Translations under genes and position numbers: made by a program | Shown: in pieces, positions 1 through 64,000 of the stretch | How positions within the stretch are numbered: position 1 is the stretch's first letter | Layout of the letters: the number at the start of each line of letters is the position of its first letter | Assembly: GCA_964016885.1 (NCBI GenBank) | Contig: OZ024761.1 | Coordinates: forward strand, 13,516,001-13,580,000 | DNA length: 64,000 nucleotides | Reading direction: 5' to 3' | Source of the DNA: Eledone cirrhosa | Taxonomy: Eukaryota | Notes under the pieces: generated by a model | The model's database searches: none | Told to the model about the DNA's origin: nothing | What the model saw: only the letters and a program-made list of their open reading frames with translations

Positions 1-14
1 AAAACATTACATAC

Positions 15-330
15 CTCTCACCATTAGTATAATATCCAGACTGATTCTATCAAATTACACGAGTAAATCCAAACGATGTTAACAGTTTAATTCAATAAAG
101 AAGAATGACAACAAACGAGAATAGTTCCAATCAGGGGCAAGTAATTCAAACGATAACTCTCGGCGAATTTTTTAGTAAAACTCAATGCGAGGTGAGGACG
201 CAGGCCAGCATAAAGCCGGCTGCCGCCGCAACGATTCGATCTTCAGACACATAGAATGGTCATACCATACCGAAGTACGACAGCGAAGCCCGAAACGTTA
301 CGTGCAGCGCCATGCACAGAGCGCAACTCT
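15..330 (-). other. Probable first exon / CpG-rich 5' region of a gene continuing off the left edge (ATG GTG AGA G|gtatgt)
   Basis: CpG-rich segment in an AT-rich background; minus-strand donor GAG|GTATGT at 15/14 with ATG at 24-22. Product not identifiable. Confidence 0.4.
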
Positions 331-385
331 ACTGAGTAATTTAGTCATACTTATAGTTAGAATTTTATTTATTAAAAAAATATAT

Positions 386-575
386 ATATAGAAACGGAAT
401 GAAGACGAGATAACTGAGGGCGTGGAGAAATATCTCTTTCTGAATAAATTTCGTATGGTGAGAATTGAGATCTCTACCGAATAATTATCAATATTATACT
501 TCGTCTCCGAAATATTTTCAGAAAGAAATTACTTTTTCACGACCGTGTTACCTTACTTTCATCCCGTTTCTATAT
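386..575. mobile_element. Fold-back MITE-like element
   Basis: atatagaaacggaatgaagacgagataac...ctttctgaataaatttcg is an imperfect inverted repeat of cgaaatattttcagaaag...gttaccttactttcatcccgtttctatat; TA flanks. Confidence 0.55.
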
Positions 576-2009
576 GTAACAAGTTTAAACTACTAGTATT
601 TAATACATATATATATACAGAACAATAAGTATATTTACTTCAAGATAGTAATGTTTATGTTAATACAGAAAATAAAAAATGCAAACCATCGATCTTAGTA
701 ATTAGTATCAATCACTAATTATCTATTTTGGTAATAAGCATCTTAAGACCATGATTTCCTTCATCGATATGTGATTAGACCAAAATTTAGTATAATATAT
801 AAAGACTGTTCTCAGCTTATGACCAGTTTGCTTGGTGTTAAGTGTCTGAGAGTACAAGACTCTCCCTGGATAGTACGCTGGTCTACCACAGGACTAACTC
901 CTTGGCTGTGAGTACTGGAGCAGTGTGATGAATGCAGAACTTCCAAACTGTGAGAGTTACATGTATGCATGGACCTGCAACTCCTAAGGGAGTCATACAG
1001 GCCACACATTGACATACAGTATTTCTAGGGCACTTTTTAAAACCTGGCAGACCCATCTCCTCTCCAGGTCTGAATACAGCAGATTTCTTCCAGAGAAACA
1101 GAAGAATCAACCTCAATACTAGACTGGTACTTTGTTTTATCAACCTCAAATGGATGAAAGGCAAAGTTGACCTCAGCAGGATTTTAATTCAGAGAACTGA
1201 AGGCATTCTGTTACATTCATATATACATACTTACTTTGTCTAATTAAAAAAACATCTTCTCTCTCTACACACATAACATATAAAGCTACATTTATATATA
1301 CCTCTTCTAAGAAATTAAACCTACTCTAGACTTACACATAGATACAGTTATATATAAATACTTACCATGTCAAATAAACACAACTAAATCTTCTCTAGTC
1401 AGACACACAAAGCTACATTTATATAAACATTCTTCTCTACAAAAGAGGATCAGCTGAAAAGCTCATAGGCTGGCTTTGAAGAAGTGATGCTAGAACTGCG
1501 AGATATTGTGGTTAGGTTCATTATCATAGGACTTGGTGGAGCAACCAAAATTCACTGCCAACTCATGTACAACTTTATGATGTTCTTGATTCATCGGTGA
1601 AAAAGAATGACTCTGGTAGTTCTGTTTCATGTGAGGAAGACAAAAGGAAACCTTCAGAGTGTGCAGTGAGCAATATGGGATATTTCTAGAATGTAACTAA
1701 TGCCAACTTGAATCATCCTTGGACATCATCATACATAGTATATATATATAGTGTGTTTAGTACAGTGTAGTTGTAGCTAACTAGGTATTTGGTTTTATGA
1801 AATGAAAGGGACAAAAAAAAAAAAACTATATATATACACTGATACTTCAATGTGTTATAAGCAATCCGATACCACTGTTGGATACATAGAGTGCTTAATT
1901 CTGCTTACACCAAAGTTTATGGATTAAGGTGGTGCAAACACAACACTTAAATAAAGGAAACAATATATGTCCATATTACAGAAAATTCTTATAATATATA
2001 TATATATAC

Positions 2010-2118
2010 ATCTCGGGCTGGATTCCGTTGAGGGTCTTTGCCACAAGTGACATCAATGAGATTCCCCTGTAGTTGTTCATCTTAGAAAGATCTCCCTTCT
2101 TTGGTACTGAGATGATGT
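2010..2118 (-). mobile_element. LINE RT fragment (RTE-like)
   Basis: Translates IISVPKKGDLSKMNNYRGISLMSLVAKTLN (RT domain 1 motif), embedded in (TA)n. Confidence 0.75.
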
Positions 2119-2149
2119 CATATATATATATACATATATATATATACAT

Positions 2150-3065
2150 ATTGTTATACTTTGGGAGGGTCATGTTGCCAATAAGAAACACACGCACCAG
2201 TTGCTTTCACTTCAATTTATTATATATTTATAAATTCATAAATTTACAAATCTACAAACTTATAAATTATAAATTTCTGGTTGGTTGGTTGGTTCCACAA
2301 CCAGATAGTTGTTTATATATATAGTCATAGTCCTTTCGTCACACTCTGTGACCTCTTCAGTGACTGGGGATTCCTTTCTTCGTTTCTGTGCCTTTTCTTT
2401 CTTCTATCCTACGCCATTTTGTTTCTGTGTGTGTGTTGTGTGCTCAGTTTGCGCATGTGCCACATCCGGGTGTCTGTGTGTGTTTGTGTTCATTTTTCTA
2501 TTTGTTTATTTATTTATTGTTGGTTGGTTGTTTGTTCTATGTGTGTGTGTGTTTTCATTTTGTCCTGTGTGTGTTTTCAATTGTAAGTTGTTTGTTCTAT
2601 GTGTGTGTGTGTTTTCATTTTGTCCTTAATTGTAAGTTGTGATGTTGCTGTTCCACTCATATTTTCTATTTAATTTTGGTTTTAATTCTTTTATGCTTAC
2701 TGCCTCTGTAATTTGCCTAAACATTGCGTCTTTTCTGTGCGTGGATTCTATTTTTATTTCTATGCTCTCTAATCTACCCCTGTGTTCTATCTTAGCATGT
2801 TGGTAGAGCACAGATGATTCTTTATTATCTTGGAGGTCTCGCCAGTGTTCATTTATTCGTTCCCCTATACTACGAGCTGTCTCACCTATGTACACTATAT
2901 TTTTGTTTCTACATTGTCCTTCAGTACATCTTATGCTATACACTACATTTCTAGTTTTACAGTTAATATGGGGGCTTATTTTACAGGTTATACATTTCTT
3001 ATCTATACATGAGGGTCTTTGGAACGGGTATGTCTTGCTAATAAGTGTTTTTACGGAGGTACCTC
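2150..3065 (-). mobile_element. Penelope-like element 3' fragment with GIY-YIG endonuclease
   Basis: ORF 2626-2943: YSIRC...VYIGETARSIGERINEH...RQITEAVSIKELKPKLN; followed by a pLTR-like region carrying a hammerhead. Confidence 0.9.
2323..2365 (-). ncRNA. Type I hammerhead ribozyme motif (Penelope pLTR)
   Basis: agtca CTGAAGA g gtcac agagt gtgac GAAA ggac TA tgact; stems I and II pair, stem III is minimal or mutated. Confidence 0.7.
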
Positions 3066-3376
3066 AACAGATTGAGTCTAAAATCTGTCCGAGAGATGAA
3101 ATGTTTTTGATACTGTCAGTATCAAATTACTATATCATACTGTATAGTTAAGATTACATTTTTAAAACATTAGTGGTATTTTATACCCTCGTAATTTTAG
3201 ACACGTGATTTACTGTTTATTTATACATATATATTACTATATAATTGTTTCTATTTTTGGCACAAGGCCAGTACATTACTGGTACTTTATTTTCTATATA
3301 ATGCTTGGTATTTATACTTTGAGCTTGTTTTAATTGCAAAGTATCTATATGAGTTAATAACTCTATATTTTATTTG

Positions 3377-3409
<33 letters not shown>

Positions 3410-3473
3410 ATATATACACATATATATATACACATATATATATACACATATATATATACATATATATATATAC

Positions 3474-3509
<36 letters not shown>

Positions 3510-3724
3510 ATATATACACATATATATATATGCTAGAGTCAGCAGCAACACACAACCACGTGTTGCTACACACACACAAGAGGAAAGAGAAAATTTAAAA
3601 TTTATGAGACCAATAGAGATATGTACATTTATATATTTATATCTAGATATTGCTATCATCATTTACAGTCCCTCTGTGTTTAATGTATGTTCATTAGTAT
3701 ATGTGTTGTTATTTCTTTTTATTT

Positions 3725-4022
3725 CTGCTTGCATTTTGCATATATACATATATATATCTATATATATGCTTGCGTGGACCCCTCTCAAAATTCGTTGGAT
3801 TTTCTAATTGGATACCCCAACACTGGATACCAACACTGAATACACCTGAACTTCTACCAGGAAATCTTTCGTTGTCATTTCTGCTTGCATTTTACATATA
3901 TAGATATATATATCAATGGTTGCTTGGACCCCTCTTAAAGATTCGTTGGATTTTCTAATTGGATACCCCGAAACTGGATACCAATCACTGAATACACCTG
4001 AACTTCTACCAGGAAATCTTTC
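3725..4022. repeat. Direct tandem duplication of ~150 bp
   Basis: ggacccctct..aaattcgttggattttctaattggatacccc...ctgaatacacctgaacttctaccaggaaatctttc occurs twice. Confidence 0.85.
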
Positions 4023-4071
4023 ATATCAGTGAAAATTTTCTTTTCTTTGCTTCATATATATTATATATACT

Positions 4072-7000
4072 TGGCCGCCATTGCAAAAGGCCATAAATTC
4101 AAAATTTTGAAGAGAGAGGAAAAGAGAGAAGTGATCTATGAACTTGTAACATCTCACTGACCCCCCCGTCACCACAATAACAATAACGCCTACACTCGCT
4201 CCCCACCATCACCACATTACTCTAAGGTCGCTGTCCTGTCCCCTGTTGACATACTGCTGACTATCTTTTGATGTATGTATGTGTATATACATATGTGTAT
4301 GTGTGTGTATATGTGTATATCTCTGTGGATGCGACCAGATTTCAACACAGCAACAACTACAACAACAACAGCAGCAACACCAACAACAACAACAACAGCA
4401 ACAACACCATCGTCTGTGTTGAATGTGTGTGTATGTATTTGTATATATGCGACAGCAATAACAGCATCAACACCATTGTCTGCAGCAACAGCAGCAGTGA
4501 AATGAAGGACAACAACAACAGTAACAACTACAGCACCAACAACTGCCACCACCATCACTGACCATCCACCACCACCACACTGACACCACCACCACACTGA
4601 CACCATCCACCACCGCCATTACCAGCGTAAACAAACAATTATTATTGTTATTGTTATTATATACAAGCCGAACTGGACTGGGAAAGGTCAACAGTTGACA
4701 TGATAGTGATTTTGACGATTTTGACTTTGATTTTGATTTTGTATCAGAACTGTCGGTAATATATGTATATATATATATGTGTTTGTGAGTTGTGTGTGTG
4801 ATTGTATGCATGAATGAGTGTTGGTATGTGTGGTTGTGGTTTGTATGCATGAGTATTAGTGTGTGAGTCGTGTCAATAAGTTGTTTTTTTTTTTGTTTTG
4901 TTTTTTTTTAAATGACCATGCTGTAAAATGGAGGGGTAGAGAGGGCCCTTGAGTCTAGTAAGACATCCTCTCTAGTGCTGGTGGCACAAATAAAAGCACC
5001 CAGTCCATGCTGTAAAGTGGCGCTGGTGTTAGGAAGGGCATCCAACCAGTGTATCAACGCCAAAAAGCTTATCAGCACAGCAACAAAACAGCATAGAAAA
5101 AAATATGAAGACGTCGCATCTCAGAGTTGCAACACTTAATGTTGGCACTCTCAGAGGTAGATCTGCTGAAATAGCGGAGATGCTGGAGAGAAGGCAGGTG
5201 GATGTGTGCTGCGTGCAAGAGGTGAGATGGAGAGGTGCCTCTGCGAGACTAGTCGTAGGCAAGCGTCTTAGCTATAAGCTATTCTGGGTAGGTAAGGATG
5301 ATGGGTTAGGGGGAGTAGGCATTTTCCTGGCTGAGAAATGGATCAATAAGACAATAGAGGTAGTTCGAGTTAGTAATCGAATAATTAAGCTTAGATTAGT
5401 TGTAGGTAGGAGACTACTGACAATCATCTCGGTCTATGCTCCCCAAGCAGGCCTAGGCAAAGATGAGAAAGACTGCTTTTATGAGCAACTTTTGCAAACA
5501 ACCACAATGACAGAGGACGGAGACATCGTTATGCTAGCAGGAGACTTCAATGGTCATGTTGGACAGCTCCAGGATGGTTACACTGGGGTACATGGTGGGC
5601 ATGGTTACGGTTCAAGAAATGAAGAAGGAGTGAGACTTCTTGAATTTTGTGATGCAAGTACATTGACTATTTGCAACACAAACTTCCAGAAACCTGCCAA
5701 TCACCTAATAACCTACAAATCTGGTGAGCACATAAGCCAGATTGACTTCCTGCTAGTTAGGCAGCGGGACAGGCAGATAGTGTCTAATACCAAGGCATAC
5801 CCTGGGGAAGAATGTACCCCACAGCATAGGTTAGTTGTTAGTGATATCTCAGTAAGCAAGAGATGGAATGAGCCATATAGGAAGGTGTGGAGAAGAAAGG
5901 TCTGGAAGCTAAAAGACCTTTCACTAAAATTCAAATTTAGGAAAGCCCTTCAAGATGTATATGACGAAAAAGAAGACGATTTAGAGACGTATGACATAGA
6001 TAATAACTGGAAGTTCTTACGTGACAACTTGCTGAAGGCTACTGATGAAACTTGTGGCTGGAGCAGAGCCCCAACCAGACAGAGAGTGACCTGGTGGTGG
6101 AACAGCAGTGTAGATAAGGCTATTAGAGACAAAAGACTAGCATGGAAGGCTTGGAATAAGGGTGGGAGTAGGGAAGAATATACAGCCACTAAGAGAGAAG
6201 CTAGACGTCAGGTGTACTTAGCACGCAGGGAGGCAGAGAGTAGGAGGTTTGCCAATGTTCTGCGACGGGAAGATCAGAGGCGTGCGGTGTTCCACATTGC
6301 AAGGCAGTGTGTCAATGCAAATCAGGATGTTGTTGGTGATAAATGTGTCCGGGATGATGCCGGTGTACTTAGTGTCACGAATGACCAGAAAAAGGAGGCC
6401 TGGAAATGCCATTATGAGAGACTGATGAATGTGGAGAACGAATGGGAGAGAGAGAAATTACCCTTGGTAGATCCGACAGAGGGACCAGCTATTGAGATTG
6501 ACGAATATAGGGTCCAAGAGGCGATTAGGGAAATGAAAAATGGTAAGGCGGCCGGACCATCGGGAATAGTTGCTGAGATGCTGAAGGCATCAGGGGACGT
6601 AGGCACTAAACTGGTTGCACGCATAATCAATCAGGCTATATATGGTGGTGTCATACCCAAAGACTGGTGCAGCAGTATTCTCATAAATTGCTACAAAGGT
6701 AAAGGGGATGCTTTGGAGAGGAGCAATTATAGGGGTATAAAACTGATAGATCAGGTTATGAAAGTGGCAGAAAGGATTTTAGCACAACTAATTAGAGAAA
6801 GGGTCAAACTAGATGAGATGCAGTTTGGTTTTGTGCCTGGGAAGAGTACAACAGATGCCCTCTTCTTGGTGAGACAAATGCAAGAGAGGTTCTTAGAGAA
6901 GAATAAGCCACTATACTTGGCCTTTGTTGACCTAGAGAAGGCCTTTGATAGGGTACCCCGATCTGTCATCTGGTGGTCCCTAAGGAAGCTGGGTGTTGAG

Positions 7001-8203
7001 GAATGGCTTGTAAGGACAGTGCAAACTTTGTACAGAGGTACTCTCAGTAAAGTCAGGGTAGGAATGGAGTTTAGTGAGGAATTCCAGATACAAGTAGGAG
7101 TACATCAGGGTTCGGTCCTCAGCCCGCTCTTGTTCATTATAGTCCTCCAAGCCATAACAGAGGAGTTTAAGACTGGCTGTCCATGGGAACTTCTCTATGC
7201 TGACGATCTGGCTCTTATGGCAGAATCAGTAGAGGAGCTAGAGAATAAATTCCGGCTATGGAAACAGCAGTTGGAAGCAAGAGGACTGAGAGTAAATCTA
7301 GCTAAGACAAAAGTGTTGATGAGTAGAAAAGAGGACAAAACCCTGATTCCGTCAGGGAAATGGCCATGTTCGATATGCAGAAAAGGAACTGGCATAAATT
7401 CTATAAAATGCACACAATGTAGGTCCTGGGTACACAAGAGATGTAGCGGGATAGCAGGCAAACTAACAGGTAGGGAGAAATATGTATGCAGTAGATGTAC
7501 AGGGAAATTAGACAGTAGAAGTCGCACTGATAGACACATTTTTCAAATGCGAGAGGGCGCTATAGAAGTGGTGGATAGCTTCCGGTACCTAGGAGATCAG
7601 ATTAGCATGGGAGGAGGGTGTTCCGAGGCCATAGTATCTAGAATAAGGACGGGTTGGAAGAAGTTTAGGGAGCTGCTTCCTCTGTTGACGAAGAAGGGTT
7701 TCTCCCTGCGTACGAAAGGCCGGTTGTATGATGCCTGTGTGAGGAGCGCGATGCTGCATGGTAGTGAGACATGGGCAGCTACCGCAGAAGATATGCGACG
7801 GCTGGAGAGAAATGAGGCAAGCATGCTCCGTTGGATGTGCAGTGTAAATGTGCGTGAACGACCCAGCATAAATGTGTTGAGAGAGAAACTGTGTCTGAGA
7901 GGGATAGAATGTAGTGTACGGGGGAGGAGACTGAGGTGGTATGGACATGTGATGCGCATGGAGGATGACCGATGGGTGAAGAAGTGCCAGGAAATGCCAG
8001 TTGAAGGAAGACGTAGTAGAGGTAGACCACGAAAAACATGGGCGGAGGTGGTGAGAACAGACCTCAGATCATTGAAGCTCACGGTGGAGATGACGAGGGA
8101 CCGTGACGAGTGGAGAGATGCTGTGCTGAATAAGACCCGTCCCACCCTTGCAAGCAGGGAAAAGCGGACGTAAAATGATGATGATGATGATGATGATGAT
8201 GAT
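4072..8203 (+). mobile_element. Full-length RTE-clade LINE (family 1); 5' boundary uncertain
   Basis: Intact APE-RT ORF, RTE-type 5' UTR motif (ggtgttaggaagggcatcca), (GAT)n tail at 8176-8203; possible TSD atatatact at 4063-4071 / 8230-8238. Confidence 0.85.
5105..8173 (+). CDS. RTE LINE ORF: AP endonuclease + reverse transcriptase with internal PHD-type finger (1022 aa)
   Basis: TLNVGTL, CVQE, VYAPQ, GDFNGH, SQIDF (APE); YRGIKL, QFGF, FVDLEKAFD, GVHQGSVLSP, YADD, FRYLG (RT); C4HC3 finger at 7367-7498; no stops. Confidence 0.97.
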   Translation: MKTSHLRVATLNVGTLRGRSAEIAEMLERRQVDVCCVQEVRWRGASARLVVGKRLSYKLFWVGKDDGLGGVGIFLAEKWINKTIEVVRVSNRIIKLRLVVGRRLLTIISVYAPQAGLGKDEKDCFYEQLLQTTTMTEDGDIVMLAGDFNGHVGQLQDGYTGVHGGHGYGSRNEEGVRLLEFCDASTLTICNTNFQKPANHLITYKSGEHISQIDFLLVRQRDRQIVSNTKAYPGEECTPQHRLVVSDISVSKRWNEPYRKVWRRKVWKLKDLSLKFKFRKALQDVYDEKEDDLETYDIDNNWKFLRDNLLKATDETCGWSRAPTRQRVTWWWNSSVDKAIRDKRLAWKAWNKGGSREEYTATKREARRQVYLARREAESRRFANVLRREDQRRAVFHIARQCVNANQDVVGDKCVRDDAGVLSVTNDQKKEAWKCHYERLMNVENEWEREKLPLVDPTEGPAIEIDEYRVQEAIREMKNGKAAGPSGIVAEMLKASGDVGTKLVARIINQAIYGGVIPKDWCSSILINCYKGKGDALERSNYRGIKLIDQVMKVAERILAQLIRERVKLDEMQFGFVPGKSTTDALFLVRQMQERFLEKNKPLYLAFVDLEKAFDRVPRSVIWWSLRKLGVEEWLVRTVQTLYRGTLSKVRVGMEFSEEFQIQVGVHQGSVLSPLLFIIVLQAITEEFKTGCPWELLYADDLALMAESVEELENKFRLWKQQLEARGLRVNLAKTKVLMSRKEDKTLIPSGKWPCSICRKGTGINSIKCTQCRSWVHKRCSGIAGKLTGREKYVCSRCTGKLDSRSRTDRHIFQMREGAIEVVDSFRYLGDQISMGGGCSEAIVSRIRTGWKKFRELLPLLTKKGFSLRTKGRLYDACVRSAMLHGSETWAATAEDMRRLERNEASMLRWMCSVNVRERPSINVLREKLCLRGIECSVRGRRLRWYGHVMRMEDDRWVKKCQEMPVEGRRSRGRPRKTWAEVVRTDLRSLKLTVEMTRDRDEWRDAVLNKTRPTLASREKRT

Positions 8204-8368
8204 ATATATACATATATATATATATATACATATATACTGCGCAGACCGGTGGGGGGTGAATTGGTACTCACAGGGGAATGGATGAAGAACCCAAGAGCAC
8301 ACACTTCGTCCGTTCCCATGTCAATTAAATTTGGATTGCCTCGGAAACATAACGTTATTATGTAACAA

Positions 8369-8442
8369 GCTGTCTGATGATGTCACGACACTCGCACACA
8401 GAACAGTGTGGCCACTGTCGCCATTGAAATATATATCACAGC
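8369..8442 (+). ncRNA. Type I hammerhead ribozyme motif
   Basis: gctgt CTGATGA tgtcacgaca...tgtcgccatt GAAA tatata TC acagc; palindromic minimal stem III. Confidence 0.6.
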
Positions 8443-9237
8443 ATTATTATTGAACATCTGAAACTATATGTGTATATATATATATGTATATATATATATG
8501 TATATATGTATGTATATATATATGTATATATATGTATATATATGTATATATATATGTATATATATGTATATATGTATATATATATATGTATATATATGTA
8601 TATATGTATATATAAATATGTATATATATGTATATATGTATATATATGTATAGATATGTACATATATATGTACATATATATGTACATATATATGTACATA
8701 TATATGTATATATATGTATATGTATATATATGTATATATACGTATATGTATATATATATATGTATATATATGTATGTATATATGTATATATATGTATGTA
8801 TGTATATGTATGTATGTGTATATATATAAGTACATATACATATATGTATATATATAAGTACATATACACACACATATATATATATATGTGTGTGTGTCTA
8901 TATATGAATATATGTGTATACATATATATATATATATGTATACATATATATATATATATGTATACATATATACATATATGTCCTGAGTTTGTCCTGATTG
9001 ACTAAAGTCAAATCTATTGTGGCCATTGCTGTAACATGGCTTCAGTCGAATGAAACCAATAAAATAATAGAGATGTAAAAGAATATAAATTTATTTTATT
9101 TATATATCAAACAGACTTTAGTGAATTTTTCTTTTGTTTTGTAATTTAAAAAAATTTTTTATAAAGTGTTTAATTTTCACAAATTTCCTCCCAGAGGTAA
9201 AATAAAACAACACAAACTACATCAACAATGACAATAA

Positions 9238-10203
9238 CTGTTTCTACTTTAGGCACAAGGCCAGCAATTACCCAGTGCATTACTGGTACTTTATTTTATC
9301 GACCCCGTAAGGATGAAAGGCAAAGTCAACCTCGGCGGGATTTGAACTCAGATCGTAAAGGGACGTAACTCTATGCTGGAAAGCATCGCGTCTGACCCTC
9401 TACCGATACGGCCAATCCACCGCCCAATAATAATAATAACAGCACAATTGTTTAGGATGCTCTCTCCCCACCCCTCTGCTGCTATTCACATATATATATA
9501 CATAGGTGGATTATATGGAAGGGTATAAACTTTCCCCTTTCATACATTTATTTTATTTTTTTTTGTTTTGTTTTATTTTGTTTTAAATATGGTTTCTTAA
9601 CAACCTTTCTCACCACAGAACAGGTGACCCATTAAAATAAACTGAAACTCCAATCAAAAAGAGAAACAAACCCACACACACAACACATTGAGATTAATAA
9701 GAGTTTAAAAAAAATAAAACATCAACATGAATATACATACATACACACACATTATATATATACATACATACACACACATTATATATACATACATACACAC
9801 ACATTATATATATATAAATGGAAGTTTGGTAAAATCGAAGCTTCCACTGTTGCTAAGCCAACGAGATATAACGAGGAATGTGCTGTCAAACACTCGATAA
9901 GGAGCCCCAGAGTAATAACTGTTTCTACGTTAGGTACAAGGCCAGCAATTACCCAGTGCATTACGGGTACTTTATTTTATCGACCCCGTAAGGATGAAAG
10001 GCAAAGTTAACCTCGGCGGGATTTGAACTCAGAATGGCAAGGGCCGTAACTCTTTGCGTCAAAGCATGGCGTCCGACCCTCTCCCAATACTGCCAATCCA
10101 CCGCCCTCAGAGTAATAACATTCGTTAGACGGCATGACAAATTGAAAGCTGTGACAGGCAGACCCAGCCACGACACCGAAGCAACGAGAAAACCAACAAG
10201 TTA

Positions 10204-10258
<55 letters not shown>

Positions 10259-10380
10259 ATTGTTTCTACTTTTGGCACAAGGCCAGCAATTACCCAATGT
10301 ATTACTGGTACTTTATTCTATCGACCCTGGAAGGATGAAAGGCAAAGTTAACCTCGGCGGGATTTGAACTCAGATCATAT
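9238..10380 (-). mobile_element. Three copies of tRNA-derived SINE family A
   Basis: Copies at ~9238-9425, 9918-10106, 10258-10380; minus strand has A/B boxes (tggcagtatcgg...gagttcaaatccc), body cctttcatccttacggggtcgataaa, and (ATT)n tail. Confidence 0.85.
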
Positions 10381-10904
10381 AGGGATATATATATATATAT
10401 AATGAGTATAACCGAAGTTGCAGCAGCAGGTAGCAGATTCGCAATCAATTTTCAAAGACTGTCACAAAGCACTCAATGAGAGGACAATCAATAAATTACT
10501 CCTCAGGGTGAACACAAGAAGTTAGGTAATAGTGACACAATGAAAAATGGGATCGGAGACATGTTGCCACATTAATACTACAACAACAAAAAATACAGAC
10601 AGGTTAAAGACAAACCTGAATATATATATATATATGTGTGTGTATATATACACACACAAGTATATTTTAAGCACATACATGGTCATAAATATATGTTTGA
10701 TTATACATATATTAAATATACAGCTATATATATATATACCTACATGTATAAAATTATAAACATATATATTACATATACACATACATGTCCTTGCACATTA
10801 ATACCTTGCATTTGAGATGGCATTCCTATAGTCTATTTTAATATGTACAATTGTAAATTGTAAACTATTCAGCTGTTGGCCTATTTGACCAGGCTGCCTG
10901 CCAG

Positions 10905-11118
10905 ACCATTTCATCTGTCAGCCAGATTAGTTTATCTGTAAGCCTGATAATTTCATCTGTCAGCCAGATCAGTTCATGTTTACCTGACAATTTCATGTCA
11001 GCCAAATCAGTTCATGTTTACCTGACAATTTTATGTCAGCCAGATTATTTCATCTGTAAGTCAGATCAGTTCATCTGTCAGCCAGATCAATTCATCTGTC
11101 AGCCAGATCAATTCATTT
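10905..11118. repeat. Degenerate ~21-bp minisatellite
   Basis: Unit ttcatctgtcagccagatcag, about 10 copies. Confidence 0.8.
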
Positions 11119-11589
11119 ATATTTCTACCACAAGTCTGACTAGCCACCCAGATATCTATTTACATCAGTGATGGGTTGCATATGGCACAGGGGCCACATG
11201 CAACCCATTCGGCTTTCTGAATTTCAAAATTGCCTTGAATATTTTTAGTAGGGCAGTTCACCTTATGATGACACTTGCAGGCCTAGGTTGATTCAACCTG
11301 CTTGATAATATAAAACCACTTGAACCGTAGTACTGCTTGGATCATGGTAGTTCTTGGTCACTCCATCCCCTTCATCACAGACATACAGCCTCCACTACTC
11401 AGCCCCATACACACAAACATACAGCTTTTCACACACAGACATACCCCAGTAGTATCTCACCACATATATACAAACCACAACACCATCCCACCACATCAGC
11501 AGTATTGCCATGTTGACAAAGACTGCTAAAAATCAGACAGAAATAAATCAGATTATGTTTTTCTCGCTTAATTGGTCGTCTGGAATAGT

Positions 11590-11983
11590 TTAACCCTTTA
11601 GCATTTAAACTGACCGTATCCAGCCAGAATTCTCTCACCTCTTTCTGTTCAAACTGGTCGTAACTAGCCACTCATACCGACATTAAGTTATTGTTTTCAA
11701 AATAAATAATAACAAATCTCATAGATTCGATATTATGTGAGATAAAGCCTTTTCTGTGAAAATGCAATAGTAAATATAGAGTAATTGTTTCTACTTTTTG
11801 GCACAAGGCCAGCAATTACCCAGTACTTTATTTTATCAACCCCGTAAGGATTAAAGGCAAAGTTAACCTCGGTGGGATTTGAACTCAGAATGGCAAGGGC
11901 CGTAACTCTATGCTTCAAAGCATGGTGCCCGACCCTCTACCGATACTGCCAATCCACCAATAATGTGAATGTTAAAGGGTTAA
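11590..11983. mobile_element. TTAA-flanked piggyBac-type MITE with nested SINE A
   Basis: TTAA CCCTTTAGCATT ... AATGTTAAAGGG TTAA; SINE A inserted at ~11783-11958. Confidence 0.8.
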
Positions 11984-12047
11984 AGCACTGTGGAAAACAA
12001 ACGCTCTACCAATCCATATAGAATTGCACTTAGATATGTTTACTGTG

Positions 12048-12089
<42 letters not shown>

Positions 12090-12137
12090 AAAAGAGTCAG
12101 GACCTCGATGGCTGAGCTCTGTCCATTTCGACAGCTA

Positions 12138-12530
12138 TCATCATCATCATCATCATCATCATCGTTTAACGTCCATATTCTACGCTTGCATGGGTTTGGA
12201 CGGGAGTTTTCCCACTTGAGGCAAGATTGGTTGTCTTGCTCGTATAGGGCTGTCTGGCGGGTTTTCTACGGCTGGATGCCCTTCCAAACACCAACCACAT
12301 TTACAGTGTGGAATTTGGAGGTTTTTACCGTGTTACCTACACGGCCACATTACAGCGTGGACTGTGTGTTTTTTTGTCGTGACACCTACACGACCTCATT
12401 TGTTTCGGACTGGATGTTGTGGTACCAACATAACTTTACATTGAAAGGGGTGGGGTGGGGGTAGTGGGATGGGGTGTATTTTGTTAGAGGTGCCTACTGA
12501 CTGTAGTAGGTTTCACTTTGTACTTAGGTA
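12138..12530 (-). mobile_element. RTE family-2 3' UTR / non-autonomous RTE derivative
   Basis: Matches 41098-41500 and 46140-46572; (GAT)n tail. Related short copies at ~13570-13785, 14170-14335, 21665-21975, 23615-23880, 24090-24510, 32560-33410. Confidence 0.8.
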
Positions 12531-12644
12531 GAGAGATAGATATACAACACACACGATAGATAGATATATATACATACATATGTACATACACAGGTATATA
12601 TATGTATATATATATATACACACACATGTACATACATAGGTATA

Positions 12645-12690
<46 letters not shown>

Positions 12691-12909
12691 AGTACATACA
12701 TATGTGTGTATATATGTATGTACGTATAAACAGGTATACATATTCATATATATATATGTAAAGAATAATCGTGGAAAGTGTGTCTTTATTTAATCAGACA
12801 ATAAATATATCTTGAAATTCAGACAGACAGCCAGCCATACAGATAGATTGTTAAGGTGGTTGGTCCTACACACTATAAGAAAGACAGACACATAAGTGTG
12901 CACAATGTC

Positions 12910-13165
12910 TTATAATAATAATGAAATTATTGTGTACAGTGCTCAGGTGCACTACAACTCATCAAAGGTGCATGTATAGTACATAGCATAATGTACAAAT
13001 GTCAGGAAAATGAACAGTGTACGAGTCATGATATAATAACAATAACAATAATGAAATATTGTGTACAGTGCCCAGGTGCACCACAACTCATCAAAAAAGT
13101 GCATGTACAGTACATAGGGCAATGCACAAACATCAGTAAAATGAACAGTGCATGAGTCATGATAC
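12910..13165. repeat. Tandem duplication of ~130 bp (probable retroelement 3' end)
   Basis: ataatgaaa..ttgtgtacagtgc.caggtgcac.acaactcatcaaa...tgaacagtg...gagtcatgata occurs twice. Confidence 0.75.
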
Positions 13166-14685
13166 ACACATGTGTGCATGTGCATGGAAGGGGTACATCA
13201 GGTGTATCTATCTACTTACTCCTCACTTACAACTTTCTGTCTATTTTAGAGAGAGCCATGTTAGTTTAAATGACTTCCCTGGCAATGTTTGTGTGTTTGT
13301 GTGTTTATATTTTCATTCTGTAATTATTATAACCAATGGTTAATGTTATTTATATAACAAAATTTATATAATAAAACTCTTTTAAATGATAGATAGAAAG
13401 ATAGACATACAACACACATAATAAATAGATAGATATTCAAAATAATGGCTTCACTGTGAGAAAGTTTCAGTGCAGCCAACTAGCCTGTCTGTCCTCGTAG
13501 CTGAGCCATCCAGTTCCAGGCTTCCAAACTGTGGTGCCCCTGGGAAAACGGTTTGTTGCGGCCAACCGACCTGTCCCATCCAGTCCTACACTGTAAATGC
13601 GGTTGGTGTTACGAAGGGCTTACAGCTGTAAAACCCCACCCGGCCAAATTTACAGTCCCATCAGAGCAAGGTACAGCATAGCCAATCCTGCACAGACTTG
13701 TCTCTCGACATGGGTGACCCATCTGACTCATGCAAGCATGGAAAAATGGACGTAAAACAATGATGATGATGATGATGATGATGAAAGTAAGCTAAGGACA
13801 AGGAAGTGGATCTCAGTAATGAAAACATCAAATTGTTCCAACCTCTTGTCCATTAGCTTGTATAATATTAGCAACATAACAATCTTATTACCTAAGATGC
13901 TGGCTGATGAAGTCGTGTTGATGGTTGTGTGATCATAGAATCATGTAATCATGACACCACAGAAATATGTATTACAGATGATTATGAATAAAGAATTTGT
14001 GAATATCTACATCTGACCTTCACAATTATCTATGTTGTATTACATATATACATATGTATATACATATACATACACATATACATATGTATATGTATAGAGA
14101 TATGTATATACATATGTATATGTATATAGATATGTATATACATATGTATGTACATATACATATCTATTTTGGTGTTAGGAAGGGCATCCAGCTGTAGAAA
14201 TCAAGCCAGATCAGTTCCTGTATGAGCAAGGCATGGTCAGCCGACCAGACACTGCCCACAACAGGACAACCCGTCTAACCCATGCTAGCGTGGAAGAACG
14301 GACGTAAAACGGTGATGATGATGATGATGATGATGATATACATATGCACATATACATATGTATATGCACATGTACATATGTATGTACATATACATATGTA
14401 TATACATATACATATGTATATACATATACATATATATATGTATATACATATGTACATATACATATACAGATGTATGTACATATGTATATACATATACAGA
14501 TATATTTATATAAATATATATACACACACACACACACACGTGCACACACACACACACACATGAATAAATACAGTGGTCATTATTATATAGGGTATGCACT
14601 CAGTATGTACGCCTGGGTAATTGGTTTGTCGGTGTGAGATAGAAGCTGGGCTACAATGTCTCCTGTTGTTGAGGTCCACCTTCAA

Positions 14686-14782
14686 TTAATAGATGGACGG
14701 CTGGTTGTAGAATGGATTGTTGAAATGACTCTGTTGCACATTTACATCATCCATATTCACTAAAAGATCGTCTTGGTCTGAT
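14686..14782 (-). CDS. Exon 14 (cytoplasmic tail, stop)
   Basis: tacag|A TCA GAC...: SDQDDLLVNMDDVNVQQSHFNNPFYNQPSIY*; phase 2 matches exon 13. Confidence 0.88.
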
Positions 14783-17700
14783 CTGTAATACAGCTTATTG
14801 AACAGGTGTCTATAATAGAACAAAATTAGAGAGCTTACTGAACAGGTGTCTATAATAGAACAAAATTAGAGAGCTTACTGAACAGGTGTCTATAATAGAA
14901 CAAAATTAGAGAGCTTACTGAACAGGTGTCTATAATAGAACAAAATTAGAGAGCTTACTGAACAGGTGTCTATAATACAACAAAATTAGAGAGCTTACTG
15001 AACAGGTGTCTATAATACAACAAAATTAGAGAGCTTACTGAACAGGTGTCTATAATAGAACAAAATTAGAGAGCTTACTGAACAGGTGTCTATAATAGAA
15101 CAAAATTAGAGAGCTTACTGAACAGGTGTCTATAATACAACAAAATTAGAGAGCTTACTGAACAGGTGTCTATAATACAACAAAATTAGAGAGCTTACTG
15201 AACAGGTGTCTATAATAGAACAAAATTAGAGAGCTTACTGAACAGGTGTCTATAATACAACAAAATTAGAGAGCTTACTGAACAGGTGTCTATAATACAA
15301 CAAAATTAGAGAGCTTACTGAACAGGTGTCTATAATAGAACAAAATTAGAGAGCTTACTGAACAGGTGTCTATAATAGAACAAAATTAGAGAGCTTACTG
15401 AACAGGTGTCTATAATACAACAAAATTAGAGAGCTTACTGAACAGGTGTCTATAATACAACAAAATTAGAGAGCTTACTGAACAGGTGTCTATAATAGAA
15501 CAAAATTAGAGAGCTTACTGAACAGGTGTCTATAATACAACAAAATTAGAGAGCTTACTGAACAGGTGTCTATAATAGAACAAAATTAGAGAGCTTACTG
15601 AACAGGTGTCTATAATAGAACAAAATTAGAGAGCTTACTGAACAGGTGTCTATAATACAACAAAATTAGAGAGCTTACTGAACAGGTGTCTATAATACAA
15701 CAAAATTAGAGAGCTTACTGAACAGGTGTCTATAATAGAACAAAATTAGAGAGCTTACTGAACAGGTGTCTATAATACAACAAAATTAGAGAGCTTACTG
15801 AACAGGTGTCTATAATAGAACAAAATTAGAGAGCTTACTGAACAGGTGTCTATAATAGAACAAAATTAGAGAGCTTACTGAACAGGTGTCTATAATACAA
15901 CAAAATTAGAGAGCTTACTGAACAGGTGTCTATAATACAACAAAATTAGAGAGCTTACTGAACAGGTGTCTATAATAGAACAAAATTAGAGAGCTTACTG
16001 AACAGGTGTCTATAATACAACAAAATTAGAGAGCTTACTGAACAGGTGTCTATAATACAACAAAATTAGAGAGCTTACTGAACAGGTGTCTATAATACAA
16101 CAAAATTAGAGAGCTTACTGAACAGGTGTCTATAATACAACAAAATTAGAGAGCTTACTGAACAGGTGTCTATAATACAACAAAATTAGAGAGCTTACTG
16201 AACAGGTGTCTATAATAGAACAAAATTAGAGAGCTTACTGAACAGGTGTCTATAATACAACAAAATTAGAGAGCTTACTGAACAGGTGTCTATAATAGAA
16301 CAAAATTAGAGAGCTTACTGAACAGGTGTCTATAATAGAACAGCAGAAATAGAGAGCTTACTGAACAGAATTAGAGAGTTTACTGAACGGAGGGGGGGGG
16401 GCAAAAGGAGAAGGATGGTGAAGAGAATAAGGGAAAGGAAGTGGGGTGAAAGGAAAGTGGAGAAGTGAGAGGAAGAGAAGGGGGAAGAGAAGGAGGGGAA
16501 GACGAGAGTGGAGAGGACGAGGAAGAGAAGGAGGGTGAAGAGGATGAGGAAGAGAAGGAGGGTGGAGAGAGAAAGGAAGAGAAGGAGGGTGGAGAGGATG
16601 AGGGAGAGGAAGAGAAGGAGGGTGGAGAGGATGAGGGAAAGGAAGAGAAGGGTGGAGAGGATGAGGGAGAAGGGTCGAGAGGATGAGGGAGAGGAAGAGA
16701 AGGAGGGTGGAGAGGATGAGGGAAAGGAAGAGAAGGGTGGAGAGGAGGGTGGAGAGGATGAGGGAGAGGAAGAGAAGGAGGGTGGAGAGAGGAAGAGAAG
16801 GGGGTGGAGAGGATGAGGGAGAAAGAGAGGAAGAGAAGAAGGGTGAAGAAGTAACTCACCTCAGGTTCTTCCGTTTATATTTCATGTAAATAAAAACAAT
16901 GGCAACAATAATCACAAACACTGCCAACAGACTAAGTAGGACGGCTAGTGTTACGTTGCCATTTGAAGTATCCTCTGTAAAACAAAAAAAATGTATTTGT
17001 CCAATTGAATCAGAGATTTTGGTTTTGAATTATAAACTTCTCCTTTCGCCCACACCTCATAGGAAAAATTTGCATGGCATTAACCCTTTAGCATTTACAT
17101 TACTCTATATATACTATTGTATTTTCACAGTCAAGGCTTTACCTCACATAACATTTACATTACTCTATATATACTATTGTATTTTCACAGTCAAGGCTTT
17201 ACCTCACATAACATTTACATTACTCTATATATACTATTGTATTTTCACAGTAAAGGCTTTACCTAACATAACATTTACATTACTCTATATATACTATTGT
17301 ATTTTCACAGTAAAGGCTTTACCTCACATAACATTTACATTACTCTATATATACTATTGTATTTTCACAGTAAAGGCTTTACCTAACATAACATTTACAT
17401 TACTCTATATATACTATTGTATTTTCACAGTGAAGGCTTTACCCCACATAATATCTCACGTAGCATTTACGTTACTCTATATATACTATTGTATTTTCAC
17501 AGTGAAGGCTTTACCCCACATAATATCTCACGTAGCATTTACATTACTCTATATATACTATTGTATTTTCACAGTGAAGGCTTTACCTCACATAATATCT
17601 CACATAACATTTACATTACTCTATATATACTATTGTATTTTCACAGTAAAGGCTTTACCTCACATAATATCTCACATAACATTTACATTACTCTATATAT

Positions 17701-20700
17701 ACTATTGTATTTTCACAGTAAAGGCTTTACCTCACATAATATCTCACATAACATTTACATTACTCTATATATACTATTGTATTTTCACAGTAAAGGCTTT
17801 ACCTCACATAATATCTCACATAACATTTACATTACTCTATATATACTATTGTATTTTCACAGTAAAGGCTTTACCTCACATAATATCTCACATAACATTT
17901 ACATTACTCTATATATACTATTGTATTTTCACAGTAAAGGCTTTACCTCACATAATATCTCACAACATTTACATTACTCTATATATACTATTGTATTTTC
18001 ACAGTAAAGGCTTTACCTCACATAATATCTCACATAACATTTACATTACTCTATATATACTATTGTATTTTCACAGTAAAGGCTTTACCTCACATAATAT
18101 CTCACATAACATTTACATTACTCTATATATACTATTGTATTTTCACTGTAAAGGCTTTACCTCACATAATATCTCACATAACATTTACATTACTCTATAT
18201 ATACTATTGTATTTTCACAGTAAAGGCTTTACCTCACATAATATCTCACATAACATTTACATTACTCTATATATACTATTGTATTTTCACAGTAAAGGCT
18301 TTACCTCACATAATATCTCACAACATTTACATTACTCTATATATACTATTGTATTTTCACTGTAAAGGCTTTACCTCACATAATATATCACATAACATTT
18401 ACATTACTCTATATATACTATTGTATTTTCACAGTAAAGGCTTTACCTCACATAATATCTCACATAACATTTACATTACTCTATATATACTATTGTATTT
18501 TCACAGTAAAGGCTTTACCTCACATAATATCTCACAACATTTACATTACTCTATATATACTATTGTATTTTCACTGTAAAGGCTTTACCTCACATAATAT
18601 CTCACATAACATTTACATTACTCTATATATACTATTGTATTTTCACAGTAAAGGCTTTACCTCACATAATATCTCACAACATTTACATTACTCTATATAT
18701 ACTATTGTATTTTCACAGTAAAGGCTTTACCTCACATAATATCTCACATAACATTTACATTACTCTATATATACTATTGTATTTTCACAGTAAAGGCTTT
18801 ACCTCACATAATATCTCACAACATTTACATTACTCTATATATACTATTGTATTTTCACTGTAAAGGCTTTACCTCACATAATATCTCACAACATTTACAT
18901 TACTCTATATATATTATTGTATTTTCACAGTAAAGGCTTTACCTCACATAATATCTCACATAACATTTACATTACTCTATATATACTATTGTATTTTCAC
19001 AGTAAAGGCTTTACCTCACATAATATCTCACAACATTTACATTACTCTATATATACTATTGTATTTTCACAGTAAAGGCTTTACCTCACATAATATCTCA
19101 CATAACATTTACATTACTCTATATATACTATTGTATTTTCACAGTGAAGGCTTTACCTCACATAATATCTCACATAACATTTACATTACTCTATATATAC
19201 TATTATATTTTCACAGTAAAGGCTTTACCTCACATAATATCTCACATAACATTTACATTACTCTATATATACTATTGTATTTTCACAGTAAAGGCTTTAC
19301 CTCACATAACATTTACATTACTCTATATATACTATTGTATTTTCACAGTAAAGGCTTTACCTCACATAATATCTCACAACATTTACATTACTCTATATAT
19401 ACTATTGTATTTTCACAGTAAAGGCTTTACCTCACATAATATCTCACAACATTTACATTACTCTATATATACTATTGTATTTTCACAGTAAAGGCTTTAC
19501 CTCACATAATATCTCACAACATTTACATTACTCTATATATACTATTGTATTTTCACAGTGAAGGCTTTACCTCACATAATATCTCACATAACATTTACAT
19601 TACTCTATATATACTATTATATTTTCACAGTAAAGGCTTTACCTCACATAATATCTCACATAACATTTACATTACTCTATATATACTATTGTATTTTCAC
19701 AGTGAAGGCTTTACCTCACATAATATCTCACATAACATTTACATTACTCTATATATACTATTGTATTTTCACAGTAAAGGCTTTACCTCACATAATATCT
19801 CACAACATTTACATTACTCTATATATACTATTGTATTTTCACAGTAAAGGCTTTACCTCACATAATATCTCACATAACATTTACATTACTCTATATATAC
19901 TATTGTATTTTCACAGTGAAGGCTTTACCTCACATAATATCTCACATAACATTTACATTACTCTATATATACTATTGTATTTTCACAGTAAAGTTATGGC
20001 TGGTTTGAACAGACTTTACCTCACATAATATCTCATATAATATTGAATCTATGAGATTTTGATCTTATTTATTTTGAGAACAATACCTTAACATCAGTAT
20101 GAGCAGCCAGTTACAGCTGGTTTGAATAGACTTTGCCTTGCATATCATATAATATTGAATCTATGAGATTTTGATGTTACTTATTTTGAGAACAATACCT
20201 TAACATCGGTATTTGGTTTGAACAGAAAGAGGTGAGAGAATTCTGGTCAGATACAACCGGTTTAAATGCTAAAGGGTTAAGTCAGGGCCTCTTGCTGTCC
20301 ATTCTGGTGAACCTCGATGACCCAACCAATGCCCTGAAAATTGGATATCAAGCCACACCAGGACGGTGCCTGCAAAATGATGAGGGGCGCCAACTTGCCT
20401 GAATATGAGGTCATTGATGTTGTCCCAAGTGGTCGCAGTAGATCAAACATCTGACAGCTGGTAAGACTATTTGGAATGCAAGGGGGTAATGCCAATTGAG
20501 ATCAGGGCATTAGGGTCAATGTTATTGAAACGTTAAGATTTCTTCTAAAGCGACTGGGAACACCATACAGGTTGGATGTTGTACAAAAGGTGCCTGCGCA
20601 CATTTTGAGGAAAGTATTATCTGTGTGAGGTCCTTGTTGTGACATGACACATGACTAAATACCCCAGTGCATTATCAATCTGCACTGCATGACAGAGCGA

Positions 20701-23700
20701 TAACAACAACAACAACAACAATGGTTTCTGATTTAGGCACAAGGCCAGCAATTGGGAGGAGGGGAGGGGGACAAGAAAGTCGATTAAATCGACCCCAGTG
20801 CATGACTGGTACTTTATTTTATCGACCCCGTAAGGATGAAAGGCAAAGTTAACCTCGGCGGGATTTGAACTCAGATCATAAAGGACTGTAACTCAATGCT
20901 GCAAAGCATGGCGTCCGGCCCTCTACCGACACTGCCAATCCACCGCCCTTTAAAATGATTTCTGATTTAGGCACAAAGCCAACAATTTGAAGGGAGGGGA
21001 AAGTCGATTAAATCGACCCCAGTGAGTTACTGGTACTTTATTCAGTCGACCGACCCCATAAGGATGAAAGACAAAGCTAACTTCGGGATTTGAACTCAGA
21101 CTGTAAAGGCCCGTAACTCTGCCGCGAAGCATGGTCTCCCTTAATATTAATAATTGTTTCTACTTTAGGCACAAGGCCAGCAATTACCCCAGTACATTAC
21201 TGGTACTTTATTTTATCGACCCCGTAAGGATGAAAGGCAAAGTCAACCTCGGCAGGATTTGAACTCAGATCGTAAAGGGACGTAACTCTATGCTGGAAAG
21301 CATGGCGTCCGACCCTTTACCGATACTGCCAATCCACCGCCCATATATTAATAATAATAATTGTTTCTACTTTTGGCACAAGGCCAGCAATTACCCCAGT
21401 ACATTACTGGTACTTTAATTTATCGACCCTGTAAGGATGAAAGGCAAAGTTAACCTCGGCAGGATTTGAACTCAGATGTAAAGGGACGTAACTCTATGCT
21501 AGAAAGCATGGCGTCCGACTCTCTACCGATGCTGCAACAATAATATACCTACTTGGAACAGCAAGGAGCCTCTCATGTGACCTGAACATCTGAGGCTGTG
21601 GGTAACAGCAGCCTCAGATATTCATTAGGGTAATTATTCCAATTGAATATCATCAATAACTGAGACATCATTATCATCATCATCACCGTTTTACGTCCAT
21701 TCTTCCACGCTAGCATGGGATAGACGGGTTGTCCTGTTGTGGGCAGTGTCTGGTCGGCTGACCTTCTCTTGCTCATACAGGAACTGATTTGGCTTGATTT
21801 CTACAGCTGGATGCCCTTCCTAACACCAACCTCATTTACAGTGAGTGCTGGGTGCTTTTTTGCCGTGGCACCTCCACGACCACCCTACGGTGGGTGGTAT
21901 GTGGGCATATTGTCTATATGCTTCAGCTTTGGCTTGTACCCATGGGAGGTCGGGTACTCTGTATTACTGCGTGACAGTAGTAAAAAAAATAATTTATAAT
22001 AATTTTGTTCTTACCTTTAGACAGTTTGTCCGGTGTAAAGGTTGACTGTCGATACACAGCGATGTGTTTCTCGCCAACTGTGAAGTTCGCATAATTTGGT
22101 GTAAATAGAGATGTGTAGCATTTAAAAAGTGATATTAGGTTAGTTGCGTTATAACCCAGCAAGGTAATATTCACTACCGCCATGTGTTTCGTGAGGTTCG
22201 TGGAAATATCTAGAAACATATAAAACAATAATAATAAAAATAATAATAATTTTTTTATTATTAGTCACAAGGGCCGAACATAGAGGAGAATATATGACAG
22301 GGGACAGTGGGGAATATGGAGGACAATATAGGGGACAGTGGGGAATATGGAGGACAATATAGGGGACAGTGGGTAACAGAGGAGAATATATGACAGGGGA
22401 CAGTGGGGAATATGGAGGACAATATAGGGGAGAGTGGGTAACATAGAGGAGAATATATGAAAGGGGACAGTGGGGAATATGGAGGACAATAGAAAGACAG
22501 GGAAAGTGGGGAACATTGAAGATAATATATGACGGGACATAGAGGACAATATATGACAGGGGACAGTGGGGAATATAGAGAATACAAGGACAGGGGACAG
22601 TGGGGAATATTGAGGACAATACAGGGGACAGTGGGCAATATTGAGGACAATATAAAGACGGGATAGGTAGGGGGGGGGGTTACATGCAATCAGGTAGAAA
22701 AAATTAAAAACAAATAAACGAAAAAAAATATCAACAACAGAATTCCCCAATAAATGGGGTGGGGTGGGTGGGTACCACCCGGAGGGGGAGGATGATGTCA
22801 GCAACCCCATAAATCCCAACCCACCCTCATCTGCAAGAGCACCCTGGAAAGGTGCTACTCTCTCCCTCCATCTTTCCAGCCTACATGCTCCCTTGGCAGG
22901 ATTTGAACCCAGAACGTAAAGGGCCGTAACTCTATGACGCAAAGCATGGTGCTCGACGCTCTACCGATTCTGCCAAATAATGGTTTCTTATATAGGCACA
23001 AGGCCAGCAATTTGGGAGGAGGGGATAGTCAATTAAATCGACCCCAGTACATTACTGGTACTTTATTTTATCGACCCCCGTAAGGATGAAAGGCAAAGTT
23101 AACCTTGGCGGGATTTGAACTCAGAATGTAAGGGGCCGTAACTTTATGCCGCGAAGCATGGTGTCCGACGCTCTACTGATACTGCCAATCCATGATTTCT
23201 GATTTAGGCATAAGGGTCAATAATATTGTTAGGGAGCGGCAGGGGGGTTAAGTCAATTAAATTGACCCACGAAAAGCAAAGTTGAGAGAAAACAAGAAGA
23301 ACAGGAACCAGACCCCCCAAAAAACCAGTTAATTTACCTTTAAAGAAATCTTTCGATAACATGCAATTAGGTTTGCTACTGATCTTATCAACAAGCTCAT
23401 ATATGAACATTTCCTTAAACCTATCAATTTTCTCCTTCAAAACTACCACCATCTTTAGTTGCTTATGATGCTTCATTTCTGGACATTTATTCAATTTGTT
23501 GAAACTCGGGGCAGAAACTTTAATTTCCTTGTCTTCACATAAGTTCAGACTCCAGTCAGCAGATAACTCTCTGAAAGAAAGTAAACACCAACAATTACAA
23601 CAACAACAACAACATATCATCATCATCATCATCTTCGTTTAACGTCCATTTTCCACGCTAGCATGGGTTAGACGGGAGTTGTCCCACTTGAGGCAAGGCT

Positions 23701-26700
23701 GGTCGGGTGACCGTGTCTCGCTCGTATAGGACTATCTGGCAGGTTTTCTACGGCTGGATGCCCTTCCTAACACCAACCACATTTACAGTGTGGAACTGGG
23801 AACTTTTTAGCGTGTTACCTACACGGCCACATTAGAGAGTGGACTGTGTGTGTTTTTTGTCGTGACACCTACACGATCTTATATATGTATATAAATAATT
23901 GTTTCTACTTTTGGCACAAGGCCAGCAATTACCCAGTGCATTACTGGTACTTTATTCTATCGACCCCGTAAGGATGAAAGGCAAAGTTAACCTCGGCAGG
24001 ATTTGAACTCAGAATGGCAAGAGCCGTAACTCTATGCGTCAAAGCATGGCATCCGACCCTCTACCGATGCTGCCAATCCACCGTAATAACAGTAATACAG
24101 AAGACCCGCCTTGCCTATGTACAAAGAGAAACCTACAGTCAGTAGGCACCTCTTAACCAAATATACACCCCATCCCACTACCCCTACCCCTACCACCCCA
24201 CACCACCCTTTCTCTGTAAAGTTATGTTGGTATCACAACATCCAGTCCTAAACAAATGAGGTCGTGTAGGTGTCACGACAAAAAAACACACAGTCCACGC
24301 TGTAATGTGGCCATGTAGGTAACATGGTAAAAACCTCCCAGCCCCACACTGTAAACGTGGTTGGTGTTAGGAAGGGCATCCAGCCGTAGAAAACCCGCCA
24401 GACAGTCCTATACGAGCGAGACGACCAATCTTGCCTCAAGTGGGACAATTCCCGTCTAAACCCATGCTAGCGTGGAAGATGGATGTTAAACGATGGTGAT
24501 GATGATGATAATGAACACCACCAACAACAACAACAGCAGCAGCAGCAGCAACAATTACAACAACATATATATATAAATAAATAGTACAATTACTCCAAGA
24601 ATAACCTACATGAGAATTCTCGCAAACTCGCTACCTAACTAAGGAAAGCTCTTGTTGAGTCAAACATCATCATCATCACCATCATCATCATCATTTTACG
24701 TCCGCTTTTCCCTGCTTGCAAGGGTGGGACGGGAACTGATTCTGGCTTGATTTCTACAGCTGGGTGCCCTTCCTAACACCAACCTCATTTACAGTGTGGG
24801 CTGGGTGCTTTTTTTGCCGTGGCACCTCCACGACCACTTTGCAGTGGAATGATAGGGACCCCAGTCCCTATCATCTCATTTCTACAGCTGAGTAAACTGG
24901 AGCAATGTGAAATAAAGTGTCTTGCTCAAGGAAACAACACAGCACCCGGTCTGAGAATATATATATATATATATATATATATGTAAAAATAACACCACCA
25001 CCACCACCACCACCACCGACAGCAACAATTACAACAGCAACATAAATATATATATAACACCACCACCAACAACAACAGCAGCAATTACAACAACATATAT
25101 AAATAACACCACCACCACCAACAACAACAATTACAACAGCAACATAAATAACACCACCACCAACAACAACAACAATTACAACAACATATATATATAACAC
25201 CACCACCAACAACAACAACACCGACAACAACAATAATGGTTTCTCATATAGGCACAAGGCCAGCAATTTGGGAGGAGGGGAAGTCGAATAAATCGACCCC
25301 ATTGCGTGACTGGTACTTTATTTTATCAACCGCGTAAGGATGAAAGGCAAAGTTAACCTCGGCGCGATTTGAACTCAGATCATAAAGTGTCGTAACGCTG
25401 TGCTGCAAAGCATGGCGTCTGACACTCTACCGATTCTGCCAATCGACCACCCAACAATAATGAAAACAGTACCAACAACAATAACAAAAACAACATTCAA
25501 CAAAAACAATAACAAACACAATACCAACAACAATAACAGCAACAAAAACAATACCAACAACAACAACAAGAAAAAACAGTATCAACACCAACACCAACAA
25601 TAAAACACCAACAACAACTTAAGTGGTACAAATTCTGGATTATTTTCAAAATGATATGAAATTTCTAAGCAGTGTCTTTAACCCTTTAGCATTCAAACCA
25701 GCCATATCCGGCCAGAATTCTCTCACCTCTTTCTGTTCAAACTGGTGTAACCGGTTGCTTATACTTATGTTAAGGTATTGTTCTCAAAATAACTAATATC
25801 AAAGTTTCATAGATTCGATATTAAGTGAGATAAAGTGTTTAACGTGAAAATACAATAGTAGATATGTGTGTATTTGTGACAGCTGACACCTGTGCAGGTT
25901 TAGCTGGCCTCCTCCAAGGTATATCTCGTTAGAGGTGTCTTGGGTAATTTAATGGTAGGGACCCCAGTCCTATCATCTCATTTCTACAGCTGAGTAAACT
26001 GGAGCAACGTGAAATAAAGTGTCTTGCTCAAGGAAACAACACATCACCCGGTCCAAGAATTGATCTCACAACCTTTCGATTGCACACCCAATGCTCTAAC
26101 CACTAAGCCATGTGCCTTCTATAGTAAATATAGAGTAATATAAATACTAAAGGGTTGATTAAATATATGTTAATGAAAATTTGTATTGTAAAATGAGGGG
26201 GAGCATGTTTATCAGGTGGGTTAGTATGAAAAAGGGTTAAGAAAGCTTGTTGTTCTAATCCAACATACCTAGGGCTTATTTCCACTGGTCTGTGTGAATC
26301 ACACAGCTTTATTTTGGGTTTAGTGTTGTTTTTCTTCATCGGAATATCTGCCATCATATAGGCAACACAGTCAATTGGTGGAGAATCTTTGGGGGCTCCG
26401 GCTGTGTATAACCTCAGGACACCTGTGTTACCCAAGCGCTGGCAAAATAGACAAATGAATAAATAAATTAAAAGTAAATAAACATAGAAAATGGTGAGTG
26501 GAATTTGAAAATTGAATTAATCTTTAGCGTGCTAGTATTTTTTATGAGTTGTTTTCCATAACACTGAATTATGTATTAAGGGTAGATCACTCTAAGGTGC
26601 TTCGTGTTGCCAATAACGTGTTAAAGGTTAACAGATTTTGCTGTATTTTTGACTGAACCAAATAGTCTAATAAGAGGGCAAGCCATGTTCAGAAGAGCTG

Positions 26701-29700
26701 TCAGTAAAGTGAGAGTAGGTAATAAGTTTAGGGAGGAATTCAATGTACAGGTATGTGTCCATCAGGACTCAACCCTCAGCCCACTCCTGTTTATTATAAT
26801 TCTCCTGGCCATAACAGAGGAGTTTAAAACAGAGGCCATTACAGAGGAGTTTAAGTCCATGAGAACTTCTATATGCTGATGACCTGGTTCTTGTAACTGA
26901 AACTGTAGAAGAACTCATCATTTCATCATTTCATTTTACGTCCGCTTTTCCCTGCTTGCAAGGGTGGGACGGGAACTGATTCTGGCTTGATTTCTACAGC
27001 TGGATGCCCTTCCTAACACCAACCTCATTTACAGTGAGTGCTGGGTGCTTTTTTGCCGTGGCACCTCCACGGCCACTTTGCAGTGGAATGATAGGGATTG
27101 GGGTCCCTATCATCTCATTTCTACAGCTGAGTAAACTGGAGCAATGTGAAATAAAGTGTCTTGCTCAAGGAAACAACACATCACCCGGTCTGAGAATTGA
27201 ACTCACAACCTTTCGATTGCAAGGCCAATGCTCTAACCACTAAGCCATGTGTCTCCAACTATAAAAGAAATTCCAGCTTTGGAAACAGAACTTAGAATCA
27301 AAAGGGCTTGGAGCAATTTTGGGATAGAATAAAGTTTTATTAAAAAGAAAATAGGACAGAGCTCTGATCTCTTCAGGGCAGTGGCTTTACTTAATAAATA
27401 GGAACTCTATATGATGTACACAAAAGGTATTGTGGGATAGAAGGTATACTAACAAAAAAGGTAGACTTTGTATGTTGTATATGTACTGGGGTTGTTGATA
27501 GTAAGGGCATCTGTAAAATATACTTTTTCCAATCCCAGGAAGGATCCACAGAAGTGGGTGATAGCTTCTGCTACCTAGATGATCTAATTAGCGGTTGAGG
27601 TGGTTGCTTTGAGGGCATAGTGGCCAGAATGAGAACAAGATGAAAAAAGTTCAGGGAGCTACTGATTCTGTTGACAATAAAAGATTTCTCTCTATGAACA
27701 AAAAATTGACTATATGATGCCTGTGTGTGATGTTGCATGGTAGTGAGTAATGGGCAATAAATGCAGGAGAGAAATGAAGCAAGCATGCTGTAGGGTGGTG
27801 ATTGTGATGATGATGATGGTGATGACAGTGACAATGACAACGATGATAATGATGGTGATAACAATGACGATGATGATGATGAGGCTTCATTTAATTAATA
27901 AAATTAGTTTTGATTAACGAACCTTGAATAATTCTTTGTAGGCTGTGTTTTTCACACTCAGATACATAAGATGTTCCCTGTTGATCGATGAAGTATTAAA
28001 GTTTACGGCAATCATGACATTATCAAGTGCAGAATAGACAAGTGTGTACTGACCAACAGGAGATATTGCAGTGTCTGTAAGAAGAGACAAGAACGAGACT
28101 GTCGAGTTAGCATGGCCTCCTACAAAGTTGTATTTCGGGAAGTTTCTTGGCTGTTTTAATGATAAAAACACCAGTCCTATAACCCTTTAGCATTTAAACA
28201 AACCATATCCAGCCAGAATTCTTTCACCTATTCTGTTCAAACTGGCTGTAACCAGATGCTCATACTTATGTTAAGTTATTGTTCTCAAAATAAAGAAAAT
28301 ATCAAAATCTCATAGATTCGATATTATGTGAGGTAAAGCCCCTACTGTGAAAATATAATAGTAAATATAGAGTAATGTAAATGCTAAAGGGGTAATGTGG
28401 TTACAGCTCACACCTATGTAAGTTTAGCTGCCCTCCTTCGAGGTTGGATCTCATAGGAGGTTTCTTGGATGTTCTAATGATAGGGGATGCCAGTTCTACA
28501 ATGTTGTTACATCTCACACCTATGTAAGTTTAGCTGCCCTCCTTCGAGGTTGCATCTCATAGGAGGTTTCTTGGGTGTTCTAATGATAGGGGATGCCAGT
28601 TCTAAAATGTTGTTACATCTCACACCTATGTAGGTTTAGCTGGCTTCCTATAAGGTTGTATCTCATAGGAGGTTTCTTGGGTGTTTTACTGATAAAGGCA
28701 CCAGACCTATAATGCTGTTACATCTCACACACATGTAGGGTTAGCTGGCTTCCCTCAACATAGTATCTCATAGGTGGTTTCTTGGGTATTTTAACCCTTT
28801 AGCATTCACATTACTCTATATTTACTATTGTATTTTAACAGAAAAGTCTTTACCTCACATAATATCGAATCTACGAGATTTTGATATTATTTATTTTGAT
28901 AACCATACCTTAATGCTGGTATGAGCAGCCAGTTATGACTGGTTTGAACAGAAAATGGTGAGAGAATTCTGGCCAGATGCGTAAGTGGAGGTAGAACATA
29001 AGAGCCCCTGGATACAGAAACAACAACAGATCATTAAAATCAACTCACCTTTCAATTCAATCCAGTTATCTGACATCTTGATCTTACCCACCAATATCTC
29101 ATTAATTCTTAGAGTATTGCTGCTGACAGGTGTTGATGATGATGATGGTAATGATGTTGACGATGATGATGATGATGTTGATGCTGGTGATGTTGATGTT
29201 GGTGGTGATGGTGATGATGATGGTGATGATGTTGGTAATGTTGATGATGATGGTGGTGATGATGGTGATGATGTTGGTGGTGATGGTGATGATGGTGATG
29301 ATGTTGGTAATGTTGATGATGATGGTGGTGATGATGGTGATGATGTTGGTGGTGATGGTGATGATGGTGATGATGTTGGTAATGTTGATGATGATGGTGG
29401 TGATGATGGTGATGATGTTGGTGGTGATGATGATGGTGATGATGTTGTTGTTGGTGGTGGTGTTGTAATTTCTGTTGTTGTATCTGGGATCAAGGATGAT
29501 TCCTCCGTAGATGTCACCACAGTGTCACTCGGTGCTGTTCCTGTTATCACGGGAACGGACGTAGTGTCGTCGGTGGTGGTGGTGGTGGTGGTGGTGGTGG
29601 TGGCCGTCGTCATGCCAGTGCTCACCATATCTGTCAGCATCTCCGTCACTTCTTGGGAAGAACTTTCTGGCAGTGAAATTGACGTCGTTGAAGAACCATT

Positions 29701-31685
29701 TGATGCTGTCTCCAGGGAAACAGTAGTGGTCAATGTTGCTACTGATGATGATGATGATGATGACGCTGACGACAATGATGATTGTGGTGTTGATGTTGGT
29801 GATGATGTTGATGATGGTGAGGATGTTGATGGTGGTGAGGATGTTGATGGTCGTGATGAGGATGATGGTGATGATGTTGATGATGGTGGTGATGATGTTG
29901 ATGGTGATGATGATGTTGATGATGGTGAGGATGTTGATGGTGGTGATGATGTTGATGATGGTGGTGATAATGTTGATGGTGATGTAGTAGGACTTGTTGC
30001 AACACCAAATGCAGCCATGTCATCTGGCAGCTGTATGTATGATTGCAAACAGAGAAAGGAACAATTCGTCCGGGCAGAAGCAGGGTAGAACTTTGAGAAT
30101 AAGTCGCAATGACAGAATCTTACAAGGCTACTGATGTTGGTATTCTGAAATATTAGACATGGAATGTTAATAGGCATGGAAGGATGACGGTATAGACATG
30201 GAAGAATGACGGTATAGACATGGAAGAATGACGGTATAGACAAGGTTAAAAGCAGGAAAGAGGAGGAGAAGAAGAGAAAAACTAATTACCCGGTAGACAT
30301 ACTGTATATCTTGTTGTTGGGGAGGATATAGCTCTGGGTAGGTCTGAAAAATAAAGCATTTCAACATCTTCACAATGAGAAGAAGAAGAAGAAAAAGAAA
30401 AAGAAGAAAAAGAAGAAAAAGAAGAAGAAGAAGGCAGAGGAGGAGGAGAAAAATAATAATAAGAAGAAGAAAAAGGGGGAAAAGAAGAAGGGAGGGGGAG
30501 AAGAAGAAGAAGAAGGCAGAGGAGGAGGATGAGGAAAAGAAGAAGGAGGAGTGAGGGAAGGAGGGAGAAGGAACAATTAGTATGAAATTATACAAAAACA
30601 AAAAAATACAAAGAATAAAAAATAAAAATTTCATAAATAGAAGTTTAAAAAAGAGAATGTCCCACCACTCGTTCCATTGTTATTGGTCAAAACTTACCCA
30701 CATTTTCAGCCTGGTATTTATTGGTTGACTGTGATTATTACCAATAACCACCCCATCAATAACAGTTGACTGTGATGTGTTGGACGTAAAATTCAAGACA
30801 ACTGTAACAGTCTGTATTTGGACAATTGATAAAGAAAATAATTTCACTTTTAATCCTTTCATGGCCATATTTGGAATGAAATAACATTCTATTTCAATAA
30901 ATTACTGAAAAATTTTGAGAGATTTCCTAGAACTATTATTTCATTACTGAAATATGGGCGGAGGTGGTGAGAGTAGACCTTAGATCGCTGAAACTCACGG
31001 AGGAGATGACGAAGGACTGTGACAAGTGGAGAGATGCTGTGCTGAATAGGACCCATCCCACCTTTGCAAGCAGGGAAAAGCGGATGTAAAATGATGATGA
31101 TGATGATGATGATATATGGCTTAGTGGTTAGAGCATTGGCCTTGCAATCGAAAGGTTGTGAGTTCAATTCTCAGACCGGGTGATGTGTTGTTTCCTTGAG
31201 CAAGACACTTTATTTCACATTGCTCCAGTTTACTCAGCTGTAGAAATGAGATGATAGGGACTGGGGTCCCTATCATTCCACTGCAAAGTGGTCGTGGAGG
31301 TGCCACATCAAAAAAGCACCCAGCACTCACTGTAAATGAGGTTGGTGTTAGGAAGGGCATCCAGCTGTAGAAATCAAGCCAGAATCAGTTCCCGTCCCAC
31401 CCTTGCAAGCAGGGAAAAAGCGGACGTAAAAAATAAAAAAAAAATAAAAAAAATAAAAAAATTAAAAAAAATTTTGAATAGCGCCAGTTCGTAATTTGAA
31501 CTTGGGAATTTTATATTCTCCGAGTGAAAAGATCCTTCTGACGAGAGTTTTTCTTTGCAATGGATGCCGTAAGGACTGTCCATTTATTTTTGAAACTCGA
31601 AACCGATTCGGTAAAGGTAACCATAGTGAGTAAAGTTAATTTTTTAAAATTTATTTTGAAACTTTTTCTTATTTGCTAAACCTTG

Positions 31686-31720
<35 letters not shown>

Positions 31721-34700
31721 GGAAGATGCAGTAGAGGAAAACCATGAAAAACATGGGCGGAGGTGGTGAGTGCAGACCTCAGATCGCTGAAGCTGGCGGA
31801 GGAGATGTGTGTGTGCGGGAGAGAAGACTGCGATGGTATGGACATATGATGCGCATGGAGGATGACCGGTGAGTAAAGAAGTGCCAAGAAATCCCAGTAG
31901 AAGAAAGATGCTGTAGAGGAAGACCACCAAAAACATGGGCAGAGGTGGTGAGAGCAGACCTCAGATCGCTGAATAGGACCCGTCCCACCCTTGCAAGCAG
32001 GGAAAAGCGGACATAAAATGATGATGATGATGAGATAGTAACTTAACACATGGTTCTTACATAAAATTATGTTGGAAGATTTAAATTCTATTTCAATTAG
32101 TTACTGAAGAATTTTGAGTGATTTCTTAGAATTATTATTTCATTTGTGAAGTCGTGTGGCTGAGTGGTTAGAGAATTGGATTCACAATCGTGAGGTTGTG
32201 AGTTTGATTCCCGGACACAGCGATGCGTTATATCCTTCTGCATTTCATGTTACTCCTTCTGCCTGGAGTTGCGACCGGTAGATAGTATTCGCAATTGGAA
32301 AGACCAATGGAAACATTGTTTCCTCGGTCCGATTCGATGAGCTCCACCCTGGGATCTTGTCGATTGATTATCGACTTGGATAGTAACTTAACACGTGGTT
32401 CTTACATAAAATTATGTTGGAAGATTTAAATTCTATTTCAATTAGTTACTGAAGAATTTTGAGGGATTTATTAAATTTATTAATTATTTCATTACGAAGA
32501 TAGTAACTTAACACATGGTTCTACAGGAGTATGGGATTGATAGTCAGCTTCTTGCTGCCCTGATGCCAAGGACACAACAGCCTCTCTAGTGTTGCTGGTC
32601 ATCACAATAAATACACCCAGTACACGCTGTAAAGTGGTTGGTGATAGGAAGGACATCCAGCTGTAGAAAGCCTGTCAAACAAAGGGTTGGGTGGACCCTT
32701 CAGCTGTGTCAAGGACATAACAACTTCCCTAATGCACCTGGTAGAATGTGACACCCTACGTAAGCGAAATGCAGATCCCTCAGCCTGTCTGCAAGGTCAG
32801 TATCCCTACATCAGTACTGACTTTGTCTATGTAGACCTGTCCAATGCTTGCTAGCAGGGAAAGTGGATGTTAAGTGATAATGATGATGATAAATACTTTA
32901 AAACAAACAGGTGATAAAAGCTGACCTTGCTCAATTGCACCTCTCAAAGGTGATGACACAGGACCAAGACCTCTGGTGTTACACAGTAATACAGAAGACC
33001 CAAGTTCCCACAGGTACAAGCCGAAGCTGAAGCATATCGACAATATGCCCCCACGCCCTTCCCACTGTAAAGTGGTCATGTAGGCACCATGGTAAAAAAG
33101 CACCCAGCACTCACTGTAAATGATGTTGGTGTTAGGAAGGGCATCCAGCTGTAGAAATGAAGCCAAAATCAGTTCTGTATGAGCAAGACATGGTCACCTG
33201 ACTTGGCCCACAACAGGACAACCTGTCTAACCCATGCTAACATGGAGACATTGACATAAAATGGTGATGATGATGATGAGCTCTGCCCTGTGAAATAAAG
33301 GCTGGTTTCAGATGGTTTGATATCAAAACAGATAAGTAGTGACTTGATCCATTATAACCAGTCCAGCCCATGCCAACATGGAAAAGCGGACATGAAATGA
33401 TGATGATGATGTTTTATTTATTAAAGGGTTGTGTGAACCATGCAGAAAATTCCAATGGAGTAAAAATGGTGAAGTGCCAAACCTTTGCTGTTGCATTGAA
33501 GGGGATTTCCAAACTGTAATATTCCTTCTCATCAGTGGTAAATTGATCTAGCGATGTATTAGATGAGCTTTCGTTATTAATATACACAGCAATCATGAGG
33601 GACTTCAACTTCCATTTTGGCAAGCCACTACTGTGCAGAGTTACATTAAGGTTAGAACTTTTGAGAAATGACACTTGCTCAATATGAACTGGTGATAGGG
33701 GACAACTGTTGACCCTTCCTCTTGTTGGGGAACTGCTGGCCAATGGAATTAGGTGGACTTCTTCGTAACAAATAATAACATTGGATTGAACTGGTGAAGA
33801 GAAAATGTAAAAATAAACAATGAAAAAAAAAAAAATTTTATAAATGAAACTTCCTATTTATATAACCTTGTAGGAGGCCAGCTAAACCTACATAGTGAGA
33901 CCTGTAATAACATGATAGGACTGAGGTCCCCTATCATTAAAACACCCTTGAAACATCCTATTAGTGCACGAGGCCAGCTAAACCTACATAGTGAGACCTG
34001 TAATAACATGATAGGACTGAGGTCCCCTATCATTAAAACACCCTTGAAACTTCCTATTTATATAACCTTGTAGGAGGCCAGATAAACCTACATAGTGTGA
34101 GCTGTAATGATATGATAGGACTGAGGTCCCCTATCATTAAAACACCCTTAAAACATCCTATTAGTGTAGGAGGCGTGCTAAACCTACATAGTGTGAGCTG
34201 TAATAACATGATAGGACCGAGGACCCCTATCATTAAAAGACATATGGAACCTCCTTTTCAGCAGCAGTTCTTACTGATAATCAAACTTTCCAGTTGTTGT
34301 CTTCCTGTTTCTTCTACAACAACTACAACGGTACGCGATGGGGGCCACCCACAGCCCCGGCGGACAGAATGGAGAAGGCGTTTCCCTGGAGGAAGGCGAG
34401 GGAGACACGCTGGAAGAACCACTCCAACTCGCGGGGCTCACACCTGCAGCTGGCCAGCTCAGCGCCTATGGTGGTGAGTAAGGAGGTAGCCCTGGGGCTG
34501 AGGACACCAGAAGTCTCCACTGCCAGGGGTACGACCGCAAACGTGTCGGAGAGCGACCGGTATTTGAGGAGTTTGGTCCCCTCAGCCCGACGTGCAGCAG
34601 AACCTGGGTCAGTCGCAGACTGCACCAGGTTGCGGCTACAGAAAGTGTCGGTGCAAGTGGCATCCCAGACGAGGGGTTTGCCACCGCGGAAAGGAAGATG

Positions 34701-34979
34701 GTCATGCCATCTGGCCTTTTGCCGTCCCCTCGATCCAGTCCCACCGGCTCGAGCTGGGAAGGGAAGCCTGCAGGGTCCAAGCCAACCAGCTAAACTTACT
34801 TAAATGTGATCTGTAACAAAAAAATAATAATAGAGCCAGGCACTTCATTATTAAAACACCCAAGAAATCTTCTGTGAGATGTAAAGTAAACGTAAAGGTC
34901 TTTAAAAGTAAAGGTCTTTAATGGATTTCTAAGGGTACTGTCTTGAGATGGGAGAGAGATTGGCAGAAGTGTGTGTGTG

Positions 34980-35014
<35 letters not shown>

Positions 35015-36777
35015 AGTACAAGAAGGAGTAAGTGTGAGAGAGAGTGGGGGGGGGGGGCAATAGAGAGATACAAAGAGAGAGAGAGAGAGAAATAGTACTT
35101 ACAATCCCTTTTAGTAAAACTCTGAAGAATCTAGAAAAAATAATAAAACAAATGCCAAATTTAACATTTTTATTTAACCCTTTCATTACAATATTTCTAA
35201 TGAAAGACACTGTCTATGTTATTAACCCTTTCATTACCATATTTCTAATGAAAGACACTACCTATGTCATTAACCCTTTCATTACAATATTTCTAATGAA
35301 AGACACTGTCTATGTTATTAACCCTTTCATTACCATATTTCTAATGAAAGATACTACCTATGTCATTAACCCTTTCATTACCATATTTCTAATGAAAGAC
35401 ACTGTCTATGTTATTAACCCTTTCATTACCATATTTCTAATGAAAGACACTGTCTATGTCATTAACCCTTTCATTACCATATTTCTAATAAAAGACACTG
35501 TCTATGTCATTAACCCTTTCATTACCATATTTCTAAGGAAAGACACTACCTATGTCATTAACCCTTTCATTACCATATTTCTAATGAAAGACACTACCTA
35601 TGTCATTAACCTTTTCATTACCATATTTCTAATGAAAGACACTGTCTATGTCATTAACCCTTTCATTACCATATTTCTAATAAAAGACACTGTCTATGTC
35701 ATTAACCCTTTCATTACCATATTTCTAATGAAAGACACTGTCTATGTCATTAACCCTTTCATTACCATATTTCTAATGAAAGACACTGTCTATGTCATTA
35801 ACCCTTTCATTACCATATTTCTAATAAAAGACACTGTCGATGTCATTAACCCTTTCATTACCATATTTCTAATGAAAGACACTGTCTATGTCATTAACCC
35901 TTTCATTACCATATTTCTAATGAAAGACACTGTCTATGTCATTAACCCTTTCATTACCATATTTCTAATAAAAGACACTACCTATGTCATTAACCCTTTC
36001 ATTACCATATTTCTAATGAAAGACACTGTCTATGTCATTAACCCTTTCATTACCATATTTCTAATAAAAGACACTGTCTATGTCATTAACCCTTTCATTA
36101 CCATATTTCTAATGAAAGACACTGTCTATGTCATTAACCCTTTCATTACCATATTTCTAATGAAAGACACTGTCTATGTCATTAACCCTTTCATTACCAT
36201 ATTTCTAATAAAAGACACTGTCTATGTCATTAACCCTTTCATTACCATATTTCTAATAAAAGACACTACCTATGTCATTAACCCTTTCATTACCATATTT
36301 CTAATGAAAGACACTGTCTATGTCATTAACCCTTTCATTACCATATTTCTAATGAAAGACACTGTCTATGTCATTAACCCTTTCATTACCATATTTCTAA
36401 TGAAAGACACTGTAGTTACAGATACATATATACATCATCAACATCTTATGTTTGTTTTTCCATGCTGGCATGGGTTGAACAGATTAGCATGTTGGTCTGA
36501 GACCAGACAGGCCAGGATGACCATCTACCACCCCCACCCCACACACACACACACTGACCCACTTAGTAAAAAACCAGTCTGAAGAAGATAAGCAGTTGAC
36601 ATAGTTACCTGCGATTTATTTGACAAGGTCAGAGTGAATGTCATGTTGTGGTACATCTTTAAATTCTCCATCATCTTACTGCTGTTGGTGGGGCTAAGTA
36701 CAAAAAAACCCTTACTGTTGGTGTACAGTCCATCTAATGACATATTGTTAGATCTGGAATATATGTATAATATATAA

Positions 36778-36826
<49 letters not shown>

Positions 36827-39800
36827 GAGGTTATATTTAATTTGTTGGGATTCAACAAATTAAATATATCACCCTCAATAAATGTAATATCTCCACTATC
36901 CAGGAAGCTCCAACCGTTAAGGTTGCCTTTTTTTCCAGGTCTGTCAATATTTATTTATAAAACAGTTGGAAACACATGGCTTAGTGGTTAGAGCACTGGG
37001 CTTGCAATCGAAAGGTTGTGAGTTCAATTCTCAGACCGGGTGATGTGTTGTTTCCTTGAGCAAGACACTTTATTTCACATTGCTCCAGTTTACTCAGCTG
37101 TAGAAATGAGATGATGGCGACTGGGGTCTCTATCATTCCACTGCAAATGATAGGGACCCCAGTCGCCATCATCTCATTTCTACAGCTGAGTAAACTGGAG
37201 CAATGTGAAATAAAGTGTCTTGCTCAAGGAAACAACACATCACCCGGTCTGAGAATTGAACTCAACCTTTCAATTGCAAGGCCAATACTCTAACCACTAA
37301 GCCATGTGCCTCCATATATATATATATACACACACATACATACATATAATATAATAAATCACATGAATACATCAATTTCACAGAAAAAAGGACTAACATT
37401 TATAGTATATTTTAAGGGAGTGATCTGTGTAATACTGATCTTTAACAAATATTAAAACGCTATTAAAATATTTGACAAGTCATACTATGAGGTATGCCTC
37501 TGTGGTCATGTAAGTCCCACCAATGTATTTTTACCTATGGAGGTCTAATAATTTATATAAATGGTTTAATGAACCAGCCACCGTAGTGTTTCTCACCCAT
37601 GGTAATCAAAGACAGATCAATACATCTGAAGAAGAAGTTTCTTTTTTCACTCTCTGACGATAGCTTATCTGGCTTTAATAGAAAGTGCTCCTAGTCCAGG
37701 TAGCGCCCCCTTTCAAGTGACACCCATGGCACGTGCCATGCTTGCCACCATACCCTAGATACACCTCTGCCACATGATGTACTATGCAGACATGAACCTA
37801 TCTGATTGGTCAATCAACAGGTTTTATTGACCCCTGAAAGAATGAAAGGCAAAGGTGACATCAGATCATGAAGAGCCGGAAAAAATATCACAAAGCATTT
37901 TGTCCGACACTCTACCGATTCTGCCAAATCCACAACAACAACAACAAGAACAACACATTACTAATAAATTAAAGACTTACATGCTACCGTTGCTTATTTG
38001 TAACGAGATATCTGTCAATGAGACATTTCCACTGCCACCGTCATAGATTTCTATAAAATCCTCCAGTGGATTGTTACTCCTGTACACCTCATTGATCCAT
38101 ACCTATAACAATAATAAACCGATACCAGGATTTAAAGAAGGAGTTAAAAAGGATTTGGGGCTGTCGTGAGATCAAGGTCGTCCTGATTGTCATAGGAACA
38201 CTAGGTACTATCTCAAAGAGTTTTCAAGGATGGTTAAAGAACATTAGTCCAGCCTTGTTTTTTGGAACCACTTCAAAAGGCTTGCTTGCTGGGAACAGCA
38301 AGAACCCTGTGAAACGTCCTGAATATCTAAGGCTGCAGGTAGCGGTTTGATGTTCATTTGAATAAACTTTCCAGTTAAATAACATCAATGACTGAGACTC
38401 AAAGAATGATAATAACAATAATTGTTTCTACTTTAGGCCCAAGGCCAGCAATTATCCCAGTGTATTACTGGTACTTTATTTTATCGACCCCGTAAGGGTG
38501 AAAGGCAAAGTTAACCTCGGCGGGATTTGAACTCAGACCATAAAGGGCCGAAACTCTTTGCTGCAAAGCATGGCGTCAGACGTTCTACCGATTCTGCCAA
38601 TCAACCAATAATAATAATTTCTACTTTAGGCACAAGGCCAGAAATTTGGGGAGAGGGGAAAGTTGATCAAATCAACCCCCAGTGTATTACTGGTACTTTA
38701 TGTTATCGACCCCGTAAGGATGAAAGGCAAAGCTAACCTCGGCGGGATTTGAACTCAGAACATAAAGGGCCCTAACTCTATGCTGCAAAGCATGGTGTCT
38801 GACGCTCTACCGATTCTGCTGCCAATATAATAATAGCAAAGGTTTCTCTAAGAAAAATACAAGGCTGCTGCTGCTGCTACAATAATTAACAAAAATGGCA
38901 AAACATAAATGATTTTTTTTTTTTTAACTTATTTCTAAATTCAGGCAGAAAGCCACATTAAATAAATAAATAAAATAACAATAACAATAATAATAAAACA
39001 AAGAGGAAAACTCGAAGTTGTGGGTTGCTTAAGTAACTGTTTGCGGGCCTTCTCATTATTTTACATTTCTATATTTCACATATAGTAATTTTTTTTTAAG
39101 ATCAAGAATCAAGATTGAGGAAGCTCAAGACAAAGCAGAAGGAACAAAGACAGGAGAAAGATGAGGGAAGGGGAAGATCAGGGCAGAGAAAGATGAGGGA
39201 AGGGGAAGATCAGGAGAGAGAAAGATGAGGGAAGGGGAAGATCAGGGCAGAGAAAGATGAGGGAAGGGGAAGATCAGGAGAGAGAAAGATGAGGGAAGGG
39301 GAAGATCAGGGCAGAGAAAGATGAGGGAAGGGGAAGATCAGGAGAGAGAAAGATTGAGGGAGAGGAAGATCAGGGCAGAGAAAGATTGAGGGAGAGGAAG
39401 ATCAGGGCAGAGAAAGATGAGGGAAGGGGAAGATCAGGAGAGAGAAAGATTGAGGGAGAGGAAGATCAGGGCAGAGAAAGATTGAGGGAGAGGAAGATCA
39501 GGGCAGAGAAAGATTGAGAGAGGATGATTGAGAGAAAGGACGATTGAGAGAGAGGAAGATTGAGACAGAATGATAAGGACAGAAGATCAAGACGGGAAGA
39601 TCAAAGGAGAGAAGATGATCAAAGGAGAAGATGATCAAGACAGAAGATCAAAGGAGAGAAGATGATCAAAAGAGAGGGTGATCAAGACAGAAGATCAAAG
39701 GAGAGAAGATGATCAAAAGAGAGGGTGATCAAGACAGAAGATCAAAGGAGAGAAGATGATCAAAGGAGAAGATGATCAAGACAGAAGATCAAAGGAGAGA

Positions 39801-39989
39801 AGATGATCAAAAGAGAGGGTGATCAAAAAGGAGAAAAGGAAAGAGACAATAAAAAATATACAAAAAGATGAGAGAATAAAATAATTGATGAAGTAAATTG
39901 TATACCTTTGGCAGTATTTCAGTGAGGGAAAGACATGTGGGAGATAACAGCAATAAGAACAATAATTCTGGTAATATTAAATAAGACAT
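14686..39989 (-). CDS. 14-exon gene for an uncharacterised 970-aa type I transmembrane protein with LTD-like repeats, mucin stalk and endocytic tail
   Basis: All 14 exons are bounded by AG/GT with matching phases; total 2913 nt open; signal peptide, INE...IE(I/L) motifs, TM helix and FNNPFY occur in sensible order. Confidence 0.9.
14792..16386. repeat. 40-bp minisatellite, ~39 copies
   Basis: Unit gagcttactgaacaggtgtctataata(g/c)aacaaaattaga. Confidence 0.97.
16400..16850. repeat. Purine-rich ~33-bp minisatellite
   Basis: ggagggtggagaggatgagggagaggaagagaa repeats. Confidence 0.85.
16860..16974 (-). CDS. Exon 13 (transmembrane helix)
   Basis: ttttacag|..EDTSNGNVTLAVLLSLLAVFVIIVAIVFIYMKYKRKNLR|gtgagt. 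Confidence 0.92.
17080..20280. mobile_element. piggyBac-type MITE with ~2.9-kb internal tandem expansion (60/70/72-bp units)
   Basis: Starts ttaacccttta gcatttacattactc, ends aaatgctaaagggttaa; unit acatttacattactctatatatactattgtattttcacagtaaaggctttacctcacata(atatctcaca(ta)). Confidence 0.88.
20500..20700 (+). mobile_element. Degraded R4/Dong-like non-LTR 3' fragment
   Basis: Remnant ..ALG..VQK..AHILRKVL C-terminus. Confidence 0.5.
20720..21536 (-). mobile_element. Head-to-tail cluster of four SINE A copies
   Basis: Copies at ~20720-20948, 20955-21134, 21152-21342, 21358-21536. Confidence 0.88.
22015..22209 (-). CDS. Exon 12
   Basis: tttctag|..DISTNLTKHMAVVNITLLGY...STFTPDKLSK G|gtaaga; phase 1-1. 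Confidence 0.88.
22278..22655. repeat. G-rich ~30-bp minisatellite
   Basis: ggggacagtggggaatatggaggacaatata variants. Confidence 0.85.
22890..23191 (-). mobile_element. SINE A copies (partial + full)
   Basis: Same family motifs; further copies at ~23897-24083 and 25236-25450. Confidence 0.85.
23338..23570 (-). CDS. Exon 11
   Basis: ctttcag|A ELSADWSLNLCEDKEIKVSAPSFNKLNKC...KDFFK G|gtaaat; phase 2-1. Confidence 0.88.
25678..25865. mobile_element. piggyBac-type MITE, partial (same family as 11590 and 17080)
   Basis: ttaaccctttagcattcaaaccagccatatccggccagaattc; other copies at 28180-28396 and 28792-28980. Confidence 0.75.
26269..26438 (-). CDS. Exon 10
   Basis: ttgccag|RLGNTGVLRLY...PIDCVAY...VEISP AG|gtatgt; phase 0-2. 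Confidence 0.88.
26675..27795 (+). pseudogene. Decayed RTE copy with nested SINE B
   Basis: VSKVRVG...VHQDSTLSPLLFII, frameshifted YADD, many stops; SINE B on the minus strand at ~26935-27256. Confidence 0.85.
27923..28074 (-). CDS. Exon 9
   Basis: cttacag|..DTAISPVGQYTLVYS...YKELFK|gttcgt; phase 1-0. Confidence 0.85.
28400..28792. repeat. ~106-bp tandem repeat, ~4 copies
   Basis: gttacatctcacacctatgtaagtttagctg...ggaggtttcttggg; related inverted array at 33850-34240. Confidence 0.8.
29049..30144 (-). CDS. Exon 8 (mucin-like S/T/P stalk and start of the third LTD-like repeat)
   Basis: tttcag|NTNISSLVRFC...S/T/P-rich...LRINEILVGKIKMSDNWIELK G|gtgagt; 1096 nt, phase 0-1. Confidence 0.92.
30290..30343 (-). 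CDS. Exon 7
   Basis: ttttcag|TYPELYPPQQQDIQYVYR|gtaatt. Confidence 0.8.
30698..30811 (-). CDS. Exon 6
   Basis: atacag|TVTVVLNFTS...IDGVVIG...LKMW|gtaagt. Confidence 0.85.
30953..31430 (+). mobile_element. RTE family-1 3' end followed by SINE B
   Basis: 30953-31112 matches 8038-8203; SINE B at 31117-31430. More RTE 3' ends at 31718-32032. Confidence 0.85.
31534..31617 (+). ncRNA. Type I hammerhead ribozyme with extended stem II (Penelope fragment)
   Basis: cctt CTGACGA gagttt...aaactc GAAA ccgattcgg TA aagg; all three stems pair. Confidence 0.8.
33483..33790 (-). CDS. Exon 5
   Basis: caccag|TT QSNVIICYEE...SSPTRGRVNSC...FNATAK|gtttgg; phase 1-0. Confidence 0.85.
33850..34240. repeat. ~105-bp tandem repeat, ~4 copies
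   Basis: ggccagctaaacctacatagtgagacctgtaataacatgataggactgaggtcccctatcattaaaacaccc. Confidence 0.85.
34240..34782 (-). mobile_element. CRE-clade non-LTR retrotransposon 3' fragment (restriction-like endonuclease)
   Basis: LEPVGLDRGDGKRPDG...K.LKY...VPLAVETSG...FFQRVSLAFLQGNAFSIL with a frameshift; GC-rich. Confidence 0.8.
35103..35130 (-). CDS. Exon 4 (28-nt microexon)
   Basis: ttttctag|ATT CTT CAG AGT TTT ACT AAA AGG GAT T|gtaagt; required to bridge phase 0 to phase 1. Confidence 0.8.
35172..36412. repeat. 45-bp minisatellite, ~27 copies
   Basis: ttaaccctttcattaccatatttctaatgaaagacactgtctatgtca-type unit. Confidence 0.97.
36609..36753 (-). CDS. Exon 3
   Basis: ttccag|A SNNMSLDGLYTNSKGFFVLS...SNKSQ|gtaact; phase 2-0. 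Confidence 0.88.
36967..37314. repeat. Palindrome of two SINE B 5' halves (~170-bp arms)
   Basis: The arms are near-perfect reverse complements around the loop ccactgca. Confidence 0.92.
37981..38102 (-). CDS. Exon 2 (start of the first LTD-like repeat)
   Basis: gttatag|VWINEVYRSNNPLEDFIEIYDGGSGNVSLTDISLQISNGS AT|gtaagt. Confidence 0.9.
38120..38405 (+). mobile_element. R4/Dong-clade non-LTR 3' fragment
   Basis: RIWGCREIKVVLIVIGTLGTI...LQKACLLGTARTL; sits in (TAA)-rich flanks. A similar end lies at 21545-21665. Confidence 0.75.
38418..38825 (-). mobile_element. Two tandem SINE A copies
   Basis: Family motifs as above. Confidence 0.85.
39150..39830. repeat. Two purine-rich minisatellites (~32-bp and ~44-bp units)
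   Basis: gatcagggcagagaaagatgagggaaggggaa; gatcaagacagaagatcaaaggagagaagat. Confidence 0.85.
39906..39989 (-). CDS. Exon 1 coding (signal peptide)
   Basis: tttcag|AA ATG MSYLILPELLFLLLLSPTCLSLTEILPK|gtatac; the acceptor 2 nt before the ATG implies an upstream non-coding exon. Confidence 0.88.
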
Positions 39990-40056
39990 TTCTGAAATAG
40001 AGATAGAATGTAGATATTAACATATTTCAATGCTTAAATACATCTATATATATATA

Positions 40057-40446
40057 TATATTAATAAAAGGAATTCCAACTTTGTCTGATTTACTCGTTT
40101 TATTTACAATCCTTTAAAATTTATAATGGTATTAGAATGAAATAGTATGGTAGAATATTAAATGTTAAGTGTTAATTGAACAAGTACTTTCATGCTTTCG
40201 CAATCTTCAGGTTCATATTCTGTGGTGACAGTCAAGTTTGCAATTTTTACAGTTGAAAATTGCAAACTTGACTGTCACCACAGAATATGAACCTGAAGAT
40301 TGCGAAAGCATGAAAGTACTTGTTCAATTAACACTTAACATTTAATATTCTACCATACTATTTCATTCTAATACCATTATAAATTTAAAAGGATTGTAAA
40401 TAAAACGAGTAAATCAGACAAAGTTGGAATTCCTTTTATTAATATA
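40057..40446. repeat. Near-perfect 390-bp palindrome of Penelope pLTR origin, one hammerhead per arm
   Basis: ~190-bp arms around tacagttg; tgaac CTGAAGA ttgcgaaagcat GAAA gtac TT gttca at 40288-40326 (+) and 40177-40215 (-). Confidence 0.92.
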
Positions 40447-40478
40447 ATCTTCTATACACAATCATACACACCCGTGTA

Positions 40479-40522
<44 letters not shown>

Positions 40523-40614
40523 ATATTAATAAATGGAAACTAATTTGTTGAGTGCTTTATATCAGTTTTAAAATGTTTAAGCTTGTTGAATCCCAACAAA
40601 TTAAATATAACCTC

Positions 40615-40645
<31 letters not shown>

Positions 40646-40733
40646 CATCATCATCATCGTTTAACATCTATCTTCCATGCTAGCATGGGTTAGACATATA
40701 TATATATATATATGTATTATTTAATATAGAAAT

Positions 40734-40785
40734 GGCTTCTACAGGACTAGAACTGTTTCATTCGAAGGAAATCATCAGGAAAGCC
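40734..40785 (-). ncRNA. Type I hammerhead ribozyme motif
   Basis: ggctttc CTGATGA tttccttcgaat GAAA cag ttctagtc ctg TA gaagcc. Confidence 0.7.
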
Positions 40786-40875
40786 TTCCTGATGATTTCT
40801 TTCGCTTTCCTCATGTATTGATTACCTTACTTACTGTGGTTACCTCCAATTGGAGCCGGGATATCTATATCTATA

Positions 40876-41080
40876 TAGGAAAAGAGTCAGGACCCCGACA
40901 GCTGAGCTCCGGACGTTTCAACAGCTAGATCCAAACTGTTCAGATCTAGCTGTCAAAATGGCCAGAGCTTAGCCGTCGGGGTCCTGACTCTTTTCCTACT
41001 ATCCACTCTACTACCCTAAGTATCGAGTACTCTGGTGTGTTATGGTCCACCTGGTTTCTTACCACACTTTCTTTGTCCTT
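40876..41080. mobile_element. Penelope-like terminal fragment with ~55-bp inverted arms
   Basis: aggaaaagagtcaggacccc...ggggtcctgactcttttcct; same end at 12087-12138, which carries the 3' half of a hammerhead. Confidence 0.6.
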
Positions 41081-41097
41081 TATCTATCTATATATAT

Positions 41098-43236
41098 ATC
41101 ATCATCATCATCATCATCATCAACGTTTAACGTCCGTGTTCCACGCTTGCATGGGTTTGGACGGGGGTAGTCCCACTTGAGGCAAGAGTGATTGTCTTGC
41201 TCGCATAGGACTGTCTGGCAGGTTTTCTACAGTTGGATGCCCTTCCTAACACCAACCACATTTACAGTGTGGGTCTGGGAGGTTTTTACCGTGTTGCCTA
41301 CACGGCCACATTACAGCGTGGACTGTGTGTTTTTTTGTCGTGACACCTACACGATCTCATTTGTTTCGGCCTGGATGGCGCGGCACCAACATAACTTTAC
41401 ATAGGACGGGGTGGTGTGGATGGGGTGGGGGTGGTGGTGGTGGGACGGGGTGTATTTTGTTAGAGATGCCTACTGGCTGGAGTAGGTTTTACTATATATT
41501 TAGGTAAGGCGGGTCTTCTCTGTTACTGAGTACCGCCAAAGGTCTCGGTCCAGTGACATTGTCTTGGAGAGGTGTAAGTGTGTGAGGTCGGAGTTTATCA
41601 GCTCGTCCCAGGTTTTTCTAGGTTTGCCTATTCCGTGGCTACCGTCTATCTTTATTGCCCTGCACTTTGTTATACAGCTATCGACTTTCATGCGCATCAC
41701 GTGTCCATACCAACGTAGCCTTCTCTCGAGTAAACAGCATCTGATCCCTCTTATCTCTAATTCTTTCCTTAGTTCGTTTATGCTTTGCCGTTCACGTATA
41801 TTACTGTTACACATCCAGCGGAGCATGCAAGCTTCGTTCCTCTCTAGTCTGCGTATATCCTCTGCACACAATGCCCATGTCTCACTGCCATGCAACATTG
41901 CTGTTCGTATGCAGGCATCGTACAACCTGCCTTTCATTTTTAGGGAGAACCCATTAGCAGCTAATAGTGGTATAAGCTCTCTGAACTTTTTCCAACCAGT
42001 TCTGACTCTAGCTACAGTACTTTCAGAGCACCCTCCCCCACTGCTGATTTTATCGCCCAGGTAACGGAAGCTGTCCACTATTTCTATAGAACCCTCTGCG
42101 CAATTGAAAGAGCTAGTATTTTGTGGGCACTTGCTGCTACTTATTGCACCAGAACACCGGCCACATGTAAAATCTATGTTCTTAGTTAGCTTACCTGTGA
42201 TCCCACTACATCTTTTATGCACCCATACTTTGCATTTAGGACATAAAATGGAGTTTCTACCTACGCCTTTCCTACACACCGAGCACGACCATTTCCCAGA
42301 AGGGACCGCCGCCTTGTTTTCTTTCCTACAAACTAGAACTTTGGTCTTAGCCAGGTTAATTTTAAGTCCTTTTGACTCTAGGCCGTGCTTCCATGTTTGG
42401 AATTTCTTCTCTAGCTCAGCCATTGATTCCGCTATGAGTGTCAGGTCGTCTGCGTATAGGAGTTCCCATGGGCAGCCTGTCTTGAACTCCTCTGTTATAG
42501 CCTGAAGGGCAATAATAAATAGTAGGGGGCTGAGAACAGAGCCCTGATGGACGCCAACTTTTACGCTAAACTCTTCACTATATTCGTTGTTAATTCTAAC
42601 CTTGCTGACTGTTTCTTTATACATGGCTTGTATAGCCCTCACAAGCCATTCGTCAACGCCTAGTTTTCTAAGAGCCCACCAGATAATGGAGCGGGGGACT
42701 CTGTCGAAGGCTTTCTCCAAGTCGACAAAAGCTAAGTAGAGGGGTTTACCTTTAGCTAGGTACTTCTCCTGTAGTTGTCGTACTATGAAAAGAGCGTCTG
42801 TGGTACTTTTGCCTGACACAAACCCGAACTGCATTTCATCTAGGTCAATTCTCTCTCTGATTAGTTGCGCTATTACTTTTTCCGTGACCTTCATGACCTG
42901 GTCGATTAATTTAATGCCTCTATAGTTACTCCTATCTAGGGCGTCTCCTTTACCCTTATAACAGTTAACGATGATGCTGCTATGCCAGTCCTTCGGAACA
43001 ACCCCATTCTGTACGACTTGGTTAACTATGCGGGTGACCATGGTGTGTCCCACCGTGCCAGATGCCTTCAGCATCTCAGCAACTATTTCCGAAGGCCCAG
43101 CCGCCTTACCCGTCTTCATATCCTTGATTGCCTTACTTATTATACTCCCCTCAACTAACACTGCTGGTCCCTCTATTGGGTCGATATGGGGGAGACTGTC
43201 TTTCTCCCATTTATTCTCCTCATTTAGTAGCCATAT
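41098..43236 (-). mobile_element. 5'-truncated RTE LINE (family 2), RT frame still open
   Basis: ORF to 41500 with QFGF, FVDLEKAFD, YADD, PHD finger, FRYLG; ~400-bp 3' UTR and (GAT)n tail. Confidence 0.95.
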
Positions 43237-43257
43237 ATGTATGTGTAAAAAGTGCAC

Positions 43258-43556
43258 ATAGCCCACACTGTAAAGTGATCGTGTAGGTGTCACAGCAAAA
43301 AGTTCCCAGCACACACTGTAAAGTGGTCGTGTAGGTGTCACAGCAAAAAGTTCCCAGCACACACTGTAAAGTGGTCATGTAGGTGTCACAGCAAAAAGTT
43401 CCCAGCACACACTGTAAAGTGGTTGTGTAGGTGTCACAGCAAAAAGTTCCCAGCACACACTGTAAAGTGGTCGTGTAGGTGTCACAGCAAAAAGTTCCCA
43501 GCACACACTGTAAAGTGGTCATGTAGGTGTCACAGCAAAAAGTTCCCAGCACACCC
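43258..43556. repeat. 48-bp tandem repeat, ~6 copies, derived from an RTE UTR motif
   Basis: cacactgtaaagtggtcgtgtaggtgtcacagcaaaaagttcccagca. Confidence 0.92.
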
Positions 43557-43679
43557 TGTGTCAATATTTATATACATATATAAAAAGTTCCCAAATATAT
43601 GTATATAAATATTGACACGTTGGTATTGTGTTAAGCCTGCGAAAAGCGTGGAACATGGACGTTAAACGATGATGATGAT

Positions 43680-44682
<1,003 letters not shown>

Positions 44683-44774
44683 TAATAAATGGAAACTATA
44701 TTAATAAAACCATATTTATTCTATTATATATATTTCAAGGGTACCAAAGCTTTGTTGAATTAAATACCCCTTTG

Positions 44775-44852
<78 letters not shown>

Positions 44853-45160
44853 AAAGTTTTATTTAAAATTGTTGGGTTACAACAAGTAAATATTTTATAA
44901 CTGATATAAAGCACTCGACAAGTTTTTGGAGTAGATATACGATATTAATATATTAATATTAATATACGATATAGTTTCCATTTGTTTAATATCGTATATA
45001 TATATATATATATTTATTTATATATATGTGTGCGTGTGTGTGAGTACATGTGTGGAATTACACAGGCGTGAAGCATAACACACTGGCAGGTGTGTACAAG
45101 TTTTTGTCTGTTGACACATACCACTGAAATCAGGTTTATGGAAACTAAGCCAAAGCTTAC

Positions 45161-45177
45161 ATACGTATAGCTCTTTG

Positions 45178-45218
<41 letters not shown>

Positions 45219-45295
45219 ACACACACAACGTGTTTGAGTCTCCATAACAACCGATAGCCATCTAATCTGACGTAGATCTTCGTCGTTTCCACGTA
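45161..45295 (-). promoter_or_regulatory. Candidate promoter / non-coding first exon with RFX X-box-like motif
   Basis: Donor TAT|GTAAGC at 45161/45160; GTCTCCATAACAAC at 45238-45251; TGACGT at 45268; CpG-containing unique island among microsatellites. Confidence 0.45.
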
Positions 45296-45297
45296 TG

Positions 45298-45354
<57 letters not shown>

Positions 45355-45372
45355 ATATACATATATATATAG

Positions 45373-45404
<32 letters not shown>

Positions 45405-45423
45405 ATATGGGTGTGTGTGGTGT

Positions 45424-45477
<54 letters not shown>

Positions 45478-45566
45478 ATATATATATATGTATATATACA
45501 TATATATATAGATATATATAGATATATATTTATATATATATAGGTGTGTGTGGTGTATACATATAT

Positions 45567-45655
<89 letters not shown>

Positions 45656-45663
45656 TATACATG

Positions 45664-46572
45664 TACAGAACGGGATGGAAAAAGTTCAGAGAGCTTATAC
45701 CACTATTGGCCGCTAAAGGTTTCTTTCTAAAAATGAAAGGCAGACTGTATGATGCCTGCATACGAACAGCTATGTTACATGGCAGTGAGACGTGGACATT
45801 ATGTACAGAGAATCTGCGCAGACTGGAAAGGAACGAAGCATGCATGCTCCGTTGGATATGTAATAGTAATATACGTGAACGGAAAAGTATAAATAAACTA
45901 AGTGAGAAATTAGGAATAAGAGGGATCAGATGCTGTTTACTTGGGAGAAGACTACGTTGGTATGGCCACGTGATGCACATGAAAGACAACAGCTGTATAA
46001 AAAAGTGCAGGGTGATCAAAATTGATGGTAGTTACGGAGTAGGCAGACCCAGAAAAACCTGGGACGATTTGATAAATTCCGACCTCACACACATCTCTCT
46101 AAGACAATTTCCCTGGACCGACATCTTTGGCGCTACGCAGTAATACAGAAGACCCGCCTTGGCTAAGTACAAAGCGAAACATACAGTCAGTAGGCACCTC
46201 TTAACCAAATATACACCCCAACCCACTACCCCTACCCTATCCTCCCACTCCCACCATCACCACCCTCTCTCTGTAAAGTTGGTACCATAACATCCAGTCC
46301 AAATAAATGAGATAATGAGATCGAGATCGTGTAGGTGTTATGACAAAAAAACATACAGTCCACGCAGTAATGTGGCCATGTAGGTAACACGGTAAAAAGT
46401 TCCCAGTCTACACTGTAAATGTGGTTGGTGTTAGGAAGGGCATCCAGCCATAGAAAACCTGCCAGATAGTCCTATATGAGTGAGACTCGGTCACACAACC
46501 AACCTTGCCTCAAGTGGGACAACTCCCGTCTAACCCATGCTAGCGTGGAAGATGGACATTAAACGATGATGA
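45664..46572 (+). mobile_element. 5'-truncated RTE family-2 copy
   Basis: [14 protein letters not shown]...RWYGHV; same 3' UTR as 41098-41500. Confidence 0.92.
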
Positions 46573-46591
46573 TATACACATATATATATAT

Positions 46592-46862
46592 GAAACTAAT
46601 GGTGGATGGGTGCTCCACGAGAATGCTGAGGATGGCTCAGAACATTAATCAGTATACACTGAGGATGAAAAACTCAGAGCTGTATGGGAGCCTCCCAAAA
46701 GTCAGCTCAAAAGTGACACAGAGGAGACTGAGGTTAACGTATGTTGATGCCCCAATGACAGACACTGGTCTGTTAGAGATGCAGGACATGGCAGCGATAA
46801 TGAGGGACAGAGACTGCTGGAGAAAATTCGCCCATGGATCTCGGGAATTTTACCGGCCCTAG
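46592..46862 (+). mobile_element. RTE/RTEX-like LINE 3' fragment with internal deletion
   Basis: DGCSTRMLRMAQNI...[20 protein letters not shown]...MRDRDCWR. Confidence 0.7.
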
Positions 46863-46870
46863 ATAGATAG

Positions 46871-46920
<50 letters not shown>

Positions 46921-46960
46921 ACATATATATATACATATATATATATATATACATGTATAC

Positions 46961-47045
<85 letters not shown>

Positions 47046-47054
47046 CATATATAC

Positions 47055-47090
<36 letters not shown>

Positions 47091-47134
47091 TACATAAATC
47101 AACAAAGAAGCCTTTAATACATTAAAAATCTTTA

Positions 47135-47180
47135 TTCGCTGACAATGTTTCGTCCCAGTAATTAGGACTCTTCAGAGCAA
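47135..47180 (-). ncRNA. Canonical type I hammerhead ribozyme motif
   Basis: ttgct CTGAAGA gtcc taattactg ggac GAAA cattg TC agcgaa. Confidence 0.82.
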
Positions 47181-47870
47181 GGAAAAGACAAAAAATATCA
47201 AGGCTAGAACAAGCCAAAATTCAGAAGAATCGAGAAATAGAAAAATAGAAATTTAAAAGTTACATTATAAGATATAATATGTAGGTAATATAAAAGCAGG
47301 ATAAGGGGGCAAGATCTAGGATGTTGTGACATAATTAGATTACAGGTAACTAAGAAAGGGCACTTAATTACTAATAGGTAAAAACTTATAAAATTAAAAA
47401 CAGACCCGATAATGTGTAAAAAAGAATATTTCGGAAAATTATCCAGGAAAGACGTGTCAAACCTAATAGGGTACATTGGTACATAAAAACTATAGGGCAA
47501 GAGAGCAAGCAAACATTAAAATAGCCACGTTAAAAGTACAATATAAGTCCAATACTCGAAATACAACATAGTAATATAATCCGAGAAATAAGATATAAAA
47601 AATATAATATAATATACAATACAATGCAATATATAATACAGAAATAAAATTTAATATATATATATACACGCACACTCACACACATATATATACACACACA
47701 TACACATACACATATTAACACAAATATATATATATATGCACCATAATAGAATAATCACCCTGACGGTGTGATTAAACAATACTAAAATCAAAGAAATATT
47801 GACAATAAAAAAATATTGACATTAATATTGACATTATATATATATATGTATATATATATATGTGTATATA

Positions 47871-47911
<41 letters not shown>

Positions 47912-47919
47912 GTATATAC

Positions 47920-47976
<57 letters not shown>

Positions 47977-47977
47977 C

Positions 47978-48024
<47 letters not shown>

Positions 48025-48071
48025 CATATTTATATATATACATATATATATATATACATATATATATATAC

Positions 48072-48136
<65 letters not shown>

Positions 48137-48206
48137 CATATATGTATATACATATATATACATATATATATATATATATACATATATGTATATACATATA
48201 TATACA

Positions 48207-48238
<32 letters not shown>

Positions 48239-48255
48239 CAGATATATATATATGC

Positions 48256-48322
<67 letters not shown>

Positions 48323-48335
48323 CATATATATATAT

Positions 48336-48868
48336 AACTTTGAATAACTTTGAAATGTTTTGGCCAGTATTGGCCCAGGCTATGTCTAACTTAATAGCAC
48401 CACCTGGCGAAGTCTTTCAATTCAGGATTTGGGTACCATGGCCCATTCGAGAAGAGAATTACTGTTTGCGGAGACATATCCGGGTGTGGGTGGTTTGTCC
48501 GGGATTACTTGGAGGAATTTGTCCAAAGACTTCTTGAATTTTGTGTGGTCAGTTTCTGTTTTGACGTGTCCTGGTGTGATGTTGAAGAGAGCAGGGCCGA
48601 TTGAGGTGAAATAATTGTGCCGTATTGTTGTTATGAGTTGCGATTTAGATTTTTGTATGGGACGGATAGCACGGGGCCCAAGCCTTGGGTGTATCTTGAA
48701 GGCGATGCCAACATCATTTGGGCAGTGATGATGGAACATTTTCCACATCATGCAGATAATATAACGCTCACGGCGACGTTGGAGTGAGTAAAGTTTCAGC
48801 TTTTCTAGTCGACCCCAGTAGTCAATGTCTGACATGCCATCTATCTTTTTCGTGATTGCCCTTTGAGG

Positions 48869-48870
<2 letters not shown>
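48336..48870 (-). mobile_element. CR1/L2-group LINE 3' fragment
   Basis: [31 protein letters not shown]...LFNITP...FKKSLDKFL; (ttcaaagtta)n tail. Confidence 0.85.
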
Positions 48871-48902
<32 letters not shown>

Positions 48903-48939
48903 ATATATATGTACATATATGTATACATATATATGTACA

Positions 48940-49025
<86 letters not shown>

Positions 49026-49082
49026 CATATATATACATATATATATGTATATATATATACATATATATACATATATATATAC

Positions 49083-49121
<39 letters not shown>

Positions 49122-49146
49122 CATATATATATACATATATATATAC

Positions 49147-49241
<95 letters not shown>

Positions 49242-49254
49242 CATATATATATAC

Positions 49255-49307
<53 letters not shown>

Positions 49308-49533
49308 CATATATATATACATATATATATATATATACATTATGTAGATAAATCTACCAAGAGTTTACGGTAGTGTCCAATCCGTATGAAGAACTCAATG
49401 TATTCCGGATATCATGGAAAGAAGAGATGTAATGAAAAACCACTTTCGGTGAAAGATAAACGGTATACAGAGTCAAGATAAAATATTAAACAAATAATGA
49501 ATAAACAATTCCTTATATTAAACAAAAAAAGTT

Positions 49534-49684
49534 CATTATTTAACGATCGTTTCTAGGATATATATGTGTTAGAATTGGTATGCATATTCAACAGATCTAT
49601 GTACAAAATTATACAAAATTATACAAATTATCAAGATTAAATATACATACCAAACACATATATACGCCGTCTTCAGAAATAATG
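49534..49684 (-). ncRNA. Hammerhead-like motif with ~110-nt stem II extension
   Basis: cattattt CTGAAGA ...tatatatgtgtttggtatg...cataccaattctaacacatatata... GAAA cgatcg TT aaataatg; 8-bp stem I. Confidence 0.6.
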
Positions 49685-50014
49685 TATGTATATATATATG
49701 TATGTATATATGTATGTATATATATATGTATGTATATATGTATGTATATATGTATGTATAGATATATATATATATATATATGTATGTATATATGTATGTA
49801 TAGATATATATATATATATATATATGTGTATGTATATATGTATGTATATATATATGTATGTATATATGTATGTATATATATATGTATGTATATATGTATG
49901 TATATATATATGTATGTATATATGTATGTATATATGTATGTATATATGTATGTATATATGTATGTATATATGTATATATATATATGTGTATGTATATATG
50001 TATGTATATATCTA

Positions 50015-50523
50015 AAAAGAAAGGAAAAAAAAAAAGAAAAAAAAAAACTCAAAATAACAAAACACACACACACACACACACAACGGAACAACAACATCAA
50101 CTGCCACCACCACCACCACCGCCACCGCCGTCGCCATCACCATCACCAGCGACCTGGCCTTAAGAACAACTTTAATAATAATTTTTCTGCGTTTGGCACG
50201 GATCCAGCGACTGGCCAGCGCATCACTGGTACTCTCTTTTGTTGACTCCGTGGAGAGCCATAACTCTATGCTGTAAAGCAATTATAGTAATACTGGACTG
50301 TAATACGATCGGCTTCAACTATACAAACTCTTGAAAGTCAACAGTTGACATAATCTGGTAATCTTGTATCAGTAATGACGGTAATATATATATATATATG
50401 TGTGTGTGTGCGTGTAAGTGAGTAGAGTAGCGTGTGTGTGTGTTTGTTGTGTGTGTGAGTGTTGCTGTGTGCACGCATATGTATGCGTGTGTGTGTATGT
50501 CGTACGTATAAGTGTCAATAAGT

Positions 50524-50565
<42 letters not shown>

Positions 50566-50866
50566 GCGGGGACATAGAAATAATCGGGCTGGATGCCCGA
50601 TCGCGCAGTTAAACCACTGGGAGTGAAGAACCCCTAGCCCATGTCAGGGTATTCTTCTAGGAGAAGGCATCTCAGGAAACTGGGTTAACTCCGATATAAA
50701 ACCTGCGGCTCAGTAGTTACCGATGATGTTGATCTTTTCTTCTTTTCGGGTTATAGCTACTGTCGCTCAGAGAGTGGGATTGGTTCAGTGCACAGTCTTT
50801 CCTCACTTTAAAAATATTCGTCACGCACAGGCATTGCACGAGTGCATTAATAATTATTAATAGTGT

Positions 50867-50901
<35 letters not shown>

Positions 50902-50906
50902 TATTA

Positions 50907-50948
<42 letters not shown>

Positions 50949-53900
50949 CCCCAATTCAATAATGTTCCAGAACAATGTAAACGAGATAATTGGCAATTTG
51001 GGTTCTGGAACAAAAAAGATCATTGGCAATAAGGGCAGGGGCCCCAAGTTATCACAACCTGGGCCCGCCCGTCATCGTGCCATTGTAATAGAGCCAAACA
51101 GGGCATTTAGTCTTGGCTGCTGGAACGTACGGACGCTGCTTGACAGGGATTCTTTGGAGCGTCCTGAACGAAGGACCGCTCTTGTTGCGAAGGAGCTTCG
51201 ACGTTACGATCTTGACATCGTGGCTTTGTCTGAGACGAGGTTAGCTGGAGATGGTCATCTTACGGAATTTTGTGGAGAATATACATTCTTCTGGAAAGGA
51301 AGAGATGAAGGAACCAGAAGAGAGGCTGGGGTAGGATTTGCTGTTAAGACTGTACTGGTGAATAAATTGGAAGAATTCCCAGTGGGGATTAGTGAGCGTC
51401 TTATGTCCATGAGAGTTCCGCTGGACAAGGGAAGATATGCTACCCTGGTGAGTGTGTATGCTCCAACTATGAATTCTGTCGATGAAGAAAAACTGTCCTT
51501 TTACCATGCCTTGAAAGGTGTTTTAAGAAATATCCCTCAGGCAGACAAAGTCATCGTGCTTGGTGACTTTAATGCTAGAGTGGGTAGGGATTTTAACACA
51601 TGGAATGTAATCGGAAGGCATGGGGTGGGAAAGTGTAACAGCAATGGTATGCTCTTGCTGCAGATGTGTGAGGAGCTGGATCTGTGTGTTACCAACACCA
51701 TGTTCCAACAAAAGAACAAATTCAAGACCACATGGATGCATCCTGCATCTAAGGAATGGCATCTTTTGGACTACGTCCTAGTCAGGATGCGTGACAGACA
51801 GGATGTGCGGTGTGTTCGTGTTCTTCGTGGAGCTGAGTGCTGGACGGACCACCGCCTGGTACGCGCAAAAGTGAATCTAATCACCAAACGTAAAATCCGG
51901 GCTCCTGGTGTTACCCTGCCCAAAAGATTGAATGCTGCTCGTCTTAAGGATAAAAATGTGAAGAGGACATTGGAAGAAGAGATGCAGGCTGCAGATCTTG
52001 GTGAGGATTGGCCGACCCTTAAAAAGTCGGTTTATGATGTAGGCAGACGTGTTCTGGGATTGGTGCAGAGAAAACATCAGGACTGGTTTAATGAGAAAGA
52101 TGTGCATATAGATGACTTGTTGGCTGATAGGAGGCGCGCTCTGTCACGCTACTTGACGGCAAGACCACAGGAGAGGAATACGTTGCATGAGGAGCTCAGG
52201 GATGTAAAATCACGTGTTAGGCGGAGTCTTTCTCAGATGAAGGATCAGTGGTGGAGTGAGAAGGCTGGTGAGATACAAACTGCGTCTGATTGCAATAACA
52301 CAAAGCTGTTGTACAGTCTCTTGCGTGAGGTTTATGGACCGTCTTCTTCTCTGGTGACACCGATTCGCAGCAAGGATGGCAAAGAACTTCTTCGTGACTC
52401 ACAGGGAATTCTACGAAGGTGGCGGGAGCACTTTGATGATCTTTTGAATCAGCCGTCTGTCGTCAGTGAAGATTTCCTCAATCTCATTCCGGAAAGTCCT
52501 GTGAAAGTAGCTCTCGCAGAGCCTCCGACACTTGTGGAGGTTGCAGTGGCTATTTCGAAGCTGAACAGTGGAAGATCTCCAGGTATGGATGGCATACATG
52601 CTGAGCTCCTACAATATGGTGGTGAGAGACTCCTGCAACATCTTCACTCTCTGTTTGGAAGGATATGGGCTAATGAATCCGTGCCTGAGGACTGGAGAGA
52701 TGCAGTAATGGTGGTCTTGTACAAGGGAAAGGGTAACAGGAATGATTGTGGGAACTACAGAGGTATATCATTGCTTTCTGTCGTGGGGAAAGTTTTATGT
52801 AGGGTGCTTCTGGACCGTCTGCTGACACACATTGCAGATTGTGTCCTTCCTGAAAGTCAATCTGGTTTTCGTGTTGGACGCGGCACTACTGATATGATCT
52901 TCTCAGCTAGACAGCTCCAGGAGAAGTGCATTGAACAGGGCTTGGATCTGTATCAGGTTTTTGTCGATCTGACAAAGGCTTTCGATACTGTCAACAGAGA
53001 TGCATTATGGAAGGTTCTCCAGAAACTTGGTTGCCCTGATAAGTTCCTTGCTTTAGTTAGGTCTTTCCATGACGACATGAAGGCTTGGGTTAATGTCGGA
53101 GGTAACATGTCGGAGCCTATCTCAGTAAAAAATGGAGTGAAACAGGGGGATATTCCAGCACCGACCCTGTTTGCCATATACTTTGCAATGGTTTTCTGTA
53201 TTGCATTCAGGAATTGCGAGCATGGTGTTTACATCCGATATCGAACCTCAGGCAGCATATTTAACATCAGGCGCTTTGCTGCGAAGACAAAAGTATTTAC
53301 ATCAGTCATAAGAGACCTCTTGTATGCAGATGATTGCGATCTTGTAGCGCACACAGAGAGTGATATGCAGCACATTTTGAATGTATTTTCTGACGCTTGC
53401 ACTGCCCTGGGTTTGACTGTCAGTCTCAAGAAAACCGTCGTCATGTACCAACCTGCACCTGGTAGGCAGTACACTGAACCAAACATCTATGTGTATGGCA
53501 AACGACTTGGAGTGGTTGATCAGTTTGTCTACCTGGGAAGCACTGTCAATCGATACGGCAACCTTGACAGTGAAATCTCACTTAGGATTAGGAAAGCAAG
53601 TGATGCTTTCGGAAAGCTAGAAAGGCGACTCTGGGGTCGGCGAGACATATGCAGGAGGACAAAGGTAAAGGTGTACAGGGCATGTGTACTCTCTTGTCTT
53701 CTTTATGCCTGCGAGACCTGGGTCACATATCGACGCCACCTTAAGCAATTGGAGCGTTTCCATCAGATGTGTCTCAGACGGATACATGGCGTTCGCTGGA
53801 GGGACCACATCAGTGATGTCGAGATTTTGGAAAGCTCTATGTGTGACAGTATAGAAGCTCTTGTGCTTAAGCAGCGACTCCGTTGGAGTGGTCACCTTGC

Positions 53901-54512
53901 CAGGATGAAGGATTCTAGAATACCAAAACAACTCTTCTATGGAGAGTTGGTTAAAGGAAAACGACCGCCACATAAACCAAAAAAGAGGTATAAGGATTCC
54001 TTGAAGGCCTCTCTGAAAGACGCTAACATCTCTGCTGATACATGGGAAAATATTGCTGCTGATCGTAATAAATGGAGAAAGACTGTATATGAGGGAAAAG
54101 TTGCCTTTGAGGCATCTCGAATCGCACACGAGAAAGTAAAGCGGGACGTGAGGAAGGGTATTGCTGTTGCACTTCCAGACGGCGAGGGTCCTCCTATGTT
54201 TCTGACATGCAGCGTCTGTGCGAGACTCTGCCTAAGCAAAGCTGGACTCGAAAGTCATCTTCGCAGTCATAAAGTAAGACCAGTGGTTGACTACCAGGCT
54301 GCTGTTGGAGATGCTACTCATCATGCTTGCCAAACATGTGGTAGAGAATGTAAATCAGCAGGAGGACTCAAGCGACATGCAAAAGTACACGAACTCCAAC
54401 CACAGCCGACTATTCCCAGTAAATGTTTTGGTTGCCGACTCTGTGCAAGACATTTTGGATCATTGGCTGGGCTAAAAAGCCACATTCGATCGCAGCACTG
54501 TTAGTTGCTATC

Positions 54513-54552
<40 letters not shown>

Positions 54553-54631
54553 GCTTATGTGCCTGCGTGTGTGTGTATATATATATGAATGTGTATATTA
54601 TTATTGTTGTTGTCGTTATTATTATTATTGC

Positions 54632-54704
<73 letters not shown>

Positions 54705-54710
54705 TTATTT

Positions 54711-54741
<31 letters not shown>

Positions 54742-54779
54742 GTGCAATGGCCATACTCGATAACGAGGGGGCAGCCATC
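50015..54779 (+). mobile_element. Full-length RTE/BovB-like LINE with 9-bp TSD ATATATCTA
   Basis: TSD at 50006-50014 / 54780-54788, supported by the empty-site copy at 55893-55901; RTE 5' motif ctaggagaagg...aactccgatataaaacc. Confidence 0.9.
50962..54504 (+). CDS. RTE/BovB-like ORF: APE + RT + three C2H2 zinc fingers (1180 aa)
   Basis: WNVRTL, LSETR, VYAPT, GDFNARVG, LLDY, TDH; YRGISLL, QSGFR, FVDLTKAFD, GVKQG, YADD, FVYLGS; three CxxC-x12-HxxxH fingers; no stops. Confidence 0.97.
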   Translation: MFQNNVNEIIGNLGSGTKKIIGNKGRGPKLSQPGPARHRAIVIEPNRAFSLGCWNVRTLLDRDSLERPERRTALVAKELRRYDLDIVALSETRLAGDGHLTEFCGEYTFFWKGRDEGTRREAGVGFAVKTVLVNKLEEFPVGISERLMSMRVPLDKGRYATLVSVYAPTMNSVDEEKLSFYHALKGVLRNIPQADKVIVLGDFNARVGRDFNTWNVIGRHGVGKCNSNGMLLLQMCEELDLCVTNTMFQQKNKFKTTWMHPASKEWHLLDYVLVRMRDRQDVRCVRVLRGAECWTDHRLVRAKVNLITKRKIRAPGVTLPKRLNAARLKDKNVKRTLEEEMQAADLGEDWPTLKKSVYDVGRRVLGLVQRKHQDWFNEKDVHIDDLLADRRRALSRYLTARPQERNTLHEELRDVKSRVRRSLSQMKDQWWSEKAGEIQTASDCNNTKLLYSLLREVYGPSSSLVTPIRSKDGKELLRDSQGILRRWREHFDDLLNQPSVVSEDFLNLIPESPVKVALAEPPTLVEVAVAISKLNSGRSPGMDGIHAELLQYGGERLLQHLHSLFGRIWANESVPEDWRDAVMVVLYKGKGNRNDCGNYRGISLLSVVGKVLCRVLLDRLLTHIADCVLPESQSGFRVGRGTTDMIFSARQLQEKCIEQGLDLYQVFVDLTKAFDTVNRDALWKVLQKLGCPDKFLALVRSFHDDMKAWVNVGGNMSEPISVKNGVKQGDIPAPTLFAIYFAMVFCIAFRNCEHGVYIRYRTSGSIFNIRRFAAKTKVFTSVIRDLLYADDCDLVAHTESDMQHILNVFSDACTALGLTVSLKKTVVMYQPAPGRQYTEPNIYVYGKRLGVVDQFVYLGSTVNRYGNLDSEISLRIRKASDAFGKLERRLWGRRDICRRTKVKVYRACVLSCLLYACETWVTYRRHLKQLERFHQMCLRRIHGVRWRDHISDVEILESSMCDSIEALVLKQRLRWSGHLARMKDSRIPKQLFYGELVKGKRPPHKPKKRYKDSLKASLKDANISADTWENIAADRNKWRKTVYEGKVAFEASRIAHEKVKRDVRKGIAVALPDGEGPPMFLTCSVCARLCLSKAGLESHLRSHKVRPVVDYQAAVGDATHHACQTCGRECKSAGGLKRHAKVHELQPQPTIPSKCFGCRLCARHFGSLAGLKSHIRSQHC

Positions 54780-62271
<7,492 letters not shown>

Positions 62272-63166
62272 AGAGTGAATCTAGCTAAGACAAAAGTGTT
62301 GATGAGTAGAAAAGAGGACAAAACCCTGATTCCGTCAGGGAAATGGCCAAGTTCGATATGCAGAAAAGGAACTGGCATAAATTCTATAAAATGCACACAA
62401 TACAGATCCTGGGTACACAAAAGATGTAGCGGGATAGCAGGCAAACTAACAGATAGGGAGAAATATGTATGCAGTAGATGAACAGGGAAATTAGACAGTA
62501 GAAGTCGCATTGATAGACACATTTTTCAAATGCAAGAGGGCGCTATAGAAGTGATGGATAGCTTCCAGTACCTAGGAGATCAGATTAGCATGGGAGGAGG
62601 GTGTTCCGAGGCCATAGTATCTAGAATAAGGACGGGTTGGAAGAAGTTTAGGGAGCTGCTTCCTCTGTTGACGAAGAAGGGTTTCTCCCTGCGTACGAAA
62701 AGCCGGTTGTATGATGCTTGTGTGAGGAGCGCGATGCTGCATGGTAGTGAGACATGAGCAGCAACTGCAGAGGATATGCGACGGCTGGAGAGAAATGAGG
62801 CAAGCATGCTCCGTTGGATGTGCAGTGTAAATGTGCGTGAACGACCAAGCATGGATGTGTTGAGAGAGAAACTGTGTCTGAGAGGGATAGAATGTAGTGT
62901 ACGGGAGAGGAGACTGCGGTGGTATGGACATGTGATGCGCATGGAGGATGACCGATGGGTGAAGAAGTGCCAGGAAATGCCAGTTGAAGGAAGACGTGGT
63001 AGAGGTAGACCACGAAAAACATGGGCGAAGGTGGTGAGAACAGACCTCAGATCATTGAAGCTCACGGTGGAGATGACGAAGGACTGTGAAGAGTGGAGAG
63101 ATGCTGTGCTGAATAAGACCCGTCCCACCCTTGCGGACGTAAAATGATGATGATGATGATGATGAT
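62272..63166 (+). pseudogene. 5'-truncated, mutated copy of RTE family 1
   Basis: Highly similar to 7289-8203 with in-frame stops; (GAT)n tail; (TA)n on both sides. Confidence 0.95.
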
Positions 63167-63178
63167 ATATATACATAC

Positions 63179-63209
<31 letters not shown>

Positions 63210-63404
63210 CATACATATATATATATACATATATACAGACATATATATACATATACATACATATATATATATACAGACATATATATACATATACATACAT
63301 ATATATATATACATACATATATATATACATACATATATATATATATACATATATACATACATATATATATATATACATATATACATATATATATATATAC
63401 ATAC

Positions 63405-63457
<53 letters not shown>

Positions 63458-63484
63458 CATACATACATATATATATACATACAT

Positions 63485-63829
63485 GGAGGCACATGGCTTA
63501 GTGGTTAGAGCATTGGCCTTGCAATCGAAAGGTTGTGAGTTCAATTCTCAGACCGGGTGATGTGTTGTTTCCTTGAGCAAGACACTTTATTTCACATTGC
63601 TCCAGTTTACTCAGCTGTAGAAATGAGATGATAGGGACTGGGGTCCCTATCATTCCACTGCAAAGTGGTCGTGGAGGTGCCACGGAAAAAAAGCACCCAG
63701 CACTCACTGTAAATGAGGTTGGTGTTAGGAAGGGCATCCAGCTGTAGAAATCAGCCAGAATCAGTTCCCGTCCCACCCTTGCAAGCAGGAAAAGCGGACG
63801 TAAAATGAAATGATGATGATGATGATGAT
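63485..63829 (+). mobile_element. Full-length tRNA-derived SINE B with RTE-derived body and tail
   Basis: tggcttagtgg / gagttcaattc boxes, ccttgagcaagacact core, RTE 5' UTR motif, tail matching 8137-8203. Confidence 0.9.
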
Positions 63830-63831
63830 AC

Positions 63832-63862
<31 letters not shown>

Positions 63863-64000
63863 CATATATATATACATACATACATATATATATACATAAC
63901 ATACATATATATATACATACATACATATATATATATACATACATACATATATATATACATACATACATATATATATATACATACATACATATATATATAC

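What the first reader, a model, noticed from the sequence alone, without database searches (positions are those of the whole stretch)
4541..4910. Two unrelated intact RTE LINEs carry the same conserved, microsatellite-laced 5' leader
Seen: upstream of both intact ORFs the same islands occur in the same order, separated by divergent microsatellite. They are aactgccacc (4541 / 50099), cat(t/c)accagcg (4617 / 50141), actggactg (4672 / 50292), the palindrome GTCAACAGTTGAC (4687-4699 / 50337-50349), ttgtatcag (4739 / 50364), cggtaatatat (4754 / 50379), a (TG)-rich spacer, gtgtcaataagt (4870 / 50512) and a long T run, after which each family's own UTR starts. The two proteins belong to clearly different RTE lineages. 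I saw this module nowhere else in the window. Inference: short islands conserved amid decayed spacers look like selected cis-elements. Either a promoter/leader cassette was shared or swapped between LINE lineages, or a multicopy host promoter drives LINE source loci. I know of no description of it.
Basis: partly seen in the sequence, partly recalled or inferred. Interest (0 to 1): 0.82.

Follow-up and report, generated by a model that had tools for sequence, protein, structure and literature searches.

The report
Retrotransposons caught swapping their leaders
Two distantly related jumping-gene families in this genome carry the same roughly 1.1-kb front end, and dozens of fossil hybrid copies show that one family likely took it from the other, a rarely preserved record of how such elements gain what is probably a new on-switch.

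Summary
Observation confirmed and larger than reported. The islands are remnants of one ~1.15-kb 5' leader shared by two young RTE-type LINE families (A and B, 26% protein identity). The central 15-mer has 1,448 genome hits; 60 of 60 sampled lie in A- or B-type leaders, none in a stand-alone repeat. The oldest A subfamily is a hybrid: leader + B's own 300-bp UTR + A's UTR and ORF (65 junction hits). Trees order hybrid, then deletion of B's segment, then old A, then young A; hybrid leaders sit between B and old A. Young A later replaced its terminus with ~200 bp of an unrelated R2-like LINE family, whose first ~60 bp also resemble a CR1-type family. So the swap reading is supported and the host-promoter reading is not. 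B-to-A direction is likely, not proven. Promoter activity is untested. Selection on the islands is only weakly supported, and one island is a chance match. Known analogue: mammalian L1 5' UTR recruitment. The differences here are identified donors, preserved intermediates and exchange across deep lineages. The 8 of 186 earlier scan notes shown did not report this.

The parts
3531..8203 (+). Family A RTE-type LINE, young subfamily, lacking ~44 nt of its 5' end
   Evidence: 29 other copies 96-99% identical
3532..3745 (+). Terminal module homologous to the 5' end of R2-like (restriction-endonuclease type) family E; it replaced the older B-type terminus
   Evidence: 77% over 205 columns, E=4e-39
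3721..4022 (+). 151-bp tandem duplication specific to young A; origin not found
   Evidence: single unit in L227
4068..4910 (+). Part of the leader shared with family B (islands, microsatellites, final T run)
4180..4212 (+).
4687..4699 (+). Near-palindromic 13-mer, copy in A
4870..4910 (+). Last island plus T run; the place where B's own UTR was deleted from the A lineage
4911..5104 (+). A's own short UTR
5105..8173 (+). A ORF: AP endonuclease, reverse transcriptase, PHD finger
50014..54780 (+). Family B RTE-type LINE, young subfamily, lacking ~650 nt of its 5' end
50014..50563 (+). 3' half of the shared leader in B, including a decayed antisense SINE-like relic (~50175-50280), the 13-mer (50337-50349), the last island (50512-50523) and the T run
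   Evidence: SINE label is recalled, not from a library
50564..50865 (+). B's own UTR; the same segment is in hybrid A copies and in a non-autonomous element with another head
50866..50948 (+). TTA-repeat tract and T run before B's start codon; holds the hybrid junction and is a recurrent insertion target
50962..54504 (+). B ORF: AP endonuclease, reverse transcriptase, C-terminal C2H2 fingers

Best explanation
The module is part of a ~1.15-kb 5' leader carried inside the copies of LINE families A and B; a hybrid subfamily (leader + B's own UTR + A body) links the two, A likely acquired the leader from B through that hybrid, and the leader probably works as an internal promoter. Shown: sharp shared 5' end, hybrid copies, order of subfamilies, later loss of B's segment between two T-rich tracts, and later replacement of the terminus by that of an R2-like family. 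Inferred: the join arose when A inserted into, or its reverse transcriptase switched template onto, the TTA-repeat tract just before B's start codon, so that B's promoter would drive an A-coding RNA that founded all later A subfamilies.
For: Leader only in A or B context: 60 of 60 consecutive hits, 18 A-type and 42 B-type; 54 run into their own family's UTR and 6 are cut or interrupted. Sampling from the start codon instead: 21 of 30 B and 17 of 30 A copies reach the leader (one more A copy ambiguous); the rest end at the T run or are shorter. Hybrid junction: 65 hits; B's own UTR lies upstream in 58 of 61 examined; five copies run from the 5' terminus through both UTRs (L470, L471, L489, L546, L548). 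ORF tree rooted on sister family C: hybrid, deleted, old A, young A, with old+young A 99/93 and young A 100/97. Leader trees place hybrids as a ladder between B and old A. The junction keeps the end of B's repeat tract even after deletion, and the deletion arose with two different breakpoints. Sister family C has an unrelated UTR. No pre-capture A was found (6 hits). One old leader-bearing B copy keeps outgroup states lacking in nearly all hybrids (L518). Promoter hints: 265 B termini start at one position; a CG sits at +27/28 in B, old A and young A, and young A has CGTG at +27-30, near the LINE downstream element at +25-28 (PMC4748587, passages).
Against: The tree of B's own segment does not resolve direction: hybrids and the oldest B copies form one polytomy, and younger B nests inside hybrids. 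No transcript data exist for the promoter claim. The B terminus is not significantly similar to the young-A or E terminus beyond the first bases. The origin of the leader before B is unknown. Pattern searches miss diverged copies, so an older owner could be unseen.
Confidence: 0.72

Rival explanations
1. Same exchange, opposite direction: A had the leader first, a piece of B's UTR inserted into it, and B then gained the leader by recombining across the shared piece.
For: Unresolved polytomy, with younger B nested in hybrids. L498 has the most B-like leader of the A copies and lacks B's segment. L534 shows that recombination across B's own segment does occur.
Against: Needs three events and an unseen ancestor. 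L498 keeps the end of B's repeat tract at its junction. Hybrids are basal in the rooted ORF tree. Old B copies with ORFs 90-92% identical to young B already carry the leader.
Confidence: 0.15
2. The capture is real but the leader is a neutral passenger; the RNA is made by read-through from flanking host promoters and the islands are what slow decay leaves behind.
For: No RNA evidence here. The leader diverges at or above the synonymous rate (about 21-25% between lineages). One island is a chance match. RTE elements are reported to have self-cleaving 5' ribozymes (PMC5786205, passages).
Against: Successive subfamilies keep one exact 5' end, which read-through alone does not give. No ribozyme family matched. 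The replacement terminus also came from a LINE 5' end.
Confidence: 0.1
3. A multicopy host promoter or stand-alone repeat sits upstream and drives LINE source loci.
For: The leader looks like ordinary host DNA, with microsatellites and a SINE-like relic, so its ultimate origin may be host sequence.
Against: 0 of 60 sampled hits stand alone. Flanks differ at each locus and the leader is 96-100% identical within young families. The 20 fetched relatives of a hybrid leader showed no third body.
Confidence: 0.03

Closest known systems
Mammalian L1 5' UTR recruitment (mouse: 11 replacements; PMC3600994, passages; PMC13174262, passages and section 22)
   Same: Single-lineage ladder of subfamilies; new 5' ends taken from unknown sources or older families; template switching or insertion-site recombination proposed.
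   Different: There the exchange is among L1 families or from unknown donors, and PMC13174262 notes a lack of transitional intermediates. Here donor and recipient proteins are 26% identical, the hybrid intermediate survives in ~65 copies, and a second donor is an R2-like element.
Trypanosomatid Pr77 hallmark (PMC4748587, passages)
   Same: One 5' sequence shared by several non-LTR elements, with a CGTG downstream element near +25 to +28.
   Different: Pr77 is 77 nt, confined to the L1Tc/ingi group and its derivatives, with shown promoter and ribozyme activity. Here the leader is ~1.15 kb, moved between lineages, and untested.
Bipartite non-autonomous RTEs and RTE-derived SINE bodies (PMC5786205, passages)
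   Same: RTE 5' UTR pieces are modular and get new heads by template switch; B's own UTR plus tail forms such an element here.
   Different: Those products are non-coding; here the 5' UTR was joined to another autonomous LINE that went on to dominate its lineage.
RTE-2_OV of Octopus vulgaris (PMC9115989, passages)
   Same: Single-ORF RTE with C2H2 finger, UTRs of about 600 nt and a microsatellite 3' UTR, like family B.
   Different: 1109 aa versus 1180 aa; identity to B not tested; no shared leader is mentioned in the passages seen.

Membership tests
RTE clade (families A, B) | Single ORF with AP endonuclease followed by reverse transcriptase, no ORF1 | tested here: met
RTE clade (families A, B) | Short tandem-repeat 3' tail | tested here: met
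RTE clade (families A, B) | RT groups with named RTE references | not tested
   Tree shows two separate lineages (100/100, 98/99), each with an entry annotated as chordate, but held no named RTE; the label rests on domain layout and recalled motifs
RTE clade (families A, B) | Short 5' UTR (typical trait per PMC13174262, not a strict criterion) | tested here: not met
   About 1.6 kb in both young families; the family-specific parts are 200-400 bp
RTE clade (families A, B) | 5' self-cleaving ribozyme (some families) | tested here: inconclusive
   Rfam scan of L018 and L054 gave only sub-threshold microsatellite matches; no structure-descriptor search run
L1-type 5' UTR recruitment | Ladder of subfamilies with conserved ORF and replaced 5' end | tested here: met
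L1-type 5' UTR recruitment | Recruited sequence acts as internal promoter | not testable with these tools
   No RNA holder listed; only indirect hints
Pr77-like promoter hallmark | CGTG element near +25 to +28 of the start | tested here: inconclusive
   Young A has it at +27-30; B and old A share only the CG at +27/28; true start unmapped
Restriction-endonuclease (R2-like) LINE, family E | RT followed by zinc knuckle and restriction-like nuclease motif | tested here: met
   L287 is colinear with P0241 residues 21-914; best solved relatives of P0241 are R2 proteins
CRE clade, family E | Groups with named CRE elements | not tested
   Label recalled; paper search gave 0 hits
CR1-type LINE, family D | ORF1 plus ORF2 with AP endonuclease and RT, grouping with named CR1 | tested here: inconclusive
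   Two-ORF layout and domains seen; clade label from recalled motifs; long branch

The most novel reading that the evidence does not exclude
LINEs of four lineages in three clades in this genome (two RTE-type, one R2-like, one CR1-type) draw on a common pool of interchangeable 5' promoter modules; each capture founded the next dominant subfamily, and the captured leader then evolved two to four times faster than synonymous sites, as expected if swaps and fast change help escape host silencing.
Probability: 0.3. Interest if true: 0.8.

Novelty: new variant of a known kind. Interest (0 to 1): 0.62.

Why it matters
How LINEs get new promoters is an old question: in mammals the donors are mostly unknown and intermediates are missing. 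Here donor, hybrid intermediate, trimmed derivative and a second replacement all survive as datable copies, and the exchange crosses lineages with 26% protein identity and even endonuclease type. That gives a ready series for reporter and CAGE tests of what each swap gained. It also warns that 5' UTR similarity misleads repeat classification, and that the two families likely share expression control.

Tried and rejected
Third family with the whole leader: exclusion patterns and samples gave only A, B or one chance hit. L160/L171 (CR1-type body behind B's first 29 nt) is a one-locus chimera beside a head-to-head B copy; the 39 other matches start later. The body after B's repeat tract in L524, L529, L543, L544 is an antisense insertion of another LINE, not a new leader-bearing family. 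L216 and L233 looked like host promoters but belong to family E. Splicing of the leader from a donor-like site near +43 in B and old A: 0 of 12 pattern hits were spliced copies. Leader as known ncRNA or ribozyme: no Rfam hit at threshold. Leader as decayed ORF1: considered, not tested. Expression: no RNA holder listed; contigs of three other organisms covered only short repeat stretches, no evidence either way. No listed contig bridged the hybrid junction (table cut, inconclusive). Pattern gave 0 hits. PMC9115989 supplements: 8 files searched without a motif hit, files 5-8 not searched, so whether RTE-2_OV has this leader is open. Literature searches showed no report of this case or of leader transfer between RTE lineages; subscription journals and Repbase are not covered.

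Full report
Observation. They lie upstream of two intact single-ORF LINEs: A (ORF 5105-8173; endonuclease, RT, PHD finger) and B (ORF 50962-54504; endonuclease, RT, C2H2 fingers). The proteins are 26% identical and fall in separate, well-supported lineages, each including an entry annotated as chordate. That the host is an octopus, and the clade labels RTE, CR1 and CRE, are recalled or inferred; no call named them.

The module is a LINE 5' UTR. Both leaders are multicopy and run on into their own family. The 15-mer has 1,448 hits and the reversed control none. I fetched 60 of the first 68 listed hits on contig C1, leaving out 8, of which 6 had already appeared were simply skipped. All 60 were A-type (18) or B-type (42); 54 continue into the family's own UTR and 6 are cut or interrupted. 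Sampling from the start codon (30 of 920 B, 30 of 970 A) gave 21 B and 17 A copies reaching the leader, one ambiguous A copy, 2 B and 4 A ending in the T run, and the rest shorter or interrupted; no alternative upstream UTR recurred in B. Full copies begin at one nucleotide: 265 exact B termini. Older A copies have the same terminus as B, so the shared region was once the entire ~1.15-kb leader.

The intermediate. Three A copies with a longer pre-ORF segment led to an older subfamily. Its structure is leader, T run, B's own 300-bp UTR, TTA-repeat tract, A's own UTR, A ORF. The junction pattern has 65 hits. B's segment lies upstream in 58 of the 61 examined; of the others, L484 keeps its last ~55 nt, L498 lacks it, and L404 was not read further. 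Five copies span terminus to A UTR. In an ORF tree rooted on sister family C the order is hybrid, deleted form, old A, young A, with shrinking end branches (L177 and L180 left out as too short). In trees of the first 340 bp of the leader, hybrids form a ladder between B and old A (L156, L561, L563 left out). Automatic labels in those trees need care: L498 is labelled hybrid but has lost B's segment, and L553, L558 and L562 were mislabelled because of inserted repeats (L553 is an old B; L558 and L562 are deleted-form A). Family C, 63-64% identical to A, has an unrelated ~650-bp UTR.

Direction. For B-to-A: one join explains the hybrid; the junction keeps the end of B's repeat tract, also in deleted copies, and two different deletion breakpoints exist; old B copies already have the leader; L518 keeps outgroup states (one copy); no pre-capture A appeared (6 hits). 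Against: the 300-bp tree is a polytomy, and in the first sample B nested within hybrids because that B sample was young. B's own segment plus B's tail also forms a non-autonomous element with another head (16 of 30 hits; high depth), with its boundary at the same point as the T run. This suggests B itself once began there and gained the leader earlier, from a source I did not find. The repeat tract is a recurrent insertion site, and a one-off chimera of B's first 29 nt on a CR1-type element shows that 5' joins between clades happen here. Insertion and template switch both remain possible.

Second swap. Young A (100/97 clade) starts with ~540 bp not found in old A. Its first ~200 bp match the terminus of family E (77% over 205 columns, E=4e-39). 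E copies are older (78-94% to each other over their long colinear blocks) and carry their own ~2-kb leader and a decayed R2-like ORF. The first ~60 bp of E and young A also match the CR1-type family D (score reached by 0 of 2000 shuffles); a two-part pattern found 109 sites, and the 100 listed were all A/E-type (87) or D-type (13).

Function. Inferred, not shown: an internal RNA polymerase II promoter. Hints are the fixed 5' end across subfamilies, a CG at +27/28 in B, old A and young A, and CGTG at +27-30 in young A, close to the LINE downstream element described in PMC4748587 (passages). No RNA holder was listed. The islands cluster more than shuffles (7 runs of 9+ versus 1.9, p=0.0004; longest run p=0.11), but blocks were cut at islands, which biases the test. 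The 5' block changed at 38 of 328 sites between hybrids and old A, against 20 of 366 or 12 of 414 fourfold sites in the ORF (p=0.004 and 3e-6). This rests on four leaders including L498, and could reflect fast evolution or a further unseen recombination. One listed island (4672 / 50292) is convergent.

Relation to known work. Mouse L1 has replaced its 5' UTR 11 times, from unknown sources or older L1 families (PMC3600994, passages). PMC13174262 (passages and section 22) notes the lack of transitional intermediates. PMC5786205 (passages) covers RTE UTR pieces in SINEs. PMC9115989 (passages) describes an octopus RTE resembling B without such a leader; four of its supplementary files were not searched and may bear on this. 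Nine paper searches showed no report of this case. Of 186 earlier scan notes on this genome, the 8 shown did not describe it.

Verdict. A real, well-documented leader transfer between distant LINE lineages with surviving intermediates, plus a second terminal swap from another clade. New variant of a known process; promoter role and selective cause untested. Interest 0.62.

Noticed in passing
L171:4950-9600 (minus): Two-ORF CR1-type family D: ORF1 with a Myb-like start, polyQ and two CCCH-like motifs (recalled labels); this copy carries B's first 29 nt and lies head-to-head with a B copy.
   Followed up: partly
L283, L284, L287; window 34350-34783 (minus): Old R2-like family E with a ~2-kb non-coding leader containing an internal duplication; a 3' fragment of this type lies in the window.
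   Followed up: partly
window 41500-43215 (minus); L433, L435: Family C, sister of A, with its own ~650-bp 5' UTR and a long 3' UTR; the 48-bp array at 43260-43559 resembles that 3' UTR.
   Followed up: partly
L440, L446, L063: Abundant non-autonomous element: a different RTE-like head, a microsatellite, then B's own UTR and B's 3' tail; L534 joins this head to a B ORF.
   Followed up: partly
L129-L135, L536-L542 (G000:C1:296.78-296.84 Mb): Tandem array of ~3.3-kb units each holding an old B 5' end joined to unrelated sequence.
   Followed up: no
L524, L529, L543, L544: An R2-like LINE repeatedly inserted antisense into B's TTA-repeat tract (Dong/R4-like, recalled).
   Followed up: partly
L054, L141 (about +43 of the element): Strong splice-donor-like site kept in B and old A termini but lost in young A; no spliced copies among 12 hits.
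   Followed up: partly
L063, L066, L079/L300, window 47788-49340: Frequent inverted duplications at LINE ends, as from twin priming or fold-back.
   Followed up: no
window 54780-62272: 7.5-kb AT microsatellite between B's tail and an inverted, truncated A copy.
   Followed up: no

Follow-up and report, generated by a model that had tools for sequence, protein, structure and literature searches.

Gene structure

The window analysed here, 64,000 nucleotides of the Eledone cirrhosa genome (contig OZ024761.1), holds on its minus strand a 14-exon locus (Table 1) that, going by its sequence, is a real gene, its junctions backed by homology to other gene predictions. The 970-residue, 14-exon product proposed in an earlier, sequence-only reading was reproduced exactly: the joined exons run from 39989 to 14686 on the minus strand and give 2913 nt, or 970 amino acids plus stop, with zero internal stops and GT-AG boundaries at 13/13 introns, and all 16 peptide motifs quoted there lie on that strand in order from 38102 to 14707. 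The gene is not "hidden", as that reading had it, since orthologues were already predicted in Octopus bimaculoides (LOC106868692, P0001) and Octopus vulgaris (a hypothetical protein, P0002), and every exon was aligned to a counterpart in one or other of them. Tested with the corrected last acceptor (14809, see below), the donors agree with the consensus at a mean of 7.4 of 9 positions, compared with 4.4 for all 1709 GT sites in the span, and the acceptors average 71% pyrimidine against a background of 49%; none of 100,000 random draws reached the gene's donor or acceptor mean. The 28-nt exon 4 is the weakest exon match; its length fits gap-free, and its acceptor, which was in the training set, scores 13.0 versus 6.7 for an in-phase 19-nt alternative. 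A chance or pseudogene origin of the exon chain could appeal to the 2/9 identities of exon 4 but is exceedingly improbable in the face of 14 exons without stop or frameshift, strong splice signals and collinear orthologues in two species.

Nine extra residues in the O. vulgaris tail correspond to the 27 nt preceding the last acceptor chosen earlier (14782), so the homologous acceptor is probably 14809 and the product 979 aa; both acceptors are in frame. At the other end, an acceptor-like site 2 nt ahead of the ATG scores 9.0, which is within the range that the gene's own acceptors cover when scored leave-one-out (-3.1 to 11.7) and makes an additional non-coding first exon upstream of coding exon 1 probable. 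An Rfam scan returned no matches.

Table 1. Coding exons and other features of the locus (positions in the window)
Feature	Position	Strand	Basis or remark
Coding exon 1	39906..39989	-	ATG, signal-peptide-like hydrophobic N-terminus; 17/28 identical to P0001
Exon 2, LTD repeat 1 start (INEV..EDFIEIYDGG)	37981..38102	-	Pfam LTD E 4.6e-4; 21/40 identical to P0001
Exon 3, repeat 1 continuation	36609..36753	-	Spliced model, orthologue and family-repeat alignments
Exon 4, 28-nt micro-exon restoring phase	35103..35130	-	Gap-free length fit to P0001
Exon 5, repeat 1 end and repeat 2 first half	33483..33790	-	~60% identical to P0001, P0002
Exon 6, repeat 2	30698..30811	-	Spliced model, orthologue alignment
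Exon 7, repeat 2	30290..30343	-	9-10/18 identical to the two octopus proteins
Exon 8, repeat 2 end, stalk (29116-30009), repeat 3 start	29049..30144	-	Spliced model, composition
Exon 9, repeat 3	27923..28074	-	Orthologue alignment, profile test
Exon 10, repeat 3 (IDCVAY)	26269..26438	-	Orthologue alignment, profile test
Exon 11, repeat 3 end and putative SEA-like domain first half	23338..23570	-	Profile comparison
Exon 12, putative SEA-like domain second half	22015..22209	-	Family GS-V cleavage-type motif not retained
Exon 13, single transmembrane helix and basic stop-transfer	16860..16974	-	Hydropathy peak 3.39; 27/39 identical to P0002
Exon 14, tail and stop	14686..14809	-	Homologous acceptor 14809; tail 79% identical to P0002
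DQDDLL in exon 14	14761-14778	-	Tail motif
FNNPFY in exon 14	14707-14724	-	Tail motif
40-bp minisatellite, 39 copies	14792..16368	-	Tandem acceptors of exon 14

An amplified 3' splice site

The minisatellite amounts to 39 tandem acceptors for the last exon. Its unit joins the last 22 nt of intron 13 (a CTAAT branch-like site, a T tract and TAG) to the first 18 nt of exon 14, and a pyrimidine tract of ~470 nt precedes the array. Use of 38 of the 39 copies leads to a stop 13 codons on and to a tail with neither sorting motif; locally, 17 of the upstream copies do not differ from the last. Two unit variants occur, in 20 and 18 copies and in aperiodic order, which disfavours a collapsed assembly artefact; the copy number is that of the assembly. 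This array, which could remove both sorting motifs, had been missed in the sequence-only reading. It resembles human CBS 844ins68, where a duplicated intron/exon junction sets up competing 3' splice sites, of which, in the available text, the distal one prevails (PMC2630376). Two sites compete there, as against 39 in the octopus gene, whose array lies at the terminal exon so that acceptor choice determines if the tail carries the sorting motifs.

LTD repeats and stalk

Three degenerate LTD-like repeats are recognisable in the protein sequence. Their earlier description as lamin-tail-like is borne out by a Pfam LTD match of exon 2, by the alignment of all three to the repeat of an animal family and by an Ig-like model of repeat 2. 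The profile check proper gave a divided answer: with the window scored by exon and not as a spliced protein, exon 2 alone matched Pfam LTD (PF00932) with 21 bits (E 4.6e-4), below the gathering cut-off of 34.3, and Pfam scans of whole P0001 and P0002 found no LTD match. The cut-off is passed by 12/13 animal-like relatives. Compared with the family repeat, repeats 1, 2 and 3 reached hhalign probabilities of 97.8, 37.0 and 93.4, in register with the family's tandem ~180-aa unit ending RC..P..NxC. Repeat 2 best fits animal repeat class D, above all shuffles; classes were assigned by this profile test and not by neighbours in the repeat trees, where the branches of octopus repeats 2 and 3 are very long (3.7 and 6.2) and the neighbours conflict with it. 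Repeat 1 is ~50 aa short, matches the family only over the first ~65-71 columns (the first half) and is devoid of the conserved NGPDAVALY core, so an ancestral binding site, if there was any, may have been lost.

The anticipated LTD/Ig-like fold was recovered for repeat 2, predicted as an Ig-like beta-sandwich that ties with the Ig domain of lamin B1. In Foldseek, both whole models returned generic Ig/FN3 matches only, and searching PDB sequences with the family profile yielded no match. The stalk, encoded in exon 8, spans 298 aa of which 81% are S/T/P, a composition that fits an O-glycosylated domain, and the 970-aa product contains 23 N-glycan sequons.

Putative SEA-like domain, membrane helix and tail

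Residues ~790-895, left undescribed in the sequence-only reading, make up a putative SEA-like domain. The segment is collinear with the family and scores 14.2 bits, above 40/40 shuffles, at an hhalign probability of just 1.9-5.5%; its modelled beta-alpha-beta-alpha-beta pattern matches, but at pLDDT <50, and the SEA fold of the module was modelled for the relative P0078 only. No SEA entry appeared among structure matches of the O. vulgaris model (mean pLDDT 45), in which this region falls below 50 and 15 residues are missing. The G-S-V-V-V motif, given as the MUC1-type SEA autoproteolysis motif in the available text of PMC6491460, is absent from the octopus segment at the aligned position, which reads HMAVV in E. 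cirrhosa and SHTLV in O. vulgaris, while GS is kept in 6/6 family relatives. With the family GS-V motif lost, the module is probably not self-cleaved.

Hydropathy peaks at residues 1-27 and 903-935 correspond to a signal-peptide-like N-terminus and a single C-terminal helix. The tail carries FNNPFY (phi-x-NPxY) and DQDDLL ([DE]xxxL[LI]), and the two canonical internalisation motifs are retained at 86% identity across its core. NPxY also serves in signalling and sorting. FXNPXY and [DE]XXXL[LI] are defined as internalisation motifs in PMC2882754. The endocytic motifs noted earlier are thus both in the tail, and phi-x-NPxY recurs in 5/7 family tails as well as both octopus tails (2/7 are without it), but the strict dileucine is restricted to the two octopus tails (0/7 other family tails).

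Orthologues and the animal family

Sequence comparison identifies the gene as the octopod orthologue in an animal family of type I LTD-repeat membrane proteins. P0001 and P0002 are collinear with it over the whole length and have the same three repeats and stalk, P0002 also the same membrane helix and tail; parts of the ectodomain are only 32-54% identical and the E. cirrhosa stalk is longer. Change is fast even between the two Octopus species (ectodomain 60-71%). The end of P0001 reads into intron 10, and P0002 is missing its signal peptide along with 15 SEA-like-domain residues. Of the three models that of the window is therefore the most complete, and it amends the truncated versions predicted in public databases for two Octopus species. 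Word-indexed homologue searches, which have low sensitivity, found these two Octopus proteins and no squid, cuttlefish or other named mollusc. Alignments A1 and A2, in which exon 2 is misplaced, were left unused.

The suggestion that similar LTD membrane proteins exist in other animals proved right, with 13 animal-like matches and chordate LTD clusters in the Atlas. The layout is a signal peptide and mostly 6-12 bacterial-type LTD repeats, then a SEA-like module and a single membrane helix ahead of a phi-x-NPxY tail, as in P0003, P0005, P0013, P0054, P0067, P0078 and the chordate 'LTD domain-containing' Atlas clusters. Zebrafish si:ch211-183d21.1 (PANTHER PTHR37397) is presumably another member; in the available text of PMC6423051 it appears only in a table. 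The family is present in databases, and no paper describing it was found in the literature searched. The octopus protein shares the repeat type, single helix and tail motif, and also the order, with a class D repeat preceded by a B/C-like one, and with CP and, putatively, the SEA-like module coming after the terminal repeat. It differs in its three degenerate repeats, compared with 8-12 in five long members, in the 298-aa stalk and strict acidic dileucine, in having none of the GS-V motifs found in 6/6 family SEA segments, and in the failure of whole octopus orthologues to match Pfam LTD.

Relationship to bacterial LTDs

The repeats had been called bacterial-type, and animal repeats indeed share up to 53% identity with those of named bacterial genomes, with near-identical consensus and the same fold. 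Bacterial relatives were retrieved by a scan with a bacterial-like alignment, and 79/79 bacterial loci match the animal repeat profile; a scan of bacterial genomes with an animal protein gave 69 pattern matches and 0 confirmed relatives. An unrooted tree, whose bacterial set was chosen with a bacterial query, sorts the animal repeats into a single group separate from 150 bacterial ones (support 1.0). Because the trees are unrooted, gene transfer from bacteria is put forward as a possibility.

Secreted bacterial LTDs occur as accessory modules of ExeM/NucH nucleases and in Bacteroides BT_1938 (DUF4876, PDB 4q1z). The animal LTD proteins, by contrast, lack a nuclease domain: EEP is without an NCBIfam match in P0001 and P0002 and occurs in 0/13 animal-like relatives. 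The ExeM LTD is dispensable in vivo, so that no ligand is established even for bacterial LTDs, and the animal family offers a handle on what secreted LTDs bind.

Proposed function

The preferred reading, given a probability of about 55%, is an endocytosed, mucin-like surface receptor. Gene structure, homology, family membership, fold class and motif conservation are supported by computation; expression, glycosylation, surface location, endocytosis and a ligand are presumed. The octopod form would have shrunk to three degenerate repeats and has a long O-glycosylatable S/T/P stalk, which may hold repeats 1-2 out past the glycocalyx. The protein most likely combines the workings of a tethered mucin with those of an LDL-receptor-type cargo receptor: the distal LTD pair would bind a polymer outside the cell, be it a glycan, a microbial surface or nucleic acid, FNNPFY would recruit PTB-domain adaptors (Dab2/ARH/Numb class) and DQDDLL AP-2, and the protein would cycle through clathrin pits. 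LDL-receptor-type endocytic receptors are type I proteins with an O-linked stalk. The FXNPXY signal (motif as in PMC2882754) adds to this likeness, which is one of analogy only, as Pfam detected no LDL-A, EGF or YWTD modules in the window exons, P0001 or P0002. The sequence-only reading as an endocytic or surface receptor is supported, with "receptor" and endocytosis keeping the status of predictions. Several observations run against it: the 2/7 family tails without NPxY, the dileucine in 0/7, the 38/39 acceptors that drop the motifs, the lost core of repeat 1, the whole orthologues without Pfam LTD and the weak SEA similarity. With its layout of LTD repeats, SEA-like module and NPxY, the family is a candidate, open to testing, for an uptake or barrier receptor of animals that has been overlooked.

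A static, structural tethered mucin is rather unlikely. Such a protein would form an apical glycocalyx or barrier, with the LTDs as degenerate spacers and NPxY serving polarised delivery or scaffolding. It would account for the stalk composition and sequons, the lost repeat core motifs, the fast-evolving ectodomain and a mucin-SEA-TM layout like that of MUC1 in the available text of PMC6491460, yet two canonical internalisation motifs are retained in a conserved tail, and distant family members without a long stalk also have NPxY. MUC1 and MUC16 share the S/T/P stalk, the putative SEA-like module, single helix and short tail; the octopus protein differs by a folded LTD repeat between stalk and SEA, an LTD cap and the absence of GSVVV, so that the likeness is one of layout, without a shown sequence relation to mucin genes. 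LTD proteins are listed in octopus skin-mucus proteomes (available text of PMC11431876 and PMC10138644); those of PMC11431876, where LTD and IF rod counts are equal (9, 9), are probably intermediate filaments, and PMC9229212 likewise concerns an IF protein.

Less probable still is a receptor for recognition or adhesion, between host and microbe or between cells, that would signal through PTB domains at NPxY, with repeat number and stalk setting its reach. Tandem Ig-like folds, an ectodomain that diverges rapidly above a conserved tail, and close bacterial repeats on secreted proteins of many marine bacteria speak for it; the octopus acidic dileucine, a candidate trafficking signal by its sequence, speaks against it.

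It is very unlikely that the E. cirrhosa gene mostly makes a tail-truncated, non-internalised protein, the full tail being a minor form. The proposal arises because, past the pyrimidine tract, the first strong acceptor belongs to the 38 upstream copies leading to the early stop, whose scores (6.3-8.2) match the 8.2 of the last copy. Behind the array, however, the tail is still 79% identical to that of O. vulgaris with both motifs intact, which argues that it is translated; the CBS junction resolves to its distal site in the text available (PMC2630376), and acceptor 14782, also in frame, provides a way round.

The endocytosed-receptor reading can be extended, speculatively and with little confidence, to a scheme in which animals took up a bacterial polymer-binding LTD once and built an undescribed class of endocytic SEA receptors from it, with the 39-acceptor array of this octopod serving as a switch of variable length that yields either an internalised receptor with the full tail or a surface-retained mucin whose tail is without the sorting motifs. 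The amplified 3' splice site is in any case a natural experiment in spliceosome choice among dozens of identical terminal-exon acceptors, with a read-out at the protein level.

Gene Structure and Orthologues

The 14-exon gene proposed by the sequence-only reading is borne out: all 16 motifs quoted there occur on the minus strand in the order given, and the exons, from 39989 to 14686, join as 970 codons and a stop. All 13 introns are bounded by GT-AG, and mean donor and mean acceptor quality lie far above background (each reached by 0/100,000 random draws). The product is collinear with gene predictions, not transcripts, from Octopus bimaculoides (P0001, LOC106868692; exons 1-10) and O. vulgaris (P0002, a hypothetical protein; exons 3-14). 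Gene structure and homology are firm, as are fold class and the conservation of motifs, and an artefactual exon chain can practically be dismissed. The acceptor of the last exon had probably been placed 27 nt too far 3'. The O. vulgaris tail has nine additional residues matching the 27 nt that precede this site; the homologous acceptor therefore lies at 14809, giving a protein of 979 aa. A site resembling an acceptor, 2 nt 5' of the ATG, would imply a non-coding first exon upstream of coding exon 1. Residues about 790-895 probably form an additional, SEA-like domain that the earlier description lacked.

Homologue searches returned close protein relatives solely from O. bimaculoides and O. vulgaris. 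Ectodomain identity to the Octopus proteins is 32-54%, and 60-71% between those two species, so that the window most likely belongs to an octopod further removed from both; identity to O. vulgaris is 70% in the helix and 79% in the tail, versus 32-54% extracellularly. Both public predictions look incomplete, as P0001 runs into intron 10 and then ends, and P0002 has no signal peptide and is 15 residues short in the SEA-like domain.

An Animal Family of Lamin-Tail Repeats

The lamin-tail domain (LTD) character claimed for the repeats was partly supported by Pfam: exon 2 alone matches LTD (E 4.6e-4), yet under the cut-off, and a Pfam scan of whole P0001 and P0002 gave no LTD match. A profile of the N-terminal part returned 81 proteins from 1.84 billion representatives, comprising 2 octopus, 66 other and 13 animal-like proteins, the last assigned by architecture in a library that carries no taxonomy; one of the 66 (P0026) clusters with the animal set in the repeat tree. 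The Pfam cut-off is passed by 12 of the 13, and the seven with a membrane helix contain 4-12 repeats of about 180 aa each. A profile built from 46 family repeats detects all three octopus repeats in register. When family repeats were grouped into ten position classes (4-7 sequences per class), repeat 2 matched class D best (40.2; next class 27.0; best of 40 shuffles 25.6), and repeat 1 matched B or C (81.7, 75.3) over its first half only, these classes preceding D in the family order. For repeat 3, classes H, E, D and I score nearly alike (37.6-42.3, with 17.0 for the best shuffle against I); its position is that of I. These matches and positions tie the gene to the animal multi-LTD family, not merely to LTDs in general. 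In the Atlas, chordate LTD clusters lie closest to the C-terminal half (0.92, 0.91), sharing 148 and 158 features, where same-family matches typically share 170.

In all of six relatives (P0003, P0005, P0013, P0054, P0067, P0078), the position corresponding to MUC1-type self-cleavage retains a GS-V/T motif, which predicts that the long members of the family undergo autoproteolysis and can be shed. Another member, P0009, joins an N-terminal Frizzled cysteine-rich domain to six LTD repeats, with neither SEA-like segment nor NPxY. Databases already contain both the orthologues and the family, as LTD proteins without characterisation, in vertebrates presumably under si:ch211-183d21.1 and PTHR37397; among the papers listed by searches of openly accessible literature, none described the multi-LTD/SEA family.

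The proposed kinship with bacterial-type LTDs was upheld. Repeat consensus lines of animal and non-animal proteins are almost alike. When bacterial genomes were scanned with a bacterial-like alignment, 496 of 614 matched stretches proved to be relatives; 79 loci were retained, from many phyla and many of them marine, and all 79 match the animal profile (best identity between animal and bacterial repeats 53% across 179 aa; median 40%). An ExeM-like nuclease shares the ORF in 29. In an unrooted tree whose bacterial set was chosen with a bacterial query, all 73 animal-like repeats split from 150 bacterial ones (support 1.0), which suggests a single origin in animals. The LTD of Shewanella ExeM increases activity in vitro, is dispensable in vivo and has a role stated to be unknown (PMC6085458), and DNA binding has been suggested for LTDs of bacterial DNases (PMC4486849).

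Cytosolic Tail and Proposed Function

Of the two endocytic signals claimed, phi-x-NPxY is conserved in 5/7 family tails and both octopus tails, arising in 0.1-1.6% of shuffles where letters allow. The strict dileucine [DE]xxxL[LI] is found in both octopus tails but in none of the seven others, four of which have a related acidic-hydrophobic stretch. FXNPXY is bound by PTB adaptors and dileucines by AP-2 (PMC2882754). The favoured reading, at a probability of roughly 0.55, is a surface glycoprotein whose mucin stalk would hold the LTD pair outward to bind an extracellular polymer, and which would not cleave itself at the SEA-like domain but be internalised via PTB adaptors and AP-2; its expression, location, uptake and ligand are what we infer. 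A static barrier mucin is the strongest competitor, though an improbable one, and an adhesion or recognition receptor is less probable still.

A Tandem Array of Splice Acceptors

The last intron-exon junction has been copied in tandem as a 40-bp minisatellite with 39 acceptors spaced 40 nt apart. From 38 of these a short tail would result, stopping 13 codons on with neither sorting motif; the full tail would come from the last copy only. Scored with a matrix built from the other 12 acceptors of the gene, array copies reach 6.3-8.2, with 8.2 for the last and 7.1 for the site chosen originally, so local sequence does not mark out the last copy. The units fall into two variants, of 20 and 18 copies, that alternate aperiodically. 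On either side of the junction lies a near-repeat of roughly 14 nt, and slippage there would explain the array.

Because the tail behind the array is intact and conserved, use of distal acceptors may be argued, and a mostly tail-less product in Eledone cirrhosa seems quite unlikely. In the human duplicated intron/exon junction CBS 844ins68 the distal site is used (PMC2630376); the likeness lies in distal 3' splice site use, which in the octopus gene we infer from the conserved tail. A narrow literature search, too narrow to claim absence, found no precedent for tandem acceptor arrays. It is doubtful that the gene represents a class of receptors derived from bacteria in which the minisatellite controls a switch of the tail.

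Genomic Surroundings

The window consists of AT-rich animal DNA in which minisatellites, retrotransposon ORFs and long tracts of (AT)n occur (table below). Two of the three non-LTR ORFs look full length and open. The GIY-YIG remnant is probably from a Penelope-like element, and the 158-aa frame, without a match in a Pfam scan, resembles the end of a retroelement protein. Several intronic minisatellites terminate in TTAACCCTTT-like ends, suggestive of non-autonomous DNA transposons. The palindromes may be genuine inverted duplications that form double-stranded RNA, or else artefacts of the assembly; the longer ends about 65 nt ahead of the coding exon 1 acceptor and the shorter sits within intron 2.

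Features of the window surrounding and interrupting the gene
Feature	Position	Strand	Details
GIY-YIG endonuclease remnant	2626-3063	-	Pfam E 5e-5
Non-LTR retrotransposon ORF	5033-8173	+	1046 aa; endonuclease, RT, PHD finger
40-bp minisatellite	14792-16368		in the minus-strand gene; splice-site array
Pyrimidine-rich repeat	16390-16850		about 470 nt; in the intron, shortly upstream of array
Intronic minisatellite	17386-19993		72-bp unit
Intronic minisatellite	28393-28794		106-bp unit
Intronic minisatellite	33845-34238		96-bp unit
GC-rich open frame	34323-34799	-	158 aa; intron 4
Intronic minisatellite	35174-36413		48-bp unit
Near-perfect palindrome	37019-37264		119-nt arms, 99% complementary; 8-nt spacer
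Intronic minisatellite	39154-39834		16/32/47-bp units
Near-perfect palindrome	40057-40446		191-nt arms, 99% complementary; 8-nt spacer
Non-LTR retrotransposon ORF	41500-43374	-	624 aa; RT, PHD
Non-LTR retrotransposon ORF	50869-54504	+	1211 aa; endonuclease, RT, C2H2 fingers
(AT)n-type microsatellite	54780-62272		about 7.5 kb; 7% GC
Decayed retrotransposon copy	near 62270-63150		copy of the ORF at 5033-8173
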